A DNA stretch of 64,000 nucleotides from Stegostoma tigrinum (taxonomy: Eukaryota), in NCBI RefSeq assembly GCF_030684315.1, contig NC_081383.1:36086180-36150179 (forward strand), in the 5' to 3' direction. Shown piece after piece: positions 1 to 64,000 of this stretch. The notes under the pieces were generated by a model, which was not told the origin of the DNA, did no database searches, and was given only the letters and a program-made list of their open reading frames with translations. The position numbers and the translations under genes are program-made. How positions within the stretch are numbered: position 1 is the first letter of the stretch; each line of letters begins with the position of its first letter.

Positions 1-828
1 CGGGTACAGCGGATGCAGTATACCACATTGGCGGATGTGCAGGTGAACATCTGCTTGGGGGTGAGGGAGGAGGTGTGGGGGCAAGTGTAGCACTTCCTGC
101 GGTTGCAGGGGAAGGTGCCGGGTGTGGTGGGGTTGGAGGGGAGTGTGAAGCGAACAAGGGAGTCACGGAGAGAGTGGTCTCTCCTGAAAGCAGACAAGGG
201 CGGGGTTGGAAAAATGTCTTTAGTGGTGGGGTCAGATTGTAGATGGTGGAAGTGCCGGAGGATGATGCGTTGTATCCGGAGGTTGGTGGAGTGGTATGTA
301 AGGACGAGGGGTATTCTCTTAGGGCAGTTATTGCGGGGGCCGGGTGTGAGGGATGTGTTGTGGGAAATGCGGGAGACACAGTTGAGGGCATTCTCGACCA
401 CTGTGGGGGGAAAGTTGCGGTCCTTGAAGAACGCGGACATCTGGGATGTGCGGGACTGGAATGGCTCATCCTGGGAGCAGATGTGGCGAAGGCAAAGGAA
501 TTGGGAACAGGGGATGGAATTTTTGCAGGAGGGTGGGTGGGAGGAGGTGTATTCCAGGTAGCTGTGGGAGTCGGTAGCCTTGAAATGGACATCAGTTTCT
601 AGCTGGTTGCCTGAGATGGAGACAGAGAGGTCCAGGAAGGTGAGGGATGTGTTGGAGATGGCCCAGGTGAACTGAAGGTTGGGGTGGAAGGTGTTGGTGA
701 AATGGATGAACTGTTCGAGCTCCTCTTGGGAGCATGAGGCGGCGCCGATACAGTCATCAATGTAACAGAGGAAGAGGTGGAGTTTAGGGCCAGTGTAGGT
801 GCGAAAGAGGGACTGTTCCACATAACCT
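1..828 (-). mobile_element. Penelope-like retroelement (Neptune-type) fragment, RT thumb to GIY-YIG start
   Basis: Near-identical to 14010-14870; minus strand encodes RT-thumb and PCNRRKCYTC linker motifs; runs off the window edge. Confidence 0.9.
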
Positions 829-829
829 A

Positions 830-1935
830 AAGACAAAAATTACTGCCTGGAGTTCCCCCACATTCATGAAAATGGCTAGGTAAATCTTGGACTTGGTTGC
901 ACATCAAATATGCAGTCCTTTCATGGATTCAACGATCTTAATCCCTGGGACGATGATAGAAAAGCTGTGCTCATCTTTGGCAACACACAGAGTCCAGGAA
1001 GTGTTGGGCATAGATAATGGGCCATCATTTACCAGCAGGCAATTTAGTTATTTCTTAAAGTCAAAGGGGATTCGACATATTAGAACAGCTACATACCACC
1101 CATCATCTAATGAACTGGCAGACAGGACACTCCAAACTTTGAAGGCTGGATTGTGGGAACAGTCTACAGCCTTGCTGGATACCAAGCTATCATAGTTCAT
1201 GTTGGATTATTGGACCATCCTTCATGCAAGTACAGGGATAGCACTGGCAGAGTTGCTGAAGGGTAGAAGACTCTGCACCACGTTAACTCTGATCTTCCTG
1301 GACCTGGGGTGGAGGGTGAAATGGCATCAGGAACATCGATGCCAGACACAAGGCTCTGCCAAGTAGAAAGACAGTTAAATGCAGGGGCCAAAGCTTGGTG
1401 TTAAAAATCATGGAAATTGCTTTGCATGGGCAAGAGGCATGGTTGATGCAAGGTCAGGACCAGTAACGTATAACATTAAGATTGGTGTGAAGGTCCTGAA
1501 TGAGCATGTGGACCATATGAAAGCTGCGAATTCTCAAATGTTGCAGGAATGAAGCATGCCCTGCTGCTCAGAACTGTCAGAAAAACCCTCAGGATTCCAT
1601 GGGTTCACCCTCTCCATCAAACATTGTCCAGTCTACTCAATCCGAGATGGACATGACAGAAGTAGCCGTCTCAATGGTTTTGCAACTGGATGAAGAATGT
1701 GAAATTCTACAGAGGCACTTCTGGCCCAAGAGAAGAGCTCCCGCGCATTACACGCCTCCCGTGTCGGAATCTGAGTCGGAGGAACCTGATCCGATGCTAA
1801 ACAGCCCAGGAGGCTCTTCAACAGAAAGGGCAGGCCTATGTCTACAGACTTGGAGGGGGAGGTGTGCAGAAGCTCCCTGATTGCGGCTCCTAATCTGAAT
1901 CAATCAGAAAGCCCTGGCTGACAGATAAAAAGAAC
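830..1935 (+). mobile_element. Gypsy/Ty3 LTR retrotransposon remnant (integrase, PPT, start of 3' LTR)
   Basis: ORF 887-1195 has integrase core DNGPSFTS...GIRHIRTATYHPSSNELADR; purine tract GGAGGGGGAGG at ~1851-1862 followed by sequence resembling the solo LTR at 51585. Confidence 0.85.
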
Positions 1936-1959
1936 ACTTCATATTTTAAATATTCTGTT

Positions 1960-3480
1960 CCTCTAACAATAAATACCAACACTTCATTTGCCTTCTGTAT
2001 TACCTGCTGTACCTACATACTAATGCTTTATGATTCATGCATGAGAACACCCGGACCCCTCTGCACTGAAGTGCTCTGCAGTTTTTCTTCACTTAGATAA
2101 TGCGTTGCCTTTCTATTCCTCCAACCAAATGGATAATCTCACACTTATCCTTAATAAACTCCATCTGCCAAATTTTGGCCCGTTCACCTCGCCCATCCAT
2201 ATCCACATGTAAAATTATTTCTTTATTGCAACTTATTGCCCCATCTATTTGTCTATAGTACTTTCTATCCCTGCATCCAAGACATTCATACCGATTGTAA
2301 ATAATAACCAGCTCATCAGTCTACACTTAAACATCAGAAAATTGATGGAAGATGTCAACGATAGTGCTGTGAAGTAACTCTTTGTCAACAAGAACTTACT
2401 CGATGTTCAGTTTGGGTTGTGCCAAACCACATTACAACCTTGGTCCATACATGGACAAAACGAGCTGAATTTCAGAGGGGAGATCAGAATGACATCGAGG
2501 AAGCATTGTTCTCTTTGGAGAGGAGAAGGTTGAAGAAATGAATATTTGATAGAAGTGTTCAATACCATGAGGAGTCTGAAGCAGATAATGAGAATCTGGT
2601 TCCATTGTTGGAAGGATTGAAAACCAGAAGGCATGGATTTAAGGTAGTTAGTAAAAGAAGCAATGACAACATGATGAAAACTGGTTAAGATCTAGAAAGC
2701 ATATTCTAAGCGTGTGGTGGAGATTGGTTCAATTGATGCATTCAAGAGGAAATTGCATTGATATTTTAAAAGTTAGTATGTTTAGCTCTATAGAGGGAAG
2801 ACAAGGCAGTGGTTCTAGGTGAATGCTGCTTTGGAGATCTGGCATAGACATGATGGGCCAAATGGCATCCTTTTATGCTAGTACAATTCTATGATTTGAC
2901 AAAGTGTGACAGCAGGAAGCCCTAGAAAAGGCTATCCACTGGTTAGAGTATTTCCTAGTACAAAGTATGATAAATTATGGTTGTTAGAGGTCAATCATCT
3001 CGACTTGAGGACTTTACTGCAGGAGTTTCTCAGGATAGTGTACTGGGCCTAACTATCTTCAGCTGCTCCATCAACAACTTTTCCTTTGTGATAACATGAG
3101 AGCTCTGAACATCCAGGACAAACCAGCCACTTGACTGGCATCACATCCATCACCTTAAAGATCCACTCCTTCCAAAGCTGACACAGTGGCAGCAGGATGT
3201 ATCGTCTACATGATGACGCTACATAACAACCCATTAGCACTCCTTTGAAAGCAACTTCCATCTGCACATGAGAACACAATGGCCGAATTATTTTCCTCCA
3301 ATTCAACACTATCTTGACTCAGAACTATACCGCCATTCCTTTATAGTCCCTGGGCCAAAGATTTGGGACTCCCTCTCCCCCCATAGATATCTCAACACCA
3401 GATGGACTGTGGCATTCAAGGTGTCTCACCATCTTCCTAAGGATAATAATTGCTGACCTCATCAACAATGCCTCATTAGT
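1960..3480. mobile_element. Old CR1/L2-type LINE fragments in mixed orientation
   Basis: Degraded RT motif GVSQDSVLGLTIFSCSIN at ~3021-3075 (+); CR1-like 3' region ~2500-2890; minus-strand RT remnant ~1960-2310. Confidence 0.6.
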
Positions 3481-4446
3481 GGGTTTTTAAAAATGTAAAC
3501 ATTATCTGCTTCGTTGGTACCTATGACCATTCATGTTTTCAATGGGGAATTTGTTAATGTGAGTCAGTGGGTATACAGTAGGGGCCCAGATGTGCAAAGA
3601 GTCTGTCGGTGATTTAGGGACATTTTGCTGGCTGTGACATGGTATGGAGTGGGTTAGGTGAGAGTGTGCTGATATAGACCACCTGCTGTGAGAAGAGATG
3701 TGAGGTGAGCTGGGTCGATTGTGAATAATTCAATTGGCATTTTATTAATTCAGGAGATGTTTAACATTCTAGTATACATTTTAATACTGCTTTTTAAATG
3801 TGGATCACTTTCCTTCTTGCTATTGTGCAATGAGTTGGTTTGAATTGCTTCTTTTGCTGTCACCTAGTGGCATCTTATAGGAACTGCACCTAGAACTTGC
3901 CCGAAGAAACTGCTGATAGAGTCATGGAGGTATACAGTATGGAAACAGACCCTTCAGTCCAACTCGTCCATGCTGACCAGATATCTTAAACTAATCTAGT
4001 CTCATTAGCCAGTATTTGGCCCATATCCCTCTAAACACTGTCTATACATATACCCATCCAGATGACTTTTAAATGTAATTGTACCAGCCTCCGCCACTTC
4101 CTCTGGCAGCTCATTCCATACACCCACCACCCTCTGTGTGAAAAGGTTGCCCTTTGATCCCTTTTAAATCATTCCCCTTTCACCTTAAAACAATGCCCTC
4201 TAGTCATAGGCTACTCTACCCTGGAGTAAAGACCTTGACTATTCACCCTATCCATGCCCTTCATGATTTTATAAGCTTCTATAAGGTCACCTCGCAGCCT
4301 CCGATGCTCCGGGGAAAATAGCTCCAGGCTATTCAGCCTCTCTGCATAGCTTAAACCCTCCGACTCTGGCAACATCTTTGTAAATCGTATCTGCACATTT
4401 TCAAGTTTCACAACGTCTTTCCTAAAGCAGGAGGACCAGAATTGAA

Positions 4447-4577
4447 GAGATAATGGGAACTGCAGATGCTGGAGACTCCAAGATAATAAAATGTGAGGCT
4501 GGATGAACACAGCAGGCCAAGCAGCATCTCAGGAGCACAAAAGCTGACGTTTCGGGCCTAGACCCTTCATCAGAGAG
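4447..4577 (-). mobile_element. Solo PLE terminal-repeat mini-insertion inside CR1
   Basis: Matches the terminal repeat at 13276-13405; flanked by 8-bp TSD GAATTGAA (4439-4446 / 4578-4585). Confidence 0.85.
4543..4576 (-). ncRNA. Minimal hammerhead ribozyme motif (PLE type)
   Basis: Minus strand reads CT-CTGATGA-A-GGGT(CTAG)GCCC-GAAA-CGTC-AG: intact core boxes, stem II, palindromic ACGT in place of stem III, GUC site; stem I only 2 bp. Confidence 0.7.
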
Positions 4578-6249
4578 GAATTGAACGCAGTTTTCCAAAA
4601 GTGGCCTAATCAATGTCCTGTACAGCCACAACATGACCTCCCAACTCCTATACTCAATGCACTGACCAACAAAGACAAGTGTACTAAACATTTTCTTCAC
4701 TATCTTGTCTACATGTGACTCCACATTCAAGGAAATATGAACTTGCACTAAAAGGCCTCTTTTTCGGCAGCACTCCCCAGGACCTTAATATTAAGTGTTT
4801 CAGTCCTGCCCTGATTTGCCTTTTGAAAGTGCAGCGCTTCTCATTTGTCTAAATTAAACTCCATCTGCCAGCCCTCGGCCCATTGGCTCACCTGATCAAG
4901 GTCCTGTTGTATTCCGAGGTTACTTCCTTCACTGTCCACTACAGCTGTAATTTGTCATCTGCAAACTTGCTAACCATACCTCCTATATTCACATCAGATT
5001 ATTTATATAAATGATGAAAAGCAGTAGATCCTTGTGGCACACTGCTGTTCACAGGACTTGAGTCTGAAAAGCAACCCTCCGCTACCACCCTCTGTCTCCG
5101 ATGTTTGAGCCAGTTCTATATCCAAATGACTAGTTCTCCTTGTGTTCCATGTGATCTAACCTTGATAAACAATCTACCATGCAGAACCTTGTCGTATGCC
5201 TGACTGAAGTCCATATAGATCACATCCACTGCTCTGCCTTCATCAATCCTCTTCATTAATTCTTCAAAAAACTCAATCAGGTTTGTGAGACATGATTTCC
5301 CATGCACAAAATCATGTTGATTATCCCTAATCAATCCTGGTCTTTTCAAATACATGTAAATCCTGTCCCTTAGAATCCCCTCCAATAATTTACCCACCAC
5401 TGAGGTCAGGCTCACTGACTTATAGTTTCCTGGCTCTTCCTTACCACCTTTCTTCAAAAGTGGCACCATGTTAGCCAACCTCCAGCCTTCCGGCACGTCA
5501 CTCATGGCAGTTGATGACACAAATATCTCAGCAAGGAGCTCTGCAATCACTTCTCAAGCTTTCCACAGAGTTCTAGGGTACACCTGATCTGGTCTTGGGG
5601 ATTTACCCACCTTTATGGATTTTAAGACCTCCAGCACCTCCTCCTCTGTAACATGGACACTTTTCAAGATGTCACTTTTTTATTTCCCTGCATTCTATAA
5701 CTTCCATATCCTTCTTCCCAGTAAACACTGATGCAATATACTCATTTTGTAACTTAAAATAACTATGTAATGGTAAAGGGCACTGTACCATATCCTGGGC
5801 AACTCCATTCTCAATTCTTATGGGGATTTAGTCATAAGATTCTAAGTAACAGTGCAGTTTAAAGAGAAGACTAGAATTATTTTCATATGAAATTTGAGTA
5901 GACTTCGAGTTGTGGCCAAATTTTAAATGAAATAAATTCAACCCAACGTTTCAATCAGTGGGTGTGAGTGACTAAGTTATTTTCACAAGTATATTACCAG
6001 ATTTAGTGTTTGCCTGAAGATGTTCCCCAACTTGTTGGGAATTTATCTCTGTACTGTTCAGGCTGGCAAACTGCAGGTGTATAGTCTATATAAACAGGGA
6101 TTGTGTTCAGCTTGTATAAGATATGCAATTAGGTAGGTCCTAACTGGAGGATTTTCAGTTATCCCATTAGAAAGATCCATAATTAAAGGACTGTTTAGTA
6201 GGAACTTGCAGTGGATTCTGATATCACTGCTCACCTTTTTGTATGAAAT

Positions 6250-8900
6250 TCATTTGCTAGAAAACTGGAAGGGATCAAAATAGAACCATTGCTCAAGACC
6301 TTATGTAAGAATTTCTCCTGATTATTGGGCTTTAAAATTGTGTGATGAGTTCCTTTGTTCCTTAATGATCTGGCTTTAACTTTAAACATTGCATTCCTTT
6401 TTCTTGATTTCCCTGACAGAAGAAAAATGATTTCCATACTGACTGCACGTAATCCTTTGATATTTTACTTCAACCAGATTACACTACAACTTTCTAAACT
6501 AAACACAAGACAGACTTATGTAACCTATCCCCATAATTTGATTTTCTAAATCCAGGCATTATTCTGGCAAGTATATGTTGAACTGCTCCATGGCCAATAT
6601 ATTCTTCCTGAGATGTGGTCCCCAAAACTGAATACAGCACCCTGGATGGAGACTAATGAAGACTCAATACAACTGAAGCATCACTTCCATTGATTTGTAA
6701 CTTTGGTCTTTATGATTATGAATGGGATTAAAGCTCCACAGAGCAGTTGGTTACTGATTTCTGTGCTGTGAGGATATCGGTAGATATTGAACAAATTCAG
6801 GAACGTGGAGCCGGAGTACAGTTAGCCTAAAGATGCAATAGAATTGAAAAAGATATGGGATCTTTGCCTGTTACAATATTCCTCCAGAGCTGTAGAATTG
6901 ATATGACTGCTGTTCAATATATTCTGTACCTCAGCTTTGTGCCAAAATAACCTCAGGTATCTTGCAATTTTCATACGGGCTCTAATGCTCCCATTATTTC
7001 CACATTATTCATGGGGACAGCAGGATAGATACTCCCCTAGATAAAAGTATTTCACAAATAGGCCAAATACAAATGGTAGAACACTTAGGAAAATGAGGAC
7101 AAAGCTAAATTTCACAAACCAACACCTATCCTCTGGCACCGTTTAGGTCTCTTGCAGTAGCTAGAAGTTGATTTTAAATTTGTCACAAGAAATAAGTGGG
7201 CCAGTTTTGAATATACTTGATGACTGAGTCCCTACAGCTGTCTGAGGTAGAGAATTCAAAAATTCACAAGCTTTGTTGAGAAAGGAGGAATAAATGGGTG
7301 ACCCTTTCTTTCTAAACTTTTCCCTCAAGTTCTCGAGTTCCCTGTGAGGGGAAACTTTCTGTCTCGTCAAGCCCCTTCCAAATCTTTTATGTTTCAGAAA
7401 AACCACCTCTAACTGTTCCAAACTCTGAGACCAATCTGTTCAATGCTTCTTCATTCCACGACTCATATCTGAACTGCCTGTAACACATGCATAATCCCAT
7501 TTTAAATAAGGAAACCAAAACTGCACACAATATTCAAGATATGGTCTCACCAATTCACTGCAGACTGTTGCAACACTTATCATGATATTCCATTTTCATT
7601 GTAACAAAGCAGAGTTAACCTGGCTTTATGATAGGGAAATAAGGTTTGATAAATTTAATGCTTATTTGAGGATGTAACAAGCAGAGTTAATAAAGTGGAC
7701 CTGTGGATATAGTGGATATAGAATCCCAAACATTCCATTTGCCTTCCCAATTACCCGCTGTACTTGCATATTAACTTGATGTGTTGAATGTACTAGGACA
7801 CCCAGATCCCTCTGTACCATGGTAATTGCTGGTGCACATTTTTTTTTCTATTTGAGGAACTTTGGGAAGTGTTGAAAGGATCCTCAGGCTGATCTATCTC
7901 ATTCACATTCCTTCTGTGACCATCAAGTCTTGGAGTGGAACTTGAACAAAGAGTTCGGAACAACATGTCAGGTGAACTACTCACTGAGCCACAGACCTCC
8001 AGCATTTAACTAATATTTTTCTTTTCTGCCTACCAAAGTGGATAAGTTCACATTTTCCCACTATGCAGCTCACCTGTCTTTCTTTTGTCTCCCTACTTAC
8101 CCTAATTACACACATCCCCTTTGCAGGCTGTTTGTGTTCTGTTCACAATTGGTTCTCATCTGTCTTTGTATCTCCGGCATAATTGGCCAGAATGAATTTG
8201 GTGCTTTCATCACTGATCCTAGTTCCTGTTTACCAACCTGTATATTTATAACCAGCTCTTCATTACCTGTTAATTAGCAATCATCTATCAATGCCCCAAC
8301 TTCATAGATTCATATCTTGTGTAATAACTATTATATGGCACCTTTTTGCCTTTTGAAAATCCAAATACACTACATCTATTGATTTTACTTCATTCTCTCA
8401 GCTTATAACATCCTTGTGGAACTTCAATAAAATTGTCCAGCATCATTTTCCTGAAGAAAAAATCAGTGTTGATTCTGCTTAATTGTATCATGATTTCCCA
8501 AACATCCTGTTGCTTCTTAATAATGGATTCTGGCATTTTCCCACTGACAGATTTCAAACTAACCAGCCTATAATTTTTTTGCCCTCTGTCTCATTCTTTA
8601 CTTGAATAGGAGCACTACATTTGTGGTTTGCCAATCCACTGGCAAAATCTAGGGATTTTTGAAAAATTACAACTGCATCCCGTTCTCTGCAGCCTGAGCT
8701 TTTAGGAGCCTGGAATGCATTGTGTCAAGTCCTTTCTGCCCTTAGTCTCAAAAGTTTGCATTGTACTTCTTTTGTAGAGTGAAATTTGCTTTAGATTCCT
8801 CCCTCCCCTTGATCTCATCTACCATTGAAACAAATACAAAATATTCGTTCAGTGTCTTTCTCTCATTTCCTTTTTTCCTATTATTAATTCACTCACTTCT
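6250..8900 (-). mobile_element. Highly decayed CR1-type LINE fragments
   Basis: Scattered similarity to the CR1 copies elsewhere in the window (e.g. 6590-6690, 7200-7570, 8330-8760); no intact ORF. Confidence 0.5.
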
Positions 8901-9319
8901 AACGTCTTAAAATGGAATCAATGGAACTACTGCAGATTCCTGTACAACAGTTTGCAATGGATGCCATAATATGTGGTTTGAACAACTGGACTCTCAGTCA
9001 ATAAATTCTGATATCTCGGATATTAGAACCTGAACCTGTCTGAAATGTATTGCCTTTATAACCTGGTGTGACAAAGAGAACCTAAATGTGCCTGAGGTAC
9101 TTTCCACTGAAACTATTCTCATAGTCTTCTGGAATTAATTTACTTCACATCCTCTGCCCAAGTGTCTGTAAGTCAGACTGAAGCACAAGGCTGAACTGAT
9201 ATGTGACAAATTTTGAACCAGAATAGAAAAAAAGTTACATCAGCAGAGTACAGCATAAGGATAGAGTAACATTCACATTGCAGAACTTGCGGAGTTGGGG
9301 GAGGCCATTAGACCCCTTT

Positions 9320-9690
9320 TTATGATTTGATTTATTATCGTCACATGCAGCTAGATACAGTGAAAATTATTGTTTTACATACTAACCAGATATATAATAC
9401 CTCACATAAGCACAGAGTAACAGAACAGAATGCAGAATATGTTACAGCCACAGAGAAGGTGCACAGTAAAATCAACTCTAATAGAGGAAAAGTCCACTCA
9501 TAAGTCTGATAACAGTAGGGAGGAAGCTGTTCTTAAATCCGTTGGTATGCGTTTTCAAACTTTTGTGTCTTCTGCCCGATGAAACAGGATGGAAGAGAGT
9601 ATAACTGGGGTGGGAGTGGACTTTGATGATGTTGGCTGCTTTCCGGAGGAAGTGGGAAGTGCAGATGGAGCCAATAGATGGAAGGTTGCA
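9320..9690 (-). mobile_element. Rex1/Babar-like LINE 3' fragment
   Basis: Tail TTTGATTTATTATCGTCACATG and AGGAAGCTGTTCTTAAATCCGTTGGT...CTTCTGCCCGATG block typical of this clade (recognised from memory). Confidence 0.55.
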
Positions 9691-12491
9691 CTGCCATTCA
9701 AATATGGAGTGTTCATTTAAAACAGACGTGAGGAAACTATTTTTTCTCTCTGTGACGATTGTGAGTTTTTAGAAATTTTTTCCTGAAAAGACAACTACAG
9801 ACTCTTTCAATATTTTTAAGGCAGAGGGAGATAGATTCTTAATTACCAATGGGATGAGGGATTATTGGGGATATGATCTTATTGAATGGCAGAGCAGGCT
9901 TAACTAGTTGAGTGGCCGACTCTTGCTCCTGGTTTGTAAATAGATAATGGCTAATCTTCCAGCTGAACGCCATTTTCCCATATTACTCCTTGATACCTTT
10001 AATATCCATAAATCTATCAATCTCTGTCTTGAATGTACCTGATACCCGAGCTGCTTCAGCTTTCTGATAAAGAATTCCAAAGATTCACTGCCCTCTGAAT
10101 GAAGAAATTCTCTGTCTCTTATTCGGAGGCTATGTGTTGCTTTTAGAAGCCCTCAACTCAGGGGAAACATCCTTCCTGCATTTGCTGTGAGGGGTCAGTA
10201 TGAACGTGATGTGCTTGGGGCTCTGTCTGAGTGACTGCTGTGCATAGCCATTGTTCAGCATATGACAAACTTTACAAAGAAAAACAAGAAATGCTGAAAA
10301 AAATCACCCTCTGGAGAGAGAAACAGAATTAACCTGTCAGACTCCATCTGAACTAGAGAAATTATAGATGAAAGCTAAAAGCAAATATAGGAAGGTCGGG
10401 GGGGGGGTGCATATGGTGGGAGTTGAGTACAAAAGGACAGGTATGTGATAGGAAGGAAAACAGACAAGATTAAATGATAAATGACACAACAGCATAAAGC
10501 AATGGAAGATGGTGATGAGACAAGGAATCAAACCAAAAAAAAACATCATAAGGTGCTGTTTCTGTTTGTGGCAAAATAACAGGGTGCGTGATGGAAGCAT
10601 ATGAGATCTGGCAAAGAAGGAAAGGTTTTTATGTCCTGTGGTTGGAGGAGAAAGCTAAATGAACCAGCTGTGTACTACTTTTCCAGCTCTGTACTGATAA
10701 GGGATACATTCAGTTAGGCGATGAAAATAAAATTGCTTATAATTATAATTATGACTCCCAATATTTTAGGCTGTAGCTAATGATTATGTTGTTACTACTT
10801 ACAGCTTCTCTAGATCGTCTTTTGTTTCTTTACTTGTCCTATTACTGTATATATCCTGCCTTCGACCATTTTCACTGTTTCAAGTGATGATGACAATTGC
10901 ATCTCTACAAACATTCCCTATTATTATTTAAATAGTGCTTATCTCCTACCTTTCCTAGCATCTGTATTTGCTAAAACTTGTAACGTCTTTTGGTTTTGAT
11001 GCAAGGTTGTCGACCCACTTTTCTCTCCACTGATGCTGCCTGAGTATTTCCAGCAGTTTCTGTTTTTAATTCAGTTATCCAATATTAGTTTTTTTTATTG
11101 AAAGCAATCATTTGGATTGGAAATGTGAAGAGGTATAAACAGGTTAGCTGCACCCGCTTTCAACCTGGACTGTGTACAGATGCCTTTGAAAATGTGTTTG
11201 CCAGTGATCATTAAGACAAGTTGCTGTCCATTTGTTTTATAAAGGACTGGTTGAACAAACATAGTGTTCAACCAAACTAAGACTTGTCATAAAAATGATT
11301 CTAAAAGACTGAGTTTTGAGATCAGGTCTCAAAAGATACTCAAAATTTTGCTGAGTTGATAATCAAAGGAATGCAGAAGATACTTTATTCAATACATAAT
11401 TTGAATTCTAGCAGAAGAGTCAATAATTCTGTTCTAATTCCCCACATAATTTCTCCCAGCACCACAATATCCAAGATATCAGTTTTCTGCTGATTCTGCT
11501 CTCAAGCTTTCCTTTTTTTAATCCCTTCATCAGCAGCCATGACTTCAACTGCTATGCCATTAAATGCTAGAACTTCCTCTGTGAATTTCGCTGTTTCTGT
11601 ATCTCTTTTTCTTCCTTTTGAGATGCTACTTAAAAACTTAACTCTCTGTGAGCATTTTTTTAGTCCTCATGTATCAATGTCAGGTTTTATTTTAGGTTGA
11701 CTTGGAAGGTGTAACTTCATTAAAGGCACTTAAAAAATATTGGTTATTGTTGTTAGTTATTTGTGTTTTAATTTGTAATATTCCATTACTCAGAAATGCA
11801 GCAAGCCATTTGAAAGATAGTCCCTGGCTTCAGCAAGCCAGGCATAAATGTCTAAAATGTGCAGACATGTGACAGATGAAATTTAACATACGTATGAGAT
11901 TATGCAATTTGAAAGCAAGACAAGACAAAATATGAATTAAAGGCACTATTAAATAATGGACAAATAGAAGTACAAGGAAACCTGGAGGTGATGTGCACAA
12001 ATCCTTGAAGGTTGCATTAGGTTGCAAAGTTTGCTTAAAGAACCAAACAGGATCCCTGGTTTCATGAAGTTAATGTGAAAGCAGTGATATATGTTAACCA
12101 TCTGTAAACCATTGCTTCAGCCCTATCTAGATTATTTGCCCTATTCTGGGTACCATACTTTAGAAAGAATGTTAAGGTCTTTAAGAGTGTTAAGATTTCT
12201 TAATGACAATACCAAGTCTTCAGTAACATTGAAAATCTGAGATTGTTCACCACGTTGTATACAGTGATCAAATGTTTCAGCTTTTCATTAAATAATTCAC
12301 TGCCCCAATGATTTCCTTTTTTAAAAAATAAATTGAATGTTCTAGCTTTCACCATTATGTTTTCTGTCAAATGAAAACTGGGACTGGGGAGAAAATCTGT
12401 AGAACTCATCCATGTTCCTTTATTATTTTGCATTGGGCATGCAACGGACCTGTATCTCTTCTCCCACTCTCCCCTCAAATCCTCCAATGAA

Positions 12492-12650
12492 GTTTGGTTA
12501 GCTCAGTTAGCTGATGTCTCATTTGTGTTAGAAAGTGACACCAACCGTGTGGGTTCAATTTCCACTTTTTCAATCTTGCCTTTCACCTGCAGATTAAACT
12601 ACTATCAGCTGTCTCTCTAATGAGACAGTTGGATTATGGTGACTTCACTA
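12492..12650 (+). mobile_element. tRNA-derived SINE
   Basis: A-box-like TTAGCTCAGTTAG and B-box-like GGTTCAATTTCC followed by a non-tRNA body. Confidence 0.6.
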
Positions 12651-13275
12651 TTAATGGATCAAAAATAAAGAAGATTTATTACCAGTGACGCAAGTGTTGG
12701 AACTATAGGTTACTTATTTAAGGTGGTTTGGAAAGTAATTGAGGTGGGATGACAACTACTCTTTTTGCAATCTGTTGTTCACTGGAAAGCACTAATGGAA
12801 CGGGCAGTGAAAGCAGATGCAACTTTAATTTTCAGAAGGATTTCCAAATATATCGAGTGGAAGCAGGACAATGGAAAAACACAGGAATTGAAATAATAAT
12901 GGCCAGCTCTTTAAAGAAGTGGCACAGAAAAAAAATGGTCCTGAAGGCCTATTCCCGTGCTGCTTCATTTCATGGCTGAATTCAAGAACAGGGTCACAGA
13001 ACTGTTCTGGTGCAAAGCAAGGCCATTTGGCCCGTCGCCTCTACCAGGCCAAACACAAATTCAAGGAAAAGGCAAATAATCTGGGAGTCTGGAATAAAAA
13101 CAGAAGGTGCAGTATCGATTCAGGTGTCATCTGTCCAGACGCAAACTGATGGTCAAATGTCATCTCATTTGGGAGAACTTAGAAATTCTACTTCTCAATG
13201 AGATATATCAGTGCCTTTTTGAGGAACAGGTGATGAACATCGGGATCAAAGATAAACAAATAGGAGCAAATTACT

Positions 13276-15778
13276 GGAGATAACGGGAACTGCAGATGCT
13301 GGAGAATCCAAGATAATAAAGTGTGGAGCTGGATGAACACAGCAGGCCAAGCAGCATCTCAGGAGCACAAAAGCTGACATTTCCGGCCTAGACCCTTCAT
13401 CAGAGAGGGGGATGGGGAGAGGGGGATGGGGAGAGGGAACTGGAATAAATAGGGAGAGAGGGGGAGGCGGACCGAAGATGGAGAGTAAAGAAGATAGGTG
13501 GAGAGGAGAGTATAGGTGGGGAGGTAGGGAGGGGATAGGTCAGTCCAGGGAAGATGGACAGGTCAAGGAGGCGGGATAAGGTTGGTAGGTAGGAAATGGG
13601 GGTGTGGCTTGAGGTGGGAGGAGGGGATAGATGAGACAAAGAACAGGTTAGGGAGGCGGGGATGAGCTGGGCTGGTTTTATGATGCAGTGGGGGGAGGGG
13701 AACGAGCTGGGCTGGTTTTGGGATGCGGTGGGGGAAGGGGAGATTTTGAAGTTTGTGAAGTCCACATTGATACAATTGGGCTGCAGGGTTCCCAGGCGGA
13801 ATATGAGTTGCTGTTCCTGCAACCTTCGGGTGGCATCATTGTGGCACTGCAGGAGGCCCATGATGGACATGTCATCTAAGGAATGGGAGGGGGAGTTAAA
13901 ATTGTTCGCGACTGGGAGGTGCGGTTGTTCATTGCAAACCGAGCGTAGGTGTTCTGCAAAGCGGTCCCCAAGCCGCCGCTTGGTTTCCCCAATGTAGAGA
14001 AAGCCACACCGGGTACAATGGATACAGTATACCACATTGGCAGGTGTGCAAGTGAATATCTGCTTAATATGGAAAGTCATCTTGGGGCCTGGGATGGGGG
14101 TTGAGGGATGAGGTGTAGGGGCAAGTGTAGCACTTCCTGCGGTTGCAGGGGAAGGTGCCCGGTGTGGTGGGGTTGGAGGGGAGTGTGGAGCGGACAAGGA
14201 GTCACGGAGAGAATGGTCTCTCTGGAAAGCAGACAAGGTTGGGGATGGAAAAATGTCTTGGGTTGTGGGGTCGGATTGTAGGTTGCGGAAGTGCCAGAGG
14301 ATGATGCGTTGTATCCGGAGGTTGGTGGGGTGGTGTGTGAGAACGAGAGGGACCCTCTTAGGGCGGTTATTGCGGGGGCCGGGTGTGAGGGATGTGTTGC
14401 GGGAAATGCGGGAGACACGGTCAAGGGCGTTCTTGACCACTGCACAGGGGAAGTTGCGGTCCTTGAAGAATGCGGACATCTGGGATGTGCCGGAGTGGAA
14501 TGTCTCATTGTGGGAACAGATGCAGCGGAGGCGAAGGAGTTAGGAATAGGGGATGGAAATTTTGCAGGAGGGTGGGTGGGAGGAAGTGTATTCTAGGTAG
14601 CTGTGGGAGTTGGTGGGCTTGAAATGGACATCAGTTTCTAGCTGGTTACCTGAGATGGAGACAGAGAGGTCCAGGAAGGTGAGGTATGTGTTGGAGGTGG
14701 CCCAGGTGAACTTGAGGTTGGGGTGGAAGGTGTTGGTGAAGTGGATGAACTGTTCGAGCTCCTCTTGGGACCAAGAGGCGGCGCCGACACGGTCATCAAT
14801 GTAACGGAGGAAGAGGTGGGGTTTGGGGCCAGTGTAGGTGCGGAAGAGTGACTGTTCCACGTAACCTACTAAGAGGCAGGCATAGCTGGGGCCCATGCAG
14901 GTACCCATGGCCACCCCCTTTGTCTGTAGGAAGTGGGAGGAATCGAAAGAGAAGTTGTTGAGGGTGAGGACGAGTTCGGCTAGGCTAATGAGGGTGTCGG
15001 TGGAGGGGGACTGGTCGGGCCTGCGGGATAGGAAGAAGTGGAGGGCCTTAGGGCCATCTGCAGGGGAATGCAGGTGTATAGGGACTGGACGTCCATGGTG
15101 AAAATGAGGTGTTGGGGGCCAGGGAATTGAAAGTCCTGGAGGAGGTGGAGGGCGTGGGTGGTGTCACGGACGTAGGTGGGGAGTTCCTGGACCAAAGGGG
15201 AGAAAATGGAGTCCAGATAGGTGGAGATGAGTTCGGTGGGGCAGGAGCAGGCTGAGACAAGGGGTCGACCAGGGCAGGCAGGTTTGTGGATTTTGGGAAG
15301 GAAATAGAAACGGGCCGTGCGGGGTTGGGGAACAATGAGGTTGGAGGCTGTGGGTGGGAGGTCCCCTGAGGTGATGAGGTCGTGAATGGTGTTGGAGATG
15401 ATGGTTTGGTGCTCGGGTGTGGGGTCATGATCGAGGAGGCGGTAGGAGGTGGTGTCGGAGAGTTGGCGTCTGGCCTCAGCGATGTAGAGGTCAGTGCGCC
15501 ATACTACCACTGCGCCACCCTTGTCTGTGGGTTTGATGGTGAGGTTGGGGTTGGAGCGGAGGGCTGCCCGTTCTGCGGGGGAGAGGTTGGAGTGGGTGAG
15601 AGGGGTGGAGAGGTTGAGGCGGTTAATGTCTCGACGGCAGTTGGAGATGAAGAGGTCGAGGGAGGGTAGGAGGCCTGGGGGTGGTGTCCAGGAGGAGGAC
15701 TTGTGTTGGAAGCAGGTGAAGGGGTCAGTGGAAGGAGGGTTGGGTTCCCGGTTAAAGAAGTAGGCATGGAGGCTGCGA
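13276..15778 (-). mobile_element. Penelope-like element (Neptune-type), 5'-truncated 2.5 kb: RT + GIY-YIG endonuclease + terminal repeat with hammerhead motif
   Basis: Frameshifted ORFs 14980-15510 (FYFLPKIHK..PGRP, TMDVQSLYT), 14540-14914 (AMGT.MGPSYA, RYIDD), 13400-14479 (NVVYCIHCTRCGFLYIGETKRRLGDRFAEH); 8-bp TSD AAATTACT at 13268-13275 / 15779-15786. Confidence 0.95.
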
Positions 15779-15859
15779 AAATTACTTTAGACGCTGGAAT
15801 CTGAACTGAGAACAAAACAAAACGCTGCAGATGACGGGCAGCATCCAGTCTAGATGACA

Positions 15860-16000
15860 CTTCACCGGAAATATGTAGGAACTATTTTCCATCATCGGTT
15901 TGTGTGGGGACAGCTTTGAAACCAGGACGGAATTGTTTCCGGTGTCAGGGTATAAGAGGCCGCTGCGGTCTACTTCCGGTCTCTCGAGCGCGCACTGACG
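15860..16000 (+). promoter_or_regulatory. rpl37 core promoter and 5'UTR (ETS/GABP sites, TATA-like box, pyrimidine initiator)
   Basis: CCGGAA ~15866, TTCCGG ~15937, TATAAG 15951-15956, CTTCCGGTCTCT from 15973; locally CpG-rich. Confidence 0.8.
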
Positions 16001-16003
16001 ATG
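16001..16003 (+). CDS. rpl37: 60S ribosomal protein L37 (eL37), exon 1 (ATG only)
   Basis: ATG followed directly by donor GTGAGT, as in vertebrate RPL37. Confidence 0.9.
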
Positions 16004-17968
16004 GTGAGTGAGGATCGGAGCGGGCTGCAGGCCCGGGGTCAAAATCCACGTCCATCCATTCCCGGCCGGGCCACTACCATCAGCCCGTCACTAGGAACTA
16101 ACTCGATACGTATTCATCTGCCATCCCGCTCCGATATTGTGGGGCATAGCTGATGAAATTGCGGGCGTTCAGTCGCAGCGGCGGTGCACACACTCGAACC
16201 CGGGGCCTCAGTCTGGGCCTAGTGCTTGTGCTTTACAGTTTTGTATGAGGGGCCGCCTTTACTGGGTCTTTCATATTCCTCAGGCTGAAGGTAGTGCCTC
16301 TCTTAACCAAGGCTCCGTTTCCTGGTAAAAGTTTGCATTGAGGTGGCCCCTGCCAGTCCATCCCGTTTCTAGTTCTCCACTCACTGTATCTCTCAATGAA
16401 TCCTAATGCCTTTCCCATGTAAGTACGTTACAAATCGACCAAGCGACCACAGAAAATGCCGCAAATACTCAACCTGGTCGTACAGCACCACTGTAGGGAA
16501 AATCACTTAATGTTTCAGATCTGTGAGCTTTCATCAGACACGAAAGGATAACTTTTCTTTCCTCCCCAGTGAGTGCTGACCCAGATCTGGAAGAAGCTCT
16601 CAGAGATGAAGCATTAGCTGCTCTTCTTCCCACGTATTACCTGACGAGTTGAGTTTTGCAAGCATTTTTTTTCAGATTTCCACCATTAACAGTACTTTGT
16701 TTAAGTAACACTGTCCTGATCCTCGTTATTTCTGTACAACAAATTCTGAACAGTTTAGAGAATGTTAATGTTTCAGATTCTGTTGTTTGGTTAATAGCCT
16801 ATTTTTTCAAATAATATTTTTGGCTATGCTCTGTTATGTTTCAAGTCGTCCATAATAGGGGTGTTATCAAACCCAGCTTATGTGGAAGCATCTTCTGCAG
16901 GTTCAGTCAGCATCTGAAATCTTTGTGGGTTAAATATTCAGCTGTGGTCCTTTGCAAGGTTCCTAGTGAAGCCTGTACCAATATCCTTCTATGACTATCC
17001 GTACAGCATTGTAGAATTACGGAATTTGGGCTTGGAGAAAAGTTTGATCCTCACCTTTCACCCCCAATCTGATTTCTCTATCATTTCTGAAGATCGACTG
17101 AAAAGATGATATCTCCTTTTTTTGTTCATTATTTTTCATGTTATATTAGTCTCTTTGAACACTTCTGACATTACAACAATAAATGATGTACAACACCACT
17201 CTGTCTGCAAATTTGTTTGTTCTGAAATATTGCATAACACCATTAAAATTACATGGATATTAATACTGAAAACCTCACGTTCATTCAGTCACATTTACAA
17301 TGCCCAAGGTAAAGAATCAAATCACTTTTGCTAGGCTTTAAATAAACGCAGGAGATGATCTTCTATGTGTACCACCTAAATAAAGTTATCCCAATAAAAG
17401 ATCTTTGATCTACAATATTTACTCTGCTTCTCTCTTCATTGAAGTTGCCTGAATTGCTGAACATCTGAAGTATTTTCTGGTTTCATTTAAGCTAGGCATA
17501 GTTTGTGAGAAAACAGAAATTGCCAAAGAACCTCAGATCTGGCAGCGTCTGTGGAGAGGTGTCAGATGTGCTGAGTTTCTCTAGCAATTTCTACTTTTGT
17601 TTCAGATCTCCAGCATCCACGGTTCTTTGTTTTATTATAATTTTTGGCAATGTTTATGTTAACATGTAAATGCATCAATGCAATAATTGGCAGTAGTTGC
17701 AGAGAGAGCCAAGAGTACTGCATGAGGGAGAAAGGAATAGGATACATTAACAGGATTAGGTGACAAAGCCTTGGACCATAAACCCTTGTGTAGGCCAGTT
17801 ACATTAAACTTTTGATGTGATTCCCTGCCTGAACTTGTTCTTTTTTTCTTGTGTTATTGAGAGCATGTGGTGTTAGCAGGCACATGTTTTCATTTAGCTT
17901 TCATTATGCTGAGCTCTGAACTAAGGATAGGTTGATCATTTCTAATCCCTTTTTTGTAAAATGCCTGA

Positions 17969-18205
<237 letters not shown>

Positions 18206-19061
18206 TGACAGCACTGATTCTTATACTAGCATTATTCTAGTACATTATTATGGAAAAAACGTGGTCTTTGTGCATGGTTACTAATATTGGAAGATTCTTT
18301 GGAAATCCCTGCACATTTTGGCAGCAGTCACTGTTTTAAATTATATTCCACTTACCTGTGGCATCACACCTAGTCAACCCTGGGCTGTGATTTTGACGTG
18401 TGTCTATTCTGTCATAGATATTGAGAATATCAAAAAGTGGATTTGTGATAAGTAATATATTTGAGCATTAAGCTGAATGCCAGGTGAGGGTGGACTTTAG
18501 TTCAGTTGTGATTTGCTTCTTGGTTAAGTTGACATTGGCTATGTTGTTTTATATGTTACAGTTGGACATTCAGTTGGATGTCAGTCAACAATTAGTATCT
18601 TCCTCCAGGAATTGGGGGGAGGAAATGATGTAAGATAAGTGCTTGCAAGACCTCACAGATGGTCTTGAAATATTTGATTATAACTGTTAGAATGCTTTTA
18701 GCAATCACTTGATTTTCACCCATAAAATCCGTCCACATATTCTTCAAATCATTTATATCTACTTTCATTCCTAGCATTCTTACTCTTCAGTTAAAAATCT
18801 CATCACCTTGTAAAAATTATTATCTGATGTAGTATATATATACAGCATATTTTCAACCAATCTCAATACAAAATAGTTATTTGTAATTATGTTTAATTTG
18901 TGCCTACTCATTTGACCAGTGAATACAAGACATCACTGTTTGACTTGTGTAGTCTTTCAGCACTTTGAAGATTTTAATTAGGTCAACTTTCGATCTTGTA
19001 TTGATGAATTCTCAATACCTCAAGGTATTCTCAAAAGTATTACCCCTTAGCCCTATGGTAA

Positions 19062-19313
<252 letters not shown>

Positions 19314-20539
19314 TAAGGGATGCTGTGATGCTGAGAAACTACTCGTAATGATTATGCAGGTAGTGCTAATGCATATGATCACTATTTCTGTGAGAAATGA
19401 TCAAACATTAACTCTTTCATAAGATGAAAGATAGAAAATTGGAACAGGCTGCTAAAATATTCTGCTTGTTTTACTTCTAGATGAAGATAGAGTTTGGGGT
19501 GGAGGGGGCCATCTGCAAGAGGCTGATGTGGGGAGGAAGGTTGGTATATCGAGGGGAAGGAGTGTTGGTGTGAGTTGTATCTCAGAAAAAGCAGCATTGA
19601 TGGCTGTATGTGGGAGAGGAGCAGCACTGGGTGGTGAATCTGGGAGGTAGTATGCCAGATCAGTACCGGGTCAATAATTTCTAATCTAGTCTGACCCCAA
19701 ATCACTCTGAATTTTCAACATTCATAGTCAAATAAATTGAGCTGGAGTTCCTCGAGAACTTGGTCTGATTTAAGATTTGGAACGTATTAAGGCCTTGAAA
19801 CAAAATGCATCGCAGCACCTTTTATAATTTGATTCGGGGGTGGGCTGAATAATTGAGGGAAAAGAAACAACTCTAAGGCTTGCCCCAAATCAGTGATTAA
19901 AATTGTCTGTTATGGATGCACCTTGGATATTTGGGAAGCCCTCAGCAGGGTGTGCATTTTACACCTGTACATTTCCTATCTTCAGAATGTTGATTCATTT
20001 TGTCAGCTTTTCCTTTCTAAATTTCTTTGTTCACAAAGTGGAAATAGCCTGTGAATTTAGTATGTGATAATTCTCCTGTAGTATGTGGTAATTTTCCTAT
20101 TAGTAATGGTGTTTTAGTTTTGATTTAATCTTTTTTGCCATCTATTGTTTTTGATATACACCAAATTGGGTCAAATGCCACCTTCAGATAACAAGTTTTA
20201 GAGAAAGTATTTATCGATTCAGGGTGTGCTTTCATAAGTTACCACTTTATTAAAAGTCCTTACTATTTGTATACTTTCCATATATCCTACCCCTGGAATT
20301 AGCACCTTTCACATTCTTGGAATATTCCAAGAAGCTGCATAGCAATGAAGTTAAGTAGTAAAACCTGCAGCAATTTGGAAAATGGTTTGCTGGAACTTGG
20401 AGGTTTCCCTGCAATAGCATCGAATTTGGAGTGATATATAAATGAAGAGGAAACCATCCCAAAGGACTGATGCTCTTTATAACTGAAGAAAATAAACCTA
20501 GTCCAGGTTTAATATAAGGGATTAGGTTATTTGGCTCTT

Positions 20540-21500
20540 AAGTATTAACAAATAATAGCAGTGTAGGCAGACAACCCGCTAGGACCTGATTGGATGGCAT
20601 CTGAGGATTTTAAAGGAAATGGCTGCAGAGACATTGAAGTCATTGGTTGAAATATTCTAGAATTTACTAAATTCTGAGAGGATTTCAACGTATTGGAAAA
20701 CCACTGATGTGATTGAGTGAGTGGGCAAAAACTTGGCAGGTGGAGTTTAATGTCGGCAAATGTGAGGTCTTGCATTTTAGTAGGAAGCATCGAAAGGCAG
20801 ACTTATTTAAATGGAGAGAAACTCGGGAATTTGGGTGGTGCTGTGCATGAAACACAATGTTAGCATGCAGTTGCAGCAACTAATTAACAAGGCAAGTGGA
20901 ATTTTGCTGGGGGTTTAGAATTTTAAAACAGCTGCAATTTTGTTCTTGAGCACTTGTGCAGGGTGTCAGTGAGGCTGCACTTGGAATACTGTGTACCATT
21001 TTGCTCCCCATATTTAAGGAAGTTTGGCACTGGAGGCTGTTCAAAAGATATTCGAGGGATGAGGGGGTTGAACTGTTAAAACAGGTTAGGCAGTTGGAAT
21101 TAAACTCATTCAAGTTTAAAAGAATGAGAGGTAATCTTATTGAAATATACAAGACTGGGGGACTTGACAGTGTAGATGTCAAGATGATGTTTTTAGTAGT
21201 GAGTGAATAGGAACTGAGTTACACAATAAGGAACACTCATTTATAACTTAGATGTAAAAGAATTCCTTCTGAGGGTAGTGAATGTCTGGAATTCTCTGCC
21301 CCAGAGAATTCTGGAGGTTAGATCACTGAAAATATTCAAAGAGGAGTTAGATATATGTTTGAAATATCGAGGAATTGAGGGCTATGAGGAACTGACCAGA
21401 AAGAAGAGCTGAGGCCTTGGGCAAATTAAGTTCAATCTTGTTGAATGGTGATGCCAGCTTAAGGCGCTGAATGGCTTATTTCTGCTGCTGTTTCATAAGT
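20540..21500 (+). mobile_element. CR1-type LINE remnant in rpl37 intron 3
   Basis: WQVEFNVGKCEVLHF and KRMRGNLIEIYK motifs plus a CR1-like 3' end. Confidence 0.8.
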
Positions 21501-22164
21501 TCTTTGTGTCTCTGTTATTCTGTGAGATCATCACTGCTTTACAACCTAACTAACCTTTGTCCCAAAGTGTTTTATATGTCTGAAAAATAAAATTCCACTA
21601 ATTCCGTGTTTAAAAAGTACCAGTTTAGCATCTGTTGCAATTTGCAGAAGAGCACAAATTTCTTGACAAACTGTATGTGTAAATGTCCTGAAAACATGAA
21701 AACAGTTTTTGCTTCCATTTGTTCCCCAAATATCTTGACTTTGATCATATCGTATCAAATTCCAGGAACCACTGACCTAGTTTTTGTAGTTTCTTTGTAA
21801 CTTAACCTCTTAGGCACCGATATGGTTTTGATGAAACTGCACGGCATTGTCTGTTAAGGCAGTATATCCTTCTTGATGTGTTGTGCCCAGACTGCTCGCA
21901 GCCAGGGCCTTATCTGGACAAAGTATGGCTTTACTACCTTGAACTCTGGTCCTCTAGAAAGGAAAGCATTATTCCATTGGCTTTTATTATTATTATTTAA
22001 TATTTGTTTGTTCCAGTTTAATGATTTGTACATGGAGCCCCAAATTCCTTTGGGCTTTGACTGTTCCTAGCTTTTTAACATCCAGAAAGAGTCCTGTTTT
22101 TATCTTTCATTTGCCTATATTCAAAATTCATTTATTACAGTTTTCACATTGATAATACATTTTA

Positions 22165-22385
22165 AAAAACAAAATAACTGCAGATGCTGTAAGTCAGGAA
22201 CAAAAACAAGTTGCTGGAAAAGCTCAGCAGGTCTGGCAGCATCTGTGAAGAAAAATCAGATAATGTTTCGGGTCCGGCGACTTAGAAGTCAGAAGTTCTG
22301 AGGAAAGGTCAGTGGACTCGAAACGTTAATTCTGATCTTTCTCTTCACAGACGCTGCCATTCCTGCTGAGCTTTTCCAACAATTT
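22165..22385. repeat. Fold-back element made of two inverted PLE terminal repeats, with a + strand hammerhead core
   Basis: Arms GTTGCTGGAAAAGCTCAGCAGGTCTGGCAGCATCTGTGAAGA / TCTTCACAGACGCTGCCATTCCTGCTGAGCTTTTCCAACAA; CTGAGGA at 22298, GAAACGTT at 22320. Confidence 0.8.
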
Positions 22386-22906
22386 ATGTAATAATACATG
22401 TTGTAGTTGTATGCTTCATCTACGCTACTTACACTGCCACTTTTTTATGCCATCATCAAGTTAGGGTAAGTAGCTATCTAATTCATTATCTGATTTGTTA
22501 ATAAATATGATGAATAGGTGAGGGCACAGCATAGATTCTTGCAAGGGTATCATTAAACAAATAACAAACAATGGTAGGGCTTGTACAACTAATGATAGGG
22601 CCTTGGGTGTTCGTAGAGTCACACAGCATGAAAACACCCTTCAGTCTGGCCATTTCAGAATTGTCACCTTTGAGAGATTGGGAGCAGACAAACAGCTGCA
22701 ATTGGTCTTGGGGTTTGGACACAGTGATTCGTATAGAAGGGTGCAGAGAAAGTGCTGTGGGTTTAAAAGAGTGAAGTTAATATGATTACTTGATTAGATG
22801 TTGTTGAAGAGAATTTGAAATTATTTTGGCATTGCTATAGAGGGATACTCAGGTCTTGCCACTAAAAATTCCACTACCCTAACTATTTTCCCACCTTTGT
22901 CTGCAG

Positions 22907-22976
22907 GAATGGATTCCGCGAGGGGACCACTCCAAAGCCCAGACGTGCAACAATGGCTTCCTCCAGCACTGCATAA
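22907..22976 (+). CDS. rpl37: rpl37 exon 4
   Basis: TGCAG acceptor; (R)NGFREGTTPKPRRATMASSSTA-stop; total CDS 3+136+85+70 = 294 nt = 97 aa + stop. Confidence 0.98.
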
Positions 22977-22999
22977 ACTATCAGTGTATCTACACAACA

Positions 23000-23005
23000 A
23001 ATAAA
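23000..23005 (+). terminator. rpl37 polyadenylation signal
   Basis: AATAAA ~24 nt after the stop codon, with a T/GT-rich tract downstream. Confidence 0.85.
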
Positions 23006-24712
23006 ACTCAAATTTGCAATGTTTTCCTGACCTCCCTGTGCTTGTTTTTTATACCCATTCTACTCATCAGTTCAAAAAGTATCCAGCCTGCAAAGTAAAT
23101 TGTACTCGGAAGGATTTGATCACTTTTTCAGACATTTTCTTTTCAAAAGTTACTAAAGAATTTGGGCAATCACTGTTTCAGGCAATGCATTCCAGATTGC
23201 AATTGAATTAAATGAAAGATCTATCCCTTCTGATTTATTTTACCATTTTAAAATCATCCTGTCTTCTCTCTCCTCCCTTGAATAGTGGTGTTAAATTTTG
23301 CTAACTTCCAGTCTGCTGGGGTTCTTCTAAAATCATGGCCAGTCTAATTGTTATCTTGATATTCTGATTGGATGGATATTTTTGTAACAGCACTACCACC
23401 TGTCAGGTCTGGCCAAACTGTAATCCAGGCCTCTGCTTAATTATGATGGAGCAATGGAAAACTGACCACATTCATGCGTCACTGTATCCTTCTCCTGGTT
23501 AAATGTGTGTGTCATTTTTCCTGTTCCTCTTATCCACTGACATCCAACTCTTGTTCATGAATGGCAGAGTTGATTTCTCTAACATGGCAAGTAATGGGAT
23601 TGGGCAAGATGCAGTCCTTGTGTTAGGGCACTTGTTGATCATGTCAATGTTAAAGTGAGCCCCATTTTCACACTTTGTATCTAATAAAAATTCTTGACCT
23701 GAACTGAATGAATCATCGGGCAATGTGTGTTGAGCTGATTGTGTGGGCATTTCTAGCATTTGACCATTCTCCAGCCCACCAAAATCTGCAGTTTCAGTCA
23801 TTAATTGCCATGTTGTCACCTTCTGGAATGAACTTTGCCTCTCTCATTAACAAGTATTGTAACTCAAAATCTATAAGTTAGCCAATGCTGTGAATCAGCA
23901 AATTAAGCTTCAGAATACTTGACTGTGCTGTCGTGAACTTGCAATGCACATTCATAAGATTCTCTATTCGAAGGGGCCATGCATTGGTTGCAGACTAGGC
24001 CTGACATGGTTTGCTTTCAGATTTAAAACTAGGTTCCAGGCTTAATCCTGAAGAAGATGGAAGTTAGTACAGATTGTACTGTTAGTTACACTATCAATGG
24101 CAGAGCTAATTTTGTGACTGCTGTCCTCTTTGTACGTTGGAGTATAGTATTTCAAACATTGGCACCCAGTTCTGGATAGGCAAGGGCCAAGATGCTGAAA
24201 ATCATTAAAGCTTTCAAAATGCAAACATTATTGATGGGGTATGATAAAATACATACTAAGTTGCGTGCGCATCAGATGTCTTGTACATCCCGCAAAGACG
24301 TTGAATATTAGATAATGCAGCAGCTAAGCAGCTGGTGCCTTCTGATTTTCTGTTCCCTACATCTGATTCAGCCATTCTGTCTTGTGGGTCTTTTGGTGGG
24401 CAACATTTAGATGACATCTCTGTCTCCAGAGCATGCATGCTGAGCACTCCAAAACCCATAGTTTCAGCAGCCTAATCTGTCAAGTTTCAACGACACAGGA
24501 ACACCGGGCTCTTCTTTTATGATGCTGGTGATGGAACTGTTGGAAAAGTTCAGACATTCTCCCTGCATTGCAATAACGGAGCAAGGAAAGAAATGACATT
24601 TGTGACAGGAGATCAATGGAGCTACCAGCTGAGCATTAGGAAGTGAGCATACGACATTTAGTCAACACTGCATTGCCAAATGTTATTGCTTGCACAGATT
24701 ATATTCTTAGAA

Positions 24713-24858
24713 TGTGGAGCTGAAATTTTCTGATGAAGGGTCTAGGCCCGAAACATCAGTTTTTGTGCTCCAAAGATGCTGTTTGGCCTGCTGTGTTCAT
24801 CCACCTCCACACTTTGTTATCTCGGATTCTCCAGCATCTGCAGTTCCCGTTATCTCTC
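24713..24858 (+). mobile_element. Solo PLE terminal-repeat mini-insertion with hammerhead motif
   Basis: CTGATGAAGGGTCTAGGCCCGAAACATC at 24730; 9-bp TSD TTCTTAGAA at 24704-24712 / 24859-24867. Confidence 0.85.
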
Positions 24859-25269
24859 TTCTTAGAAAGTAACCTGGATTTGCTCAAGAACTGCAGTTTC
24901 AAGATAGTAGATGTAATACACAATGAAATCTGCAATTTAGAATCCTACCCCGATGCGTTAATATTTGCCCTATTTCCTGATTGCTGCCAATAGAGTGCTT
25001 CAGACTGCAGACAGGAACTGGGAGGGAAAGATAGCAGAAATCAAGGTAGCCAGTTACGGTGTGAAATTTTGCTGACTGAACCTGCCTCATTTGATTTAGC
25101 AGACCTCTGCTCCAGATAAGGCCAAGTTTCATAGCAATGCCTAGACCTTTGGAATGGTAGCCGTTACAGCTCAGGAGAAGATCATTCAGCAACTGAGACT
25201 ATGTATGATATTTGTAGAGCAATCTGAATTCCTCGTTCTCAGCCAGAAAAGTTTAAAATCCTCAGTTGT

Positions 25270-25995
25270 CTAGCTGCTGAACGGATATCCCCTCAACTTC
25301 ATCGCAGGTGCCTTCTAAATAGACAATGCCAAGAGGACACACTACAACCTGACACACTAGCCACGCTGCCCTATGACAAGAACAGAACTGACAATGAAAC
25401 TCCTACCACCACCAGGAATCGAGATAACACACAAGCCCACAGCCACGCTACAACAAACACAAGGATTAAAGACCCTATACCCATGACATGTAGAACCAAT
25501 GTAATTTACAAAATACCATGCAGAGACTGCCACAAACATTAGATTGGACAGACAGGAAAGAAACTAGCCATCAGAGTACATGAGCATCAGCTGCAGCAAA
25601 GCAACACAACAAACTTGCCCCAATATCAGTATGCTCGGATAATGAGGGCCATCAGTTTAATTGGGACAAGGTAACCATAGTAGCCCAAGCCAAACATAGA
25701 CATGCACGGGAATTCCTAGAGGCATGGTTCTCAAGATATAATGCGATCAACAAACATGTAGATTCGGACCACATATGCAAATCCACACAGAACAGAACCA
25801 GAAATAACACAACTGACCATAACGGACCAGACTGTACAAATTCCAAATAACATCGCTTCATTGGAGACCCCACTGATGATGTCACCTTGCATGGTGACAA
25901 AATGTCTGGATGAAAACAAGCCAGCTTGGCGAGCAAGTCAACAACTTCACTGACAACCTGAGCTGCAAATCTTTGCAAAAACTTTAAATTCACTA
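25270..25995 (+). mobile_element. Second PLE family (Penelope/Poseidon-type), 3' fragment
   Basis: NGYP...LPY and VIYKIPCRDCHKH*IGQTGKKLAIRVHEHQ GIY-YIG motif; decayed hammerhead at 25871-25910. Confidence 0.8.
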
Positions 25996-26879
25996 AGGTG
26001 TGTAAAAACTGATAGGGTAATTATATTAGGGAATGACTATGACCCCAATATTTTTGGGATAATCAGAGTGTGGAGTTTTTAGACGGGGTAGATGTCTTGA
26101 AGTGCATAAGGAGGGAACATGATGTCAACAACAGATGGTCCTAATTCTGGGGAATGAAACTGGACAGATGTTTGAGGTGACAGCGGGAGAGGATTTTAGT
26201 GATGGTGACCACAACATCGAACGTGTTAAGTTTGTTGTGAATAAGAAGAAAGCCTGTAAAAATGCGTTTTGGATTGAGGTAAGGCCAATTTTTTAAATTA
26301 TAAGGCAGCATCTGGTTGAAATAGACTTGAAACAGCCACTTCAATGTAAATTTACAACAGATCAGTGGGAGGTGCTCCAAAAGGAAGTGGGGGGGGGGTG
26401 GCGGGGGAGTATAGGCCCAATATGTTCTCTTCTGTGTGAAATGTAGGAGCAACAAACCAGAGAACCCTGGATGTTGAGGAATATTCAGGGCTGGATAAAA
26501 AGGTAAAGAGAGTCATATAACAGGTACAAAGGGAGCAAAACAATAGGAGCAAACGAAATGCAGCTGAGAATCTCAAGAAAGCAATTAAGAGAACGAAGGA
26601 AGTGCGTGTGAAAATTCTGACAGGCAAGTTGGTAAATGAAGGGAAGAGGATAACCAGTCAAAGAGGAGAGACCAAGGGCTCAATCTGTGTGTGAAGTTGG
26701 AGGATATTGATAGAGTGTTAAATGAGAACTTCACGTCTGTCTTTACTCTGGAGGAGGAGGATGCAAACACAGAATTCAAGAAGATGGACAGTGAAAGCCT
26801 TGAGTGGATTGATTTCTGAAGTGAGGAGTACTGGAGGTGTTCAAGGTGGACAAATGCTGACGTCCAGATAAGTACTTTT

Positions 26880-28670
26880 TTAATTTGTTCATGGGAGTGT
26901 GGGTATCACTCGCTGGGCCACCATTTATTGCTCATCTCCACTTGCCATGGGACAATTAAGAGTCAACCACATCGCTGTGGGTCTGGAGTCACATGTCAGC
27001 TAGACCAAGGAAGGATGGAAATGAGAATTAGAATAGAATCAGGATTAGGTTTCATTGTCACATGTACTCAAGGATAGGGATACAGGAGTACAGTGAAAAG
27101 TGTACAAAGTCACCATTCTCCAGGACTATTAGGTACAAAATCTTACATATAAAGTAGAAAACAAAGAAATAAAGTTCAAAGTTTAGCATTACAGTCCTTC
27201 TGAAGTGCTTAGCTATGGGCCCGGATCTGGGCGCTTCCACCCTGACGCTGAGACCATCAGCAGCTTGTGTTCCCTCGCTGCTCTGCTGCTGCAGATCCAT
27301 GTTTCTGTTCTTTGGCACCATCTTGCCTCTAGCAACAGCGTCGCTGCCATGAGACCATGCTGGGCTGAGCTTGGCAATGAAGCCGCCGCTGAAGCTGCCA
27401 TGTGCTCTCCACAGTAGGCAAATATGTTTAAAGTTAAAAAAAAAGCACAGACAGGAAAAAAAGTAAAAGCAGATGGAGTTGATGAGTCCGCGCAGGGCTT
27501 CAGCTTGGGTCCCTCACCTCCATCCCAGGCCTCAAGAAGACTTTCCACATCAAGCAGATGTTCACCTGCACATCTGCCAATGTGGTAAACTGCATCCACT
27601 GTACCCGGTGTGGCTTCCTCTGCATTGGGGAAACCAAGCGGAAGCTTGGGGACCTCTTTGCAGAGCACCTACACTCGGTTCGCAATAAACAACTGCACCT
27701 CCCAGTCGCAAACCATTTCAACACCCCCTCCCATTCCTTAGACGACATGTCCAGCCTGGGCCTCCTGCAGTGCCACAATGATGCCACCGAAGGTTGCAGG
27801 AACAGCAACTCATATTCCACTTGGGAACCCTGCAGCCCAATGGTATCAATGTGGATTTCACAATCTTCAAAGTCTCCCCTCCCTCCACTGCATCCCAAAA
27901 CCATCCTAGCTTGTCCCTGCCTCCCTAACCTGTTCTTCCTCTCACCTATCTCCTCCTTCCACCTCAAGCCGCACCTCCACTTCCTACCCACTAACCTCAT
28001 CCTGCCCCCTTGACCTGTCCGTTCTCCCCAGACTGACCCATCCCCTCCCTACCTCCCCACCTACACTCACCTCTACTGGCTCCCTCCCCGTCCCTTTAAC
28101 TTGTCTGTCTCCTCTCCACCTATCTTCTCCTCTATCCATCTTTGATCTGCCTCCACCCTCTCCCTATTTATTTCAGAACCCTCACCCCCTCCCCCTTTTC
28201 TGATGAAGCGTCTAGGCCCGAAACGTCAGCTTTTGTGCTCCTAAGATGCTGCTTGTCCTGCTGTGTTCATCCAGACCCACACTTTGTTATCTCAGATTTT
28301 CCAGCATCTGCAGTTCCCGTTATCTCTCTTCAACTTGGGGCCATGGTGGGCTTAACCTTGACTCAACACGAGATCAGCTTGTCACCACCGATGCTCCCTG
28401 AGAATGAGAGGTAAGTAGAAAGGAAAAAGCATACAAGAAAAAGAATAATAGAAATGGACAATAGTGAATGAGCTCTGACTCACGAGACCTACTCTGTTGC
28501 CATCTTGGATCATTGCTGAACCAGACAGGTTTTCCCAAAATTGACATTAGTTTTTTAATTCCAGGTTTTTAATTGAATATAAATCCTCTATCTGTCATGG
28601 CAGGATTCAAAACCAGATCCCCAGATCATTGTTGAGGTCCCTAGATTGATACTAGACCATTGCCTGTCTG
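26880..28670 (-). mobile_element. SacSINE1-like tRNA SINE split in two (26880-27020 and ~28520-28670)
   Basis: Both halves match the uninterrupted copy at 45455-45790 (CACATCGCTGTGGGTCTGGAGTCACATG; tRNA-like head near 28600-28660). Confidence 0.6.
27510..28327 (+). mobile_element. PLE (Neptune-type) 3' fragment: GIY-YIG + terminal repeat
   Basis: ORF 27558-28013 (FTCTSANVV..HCTRCG...IGETKR); hammerhead motif at 28200; TSD CTTCAGCTTGGG 27498-27509 / CTTCAACTTGGG 28328-28339. Confidence 0.92.
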
Positions 28671-29733
28671 TCACACACAGGCTGCTGCAGGAGATGAGGG
28701 AGGAAATTACCTGGGCCCTCACCCAAATGTTGAAATCATCTCTGGCCACAGGGAGGCGCCAGATGACTACCAGGCAGCTAATGTGGTTCCACATTACAAA
28801 GGTGGTAGGCGTAGAACAGGGAACAATAGATCAGTGAGCCCAACATTAGTGATTGAGAAACAATTGGAGAAAATAGTGAAGGAGAAATTTAATCTCCATT
28901 TGGAGAGATGAGGTTCGATCAGGAATAGTCAGCATGGTTTTGTAGGAGGTAGGTCATGCAGGACAAATTTGGTGGAATTTTTTGAGGAGGTGACCAAGTG
29001 TTTGGAAGGAGGTAGGGCAGTTGATGTAGTTCATATGTATTCCAGGCAGGACTTAGATATGATTCCATGTGGAAACTGACAAAGAAAACCGACACAGGAG
29101 GCAGACGGTGTAGTAGAAGGCTGTTTGTGTGAATAGAGCCCGGTGTGTAGTGGCAAACTACTGGAATCAGGCCTGGGTTCCTTACTGTTTGTGAACTTCA
29201 TAAGTAGTGTAAATGAGAATGTGGGGAGATGATAAATAATTTTGCGCATTACATAAAGTGGCTGGGTGGTTGACAGTGAGGAAGGCTTTAGGATACAGGA
29301 GGATGTAAATGGATTGGTTAGGTGGGCAGATCAGTGGCAGTTGGAATTTAACTCTGATAAATGTGAATGATGCAGTTTGGAAGAAGAAACAAGACAAAGC
29401 ACTACTCAATAAATGACAAGACACCAGGAAACTCAGAGGGATCATGGCGTTTTTGTCCAAACATCCCTGAAAGTGGCAAGACAGGTTAACAGGGGAGTTA
29501 AGAAAGCGTTTGCACTCATCTTTATAAGTCATGGCATTGATTATAACAGCAGAGAGGCCATATTGCAGCTGCACATATCTTTGGTCAGGCCACAGCTGGA
29601 GTACTGTGTGTGGTTCTGGTCCATACAACACAGGATGGATATAATTGCACTGAAGAGGGTGCAGAGAAAATTCACCAGGATATTTCCTGGAGTGGAGCAT
29701 TTCAGCTATGAACAGAAGCTGTGTAAGCTTGGG

Positions 29734-29841
29734 ATAACACAGTGTGGAGCTGGAGGAACACGGCAGGCCAGGCAGCATCCGTGTTCCTCCAGCTCCACAC
29801 TGTGTTATCTCTGAGTCCAGCATCGGCAGCTCTTACTATCT
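29734..29841. repeat. Fold-back PLE terminal-repeat mini-insertion in CR1
   Basis: Perfect 31-bp inverted repeat 29733-29763 / 29779-29809; 15-bp TSD CTGTGTA(A/T)GCTTGGG 29719-29733 / 29842-29856. Confidence 0.9.
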
Positions 29842-31099
29842 CTGTGTATGCTTGGGTTGTTTCCTTTTGGAGCAGAGAAAGTTGAGGGGGAACCCGATCA
29901 AGATCTCTAAGATAATGAAGGGTGGCACAAGATGAACAGAAAGCAACTATTCCCTTTAGTTGAAGGGACAATAACAAGGTTGCGGGTGGTGTGGGGATGG
30001 CATAATTTTAAAGTGAAAGGCAGGAGGTTGAGAGGGGATATGAGGAAAAAAATTTCCAACCAGATATTGGTGGGTGTCTGGCTGGAATGCACTACTTGGG
30101 AGGGCAGTTGAAGCAGGAAACTTCACAACCTTTAAAAAGTACTTGATTGAGCACATGAAGTGTCAAAACATTCAAGTGTATGGCCTGGTGCAGGAAAGTA
30201 GAACAAATGTAGGGAGTACACACTTGAAGGGCTGAAGGACCTATTCTGTAGGATTCTATGATTCTAAAACTGGGAACACTATGAAATGTATTACGTTGCT
30301 AGATCTCTTGAATAACCTTATCATAATTTGACTGAAACCTTTTTTTTGTTTAAAAGTAGAAATACTTACATATCAATTGAGCTCAGCATAGAATGTAACA
30401 TCACAGTTTGATGGTCCTATTTTTTATCCTTGCCCTGAAATTCAAAGTGAAGTATTTCAAGATTCCTCCTCTCTTAATTGGCTCTTCATTCTCCCAGAAT
30501 GCAACATTCTCAGGAAAATAAAACATTAAAACATGAGTAATGAATATGTACAACGTTGAGTTGTCCTTAGAAGCAAGCTCCTAAATTCTCTTGTTTAGCC
30601 ATTAATACTGAAACTGTGCCTACAGTCCATGAACCACAAACACAGATAATGGCAGATTTGGTCGCTGAGGATGCGGTATTAGAAACCATCTTGCAGCGAA
30701 AGGCAAATAAACGCCCAAACCAACACACAATGCCCCATGAGAAAGGAATGCATGCCCTCTGTTCCCACCTCCAAAAGCTGATATGTTCTACATTGAATCA
30801 AATTATTATTGATATCCTGGAAGAGAATTGGCATATATGTGTCTACTATTTCGTCATGTTACCTTTAGGTGTGGTCCTCCATTCAGGATGTGATGGATCC
30901 AAAAAGTTGGCCAGGATTTTGGATGGTGCCTCACAGTTACATCTGGGGAGTGAACGGCACTCGTTAGACATAGATGGGTGTGAGGGCTCCATGGTTTCTA
31001 GACAACTAAATTGTAAAATAGGGGTGTGCAATAAATTCTGCCCTAGGCAGTGACACCCTTCTCCCATGAATGAATAAATAACAAACTTCAGCGGCTGCT

Positions 31100-32600
31100 T
31101 CACAGAGATGATTGTAATCAGTTTGTGCTCACAATGACATGGTCGCGATTGCTTGACGCCAGGATTTGTATCCCACATGGTGTTCACTGCCTATATTTCA
31201 CACTCAGGGCTCTGTTTTTACAGCCTTCTTTAACCTATACTGTGCAAGAGTCTGGCTGATGGAATTGTCCTTGGTCTTCCAGGGAACCACTAAACTTACA
31301 TGTCCCTTTCACCTTGCTCTCCCTGTTGACCTCATTCCCTCCCCATCCCAGAATAGCCCATGTTCTCCAATGTGCTGTTATCTCCCATCCTTATATATTG
31401 AGTTGCCCACTGTCAGAATGACCGTGCTCTCTAGGATCCCCACAATTGACTCACTCAACTTCCCAATCACAGCACTTAGCCCTGGTAACGCACCTTGACA
31501 TTCATCGTCAGGACTGACCATGGCCCATGCTCCCTGCCCAAGTGCAACAACAGCCCTGACTGATAAGAGACCAGTTTCATGACTGATCAGTGTGCAGCTG
31601 CTCAATGGGTACACTGCTAGTGCCCTGACTGGTTGCAATGGCTCTGCAGGACAGACTGTGTCCTCTCCCCAGACTGTAATGATATAGAACCACAGAACTG
31701 ATTCTCCCGAGTGATCAATTGAATGTATGCCCAAGACCCTGGACTGAGGTCAGACACTGCCCTTGGCTGTCTGTGATGAGACACCCTGACTGACAACACA
31801 ACCCCCTTTACCTGAATGAGGTCTTCTCCCCTTAGATTTTAGATGTGGACAATTGGCTGAAGAACATGCAGTGTTACGCTCAGTTAGCTGCTGTTACATG
31901 CTGTAGAAGTGAGATTGATGTTGCCCAGTGATGTACAGCAACATGTCCACCTCCCCCTTTCACTGGTCACTGCTGACAACCACAACAAGCTGCCTGGCCC
32001 CGTGGTTATGCTAAAAGGCAAAGCAACACAGATGTATTGTGTGTCTGCAAGCTCTGAAAGAGGCGGAAAAGGGCAAAAAGCCGAGGCAAGGCAGAGCGCA
32101 GATACTGTGAGCGTCCAAGTCAGTGTAAGGTGAGTAAGTGTTACAAAGTGAGTAAGGGCCCCGTGATGAACCCTGCTCCAATGCATGTATCCCTGACCCT
32201 GAGTGCAAAATGTGCTATCCACATTATAATGAAAGATGTTAGTGTGGCCCAAACTACAGCAATAAAGTGGAGAGGTGTAGTGTAAGTGATTCAGAGATGT
32301 GGTGAGGCTTGTACATGTCCATGGCCAACTGCCATAGATCAGGAGTTCACAGTTGTTACTCCCCAAGGGGCATATACTGAGATGTTGGGACTACTGGTCC
32401 AGAGGAACACGTTAAGCTGGAGCCTCCAGGTACCACCTCGGAAGATAATGTCGGGAATTGGTGCCATCTGGTTTCTCCCCACTGCTGGGAGAATAGCAAA
32501 GTTGAGATGTTTGACCATGGAAACAGGCCCCTCTCTGCTTACTGGCACAATGCTTATCTCATTGTTCAAACATTGGGTGCAAACTGGAATCGCTTTTCAT
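31100..32600 (-). mobile_element. Possible decayed PIF/Harbinger transposon (Myb/SANT-like ORF remnant)
   Basis: Weak resemblance only (DIIFRGG..., VNS..MAV.PW...NHL at ~32270-32460 on the minus strand). Confidence 0.3.
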
Positions 32601-32982
32601 AAAGTCAAGAATCTCATTTTTCTGATCTTCTCATTTTCTAATTTTGGACTCAGCATTGCTGTGGCTGGGAGAATTCTGCTGATTGTATCAGAATGAATTG
32701 TATTCTTGAATCAAAGGGGAATCAAGATTTGACTGAAAGTAATCTAAGTGGCCTTATTCATCCATAGGCATCATGTGATCTGGTTTCAAAAGGTCTTTCA
32801 CCCATTGAATCTACTTCTTTTTAATTGAACAGAGGATGAGTAACATTTCAAGTGAACATAACCCAACGAATGGATCCGTTGCTTGAATGAAGAGGAGACA
32901 CTGTTTCAATTGTATTTCCTGCAGTTCACAACAAATATTGCCCATGTGTCGAAAAAACAGTGACAACACGCACATATATATA

Positions 32983-33160
32983 GCAAAAACAGAATTTGCT
33001 GGATAAGCTCAGCAGGCCTGGCAGCATCAATGAAGAGAAATCAGAGTTAACATTTTCGGTCTGGTGACCCTTCCTCAGAACTATTCTGGGGTTCTGAGCT
33101 TTTCTAGCAATTTTTGGTTTTGTTTCTGATTTACAGCATCTGCAATTCTTTTGGTTCTTA
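32983..33160. repeat. Fold-back PLE terminal-repeat element with minus-strand hammerhead core
   Basis: Same family as 22165-22385; minus strand 33046-33082 reads AGTT-CTGAGGA-AG-GGTC(ACCA)GACC-GAAA-ATGTT-AACT. Confidence 0.8.
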
Positions 33161-33164
33161 CTTT

Positions 33165-34670
33165 TATATAACACCTTGAACATAATAGGAATATCCCAAG
33201 TGTTTCACAAAAACATTATAAGACAAAATATGTCACTGAGCCTCTGAGGGAGATATCGGGTTGAATTGTCAAAATCTTGGTCAAAGAGTGGGTTTTACAA
33301 GGGACTGAAAGGAAGTAGAAATGGTGGAGAAGTGGAGAGGTATAGGCCTGGATTTCCAGATCTTGGGACCTAGGCAAATGCAGGCATGATCTCTAATGGT
33401 TGAATAATCATAATCAGGGAATGCAAAAGGGACCGGAATTAGAAGAGCACTGGTGTCTCAAAGTGTCTGGAGGTGATTACAAAAACAGAGAGGAGGAAGA
33501 AAAAAGAATGGTTTGTAAACAAATGGTGAGAATTTAAAAATCAAGACATTGCTTGACAGGAAGCGCTATAATCAGCAAGCATGGACTGATGGAGGAACAG
33601 GGCTTTCTGCAAGTTAGACTGAACAGCAGCAGTTTGGTTATCATTCCTTTACTGAGAGTAAAATCTGGGACGAATGTACTTTAATAATGGAGTCTTTAGG
33701 AAACCAAGGCCTGGATGTGGTTTTCAGCAGCAGGTGAACTGAGACATGAATAAAGTCAAGCAATGTTACCAAGAAGAAACAGACAGCCTTAGAGATGACA
33801 GGAATGAGAGGACGAGATGACATGAGTGAGAGGACGAGATGACAGGAACGAGAGGACGAGGATCAAATGTGATATTGCTGTTGAAAACAAACTGGTTTAA
33901 CATAAGTGTGTTGTTTGGGAAATGGATGAGTTGGTAGCTATGGAGCCGATATTGGAGCAAGGCCAGAAACCATGGCTTCAGTCATCCCCATATTTAGTTT
34001 CACAGAATTTCTGCTCATCTGGTATGGGATGTCAGATGAACAGACTGTTAATTTAACGGCATGAAGGGGTGAAGAGAAGAGTTGGTGAGGTGCCATTGAC
34101 ATACTTGTGAATATTAATACTGTTCCTTTTCAAGATGTCAAGGAGCAACATGTGGATGGAAAATAGGAGGCATCCTAGTACTGATTCTTGAGGGATGTCA
34201 CAGATAATTGTGCGGGAGCAGGAAGACAAGCCATTGCAACGGATCCTGTGAGGATGATGAGGTAGAGAAGATGGCAGTATGTCAGAATAATCCACCCAGG
34301 TGGAATGGGGGGGGGGAGGGGAATGGTGGTGCAGAATGGGACAGCAATCATGTCATGGACTGCAACCCGTTCAGGTAATGAGACGAGGGAAATTGATCAC
34401 ACAGGATGTCATTGCTGACTTCAATAAGCAATTTCAGTTCCGTAGTAGGGGAGCCAGCTGGATTAGCAGCTGGAATTCTGGGAATGATGAGAAGGGATTC
34501 AGAAAGTGACAACATATTCAAGGAATTTGGACAGGAAAGAGATGCTGGAGGTTGAATGGAGGATTGAGGGACGGTGCAGTCCAGATGTATTCCTTGAGGA
34601 GACACATGTTGGTGGCAGATGTAAAAGAGAGAAGATCAGCACCTGAACAGAGAGACCTATTTCAATATTT
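33165..34670 (-). mobile_element. Old L2-type LINE remnant
   Basis: ORF 34053-34295 contains a decayed RT motif (DIPQESVLGCLLFSIHM); L2-like 3' end near 33170-33240. Confidence 0.65.
33792..33860 (+). repeat. 22-bp tandem repeat, 3 copies
   Basis: GAGATGACAGGAATGAGAGGAC / GAGATGACATGAGTGAGAGGAC / GAGATGACAGGAACGAGAGGAC. Confidence 0.9.
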
Positions 34671-35027
34671 TCTAACCAACCTATTTGGAGAGATATGTGG
34701 AGCAGGTGGGACTTGAGCCTGGGTTTCCCGAATCAGCGGTGGGGACACTATAACTGTGCCTAAACAGCTGTTTAAACAGACCCAATCACAACTTCAGATC
34801 GTAAGGGGGCCAGGAGGTAGAGCTGGGTGATCATGGTTTCGTGGGAATAGGATTGAAGAAATGGGTGCGGAGTCAGAGGAGAAACTGGAAATGGTTGTGA
34901 GTTCAGGGCAAAGCACAGTGAAGCAGAAAAGGAAGTTTGGTAAAGTGGCCTCATGGAATGGAGAGAAACAGCTGAGGCATCTGATCAGATTGTTTTAATT
35001 CAAGTGAAAAAGACATCTGCAAGATCC

Positions 35028-36549
35028 TTGTACACTGGCCCTATCCCCCACCTCTTCCTCTGCTACATCGATGACTGTATCACTGCCACCTCATGCTCCC
35101 ACGAGGAGCTCAAACAGTTCATCCACTTCACTAATGCCTTCCACCCCAACCTTAAATTCACCTGGACCATCTCTGATACCTGTCTCCTTCCTGGCTCTCT
35201 CTGTTTCCATCCCTGGCATCCACCTGGAAACTGATATCCATTTCACACCTACCGACTCCCACAGCTACCTAGAATACACCTTCTCCCACCCAACTTCCTG
35301 CAAAAATGCCATCCCCATTCCCAATTCCTTCGCTTCCACTGCATCTGCTCCCAAGATGAGGCATTCCACTCCTGTACATCCCAGATGTCCTCGTTTTTCA
35401 AGAACTGCAACTACCCCTTCACAGTGATCAAAAACGTCCTTGACAGCATCTCTCGCATTTCCCACAACTCATCCCTCACACCCCCTCCCCACAATAACAG
35501 CAAAAACAGAATCCCCTTCGTCCTCACATACCACCACACCAACCTCCAAATCCAAGGCATCATCCTCCAACATTTCTGCCATTTGCGATCTGACCCCACC
35601 ACCAAGGACATTTTTCCCTCCCCACCCTTATCTGTCTTCCGGAGGGACCACTCTGTCTGTGACACCCTTGTCTGCTCCACACTCCCATCCAGCCCCACCA
35701 CTCCCGGCACTTTTCCATGTAACCACAGGAAGTGCTACACCTGCCCCTACACTTGCCCCCTCACCCCCATCCCAGGCCCCAAGAAGACTTTCTACGTCAA
35801 GCAGATGTTCACCTGCACATCTGTTAATGTGGTATACTGCATCGGCTGTACCCGATGTGGCCTCCTCTACATTGGGGAAACCAAGCAGAGGCTTGGAGAC
35901 CGCTTGGTGGAACACCTACGCTCGGTTTGCAACAAACGACTACACCTCCCAGTCACAAACCACTTCTACTCCCCCTCCCACTCCTTGGACGACCTGTCCA
36001 TTCTGGGCCTCCTGCAGTGCCGCAATGATGCCACCCGACGGTTGCAGGAACAGCAACTCATATTCCACTTGGGAACCCTGCAGCCCAATGGTATCAAAGT
36101 GGACTTCACAAACTTTAAAATCTCCCCACCCCCCACTGCATCCCAAAACCAGCCCAACTCGTCCCCGCCTCCCTAACCTGTCCTTCCCCTCACCTCAAAC
36201 CCCACCCCCACCTCCTACCTACCAGCCTCATCCCCACCTCCTTGACCTGTCTGTCCTCCCTGGACTGACGAACCTCCACCCTAACTCCCCACCTACACTC
36301 ACCTTTACTGGTTCCATCCCCGCCTGCTTGACCTGTCTGTCTCCTCTCCATCTATCTGCTCCTTTATCCATCTTCCATCCGCCTCCCCCCTCCCTATTTA
36401 TTTCAGAATCCCCTTCCCCTCCCCCATTTCTGAAGAAGAGTGCAGACCTGAAATGTCAGCTTTCGTGGCCCTCTAATGCCTGTTGTGTTCATTCAGCTCC
36501 ACACCTTGTTATCTCAGATTCTCCAGCATCTGCAGTTCCTGCTATCTCT
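35028..36549 (+). mobile_element. PLE (Neptune-type), 5'-truncated
   Basis: YIDD at ~35065; ORF 35385-36176 with PCNHRKCYTC and NVVYCIGCTRCGLLYIGETK; terminal repeat 36430-36549. Confidence 0.93.
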
Positions 36550-39500
36550 ACAAGACACTTGCACTTGTTGAGGTGTGGGTGAACAGGGCAGGGAGGTCAC
36601 TTTGTTTTCCTTGGAGCAGAGAAGGCTAATGGGGGGATCTGATTGAGGTGTACAGAGCTCTGAGGAGCAAACACAGGTGAGATAGTGTGAGACGTTCCCC
36701 GTTAATAGAAGCATCAATAACCTGGGGGTGGTGGGTGGGGTTGGTTACATTTTTAAGGGACAGGAGGTTTTGAGAGGATTGAAGGAAACCTTTTTTCACC
36801 CAGAGAGTTGTGGGCATCTGGAATTCACTGCCCGGGAGGGTGGCAGAGGTCAAGAAACACTTGACATTTATGAACTGTTTCAATAAGAACTTGAAATATC
36901 ATTGCAAACAAGGCCAGGAGCCAACGTTGGAAAGTGTGGTCATAATCGATCGATTTTGACACTGGCACAGACATAATGGGCCAAAAGGCCTCTTTCCAGG
37001 CTGTTTTAACTCTTATGGATTTATCATTACATTCCAGGATAATCCAGGAAAATTGACACTGTGAGCAGATCAGATTCGGATCTGATAGCGGTTTGAGTCA
37101 CCTTCCAGATCGAGCAGTGAGTGTCTAAACCAGTTCTGTCAAAACAAAATAACAGAAAATAGCAGCAAGGAGAGGCCATTCAGCTCTATGAGCGTGCTCA
37201 GCCGTTCCATATGATCATGGCTGACCATCCAACTTATTTGTCTGTTCCTGATTTCCTCCCACCTCCTTTGATCCCTTTAGCCCCAAGTGTTTCATCCAAT
37301 TCCTTGAAATTTTACAATGTTTTGGCCTTGACTGCTTTCTGTATTCGTGAATTCTACAGGCTCACCTTTCTCTGGGTGAAGACCTTTCTCCTCAACTCAG
37401 TCGTGAATGGTTTCCTTAGACAGTATCCCCTGGATCTGGAGTCCCCCATCAGCAGAATCATCCTTCTTGCAGTTATCCTGTCGAGTTTGGTTAGAATTTT
37501 ACACATTTCTATGAGAACCCCACCCCCATGCTTCTAAACACCTGAATATCAACCTAACTGATTCAATCTCTGCTAATATATCAGTCCTGTTAACCCAGGA
37601 ATCAGATTGCTAAATTTTCGCTGCACTCCCTCTGTTGCAAGAACATCCTTCCTCAGAGAAGAAGACCAAAAATGCACACAATATTCTGGGTGTGGTCACA
37701 CCAAGGCCCTGTATGATGGCAGCAAGACATCCTCTGCACTTGAATCCTCTTGCGATGAAGGGCAACGTACAATTTGCCTTCCTTACCACCTGCTGTGCCT
37801 GTATGCTTACCTTCAGCGACTGATGTACAAGGGAACCCAGGTCTCTGCACATTCTGTTCTCGTGATGTATAGCCATTCAGATAATCATCTGCCTTTCTGT
37901 TTTTGATGCCAAAGTGAATAACCTCACATTTATCTGGTTGTGCACTTTTTCCGATCAGGTCTGTGCCTCTTGACCTAGTTTGAAAAGAGTTGAGGGGGAG
38001 TATGGAAGCAAATGGGACTGAGTTAGAGAGTTGAATGCTTTTATGGGACACTATCTTCTGGAGGTGAATGTACATTTCAGCGAATCAGTAGTTGACAAAA
38101 CGCTGTGAAAGATGGAGGGAAATAAAAAAAGAGTAAGAGTCCTGAAAGTGCAGTTACAAGTGAATTTCAGACCGCTTATTCCAGGGTGGGATACAGAGGG
38201 TGTTGGGGTTGTACTGTGAGGGAGATGTGGGTAATGAGAAATGCAACACAGTGTTCAGCAATTCTATATTCTCTGAAGCCTCCGAAATTGAGCAGTGACA
38301 ATGCTGCTGTCTCTTGTCTCTGTTCTCTCCCGATTCCATATTTGAGCCTCTCCAATCAAATCTCAGCCCAAATCAAAGTTAAAAGTGTTATCTCTTCAGG
38401 CTCTCCATGGTGACTTATCTTCCTCAACCTTTCTTAAGGAGTTTTCACAATGTTGGCCATGTTCTCCTATGTCTCTCACCCATTACGCAGCTCTGTGAAA
38501 TGCCCCTGCTTTACTCCCTTATTAAATAGCCGGTTGTAGTCAGAGGATCTCCAACATTGTCTTCTTTAACCAATCCTGCAGCATTATCTCTGGAGATCCT
38601 ATCCTTGGCCGTGTCCTATTGGTTGTCTACATACTGCTCCTTACTACCAGATTTCGAAGCCACAGAATCAGGATTCCCATGAATAACTATGCTGTCTCAT
38701 CACCAGTTCCTTCGATGCCGCCAGTGCTTCTGTTGCACTGCACTGTTTTTCCAACCCTGGATGAACTGCCAAGTCCTCCAAATTAATGTTGGAGGAATGA
38801 ATGGCATTGCTTTCAGCTCAAACTGCAAATACTGCTCCTTCATGACCATCTCCATTCTCCTCTGCGGCCACTTTCTCAGGTTGATACATATTGTTTGCAG
38901 ATGTGACATGCTGTTTTACACAGAGCTGAGGTTCTGAGGAAACATCCTCTCGACCACTGAGTGCCACAACATTTCTCTGCCCAAGTCTCCAGCCCATCTA
39001 TATCCTGCTGCATCCTCTGTCAATCTTCCTCACTATCCACGGCTCCCTCAATCTTTGTGTTTTCTGGAAACTTACTGATCAAGCCACCTACATTGTTCAC
39101 CAAATCATTTGGAGGCTGGGAACAATCACACGATGGGAGCCTCACAGAAGTGTCCCCTTAATCGGCTTGAGATTATGGGTTTCAGCTGGGCTCTTGATAT
39201 TGGAGGACCAATTGAGAGTGCTTCTAGCGCAAGAGGAGCAGCAGGAACAGGAAGGGGTAAAACAGAGGAGGTGCTTCAACATGGAGGTGTCCTGTTAGCA
39301 AAATGTTCCATGTTTTTATTGTTATTTTAGCCAGGGTCAGACAGGGGCCACAAGGGAATGGAGACTCTTCACAATGTGGAATGTGCCTGCTCCTGCCTCA
39401 AGCAGGAGCTTGGGCCTTGGAGCCCACTGTAACCTGGGCCCTCTGACCAGCCACTGATTGCCTGACTCCCTCCAACTAAGGTGGGCCCTACCAGTGCAGC

Positions 39501-40110
39501 AGTTGGAGCCTTAGTGGAAAATGCCAATTGGCCTTCTTTAATTGGAATTAATAGCGATCATGTTGTAGCTATACAGGATGTTGGTGGGGCTTCTTCAAGT
39601 GTGCGGTGTACAATTCTGGTTGCCCTGCTATATGAAGGATGTTATTAAATTGGAGAGTGTTCAGAAAAGATTTACAAGCATGTTGCATGGGCTGGAGGGC
39701 TTGAGTAATAAGGAGAGGCTGGATAGGCAGGAACATTCCTCACGAGAATGTAGGAAGCTGAGGGGTTTATAAAATCATGAAGGGCAGAGATGAGGTGAAT
39801 AGCAAAAGTCTATTCTGCAGGGTACTGGAGTTGAAAACCAGAAGGAATATTTTGAAGGTGAGAGGAGAAAGATTTGAAAGGAATTCGAGGGGCAATGTTT
39901 TCAGAATGGCTCATATGTGGAATGAACTGCCAGAGGAAGTGATAGTGACAGTTACAACATATAAAAAGACATTTGGACAGGTACATGAAGAGGAAAGGTT
40001 TAGAGGGATATGGGCCAAATGCAAGCAAACGGAACTAGTTCAGTTTAGGAAACCCGTTCAGCATGGATAGGTTGGGCTGAAGGGTCTGTTCCCATGCTGT
40101 GTTACTATAA
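36550..40110. mobile_element. Cluster of CR1/L2 fragments (36550-37020 +, 37150-37945 -, 38330-38900 + L2-like, 39555-40110 +)
   Basis: RDLGSLVHQSLKV, KDVIKLESVQKRFT and WNELPEEV motifs in the ORF track. Confidence 0.75.
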
Positions 40111-40289
40111 CTGGTTTCCTGCAGGTGGCGGTTGCGTTTGCTGGCCGGCCCCAGACCCCTTCTATTGAACACGGCTTGTGTCAGCGGTGGCCTTGGGCAA
40201 CAGCGTATTCTCTGGCCTCGGCACCTTCAGGCCCTGTCTGCCCACGTTCCTTCTGGTCGGGCTTGAGGTTCCTTCCCATTGAGTCTGCT

Positions 40290-41468
40290 CTAGACTTCCA
40301 AAAGGCCTTTGATACGGTGCCTCACAGGAGGCTGCTGAGCAAGGTGAGGGCCCATGGTGTTCGAGGTGAGCTACTGGCTTGGATTGAGGATTGGCTGTCT
40401 GACAGAAGGCAGAGAGTTGGGATAAAAGGCTCTTTTTCGGAATGGCAACCAATGACGAGTGGTGTCCCGCAGGGTTCAGTGTTGGGGCCGCAGCTGCTCA
40501 CCTCATATATTAATGATCTGGATCAAGGGACTGGGGGCATTCTGGCGAAGTTCGTCGATAATACAAAGTTAGGTGGACAGGCAGGTAGTACTGAGGAGGT
40601 GGGGAGGCTGCAGAAAGATTTAGACAGGTTAGGAGAGTGGTCCAAGAAATGGCTGATGAAATTCAATGCGAGTAAATGCAGTTTGGAAAAAAGAATACAG
40701 GCATGGACTATTTTCTAAACAGTGAGAAAATTCATAAAGCCGAAGTACATAGGGATCTGGGGGTGCTAGTCCAGGATTCTCTAAAAGTTAACTTGCAGGT
40801 AGAATCCGTGATTAAGAAAGCAAATGTAATATTGTCACTTATCTCAAGAGGGTTGGAATATAAAAGCAGGGACGTGCTTCTGAGACTTTATAAAGCTCTA
40901 GTTAGGCCCCATTTAGAATACTGTGTCCGATTTTGGACGCCACACCTCAGGAAGGACATACTAGCCCTGGAGCGTGTCCAGCGGAGATTCACACGGATGA
41001 ACCCTGGAATGATAGGGTTAATGTATGAACGGCTAGGGATCCTGGGATTGTATTCATTAGAGTTTAGAAGGTTGAGGGGAGATCTAATAGAAACTTACAA
41101 GATAATGTATGACTTAGAAAGCGTGGACGCTGGGAAGTTGTTTCTGTTAGGCGGGGAGAATAGGACCCATGGGCACAGCCTTAGAATTAGAGGGGGTAAA
41201 TTTAAAACGGAAATGAGGAGACATTTCTTCAGCCAGAGAGTGGTGGGCCTGTGGAATTCATTGCCACGGAGCACAGTGGAGGCCGGGACATTAAATGTCT
41301 TCAAGGCGGAGATTGATAAATTTTTGACCTCGTGGGGAGTTAGGGCTACAGGGAGTGTGTGGGTAGGTGGAGTTGAAACGCCCATCAGCCATGATTAAGT
41401 GGTTGAGTGGACTCGATGGGCCAAATGGCCTTACTTCCACTCCTATGCCTTGTGGTCTTATGGTCTTA
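40290..41468 (+). mobile_element. Young CR1 LINE, 5'-truncated
   Basis: LDFQKAFDTVPH, SGVPQGSVLGP, LVRPHLEYCV, RRLRGDLIETYKI with one frameshift; (TGGTCTTA)n tail at ~41453-41468. Confidence 0.95.
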
Positions 41469-42066
41469 TTTTCAGAGTCTACCTCAGCAAATTTGTGCCT
41501 CGTGTCTTCATAATTTTGCTTATTACAATTTAACTCCCTTCAGTTTGAACTACGTCACTTTCAAACATTATGTTCTCAGGCTGCTAAGCCAGTTCAGGTC
41601 AGACTGTTTGCACATTAACAGATCAGGGAACAATATAAGAAATGAGCACGAGCAGGACATTTGGACCTTGAACCTGCTCTGCTCTGCAATAAGATCATGA
41701 CTGTTATGACTTAGACCTTAACTCTGTTTTTCTGCCCACCCCTCATAATTCATACCTTGACTCCCTGGTTGGCAAAATTGTGTTTAACTCAGACTTGACT
41801 ACATTAAATAAGTGAATCTGCACAGCATTTTGGGGAAAAGGATAAAGTCCCTCTGAGAGAAGAAATTCCTCATTTCCATTTTAAATGGGAAACCCTTTAA
41901 TTTTAAACTGTGTCCTCTAGCCTAGTTTTCCCATGAGGTGAAATATTCTTTAATTATCTATCCAATGCAGCCCCAGGATGATCTTACATTTCAATAAGAT
42001 CATCTTTTGTTTTTCTCTCCTCCCAAGCTTCACCTTTCCTCAGAAAGCAGCCCTTTCATCCCTGGA
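41468..42066 (+). repeat. Local duplication, copy A (copy B at 52320-52932)
   Basis: Collinear high similarity over ~600 bp, including a shared junction between unique sequence and an old LINE end. Confidence 0.9.
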
Positions 42067-43263
42067 TAACAAAGTGTGAAGCTGGATGAACACAGCAGGC
42101 CAAGCAGCATCTCAGGAGCACAAAAGCTGATGTTTCGGGCCTAGACCCTTCATTAGAAAAGGGGGATGGAGAGAGGATTCTGAAATAAATAGGGAGAGAG
42201 GGGGAGGCAGACCGAAGATGGATAGAGGAGAAGATAGGTGGAGAGGAGAGTACAGGTGGGGAGGTGAGGAGGGTAATAGGTCAGTCCGGGGAGGACGGAC
42301 AGGTCAAGGAGGCGGGATGAGGTTAGTAGGTGGTAAATGGAGGTGTGGCTTGAGGTGGGAGGAGGGGACAGGTGAGAGGAAGAACAGGTTAGGGAGGCGG
42401 GGACGAGCTGGGCTGATTTTGGGATGCAGTGGTGGGAGGGGACGAGCTGGGCTGGTTTTTTAGATTAGATTCCCTACAGTGTGGAAACAGGCCCATTGGC
42501 CCAACAAGTCCACACCGCCCCTTGGAGAAACCCACCCAGAACCATCCCCCTACAACCCACTCACCCCTGAATACTACAGGCAATTTAGCATGGCCAATTC
42601 ACCTATCCCGCACATCTTTGGACTGTGGGAGGAAACCGGAGCATCTGGAGGAAACCCATGCAGACATGGGGAGAATGTGCAAACTCCACACAGACAGTTG
42701 CCCGAGGCTGGAATCGAACCTTGGTCCCTGGTGCTGTGAGGCTGCAGTGCTAACCACTGAGCCACCATTTGGGATGCAGGGGGGGAGGGGGAGATTTTAA
42801 AGCTTGTGAAGTCCATATTGATACCATTGGGCTGCAGGGTTCCCAAGTGGAATATGGGTTGCTGTTCCTGCAACTTTCAGGTGGCATCATTGTGGCACTG
42901 CAGGAGGCCCATGATGGACATGTCATCTAAGGAATGGGTGGGGAATTAAAATGGTTTGCGACTGGGAGGTGCAGTTGTTTATTGCGAACCCAGTGGAGGT
43001 GTTCTGCCAAGCAGTCCCTAAGCCTCCGCTTGGTTTCCCCAATGTAGAGGTAGCCACACCGGGTATAGTGGATACAGTATACTACATTGACAGATGTGCA
43101 GGTGAACATCTGCTTAATATGGAAAGTCATCTTGGGGCCAGGGATAGTGGTGAGGGAGGAGGTGTAGGGGCAAGTGTAGCACTTCCTGCGGTCGCAGGGG
43201 AAGGTGCCGGGTGTGGTGGGGTTGGAGGGCAGCGTGGAGCGAACAAGGGAGTCACGGAGAGAG
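42065..43263 (-). mobile_element. PLE (Neptune-type) 3' fragment interrupted by a SINE
   Basis: ORF 42927-43130 GIY-YIG motif; terminal repeat 42065-42160. Confidence 0.92.
42460..42767 (-). mobile_element. HE1/V-SINE-type SINE nested in PLE
   Basis: tRNA head TGGTGGCTCAGTGGTTAGCACTG..GGTTCGATTCC, core TGTGTGGAGTTTGCACATTCTCCCC, (AATCT)n tail. Confidence 0.9.
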
Positions 43264-43971
43264 TGTCTGTCTCAATAGGAGTGTCCAAATTTGTAACTTT
43301 TACTAATGAGGAGGAAGTGGGGAACAAAATAGCAACAAATGCATGGGAACACACTACCACACCACAGCCAGAACGTTAAAGAGCAGTTCATGAAGGCAGT
43401 TTATCGCCCCGACCTCAAGGGCAATTAGGGCAGTAAATGCTGGCTTTGCCTGTGCTGTTCACGTGGCATGATGTAATTTTAAAGAGCTCCAGTACTTGCC
43501 TTTAGTTCTGATTTAGATTTTTTTTTGTCCAGGAAGGCCACGGGGAGTCAGGAAGGGCCTGATCAAAATCTTTCAAAATTACATGGATATGAGAGGGGAA
43601 TCGGGCAGCTGGAGGGTTGCCGCTATAACATGGACTTTGTACGCCAATAATCTCGGCAACTATAGAGTGACAGCAGCAGAAGAAAGTTGTAACTGTCACG
43701 TGCAAGCTGGATTAATGGTCACCTGGAGACAGGGCTTTGTTGGAGTGACCAGAATACATTGATAAATGTGTATGGCAGTGGACATGTGCTTTATGAAAAG
43801 AAATGAAATTTAGTCAATGCTTCATATGCAGAGCTTTCACAAAAGGACTGAAAAAGTTGTTAAACTTAGGAATGTGGGAACATTGATAGGACAAAGTTTA
43901 GTGCTGAGCCATGTGACGGAGGGGAACTAGCCAAACCCCTGACAGTTAAAGCAAATCACAAGCCCCCAACC

Positions 43972-44867
43972 TGTTATGATGGGAGTAGAGGTTCCAATAT
44001 AATAATTACCCTGGAACACCCAGAGAAGCTCACCTTTCCCCTTGTAAACTGCTAAAAGTTGTTTAAAGAAAGTCAGTCATTCTCTGATCTCCACTTTACA
44101 AGTTACAAGAAACAATTTATTTAGTTAACCGAACAAATGACAAATTCACAGAATTTCTAACAAACTGACATCACCCCTTAGATTACTAACTATTTCCGGA
44201 CTGGTTGAAATTCTACTGGACTCATTTTCAAATAAACACCAGTCCCACTTAATAAATCCAATTAATATGAAAGCAGTAAATTAAAACTTAATCTCTCCAA
44301 GTTTGCACAGACAGTCTTCTGGAATATTCTGTTGTCTTCACAAACACCTTCTGCTAATATTTGTGTCAGATGTGTTTTCCTTATAATTTCTTCAATGTGG
44401 CCTATGAGCTAGAATACTGTGGTACCTTTGATCTGTTGGATGGGCCTTCTCTGAGAGCTGAATGATGCTAACTCTGGCAGGTGACCGATCAGTCTCGCCA
44501 ATTTTCCAAATGGCCTCGTCTGATACAGCCATAATGACATAATCAAATTCCTACAATATGATTGGTTTCAGGTTGCCAACACCATCAGATTTAAATTCAA
44601 TTGGGCTTCTGTGTCTAGGTGCTTGGTTTAAATTAATTGGCCGAATTCAAACTGGTTGTCTTGGTAAACACGCTGCCTGGGTGTTCTATACAAAGTGTTT
44701 CCATTTGGGCACAGTCTGGTCACCTGTATTTCTAAACGTCTGAGCACGGACAAAGCACAAGCTCTTAAAGGGACCATAGCACTTTTTTTTACCCCATGAT
44801 GATTTTTACCAACAAATACTAACTTCCTGCCTTCCATTTCACTAATACTCTACCCAGCGTCGTAACA
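43972..44867 (-). mobile_element. ~900-bp LTR (3' LTR) with adjacent polypurine tract; internal remnant to ~45390
   Basis: Termini TGTTATGA...TCGTAACA (TG..CA, imperfect inverted ends); minus-strand PPT AAGTGGGGGAGA at 44868-44879. Confidence 0.75.
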
Positions 44868-45454
44868 TCTCCCCCACTTCAGACAAAAGTGAACCAACAT
44901 TATGAGCAGATGACTTCATTTTTCTTAAATCTTAACACTATTACCATAATGTACAGTTCAGTACTCTTAACATTAGTGTGTAAAGTTACTCTAAAGTGGG
45001 GTATGTAGCCAGAACGTCAGGACTCAAAGCAAGTGTCCTCTTAACTGAGCTACAGTGCCCTGGTGCGACCTGGACATCAGACTTGCAGTAATTGGCTTCG
45101 GTGAAGTTACACATTGACGTCACTGCAGTGTTGTTTGTTTTTTTGCTTGTGGGGAGGGCAAGCAGAGCCACACCATGGTTCAGTGCGCAGAGTTTGTCTG
45201 GGAGGTTAAAAGGAATTCATGATGTGTGGTTCTACAGCTCAGGAAAACAGACAACCTTTCCTTTGCTATCAGTCCCAATTTCAGGATGGCACTTTCTCTT
45301 CGGTGATATGGGTCAAGAATGATATGGAGACACAGGAACAGGAGTGGGCCACTCAGCCTGACGACCAGCCCTGCGCACACTATTCCAGGTATGGTCTAAC
45401 CAAATGCCTATTTAACTGAAGCAAGTCTTTACTTTGGGCTTTTTTTGTCTTCTT

Positions 45455-45790
45455 CATTCAAGGAATGAGTGTGTAGCTGGCTAGGCCAGCACTTATTGCA
45501 GATCCCTAATTGCCCAGAGGGCAGTTAACTGATAACCACATTGCTGTGGGTCTGGAGTCACATAGAGGCCTGACCAGGTAATGATGGCAGTTTCCTTCTG
45601 TAAAGGACATTAGCCAGCCAGATGGATTTTTACGACTATCGACAATGGATTTACAGTCATCAGCAATTTTTAATTCCAGATTTTGAAAACAGTGAAAGAT
45701 AAGTTTCACCAGCTGCTGTGGTGGGATTTGAATCCATCCCCAGAAGGTTAGCTGGGCTTCTAGATTAACTCTCTGTTGATAACAATATTA
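45455..45790 (-). mobile_element. SacSINE1-like tRNA SINE
   Basis: B-box-like GGATTCAAATCCC on the minus strand at ~45723-45735; body shared with 26880-27020; tail shared with 31030-31080 and 43410-43470. Confidence 0.65.
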
Positions 45791-45999
45791 GCTTATTGTC
45801 AACCCCAACCAAGTGGCGACATTAAAATAGAGTCAGGGCTCTCTTGTGGTGCAGTGGCAGTGTCCCTACTTTTGGGCCAAGAGACCTGGATTCAAGTCCC
45901 ACCTGCTGCACCAGTGTGTAATAACATCTCTGAACAGGTTGATGAGGTAAAATAGTTCATGCTAGAACATAGGGCTTCCCAGCCTATCTTAACTGTGTT

Positions 46000-46425
46000 A
46001 CAGTCATCAATGTAAAGGAGGAAGAGGTGGGGTTTAGGGCCAGTGTAGGTGCGGAAGAGGGATTGTTCCAGGTAACCTACTAAGAGGCAGGCATAGCTTG
46101 GGCCCATGCGGGTACCCATGGCCACCCCCTTTGTCTGTAGGAAGTGGGAGGAATTAAAAGAGAAGTTGTTGAGGGTGAGGATGAGTTCGGCCAGGGTGTC
46201 AGTGCGCGGGCCTTGTCAGGCCTGCAGGACAGGAAGAAGCAGAGAGCCTTTAGGCCACCTGCATGGGGAATGCAGGTGTATAGGAACTGGACATCCATAG
46301 TAAAAATGAGGTGTTGAGGACCAGGGAATTAGAAGTTCTTCTAGGCCTAAAATGTCAGCATTTGTGCTCCTAAGATGCTGCTTGGCCTGTTGTGTTTATC
46401 CAGCTCCACACTTTGTTATCTCTTC
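46000..46425 (-). mobile_element. PLE RT fragment (-) with an inverted terminal-repeat piece (+, 46341-46425) at its 5' break
   Basis: MDVQFLYTCIPH, AMGTRMGPSYA, YIDD; inverted repeat begins inside the hammerhead stem II (CTAGGCCTAAAATGTCAG). Confidence 0.85.
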
Positions 46426-47904
46426 TGGTTTGTATTTCTGCTTGGGAATTGTTTAATTTGCTTTGGCTTCTGCAAGAATTTTCCAAAATGGCAGTGTTAT
46501 GACAGAACAAGATAAAATATTCATCAATTTCTGTCACATAATTCTCAAACTCTGCTAGTTCCTTCCCAAATTTGAGTCAGAGATGGGGTGGTGTTTGGCT
46601 TTTTGCACAAGTCTGAGCTTGCTGACACCTAAGGAGAATGTACATTAACAGCAATATCTCTCAAATACAGTCACAACCAGTTAGAAAAAGCAGTTAGTGT
46701 AAACGGTATCAAGCTGATTATTCAAAATTAAAACAAAATTTCTTTTCTTGTTTCGGCTGTGTGTCAGATACTTTGAAATGTGTGCATTGTTGGTGATATA
46801 TGCAGAGTCAGCAACATAACCAGGAGCAAGAGTAGGAATTCAGCCCCTTGAGCTCCTCTGCCATTCATTACAATTGTGGCTGATCTCATCTCTGCCTCAA
46901 CTCCACGCTCATACCTGTAACCCATTATACTTCAACCCATTATTAATGAAACATCTGTTTATGTTCTCCTCCAATTTAAGGTTACTTCGTGTCCATTGCA
47001 CTCCAGTGTAGAGAATTCCATAGATTCACTTCCTTTGAAGTCATTTCCCCTCACCTCGGTTTTAAATCTGCCCCCCTTTTCATAAAACTGAGCTCTCATG
47101 CTAGATTCTAACACAAGAGCAAATGTCCTTTCTGTGCCTTCTCTGTTGATCCACCTTAGCATTTTTTTATATTTCAATTTGATCTCTCATTCCTTTAGTC
47201 TCAAGAGGGAATAGGCCGGAAGTGTGCAATCTCTCTTCATCAGACAAAACCCCTCACCTCTGGAATCAATCCTGTGAATCTCCTTTGAACTGTGTCAATG
47301 CAACCACAAGGGGACTAAAAACCCTACGCAATAGTCCAGGTGTGGTTCCAACATTGTTTGTTCACCTGCTGCAACATTTTCCTAGTTTTATATTCTCTTC
47401 TTTTTAGCAGCAAATGCCAATCGTCATTGATGCATTGGTGTCAGAAAATGGTTCCTTTGCACAAGCTTCTTCGCATTTAATATGGACCATTGATGTATCC
47501 TGAGCTTGAAGCGTAATTTTGTATTATGCAACTTACCGAGTATAAATAATGTGAGCAGGCACTCCTCCATCACAATTTCAACATCAACAGTTTGAGGTGT
47601 CTGATTTTGAAATTGTGCTGGCAGGTAATAAGCTGTGGTTACTTCGGGCTGGAGCTCTGTTCTGGACCGGTTGGTGTGCACAGGCAGTGTCATTCCCAGG
47701 AAATGTCCTGCAGGAACGAGGCAGACCAGTAGAGTATTGGGCCAAATACAATGTGTAACTTTGGCAGACACCTACAAACTGTACTCTTGTGCTATCCAGC
47801 ATTCAAAAAAGTAATAAAAAAACAATTATTTTTTGATGGCTTTTACTGAGGAAATAGCCACTATTTAAAAGGACAGACAAAAGTAAATACTAATATTTTC
47901 TGCT

Positions 47905-48195
47905 CGCTGGCTGGCACTGCTGCCTCAAAGTGTCAGGGACCAGGAATCCAGCCTCAAGTGACTGTCTGTGTGGAGTTTGCACATTCTCCCTGTGTCTGTG
48001 TGAGTTTCCTTCCACAGTCCAAACATGGGTAGGGTAGGTGGATTGGCCATGCTATAGTGCTCAGGGATATTTAGGTTTGGGTGGGTTAGATATGAGAAAT
48101 GTAGGGGAAGGGGTCTGGGTGGGATGATCTTCAGAGGGGTGGTGTGGACTTGTTGTGCTGAATGGCCTGCTTCCACACTTTAGGGATTCTGTGAT
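47905..48195 (+). mobile_element. HE1/V-SINE-type SINE
   Basis: Same core TGTCTGTGTGGAGTTTGCACATTCTCCC with a CR1-like 3' tail. Confidence 0.85.
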
Positions 48196-49063
48196 TGAGG
48201 ACCATTTGTGAAACATACATGATTCAACTGTGCAAGTTTCAAATCTTTTCTCAGTTATGCAAGGAACAGATAGTGAAGAAGATACTTTAAGTCTTGCACA
48301 ATTCTGTTTACAGTGTCTTAGCTAAACAATGCATTGAAGACTAATATAATTGATGTAGTTTAAAATGTACTTATCCCAGTAATACAACATTACACCTAAC
48401 AGTATTGGAGGTTACACAGATGAAGAGCTGTTAGTCAAATATAACCACAGCAAAGACCAGAAAGGGAGCATTTTCTTCCACTGGAGTTTGTGAACTTAGT
48501 TTATTATTCTTCTGGGGCATAAATTGTAATTTTTAAAAGTCACTGCGGAGTTTTGTTGACAGATGTATTTCATTAATTTCATAATTCCCAGGCACGTGTT
48601 CAGTTCATAGCTTGATTTATTCTGTATTACTCAAGCCCATTTTGCTTTCTTGTATTGACACTTTTCATAAAGCAGTTCTTCAACATGTAAATGAGAAAAT
48701 GGAACACAAATATAAATTGTCTTTTGCCAATCATGATAACTTTGGATTGAGCAAATAGAGACGTGAAAATCATTTGTGTCTTTTTGTGGTCGACCAAAAA
48801 CGTAAGCTTTCAAAACAACTTGCATAATGTTGCTTCAGCACAGCATTACCAATTTAGTATACTGAAACTGTCACTGTGTTGGCCTGCCATCATTAAATAC
48901 AGAGTCTCTCTGGATTCCCCTTTTTAAGTAACTTTAAATCTTTGTACAGTAAACTTTGTCTTATCTGACAGCGTAACAACCAGACTTCTCAACTAATCGG
49001 AATTTTTGATATTGTCTTCCTGGAATTGTCACTACAACCAAGAGTGTACCACCCAGAGGTTTA

Positions 49064-49200
49064 TGGGCAGCACGGTGGCTCAGTGGCTAGCACTGCTGCC
49101 TCTCAGTGCCAGGGACACAGGTTTGACTTCAGCCTGGGGCGGCTGTCTGTGTGGAGTTTGCACATTCTCCCCGTGTCTGCGTGAGTTTCCTCCAGGTGCA
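49064..49200 (+). mobile_element. HE1/V-SINE-type SINE, 5' half
   Basis: GGGCAGCACGGTGGCTCAGTGGCTAGCACTGCTGCCTC head plus core. Confidence 0.85.
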
Positions 49201-49689
49201 ATTTCCCCAGTACAATCTACTTTCTGACATTAAGATGCTTCAGCACCACATTCTTCTTAGCCACTTGGATCTCTAGTTCTGAGAAAGTCCTTGTATCTTC
49301 CTCAGGAAAAGAAGACATCAGGTAATCTTTGAAGTTCTCTGCCATTTTTCTTTTCTGCTATAAATATTCCTTAATTTGCCTGTAAGAGACCCACATTCAA
49401 TTCAGCCAAATGTTTCCTTTATGTTTGTTTATGGAAGCTTTTACAGTCAATTTTTCTGATTTTTTTTGCCAGTTTGCATTCCTATTCCCCTTTTTCACAA
49501 TCAGTTTCTTGTACTCCATTTCTGTATTCTATAAATATCCCAATCATTGTAATTACTGCTATTTTGGCAAAACTATAGGCCTCTTCCGTTCATATTTTAC
49601 CATTATGAACTTGATTTGTTAGCTATGGTTGAATGACGTTGTATGAGTTGTTGACTTTGAAGGAATTTGTTTTTGCTCAGTGTCACGTA

Positions 49690-50885
49690 GGAGTTACAGA
49701 GTCATAGCGCCATTCAGCATGGAAACAGACCCTCCGGTCCAACTCTTCGACAGTAGCCACGTTTGCAAACTATACTCGTCCCACCTGCCTGCATTTGGCC
49801 TGTATCCCTCCATACCTTTCTTACTCATGTACTCATTGAAGTGTCTTTTAAATGTTGTAACTGTATCTGCACCCACCATTTCCTCTGGGAGCTCATTCCA
49901 CGTTCAAATGGCTGCGTGTTAAAGAAATTGCCCCTCATGTCCTTTTTATCGTTTTCTCTTCTCACCTTAAAAATGTGCCCCTTATTTTTGAGCTCCACCA
50001 CACCAGGGAAAATACCCTTCTGACCCCTTAAGATTTGATAAACCTCTGTAAGTTCACCTCTCATTCTTCTACACTGCAGTGAGAAAACTCCCAAACTTTG
50101 CAGCTGACCTTTTAACCCATTCCCGGCAGCATTCTGGTAAATCTTTTTTCCAATGTCATGATATGTTTCCTGTAGCAGGGAGAACCTTACACAGTACACA
50201 AGAAGAGGCCACACCAACGTCCTGATCAACCTCAATGTGACATCCCAACTCCTATACTGAAAGGTCTAGCCATGAAGGCAAGTGTGGTCAACATTTTCTT
50301 AACCACCCCGTCTCCATGTGATGCAAGTTTCAAAAGAATTATATATCCCAGGTTTTTGTGTCCTACAATACTATTGTATACAACATAACTGTCCTACTAA
50401 TAGCCCCGCTATTAATTGTATGAGTCCTGCTTGTTTTTACAAAAATGCCATACCTCACATTTATCCAGATTAAACTTGAACTGCCACTCCTCAGCGCATT
50501 GACACAATTGAACAACATTTCTTTGTAATCTTAGATCACCTTCTTCACTCTCCACTATACTACCAATCCCGGTGTCATCCACAACCTTATTAACCAAGTC
50601 TCCAAATTTCTCATCCAGATCATATGTGGAAAAGACAAATAATATTGGACCCTGAGGAACACCAGCAGTCATAGGTCTCCAGTATGAAAAACACCCCTCT
50701 AGCACCACCCTCTGTCTCCTACGTTCAAGCTAATTTTGTATCCAATTGGCTATGAATCCCATGTGATCTAACTTTACTAATTAGTCTCCCAAGCAGAATC
50801 TTGTCAAAGTTCTTACTGAAGTCCATGTAAACAACAGCTACCACTCTGCCTTTCATCTCTTTGGTTATTTCCTCAAAAAAATTCA
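49690..50885 (-). mobile_element. CR1 LINE remnant
   Basis: AGVPQGP, WQFKFNLDKCEV, RRMRGELTEVYQI motifs. Confidence 0.85.
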
Positions 50886-50902
50886 GTGTTATGTTGTATC
50901 AG

Positions 50903-51023
50903 TGATAATGGGAACTGCAGATGCTGGAGAATCCATGAAGAGTCTCGGCCCGAAATGTCAGCTTTTGTGCTCCTGAGACGCTGCTTGGCCTGCTGTGTTC
51001 ATCCAGCTTCACACTTTGTTATC
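50903..51023. repeat. Inverted pair of PLE terminal-repeat fragments
   Basis: Minus-strand 3' end (50903-50934) joined to a plus-strand piece starting inside the hammerhead core (ATGAAGAGTCTCGGCCCGAAATGTCAG); TGTTATGTT on both flanks. Confidence 0.8.
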
Positions 51024-51584
51024 AATGTTATGTTTGTGAGTCTTCAGCACCAGTTTATTTTTGAGGCCCAAAGCCTTGGCAGTATCCAGCTCCTCCAACT
51101 GTTTCTTGATGTCATGTGGAGTGAATTAAATTGGCTGAAGTCTGTGCCAGCTGTAATACACTGCAGCTGTATATCAAAACTGCAGTTCGGCCACCTTTGG
51201 AGTGTTTTACACAGTTCTGATCGCCACACTGTAGGAAGGATGTGACTGCTTTGGAGAGGGTGTAAAAGAGGTTTATCAGTATGTTGACGAGATTGGAGTG
51301 TATTAGCTATCAGCAGACATTGAACAAACTCGGATTGTTTTCGCTAAAGTGTTGCAGGCTGAGCAGCAACCTGACAGGAAACATATATAATTACGAGAGG
51401 CAATGCTTGGGTGGATAGTGGGAAACATTTTCTCAGGATGAAAATGTCAGATATCAGCGAGCGTAGGTTCAAGGTGAGAAACGGGAAGTTTAAAGGAGAT
51501 GCGCAAGCAAAATGACAATTTACAAACAGAAGGTACAGAAGGTGCTTTCAAAGCCTTGCCATGGGAGGTGGTAGAAACAGATCG

Positions 51585-51821
51585 TGTTGTGATTGTAACG
51601 AGGTTGGCCAGCTGGACACTACAGAATGTGAGTTCCCTGATTGGATCAGATTAACAGCCCCAATCAGGGAGCCTCTGCTGATAAATAGAAGGGGTGAGTG
51701 TCCGGGATACTGGCACTCTGTCTCCTTGCTCCGACTGAGACAGAACTAAAGTCAAGGACTGTTTATGTGTAACTAAAGACAGACTCGGTGATGGGATAGA
51801 GGCCTCTGTGGAGTTATTTCA
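51585..51821 (+). mobile_element. Solo Gypsy-type LTR inside a CR1 fragment (51150-51975)
   Basis: TG...CA ends, 5-bp TSD GATCG/GATAG, CCCTGATTGG..CAATCAG block shared with the LTR start at ~1870-1930. Confidence 0.75.
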
Positions 51822-52319
51822 GATAGCATAGCAACATTAAAGAGGGATTTAAACAGACATGAACAAGCATGGAAAAGAGAGATAAAGTCTGCACGCAGGC
51901 TGAAAGGATTGTTTCGAATGGCATCACGGACTGGGGTCAAATAACCTGTTCCTGTGCTGTGCTATACTGTTCTATGTTCTCGAGGGCAGTCAGTGTCCAC
52001 TGGGCTATCACTTGCCCTGGACTTGTTGGTAGCTTTACCAAGTTGACATCTCAGTTTTCGGTAAACCTTGTCCTGCTCCTGGCCTGCCCTCCCATGTTCT
52101 TCATTGACCCAGGGCTGATTTGCTGGTTTGATGATATTGCTACAGTGGGGGATAAGCTGAGACATGAGGTTGCAAATTGAATTGCGATTCTGCTGCAGTT
52201 GATGGCCCACAGTGCATCATGGATGCCCAGTCTTGAATTGCCGGATCTATTCAAAGTTTGTCCCATTTAGCATTGTTTTTTAAAGATAGATGCCTGTGCC
52301 CAGAAATGTCTTCAGATGT

Positions 52320-52932
52320 ATTTTCACAGTCTCCCTCAACAAATTTGCGCCTCATGTCTTCATAATTTTGTTTATTACAATTTAACACCCTTCCTTCAGT
52401 TTGAACTCTTTCAAACATTATGTTCTCAGGTTGCTAAGCCAGTACAGATCAGACTGCTTGCACAATAAAAGATCAGGGAACAATATAAGAAATGAGCACT
52501 TGCAGAACATTTGGACCTTGAACCTGCTCTACTCTGCAATAAGATCATGAAAATAATCAAAAATAATCTTAACTCCATTTTCCTGCCCACCCCTCATAAG
52601 TCAAAATTTGACTCCCTGGTTGACAAAATTGTGTTCAACTCAGCCTTGACCATATTAAATGAGTGAATCTGCACAGCATTTTGGGGGAAAGGATAAAGTC
52701 CCTCCGAGAAAAGAAATTCCTCTTCTCCATCTTAAATGGGAAACCCTTTAATTTTAAACTGTGTCCACTAGCCTAGTTTCCCCATGAGGTGAGATATTCT
52801 TTAATTATCCATCCAATGCAGGCCCAGCATGATCGTACATTTCAATAAGATCATCTTTTGTTTCTCTCTCATCCTAAGTTTAGGCCCAATTTGCTTCACC
52901 TTTCCTCGGAAAGCAGCCCTTTCATTCCTGGA
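52320..52932 (+). repeat. Local duplication, copy B
   Basis: Collinear with 41468-42066. Confidence 0.9.
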
Positions 52933-53152
52933 ATCAGCTTTGTAAACATCTGAACTGAGTCCAGTGCAAATATATTTCTTTTTCACAAACGTGGACAAAC
53001 TGCATAGAATACTCTTGTAGGAGTTACACCATAACCCTGAATGGCACAGCATCATTTGTTGTCCATTACTTCAATATACTGTCCAACCTTTCAATTGTTT
53101 TTCTAATTACTTGCTGTATCTGCATCTTTATCAAAACCACCTGAGTAATCAC

Positions 53153-53367
53153 ACTAGATAACAAGGTGTAGAGATGGATGAACGCAGGAGGCCAAGCAGC
53201 ATCAGAGGAGCAGGAAGGCTGATGTTTCGGAAATTCCATTTCTGAAGAAGGGTCTAGGCCTGAAACATCAGTCTTCCTGCTCCTCTGATGCTGCTCGGCC
53301 AGCTGTGTTCGTCCAGCTCTGCACCTTGTTACCTCAGATTCTCTACCGTCTGCAGTTCCTACTATCT
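53153..53367. repeat. Fold-back PLE terminal-repeat mini-insertion
   Basis: ~70-bp imperfect inverted arms around a hammerhead remnant (CTGAAGAAGGGTCTAGGCCTGAAACATC at 53242); perfect 12-bp TSD CTGAGTAATCAC 53141-53152 / 53368-53379. Confidence 0.9.
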
Positions 53368-54149
53368 CTGAGTAATCACCCTGCCCTGCTCCGATGGTGT
53401 CTCTCACATTCAATATTTGCACCAGCTTACCAGGCTCTGTTCCTGGACCAACATGACACTCAGCAAATGTCTGCCAAAACAAAGGCATCCTTTGTCTCAC
53501 TAACTCCAAAAGCCTGTTGTGAACCTTGATGATCACTGTCATTCTGAAGGTGTGCTGTTGTTGACAGACAGAGTCTGACAGAATCTGATCATGGCATTGA
53601 GTCTTAGATTCATTCAGCTCAGAAACGGACCCTTTGGTTCAACTCATCTGTATGGACCAGGTGCTGTTCACCTCTGCTACTTCCTCTGGCAGTTTGTTCC
53701 ATACAGACTCCACCCGCTCGTGAAAATGTTGCCCCTCAGGATCCTTTTGAATCTTTCTGCTTTCACTTTAAACCTATGCCTTCCATTTTTCAACTCCCCT
53801 CCCCAGAGAAAAGACCTGGGATATTCACTTTATCTACCCCCTTGTGGAAGCAAACCCCTACCACCACTCTCTGTCTCCTACCTTCAAACCAGTTATGAAC
53901 CCCATTGGCTAGCTGTCCCTGGATCCCATGTGATCTAACCTTACTAATCAGCCTACTATCCACAACCTTGTTGAAGGAGTTGCTGAAGTGCAAGTAGACA
54001 ATGTGTGTTGTTCTATTTTCATCTATCTCCGCGGTCACCTCTTCCAAAAATCAATCAAGTTTATGAGACATGGTTTGACATGCACAGAGCCATGGTAGCG
54101 ATCCTTAATCAGTGCTTTGCTTTCCAAATCCATGTAGATCCTGTCCATA

Positions 54150-55640
54150 AATGTGTCATCTTACACCTGCCAGCCTTCCCACCTCATCAGGGCACATGTT
54201 TTATCCCCCGTAGTTCTGCACATCAAAGCGTACTGGCTATAGCCAGGGCAATGCTCCAGCAAGGACACTTTATGCTCGGATGGGTGCTGTCAGTCCTAGC
54301 GTCAGTCAAATGAGTGTCAAAGTTGTTGGGGCCGGGTGGTATCAGGGAGGATTGTTGCAATAGAGGGTGGAGGGACTCAGTGCTGGGGCGGTTAGGCATC
54401 AGGCTGGCTTGTGGAGAGTATAAAGATGGTGAAGGGCTGGGTGACATGTAAATATAATGAGGGAGCCAATCTTGCAGGTGAGGGCATGGGATACTGCAGG
54501 CAGGGGACTTACAGGCAGTCATCGCCTCTGTGATCTCCACGGGGAACTGTGCCGCTTGACAGTAGGCATTACCAAACTGTAGTGACCGAGCTTAGGCAGG
54601 GGGCAAGGTGGAACATTGGAATCTGAGTTTGATGATGTGGCTGTTACCGTATCGGGGCTCAGTCAAGACGGGCAGCCCAGGGAGAGCAGGTTAAGGGGCA
54701 TGGGGGTTCACGAGATGGATGGACCTGACAAACAAGTGGAGCCTGGTATTCATGGCGTCCAGTCTGACCTGCCCTGGCTTCCACATCTGTCAGTTCCTAT
54801 GTATAAAAATGACTGGGATCACATCTGGGTGGGTGAGGTCAGTGCCAGTTTGATGGGGGCAAAAAGGGCTCCATTATTAAATGGCATCACATCATTTGCT
54901 TCACATCATCCCATGTGAAGTGCACCCTGTGTACGTGTGTTGGGTGCAAATGCTGACCACATGCAATGACCACCATGTCAGTGTCCTTGCAAACTGCAGA
55001 TGGACATCTCAATGTTGCAGAAGTGATCACAGCTGAACTTAAGAGAGACACCTGTGGGTCACAGAGCACCCAACTTATGCAAGGTAGCAAATAAGCACAG
55101 AACCCATTGCCCAGACACCTGACCCAGACGTATTTTGTAAGACTCTAACATGCAGCACCTGAAGAGTTTGCAGCTGTAGGGTCCCTCAGGGGGTGTACAA
55201 GACACAGAACAGCCAGGGTCTTTCAGCCTCAATGTGTGGGGCTACCATGTCCCAAGGCACCAGCACAGAATTGTGTCAGCCTCTGGATCAGCACCTACAA
55301 GCTGAAGGCCTCCTATCCCTGTTCCTGTGAAGGTGACAGCGATGTTGGATTTCTTTGTGACTGGCTCCTTCTAGAGAACAGGGTGATCTGTGTGTGATCT
55401 CTGTCATCCACACACAGATACATGAAGACAGTGATGGCAATGGTGCCAGGGATGCTGCTCCATTTTGGGGATACTTGGTCTGTGGCAAATTCCCAGTGAG
55501 CAGTAGAATCCGGCTAATGTTCGACAGGAGGGATACCATAAAGGAGTGGCCAGTAATTGATAAGGCAGATTTGAACGATAGCACAAGGAAGCCGCTTGGC
55601 CTCATGGAGAAAAGTCTACCATGAAACTCAACAAAACTTA
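54150..55640 (+). mobile_element. Decayed PIF/Harbinger DNA transposon (HARBI1-like transposase N-terminus)
   Basis: 55318-55374 encodes PVPVKVTAMLDFFVTGSF*, followed by GDLC.IS-like sequence; outer limits uncertain. Confidence 0.6.
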
Positions 55641-56864
55641 CAATTTTGACAAAACAAAGTACATAATTTACCTTTACTCTTTCCTTCCATTCACAGGGAG
55701 ATTTTAAATACATTGGTGCAAGAAGTGACCATGCCACAGACTCCTAACAGTGTTGGTGAGCTAACTTAAACTGTGATGTTTCCGTTATTTAAACGGGTGG
55801 AGCTAAATCTGAGATATTTGGATAAGGTTGCAGTAAAATAACATTATATTGAGCTTGACTCTGCTCTGGACAGTCCCTCTGCTTAAAATAACAGGCCCCA
55901 GTTCTGGATGGGAGCCCAGGTGTTTGTTCATTTCACCCACAGGGAGCAACTGGATTGGACGGCACATACCACACTCAAATACTAAAAGCTAACTGGCTGG
56001 AACTGACAACTCAACAGCTTCTGTTAAACCCCTGTAACAGTTTGCTGAGGTTCAACACATTCTCAATATTCTGTTTCCATGAAAATAACAGATATACTTA
56101 TTGAATAAATCTCATTCAGCAGTTTGCACAATATTGTTAACTGTGTAGCTAGTCAGCTGCTGGTCAATAGCAGGTTAGAGTATGATAGTTAGTTGGCAAA
56201 CTAGTGCATCAGTAACTAGTCACACATTCAACTCTTTCCTGTTCACACAAACTTTGACAGAGCTACTTTATCCACGGGTTAACTGAAGGGTTTCACCACT
56301 ACATTCGGCTGCATTTACCCACAGGAGAGGGATACAGGCATTGGGAATGTGACTGTGTTCCAACCCCTGTCATTACTGCATACAATTCTGCAAGGATTTT
56401 AAACTTGAGAGGACTTTTTCACACACAGGGTGGTGCATGTATGGAATGAGCTGCCAGAGGAAGTGGTGGAGGCTGGTACAATTACAACATGATAAATGGC
56501 ATCTGGAGGGGTAGAAGATTGGAAGGGTTCAGAGGGATATGGGCCAAATGCTGGCAAATGAGATTAAATCAGATGTGACCCCTGGTCGGCTTGGACATAT
56601 TTGACCGAAGGGTCTGTTTCCATGCTCTATGACTCCATGTGCCAGCTCTATGATTTTGGGATTCTGACAGAGGTGTCCTCTTAATTCACCTGGAGTCAGG
56701 TTCCTTGTGGATTGTGGGTATCGGCTGAGCCTTTAAAACTAGAAACAAGCTTCCAGCGTGAGAGGAGCATCAGGAATGGGGAAGACTGAGAAGGTGCTTC
56801 CACAGGGACGCGTTTTCACTGCCCACTTTCAAATCTTTATGAAAACATGGCTGATTTAGGCCCC

Positions 56865-57393
56865 ACACCTCAGGAAGGACATACTAGCCCTGGAGCATGT
56901 CCAGCGGAGATTCACACGGATGATCCCTGGAATGGTAGGTTTAACGTATGATGAACGGCTAAGGATCCTGGGATTCTACTCATTCGAGTTTAGAAGGTTG
57001 AGGGGAGATCTAATCAAAACTTACAAGATAATGCATGGTTTAGAAGGGGTGGACGCTAGGAAGTTGTTTCCATTAGACGGGGTAGATAGGATCCGTGGGC
57101 ACAGCCTTAAAATTAGAGGGGTTAAATTTAAAACTGAAATGAGACGATATTTCTTCAGCCATAGAGTGGTGGGCTTGTGGAATTCATTGCCGCAGAGTGC
57201 AGTGGAGGCCAGAACGTTGGATGCCTTCAAGGCAGAGATCGACAAATTCTTGATCTCAAAAGGAATCAAGGGCTACGGGGAGAGTGCAGGGAAGTGGAGT
57301 TGAAATGCCCATCAGCCATGATCTAAATGGTAGAGTGGGCTTGATGGGCCGAATGGCCTTACTTCCACTCCTATGTCTTATGGTCTTATGGTC
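56865..57393 (+). mobile_element. Young CR1 3' fragment, same family as 40290-41468
   Basis: ORF 56920-57303; (TGGTCTTA)n tail; 7-bp TSD AGGCCCC 56858-56864 / 57394-57400. Confidence 0.95.
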
Positions 57394-58165
57394 AGGCCCC
57401 CAGAGGCTGGATGCAGTGTAGGCCCGTCACAGGGCAGCATTAGGCTGCACTTCTTGCCAGGCAGGCAGGATGGGACACCATAGGGATCGAAACAGGCCCC
57501 GACCAGAACTGGAATTTGGAGATGTACTGGAAACTTCTCGTCGATGTCCATCAGTTTGGTGATAACAGGACCCGTACACAACCAAAGATGCCACCTCCCC
57601 GTCTGGTTCCCAGCCCCACAATGTCTCTGCCTCCAGTGGGCTGCAAATGGAATTAGGACCATGTATTCAGTCAATGTCCTACGTTTAAGAGTTTCCTGTA
57701 TCACGTTTCAAATCTATTTTCTTGCAGGGATCTAATAGAACAGGCAGAGTAGCAATTTCTGTGACAGAAAAGTTTCATAACGTGCAGTTTTTATCATAGA
57801 TTGTCTATGAACAGAGCAACAAATAATTTACACCACAGAGTTTTTATTTGATTGTAGGTGTGAAGAACAATTGGCTAGAAGAAGCAGCAAACATAAAGAG
57901 CAATGGGAAATATGAGACAACAAACGCACTTCAGTTTAAAATGTGAGAGTTTCCAACAGGACTGAGGTGTCACTGCATGAAGCTGACTCTCGGAGCCTGA
58001 ATGGGCGGGTTTCGGATCCTTGCTCTGGTTGGTCAGTGGGAATCGCCCTCACTTGCTCGGATTTCCTTCCTGTTGTGAATAGCTCCGCAACTGGCTTCAA
58101 TGGGCAGCTGCTGCCACAGTCTGTCCCAGGTACAGTCGCAGAAGGCAGGCAGCTCTCTGACAGAA

Positions 58166-58214
58166 ATGATACGGATCTTGTGCTTTCTCTGTTTCCTGGC
58201 ACTGTGGCTGGGCT
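58166..58214 (+). CDS. Ig light chain leader exon (signal peptide MIRILCFLCFLALWLG)
   Basis: ATG, hydrophobic core, phase-1 donor T|GTAAGT, ~100-nt intron before V. Confidence 0.85.
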
Positions 58215-58310
58215 GTAAGTAAAACACTGCTCCTTGCACAGCAGCAGGTTGGGGGTTTGCTGTCTCCTTCGAAAGGGCCCACTTCTGATGTTTTTCTCTT
58301 TGCTGTTTTA

Positions 58311-58624
58311 CCCGTGGACAGTGCCAGACTCTGACTCAGCCTGCACACCTGACTGTGATACCGGGAAACACCGCCTACTCGGCTCTTACATTGGAAGACC
58401 TGATAGCTATGCTGTGGCTTGGTACAAGCAGACGCCAGGATCAACTCCGCAGTGGATCCTGTACTACTATTACTCGAATAGCGCTCCTACCTATGGGCCT
58501 GGGTTTAGCATCGACAGCCAACAGCGGTCACAACATTACAACTTAATCATCAAAAACGTGAAGGTGGATGATGTCGCCGTCTATTCCTGTGCAAAGTGGG
58601 TTTCCTCAGCTAGTGCTTATGTGT
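58311..58624 (+). pseudogene. Ig light chain sigma-type V segment, damaged
   Basis: QTLTQPAHLTVIPGNTA / frameshift / LGSYIGRPDSYAVAWYKQTPGSTPQWILYYYYSNSAPTYGPGFS...YNLIIKNVKVDDVAVYSCAKW; long CDR2 and YGPGFS are sigma-like; first Cys replaced by Ser, acceptor AG absent at 58310, FR3 indels. Confidence 0.85.
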
Positions 58625-58652
58625 CACAGTGACAGAAGGTAAAACAAAAACT
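58625..58652 (+). promoter_or_regulatory. V recombination signal sequence, 12-bp spacer
   Basis: CACAGTG + ACAGAAGGTAAA (12 nt) + ACAAAAACT. Confidence 0.95.
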
Positions 58653-58953
58653 AACATCAGGAAATGTACACTATCTTTGCATTGGATCAAATATTCCTGT
58701 ATTGTACACTTCATAAGTTACTTTAATGTTGTCTTTCTGTACAGTATTTAATAATTGTTATTACTGCATAATTGATAACATCCTGAGTCATTGCCCACTG
58801 TTGGGTGTTGATGACGTTTTAATGCCAGTGTGTGGATGTTGTTGTGAGGTTATTCCTTACTGTCCCCCACCAGCTGGGACACTGGAAACACATGATCAGT
58901 GCTGGCGCTGGAGCATCTGAAGGTGTTTTGTGTCCAATTGCAGGATCCTGGAT

Positions 58954-58991
58954 AATTTGTGTGGACTGAACAGTAGAAACATCAGACTGTG
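58954..58991 (-). promoter_or_regulatory. J recombination signal sequence, 22-bp spacer (23-type)
   Basis: AATTTGTGT (6/9 of GGTTTTTGT) + 22 nt + GACTGTG (CACAGTC on the minus strand). Confidence 0.75.
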
Positions 58992-59025
58992 TGGGTGTTT
59001 GGGCAAGGGACCAAGCTGTTTGCAG
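58992..59025 (+). CDS. Ig light chain J segment (WVFGQGTKLFA)
   Basis: FGXG motif, phase-1 donor G|GTAAAT; ~370 bp from V; about one codon shorter than usual. Confidence 0.92.
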
Positions 59026-59879
59026 GTAAATGGCTGTAAATTTCTTCCTGTGGATATTAACTGTGTGAATTTAGTCACTGAAACTTGATTATTTCTATCT
59101 GCCTATGACTTAACCTTTGTGAAACTTTGTTTCTCCAGACTCTAGAATCAGAAGCAGAGCAATGATTCTTCATGCTGCATGTCTCAGTTTGTGCTGTTTC
59201 TAATGTTGACAGTCACTTTGTAACTTTGTGTCTGATATTGTCTTGTTCATAAGTGCCCTGATTTGACAAGCTCACTTTTGACTTCTCAAGCATTAGTTGC
59301 TATATATTTGGAGAATTTTTTTTTTAATGATAATACATGGTCTAATTCTTTTTCAAACCTTCAAATGCAACGCTGGGAAAGGTTTCAATTGGAATTCTCT
59401 CCTTGGTGCAGTTGTTTCTGTTTTAAGGTTTTCAACATTTACTTGCACTAGTATGAGTTAAATCCAAGAAAAGAAGTGTCATTTGCTTTTTCTATTTACA
59501 TTCAATGTCTTGAAGGTTCTCATGTTGAACTAAATAATTGAACCTTTGTAACTGCTATGCAACGAAACAGCACTCAGCAGGGTGCTTACACGTGACTCGT
59601 TCTTTTGGCAGTCATATTAGGAACAATCCTTTCAGAAACTAAGCACAGCTCATGCAGTGTTCTGTAAAATGCCACCTAGTTCCTGAGTCACTATCTTTCT
59701 TCCGATCCCCTCTTCCCCTCAATTATTGTCATCCTATTGCTAAATATGTCAGTGCTGTTTAATATCCTTCCACTGAACTGGCAATCCCATTATGTTTACT
59801 TCTGAAATTACTCCACGTAGGCCGGTATTTGCAAGTTAGCCCTTATTTACACGTGCATGGTACTTGACGTGGGTCTGGC

Positions 59880-62870
59880 TTCCTCCTCCAGCTCTGAGCG
59901 GACAGGATGTCTGATGCTCCTCTTCATATCCATTAGCCCAGGCTCCCTGATTTTTGGATCATGTTAACAGCACTACTGAGGGAATTCATATTCTGAGGTC
60001 CCGCTGGCTGACCTCTCCTGGAGATGTTAGGCTGGTTCTGTTTTGAGTTGTACCCACTCGTGGGGTGTTTTTGTACCTCGTCTGATTCCTCCGACTCAGT
60101 CTTTGAATACTGGCTTCATGGACCAGACCGTATCCTGCCTCTTGTACCCAGAGCCCGTCAGAAGAAATTCATCCTCTTCAAGTGATAAAGACATTGAGGC
60201 TGCGAAATCCTCCGTGCCCATCTCAGACTCCGAGTGGTCTTTGACACCTGACAGATGGGGAGAACCCACGGGTACTTCCAGCCTTTCTGGCTGTTCAGAG
60301 GGGCTGGGCATGGTTTTTGTTCCTGCCCTGTTTGTAGCTTTAGGGTGATCTGTGCTTGTTCAGGACTGCGACACCTACCCAAACTTTGTATGTGACCAGA
60401 TCTGAGCTTGTGTCAAACATGTCTCAGCCATACAGGGCCATTTCTGTGCTTTCAGCACCAAACGCCATCCCCTGAAGTAAACAATCTCCCTCCCTTCGTG
60501 AGAATCTTGTGTCCAGCACTGGGTCTTCCTGATGACGTTTCACTTACCCCCACCCAGGTCCTGGAAGACAACCTGGTGCGGAGTCTTCTGCTCAATAGCA
60601 AAGGCTGGCATAGTCCATGTGTAACTGAGTTCAAGGTTGACCTGGCCATTCCCGCAAATGTTGTGGGCAGCTGCTGGTGATAATGTTTTGTCCTTGTTAG
60701 CAGCCTGGGCACAGCCCCGCCAATGCGACTGTCTGTCTGTATCCAATCCTGGCCACCAGACATAACTTCTTGCCAACATTTTCAGTTTGGAAATCCCTGG
60801 ATGACAGGTGTAACTCAACCCAATCTAATGGTGACCCTTACTCAGGGCAATCGCTCTCTTGCTCCCCATAATAATAATAATATGCCGTCCTCTTCCAGTG
60901 ATCTGCTCTGTCTGGGTCCAGAAAGACTTCCATTGTGGTTGTGATGGCCTCATCATCACCGACTGCATCAGTTTTGCCAAGACAGGATCTTCTTGTGTCC
61001 TCGGTCTGATTGTTGTCAGTGGCAAGTAGAAGGGTGTCCAGAAAGTTGAAAACCAGAAACAGACTCTTCCAGTGGCGGACCCGCCAGTGGGAGGTGGCTC
61101 AAGGCATCCACGTTTGTGACTTGGTCTCCCCGACGGTGTTCTTCCTTGTAAATGTACGCACTTAAGATGGAAGACCACTGCTCAATTCGACCTGAAGCTA
61201 TGTGTGCGATGTCTGTGTCGTCTTTTCAGTCTATTTGTGGTCTGTTACTGTTACTGTTATTGGTGGAACCTTCTCCTGTAGATGACTGTCGAACCTTCCT
61301 TCTGTATCAGGGAGTGTTTGTGTTCGGCATGAGCCCAGGTCTGGGAAGCGTATGTTACTGGGTGTTACTCCTGCTTTGGGCCATCTGTGCACCAACACTG
61401 CCCTGATACCGTACGGGTGTTAGCACCATATCTCACGTGGGATCACCATGTGCCAACACCTTTAGCAGATGATAGATGCTCCTTCATTTTGTTGAAGATG
61501 AGACTACTTCCAAGGCTGATCCTTTCTCAGTAGGTTATGAGTGAAATTTCTGCAATAATTCACCAATCAAAGAAAGACCTAAGCTCCAGTACAGATGAGA
61601 GCTGCAGTGCCTTTGATCACCCTCCCTTTGCCTTCCAAAGGGTGTAACTAGTCTTGTTGACACTGTTGCCCAAGTAAGTCACTTGGAGTATCTGGAACAC
61701 ATTTTTTCCCTTCTAGGGTGTGCGTTTACGACTAACTTGTCTGCATTGGTCTTCCCTGCTTATTAGCATGTCCTCCAGATACATGGCAACATCAGGTAGA
61801 CCTTGTTAAATATTCTGCATTCCACCGTCTGCTGGAAAATGGCACGCACTGATACCTGAAATGGCAGTCTGATATATTGGTACAAACTGTTTATGGGTAT
61901 TAATTGTAGCATCGTCCTGGGAATCCTCATGTAACCAGAATTGCAAGTATGTGTGGCTCACTCAATGTGGTGCTACCGAGCACAGTCAGCCTGGTGAGGA
62001 TCCCCCCACGAGGGATACAAATTCCCAGCTTTAAACGCAGTTTGTACTCGCACATCTGAGGGATTTAACTTGATTCTTCAGGCCTCAATCTTTAATGATT
62101 CTGACAACGACAGAACACAGAGCACCAGAACAGGCCCTTCGGCCCTCGATGTTGCACCGGCCTGTGAACTAATCTAAGCCCATCCCCCGACACTATCCCA
62201 TCGTCATCCATCTGCTTATCCAAGGACTGTTTTAAATGCCCCTCATGTGGCTGAGTTATCTACATTGGCAGGCAGGGCGTTCCACACCCTTATGTTGTGT
62301 CTTCTCCTTGACCAAGGAAGCCTGCCTCTCAACACAAACTATTGCATTGATATGGCTCCTGATCTAGGAGGCTCATGGAAAAATTTTTCCAAGTAAATTT
62401 ACTGTGCCAATATTTTGTCAAAGGCCAACTAGGAAGAGTGTTAGGCATTTGGTAAACACTTTTTCCATTACGACATCACTTGTCAAGCCCTTGGTTTTTC
62501 GCCACCTCAAATTCTCCCAATACATGCTGGCACTCTCCCTCACCCTCCTTTCATCTCAAGACTGCAAGGAGCAATGTTGCTTTTGATTTTTGAGGCTGGA
62601 GCTGAACTTCTCGGATGAATCCGCTGACTATAATCGCTCTGTAGTGGGTTGGTGGTAGCAGTGACAGCGCAGAGAAAGGGCTGGTTGTTGAGTTTGTTGC
62701 TGGGCTTCTGTTGAGTTTCATTGCTAACACCCAGACCAGAGACTTCACCATGTGCTCACTGCTGGATATAATGTTAATGTTGCTGCATTGTGTACTGTGC
62801 CAGCAGCCATTCCTCATCCAGAGGACTGAGGGGAATCAAGGTGCTGTCGACGCTTGGGAAAGGAGCGTTT
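59880..62870 (-). mobile_element. Decayed Gypsy/Ty3 element in the J-C intron (with a CR1 3' end at ~62110-62290)
   Basis: HPGISKLKMLARSYVWWPGLD (integrase Zn-binding domain) at 60540-60818, TQEDPVLAKL, RT remnants ~61600-61950; limit beyond 62030 uncertain. Confidence 0.8.
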
Positions 62871-63473
62871 GAGATGAAGCAAGAAATTCTTTTATTCTCA
62901 ACTTGAAGGATAAAGGGCTAATTGCAGCATTTTCCTAGACCATTCCATGTCCTGTTCCTCATTAGTCTGTCGAGGTCAGGACGACACCCAAAACCCTCAC
63001 TCCAGGCTGTAGAGAGGGTTGAGATACTTTTTATTCCTGAATGCCAGTGGTGGGCATTGAAGCAGCACAGAAGTGCCACTGGGGTTTGATCAGCAACGAG
63101 CTCCAGATTTCCTCCTCCTTTCATTCAAGGACACTGAGATGAATGGCAGTGTCGGTGCGGCTCTCACCTGGGATCAACCAACTGAGCACAGGCTGATATA
63201 CAACCACTGAGCTGGAAGTGAATTTACCCGCAGTGAGTGTTCTAATCCACAGAAACACCAGGATAACTGGTTTCACGTCAAAATTACCACTTCCCCTTTT
63301 CACAAATCTCAACGCTGTCTTAATGGAGGGATGCTCACTCTCGCACAATAACTTTTTTTTTAACGATTGAAGCTCAGTTTTTGGAAGCAGCAACATTTTA
63401 AAGCTGTTGTTGTTAAATTGAAATGACGCTTTTTTTTTGTTTCGCTAACTTTGATTCTCTCACTCACTTGCAG

Positions 63474-63790
63474 CTCAGCAACTCCCTGACCCTCTAGTGA
63501 AACTGCTTGGGCCTTCAGCTGAGCTGTCCAGTGAAGGAGCCGGCACATTAGTTTGTCTGGTCAGCAAACTGTCCATGGGCTTTGCAGTCAGCTGGACAGT
63601 AGATGGGAGTCCGACGAGCAGTGAGGTCCAAACCAGCTTGGTGTCTCATGACCCAGACAACAGCTTCAGTCTCAGCAGCTACCTGACCGTTCTTGGCAGT
63701 GATCGGAGCAGTGGGAAGGTGTACTCCTGCACAGTGCAACAAGGGACAGCTTCAAAAACAACCGCAACGGTCTCTCAGTCAGGCTGTTAA
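63474..63790 (+). CDS. Ig light chain sigma-type constant exon
   Basis: TTGCAG acceptor in phase with J; C1-set motifs TLVCLVS, VSW, FSLSSYL, VYSCTV and terminal Cys for H-chain linkage; open to TAA. Confidence 0.93.
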
Positions 63791-63927
63791 ATAAGTTTCA
63801 TTTGTGCCTGCTGTCTAACCTTAGCCATAAGATGTCACTTATCTTCCAGCCCTTCACCATTACCCACCCTCTCCCTCTGGAACCTCTGCACTTTGTGTTT
63901 CTGTACCACTTTGTGTGATTGTGCTGT

Positions 63928-64000
63928 ACCATAAGACATAGGAGTGGAAGTAAGCCCATTCAGCCCATCAAGTCCACTCTGCCATTTAAATCATGGCTGA
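63928..64000 (-). mobile_element. Young CR1 3' end
   Basis: Reverse complement of the tail at 57310-57393. Confidence 0.9.

Follow-up and report, generated by a model that had tools for sequence, protein, structure and literature searches.

The window, by which we mean the whole 64,000-nt stretch of Stegostoma tigrinum NC_081383.1 analysed here (36,086,180-36,150,179), contains many short and long pieces of Penelope-like elements (PLEs). An earlier note had listed eight PLE terminal-repeat items, either lacking an ORF or capping an RT fragment, and all eight were found where it had placed them; judged by their sequence, they are pieces of the pseudo-LTR (pLTR) of two Neptune-type PLEs, A and B. 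The single common repeat then proposed is right for the family A items, but those at 22165 and 32983 belong to the second family. We count positions from C3 of the CUGANGA hammerhead core as zero, with predicted cleavage at +27/+28. In family A, a solo mini-insertion (mini) at 4447..4577 (minus strand) runs from -4/-5 to +127 with a full core and a TSD of 8 bp; it happens to sit within a CR1/L2-type LINE fragment. At 24713..24858 (plus strand) a 10-nt inverted piece (about +71..+80) is followed by -4 to about +129, with a 9-bp TSD, and an old inverted mini at 53153..53367 joins a minus arm of +20..+91 to a plus arm of -6..+126, with a TSD of 12 bp. These three TSDs, all claimed before, are exact, while the fourth one claimed, of 15 bp, has one mismatch, and was recognised by eye after the automatic caller had missed it; it flanks the inverted mini at 29734..29841 (minus arm +45..+91, plus arm +63..+128, no core). 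The inverted mini at 50903..51023, in which a tail-only minus arm (about +90..+127) meets a plus arm of +3..+91, has a TSD of 13 bp with one mismatch that was absent from the earlier note, and its arms do not overlap, much as in classic twin priming. A short arm at 46340..46422 (plus strand, +11..+92) abuts an RT fragment on the opposite strand (45999-46339, corresponding to -1753..-1403 of the element), and a search for a TSD around this insertion found none. Family B contributes inverted minis at about 22164..22389 (minus arm +10..+132, plus arm -4..+91, 9-bp TSD), at about 32983..33163 (minus arm -4..+96, plus arm +65..+133), where the flanks share just a 6-bp AT match and establish no TSD, and at 17510..17639, an overlooked mini in which the arms begin at +38 and +57, the core is absent and a search for a TSD found none. 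The core said to be carried by most items is full in five of the eight, but incomplete or missing at 29734, 46341 and 50903.

Longer family A copies lie among the minis, and the most informative, at 13277..15773 (minus strand), is 5'-truncated with a broken frame, yet retains RT, Cys linker, GIY-YIG, a 3' UTR with a TATA-like box, and the pLTR. Further 5'-truncated copies occupy 27510..28326 (plus strand, EN region through pLTR), 35031..36548 (plus strand, old) and 42065..43272 (minus strand, interrupted and ending at the short, +91, site), and a body fragment from RT thumb to EN at 1..829 (minus strand) is truncated by the window edge. A Pfam search of the broken frames in the window returned no PLE domain, and a PDB search with the RT/EN part gave no match. 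What looked like a CR1-PLE chimera at 41387 and 57314 turned out to be an artefact of CR1 matches through one family B panel member. The parent of family A is seen intact at a locus elsewhere in the genome (L101), as a single 1,132-aa ORF with RT and, at the C-terminus, GIY-YIG (RVT_1 E=1.2e-6, GIY-YIG E=0.003, both slightly below the Pfam cut-offs) and, by eye, a Cys linker (C-x4-C-x2-C) ahead of the EN, a Cys-rich linker between RT and EN being described as diagnostic of the Neptune type (PMC8557442). Family B follows, at a distance of about 250 nt, an EN with roughly 45-55% identity to that of family A. A partial tandem pLTR, an inverted copy, a one-ended tail and a TSD are all present in these elements, which are themselves of a known kind. 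The Neptune clade of EN+ PLEs, as far as described in the parts of PMC8557442 and PMC3846280 available to us, shares the ORF with RT and C-terminal GIY-YIG, the Cys linker, partial tandems, an inverted 5'-truncated copy, a 30-40-bp tail at one end only, TSDs of 8-10 bp and solo pLTRs. The PLE origin proposed for the minis is borne out by these parents, and the minis are end-pieces of two ordinary Penelope-type elements, not a distinct family. What sets them apart from the Neptune elements of those two papers, where 5' truncation is described as variable and palindromes are put down to self-priming, is that pLTR-only insertions make up two thirds of the total (179 of 271), that their 5' end is sharp to the nucleotide, and that they show an extra G and coupling of the arms.

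An Rfam scan of the window reported no hammerhead, just weak miRNA-like hairpin matches at palindromes. In an alignment of 12 copies the core bases are present, helix II is 90% paired, the A15.1-U16.1 pair occurs in 12 of 12 and helix III is palindromic, so that in core, helix II and helix III the motif has the features of a minimal type I hammerhead, as a sequence-based prediction; covariation in the same alignment did not exceed that of shuffles (63/500). Helix I, for which the minimal type has 4-5 bp, has 4 bp in family B, where it begins at the inferred +1 base, and 2 bp in family A, whose helix II has 4 bp and whose core is masked by a competing hairpin in the predicted fold. The minimal hammerheads of metazoan PLEs (PMC4209133) share the type I core, an extra base before helix II and a palindromic minimal helix III; they are described as mostly single or in opposite-strand pairs 100-700 bp apart, and ascribed to truncated PLEs. 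Our family A helices, of 2 bp (I) and 4 bp (II), differ from these, and element ends are mapped here, unlike in the accessible portion of that paper.

That breakpoints cluster near the core had been claimed from ends within 20 nt of it, which alone is weak evidence because ±20 nt of the core spans about half of the 130-nt element. The claim stands on an evenly spaced genome sample of 1.49 Mb instead, in which the histogram of 5' ends proposed earlier proved non-uniform, with a sharp peak at -7..+5 of the first core base that holds 121 of 227 family A arms reaching the hammerhead and 46 of 62 in family B (ends being local-alignment calls, accurate to ±2-3 nt). For family A, end density is 0.053 per nt in the peak against about 0.002 upstream, some 25-fold, and among young copies 42 of 94 end at -7..+5 and 0 of 52 at -20..-8, making a one-sided wall. 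A smaller peak lies at the predicted cleavage site itself (+28), so ends fall upstream of cleavage, as had been stated, for the main peak but not for the minor one. Could RT stalling and template switching at the folded hammerhead, raised in the earlier note as one of two causes, produce all this? Ends are indeed 3-5 times commoner at +6..+45 than upstream, a predicted 6-bp hairpin closing at +29 could produce the +28 peak, and 727 perfect fold-backs are centred at +28..+31; however, the main peak lies beyond the structure and not at its 3' foot, on the 5' side after the motif has been copied, and the pLTR is predicted to fold no better than shuffled sequences. Taken with the one-sided wall, and with the extra G and the absence of single-arm stops described below, stalling as the main cause is very unlikely, and the minor +28 peak alone leaves room for a role of the ribozyme.

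What, then, makes the wall at -4? Both families have a TATA-like box some 30 nt upstream of the ends: of 37 long family A copies, 31 have TATTTAT at -33..-36, and TATAAA is seen at -33/-34 in 11 of 22 long family B copies (10 of the 22 have no exact TATAAA). We take the bases at -4 to be initiator-like, TCT-type in young A and Inr-type in old A and in B. In addition, [non-C][purine] before -4 in young A has 5,304 matches genome-wide, and by hand count the base before -4 was 98 G to 2 A in the first 100 purine junctions among the matches listed, against 44 G to 56 A in 100 among those listed for an internal control site (187 matches). Of 21 G junctions inspected, the G was clearly untemplated in six, possibly derived from a partner arm or filler in 12, within the TSD in two and an internal variant in one. 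The extra G in young A resembles a copied mRNA cap, as for full-length L1, whose 5' junctions are marked by an extra G (PMC11702581). An RT may also add C independently of a cap. In family B there was no G excess before -4 (45 G to 55 A in 100 among the matches listed), and this is one reason to weigh an uncapped RNA end at -4, left by a processing cut or by a protein at the C-rich tract, with the G added cap-independently; such an end would account for the one-sided wall and the coupled arms equally well, and the upstream tract also resembles a polypyrimidine/AG splice acceptor. We nevertheless consider it unlikely, given that the TATA-like box is correctly spaced in two unrelated upstream sequences, that the internal control site has no G excess, and that few ends lie at the AG near -23. 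A splice acceptor as such was rejected, with just three ends at -27..-20. A putative TATA and Inr have been described in a rotifer PLE pLTR (PMC8557442, PMC3846280), whereas in Penelope of D. virilis the promoter is internal, lacks a TATA box and lies well upstream of the hammerhead (PMC2377424, PMC4209133), and the TATA/hammerhead layout is therefore not universal.

The inverted insertions add a second kind of evidence. A TSD of 9-19 bp flanks 65 of 86 of them, against 0 of 83 controls, so the enrichment sought in tabulating TSDs is present; the target has no strong motif beyond AT-richness (TSD GC 0.36 against 0.42). In 78 of the 86, one arm ends at +91 and the other at +127, although long and short ends are equally common overall (166:167), and solo minis end at the two sites equally (82:83). 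At the other end, both arms are short in 71 pairs and both long in 15, and none is mixed. Among the 35 pairs with both arms reaching +5, single-arm stops number 0 where independent stalls would give 17, and among the both-long pairs four of 15 have ends at most 40 nt apart (permutation p=0.002). Three loci (L203, L112 and L231) have the same private internal junction in both arms. Relaxed pairing yields short/long candidates at L174 and L063 in the sample and, as an exception in the window, at 46341, none of which stops at the peak. Distinct coordinates in 85 of 86 inverted junctions, together with the TSDs, support the independent integrations by PLE RT/GIY-YIG that had been postulated; as to whether identical fold-back junctions recur at unrelated loci, a check proposed earlier, some do, on palindromes. 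Self-priming fold-back of one cDNA or antisense RNA, put forward for rotifer PLEs (PMC3846280), would fit the near-perfect palindromes and the 4-bp palindromic centres used at 727, 281 and 53 loci. It is highly improbable for the inverted minis in general: if the +127 arm folded back, it would have to extend further 5' than its partner, yet of 78 pairs the +91 arm extends further in 37 and the +127 arm in only 24, with 17 equal; fold-back from the +91 arm is unable to make the tail; and both the solos, which end equally at both sites, and the long pairs, which frequently differ by hundreds of nt, speak against it. To recombination between the two pLTRs of full-length copies as the source of solos we give almost no credence. 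It would retain the TSD, and at 30 young loci that include an ORF start four of the 29 upstream repeats have their end at -4..+7, a low share that in turn weighs against the run-off reading given below; but the inverted arm in such loci is mostly long and solo-plus-long-arm products are 0 of 86, while it explains neither the solos that end at +91 nor the double-short inverted forms.

We think the minis are probably TSD-flanked pLTR pieces primed at +91 and +127 near the start of the RNA and run off at its likely capped 5' end, the shared stop just before the ribozyme motif likely arising because the enzyme runs off the capped RNA start. Pol II would start at about -4, some 30 nt behind the TATA-like box of the preceding 3' UTR, and the hammerhead would therefore be the first structure of the transcript. 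The GIY-YIG endonuclease would then cut both strands with a stagger of about 14 nt, as the TSDs suggest, and both DNA ends would prime on one RNA, at +127 and +91, giving the head-to-head arms that we see, presumably through a dimer. When priming falls in the 5' pLTR, both cDNAs would exhaust the template at -4, add C opposite the cap and be end-joined with some trimming, a single successful arm leaving a solo; end-to-end template jumps are found at -2..-4 and +28. A minority of templates would start at +28, the predicted hammerhead cut, and long arms would require a template extending past -4, namely the 3' pLTR, a tandem or a circular RNA; long arms and minis show no difference in entering ORF-side sequence. 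In vitro, the PLE protein PAc (Anolis Poseidon, PMC11167929) cleaves both strands and extends them, begins reverse transcription at two internal sites bounding the tail and is predicted to be dimeric. It belongs to another clade, its template RNA is mostly uncleaved, the available text leaves 5' ends and inverted arms outside its scope, and it reports no RNA-seq reads at the cleavage site, where we find a minor genomic peak. In the twin priming of L1 (PMC11702581), too, the reciprocal DNA end primes a second RT, the TSD has 12-18 bp and there is an extra G, but the L1 arms are described as adjacent, non-overlapping parts of the RNA with the second start set by microhomology, whereas here both starting points are fixed and overlap between the arms is usual.

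The earlier note had also raised a non-autonomous, retrozyme-like family, which we weighed as a retrozyme- or SINE-like family propagating itself from master copies. Numbers might seem to favour it: the 179 family A minis in 1.49 Mb extrapolate to about 380,000, and there are 727 identical junctions at a single palindrome, and two identical junction types recurring among 21 inspected. We hold it to be very improbable all the same: junctions are almost all distinct and have no master's private structure in common; the recurrent ones lie on sequence palindromes, L273 and L280 being of different subfamilies; the minis occur in all age classes beside long copies and follow all subfamilies; and the box at -34 falls outside them, so that on the run-off reading they are predicted dead ends. 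They are also dispersed and not tandem, with tandem hammerhead units in none of the window minis and just six same-strand neighbours among 135 cores in the sample, four of those in two arrays. Truncated copies in which the box is retained may supply RNA in trans, and this fits the run-off reading. Dispersed hammerhead monomers of this type should, we caution, not be annotated as a retrozyme or SINE family.

Why does this matter? PLEs are the sister group of telomerase, and the findings bear on how they form inverted repeats, one-sided tails and pseudo-LTRs and on what their hammerhead does (as discussed in portions of PMC2377424, PMC3846280, PMC8557442 and PMC11167929). If run-off is right, the minis are a large fossil record of PLE copying, and hundreds of thousands of short insertions of a young family yield testable predictions at the level of the nucleotide: the transcript should start with the ribozyme's first base, a single RNA should be primed at two fixed places from a cut staggered by about 14 nt, and a minority of templates should be cleaved. 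More tentatively, and we would rather bet against it, one PLE transcript might exist in three states matching three classes of insertion, with capped linear RNA giving -4 minis with the cap G, hammerhead-cut RNA giving +28 minis, and doubly cut, circularised RNA giving long arms, partial tandems and multi-lap arrays. Were that so, the hammerhead would switch copying between an abortive and a productive course, and cleavage by a minimal PLE hammerhead would have left in vivo evidence in the genome. Metazoan non-LTR retrozymes (PMC7229834, bioRxiv 10.64898/2026.07.22.740005) are, like the minis, non-coding, hammerhead-bearing, pLTR-related and PLE-mobilised, but are described as tandem units with at least two hammerheads and a circular RNA, whereas the minis occur singly or head-to-head. 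The retrozyme layout is matched, though, by two rare multi-lap arrays, L203 of 301 nt and L112 of about 440 nt.

The short insertions without an ORF in this stretch (minis), pieces of the terminal repeat (pLTR) of Penelope-like elements (PLEs), are genuine, and the elements they come from are of a known kind. We think it likely that the minis arise when twin-primed copying of the PLE's own 5' leader runs off the template; this differs from the explanation first proposed and is sharper. All eight pLTR insertions listed in the earlier note are present in the window, and a ninth lies at 17510-17639. The TSDs reported there of 8, 9 and 12 bp are exact and that of 15 bp has one mismatch; a 13-bp TSD at 50903, absent from that note, and a 9-bp TSD at 22165 can be added, while a TSD search at 32983 and 46341 established none. 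The hammerhead core ascribed to most items is full in five of eight, and the single repeat assumed for all does not cover 22165 and 32983, both members of a second family (B). The mini at 4447 interrupts a CR1/L2-type LINE fragment, which makes its empty site readable; such fragments lie at 4211-4784, 40071-41460 and 56860-57393. A hammerhead-like core at 16513-16537 (minus strand) has no close relative inside the window.

Family A minis correspond to the 3' end of a PLE. Its intact copy, at locus L101 of the same genome, has a partial tandem and a 1,132-aa ORF carrying RT, Cys linker and GIY-YIG; because these match the diagnostic in the accessible part of PMC8557442, family A is of Neptune type. 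It is young: 40/40 scored matches to its 5' part are ~100% identical. Upstream of its RT, the intact ORF (L101:2730-6128) holds a tandem repeat rich in Thr, Ala, Pro and Asp whose copy number varies. The endonuclease that precedes family B (~250 nt) shares ~45-55% identity with that of family A. A third PLE-like element, perhaps of Poseidon type, is present as fragments at window 25228-26657; the 25228-25542 frame encodes an endonuclease motif of VIYKIPC type.

Counting from C3 of the CUGANGA hammerhead core as 0 (predicted cleavage +27/+28), and calling each oriented pLTR-bearing piece an arm, we sampled 149 evenly spaced 10-kb genome stretches, used 37 natural long family A copies as the reference for calling arm ends, and analysed 347 of 371 family A arms, the other 24 being inside the window or edge-cut. 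Of the 227 arms reaching +5, 121 end at -7..+5 (0.053 per nt) and 7/106 at -20..-8; rates are 0.001-0.003 per nt beyond -20 upstream and 0.007-0.011 between +6 and +45. For family A copies at least 93% identical the counts are 42/94 and 0/52, and family B has the same peak (46/62 arms). The sample thus gave non-uniform ends, with TSDs, in place of the uniform, TSD-less pattern that the earlier note had named among its refutations. Minis consisting of pLTR only make up 179 of 271 family A insertions, which extrapolates to ~380,000 family A minis in the 3.2-Gb genome.

Judged by its sequence context, this 5' wall resembles a transcription start. TATTTAT begins at -33..-36 in 31/37 long family A copies and TATAAA at -33/-34 in 11/22 long family B copies, placing TATA-like boxes ~30 nt ahead of -4, where the bases fit a TCT-type initiator in young family A and an Inr in old A and B. 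A [non-C][purine] pattern before -4 has 5,304 genome-wide matches, with 98 G to 2 A among the first 100 listed; an internal control site has 187, with 44 G to 56 A among those listed. Among 21 G junctions inspected, the G is clearly untemplated in 6, is possibly derived from filler or the partner arm in 12, falls within the TSD in 2 and is an internal variant in 1. At L1 5' ends an extra G is a cap signature, according to the available portion of PMC11702581. Family B counts against the cap reading (45 G to 55 A among matches listed), as does, for the start-site reading, the finding that only 4/29 ORF-start loci end at the peak. PLE start sites within the pLTR are already known, as far as the accessible text of PMC2377424 and PMC8557442 goes. 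Three long copies (L287, L098, L133) have G replacing C at -5, possibly a scar of strand transfer after cap copying. Template jumps at L214, L229, L242, L277 and L300 run end-to-end, from -2..-4 or +28 onto another element RNA's 3' end, with a short A run at the L214 joint.

At the other end, 3' ends are bimodal, at ~+91 and ~+127 in family A and ~+96 and ~+135 in family B. One end of each kind is paired in 78/86 family A head-to-head insertions (two opposed arms), although long and short 3'-ended arms are equally common overall, and in 17/23 of family B. TSDs of 9-19 bp surround 65/86 head-to-head insertions (shifted control 0/83) and 29/103 single minis (control 3/167). Both ends are likely primed. 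The one-sided tail is that already known for PLEs (PMC8557442, PMC3846280, as far as accessible), and there is agreement with the Anolis PLE, which, in the accessible part of PMC11167929, starts at two internal sites, cuts both strands and is predicted to be a dimer. The data speak against a fold-back origin of head-to-head minis: the arm extending further 5' is the +91 arm in 37/78 and the +127 arm in 24/78.

The two arms of a pair are likely copied from one template. Family A pairs are both short (71) or both long (15), never mixed; of 35 pairs with both arms reaching +5, both arms stop in 20 and both continue in 15, where independent stalling predicts 17 mixed. Relaxed pairing yields two short/long candidates (L174, L063) and window 46341, none stopping at the peak, and one of the 23 family B pairs is clearly mixed. 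Ends lie at most 40 nt apart in 4/15 long pairs (p=0.002), and L203, L112 and L231 each show the same private junction again in the second arm and over several laps.

A minor peak falls at the predicted cleavage site, where 6/347 arms start at +28 and the local mean is 1.9 (p=0.014). The matched pattern there has 2,366 genome-wide matches, a number whose ratio to the control is inflated because the pattern lacks CpG and spans more subfamilies. Perfect fold-backs number 727 at the +28..+31 palindrome, 281 at +15..+18 and 53 at +23..+26 genome-wide; the eight non-palindromic matches inspected gave seven junctions, three beginning exactly at +28. The peak fits a cleaved RNA template and would also fit a pause at the foot of a predicted hairpin; self-cleavage by the putative family A hammerhead is unproven, because its predicted helix I has only 2 bp.

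The retrozyme-like family first proposed is not borne out for the minis: 85/86 inverted family A junctions are distinct, 6/135 hammerhead cores have another core on the same strand no more than 700 nt away, and minis occur in all age classes. Retrozymes are by definition tandem units (accessible parts of PMC7229834 and bioRxiv 10.64898/2026.07.22.740005), a layout seen here only in rare multi-lap arrays. Those at L203:4982-6179 and L112:6769-8434 are head-to-head insertions flanked by TSDs (15 and 12 bp), with internally deleted units of 301 nt or ~440 nt holding a 3' UTR box, hammerhead and ORF start; L223, L229 and L231 have similar units. These are retrozyme-like arrays, possibly with a small circular RNA as source. 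The hammerhead motif, inverted and solo forms and tail have been described for PLEs (PMC4209133, PMC11167929, PMC3846280, PMC2377424, PMC8557442, in their accessible parts); neither a fixed 5' end marked by a cap nor coupling of the arms turned up in those parts or in the accessible parts of PMC7229834, PMC11702581 and the bioRxiv paper.

Elsewhere in the window, domain matches place Ig V-set and C1-set exons at 58219-58632 and 63455-63790 (plus strand), probably a light-chain cluster, and a weak match marks an rve (integrase core) fragment of an LTR element at 884-1195.
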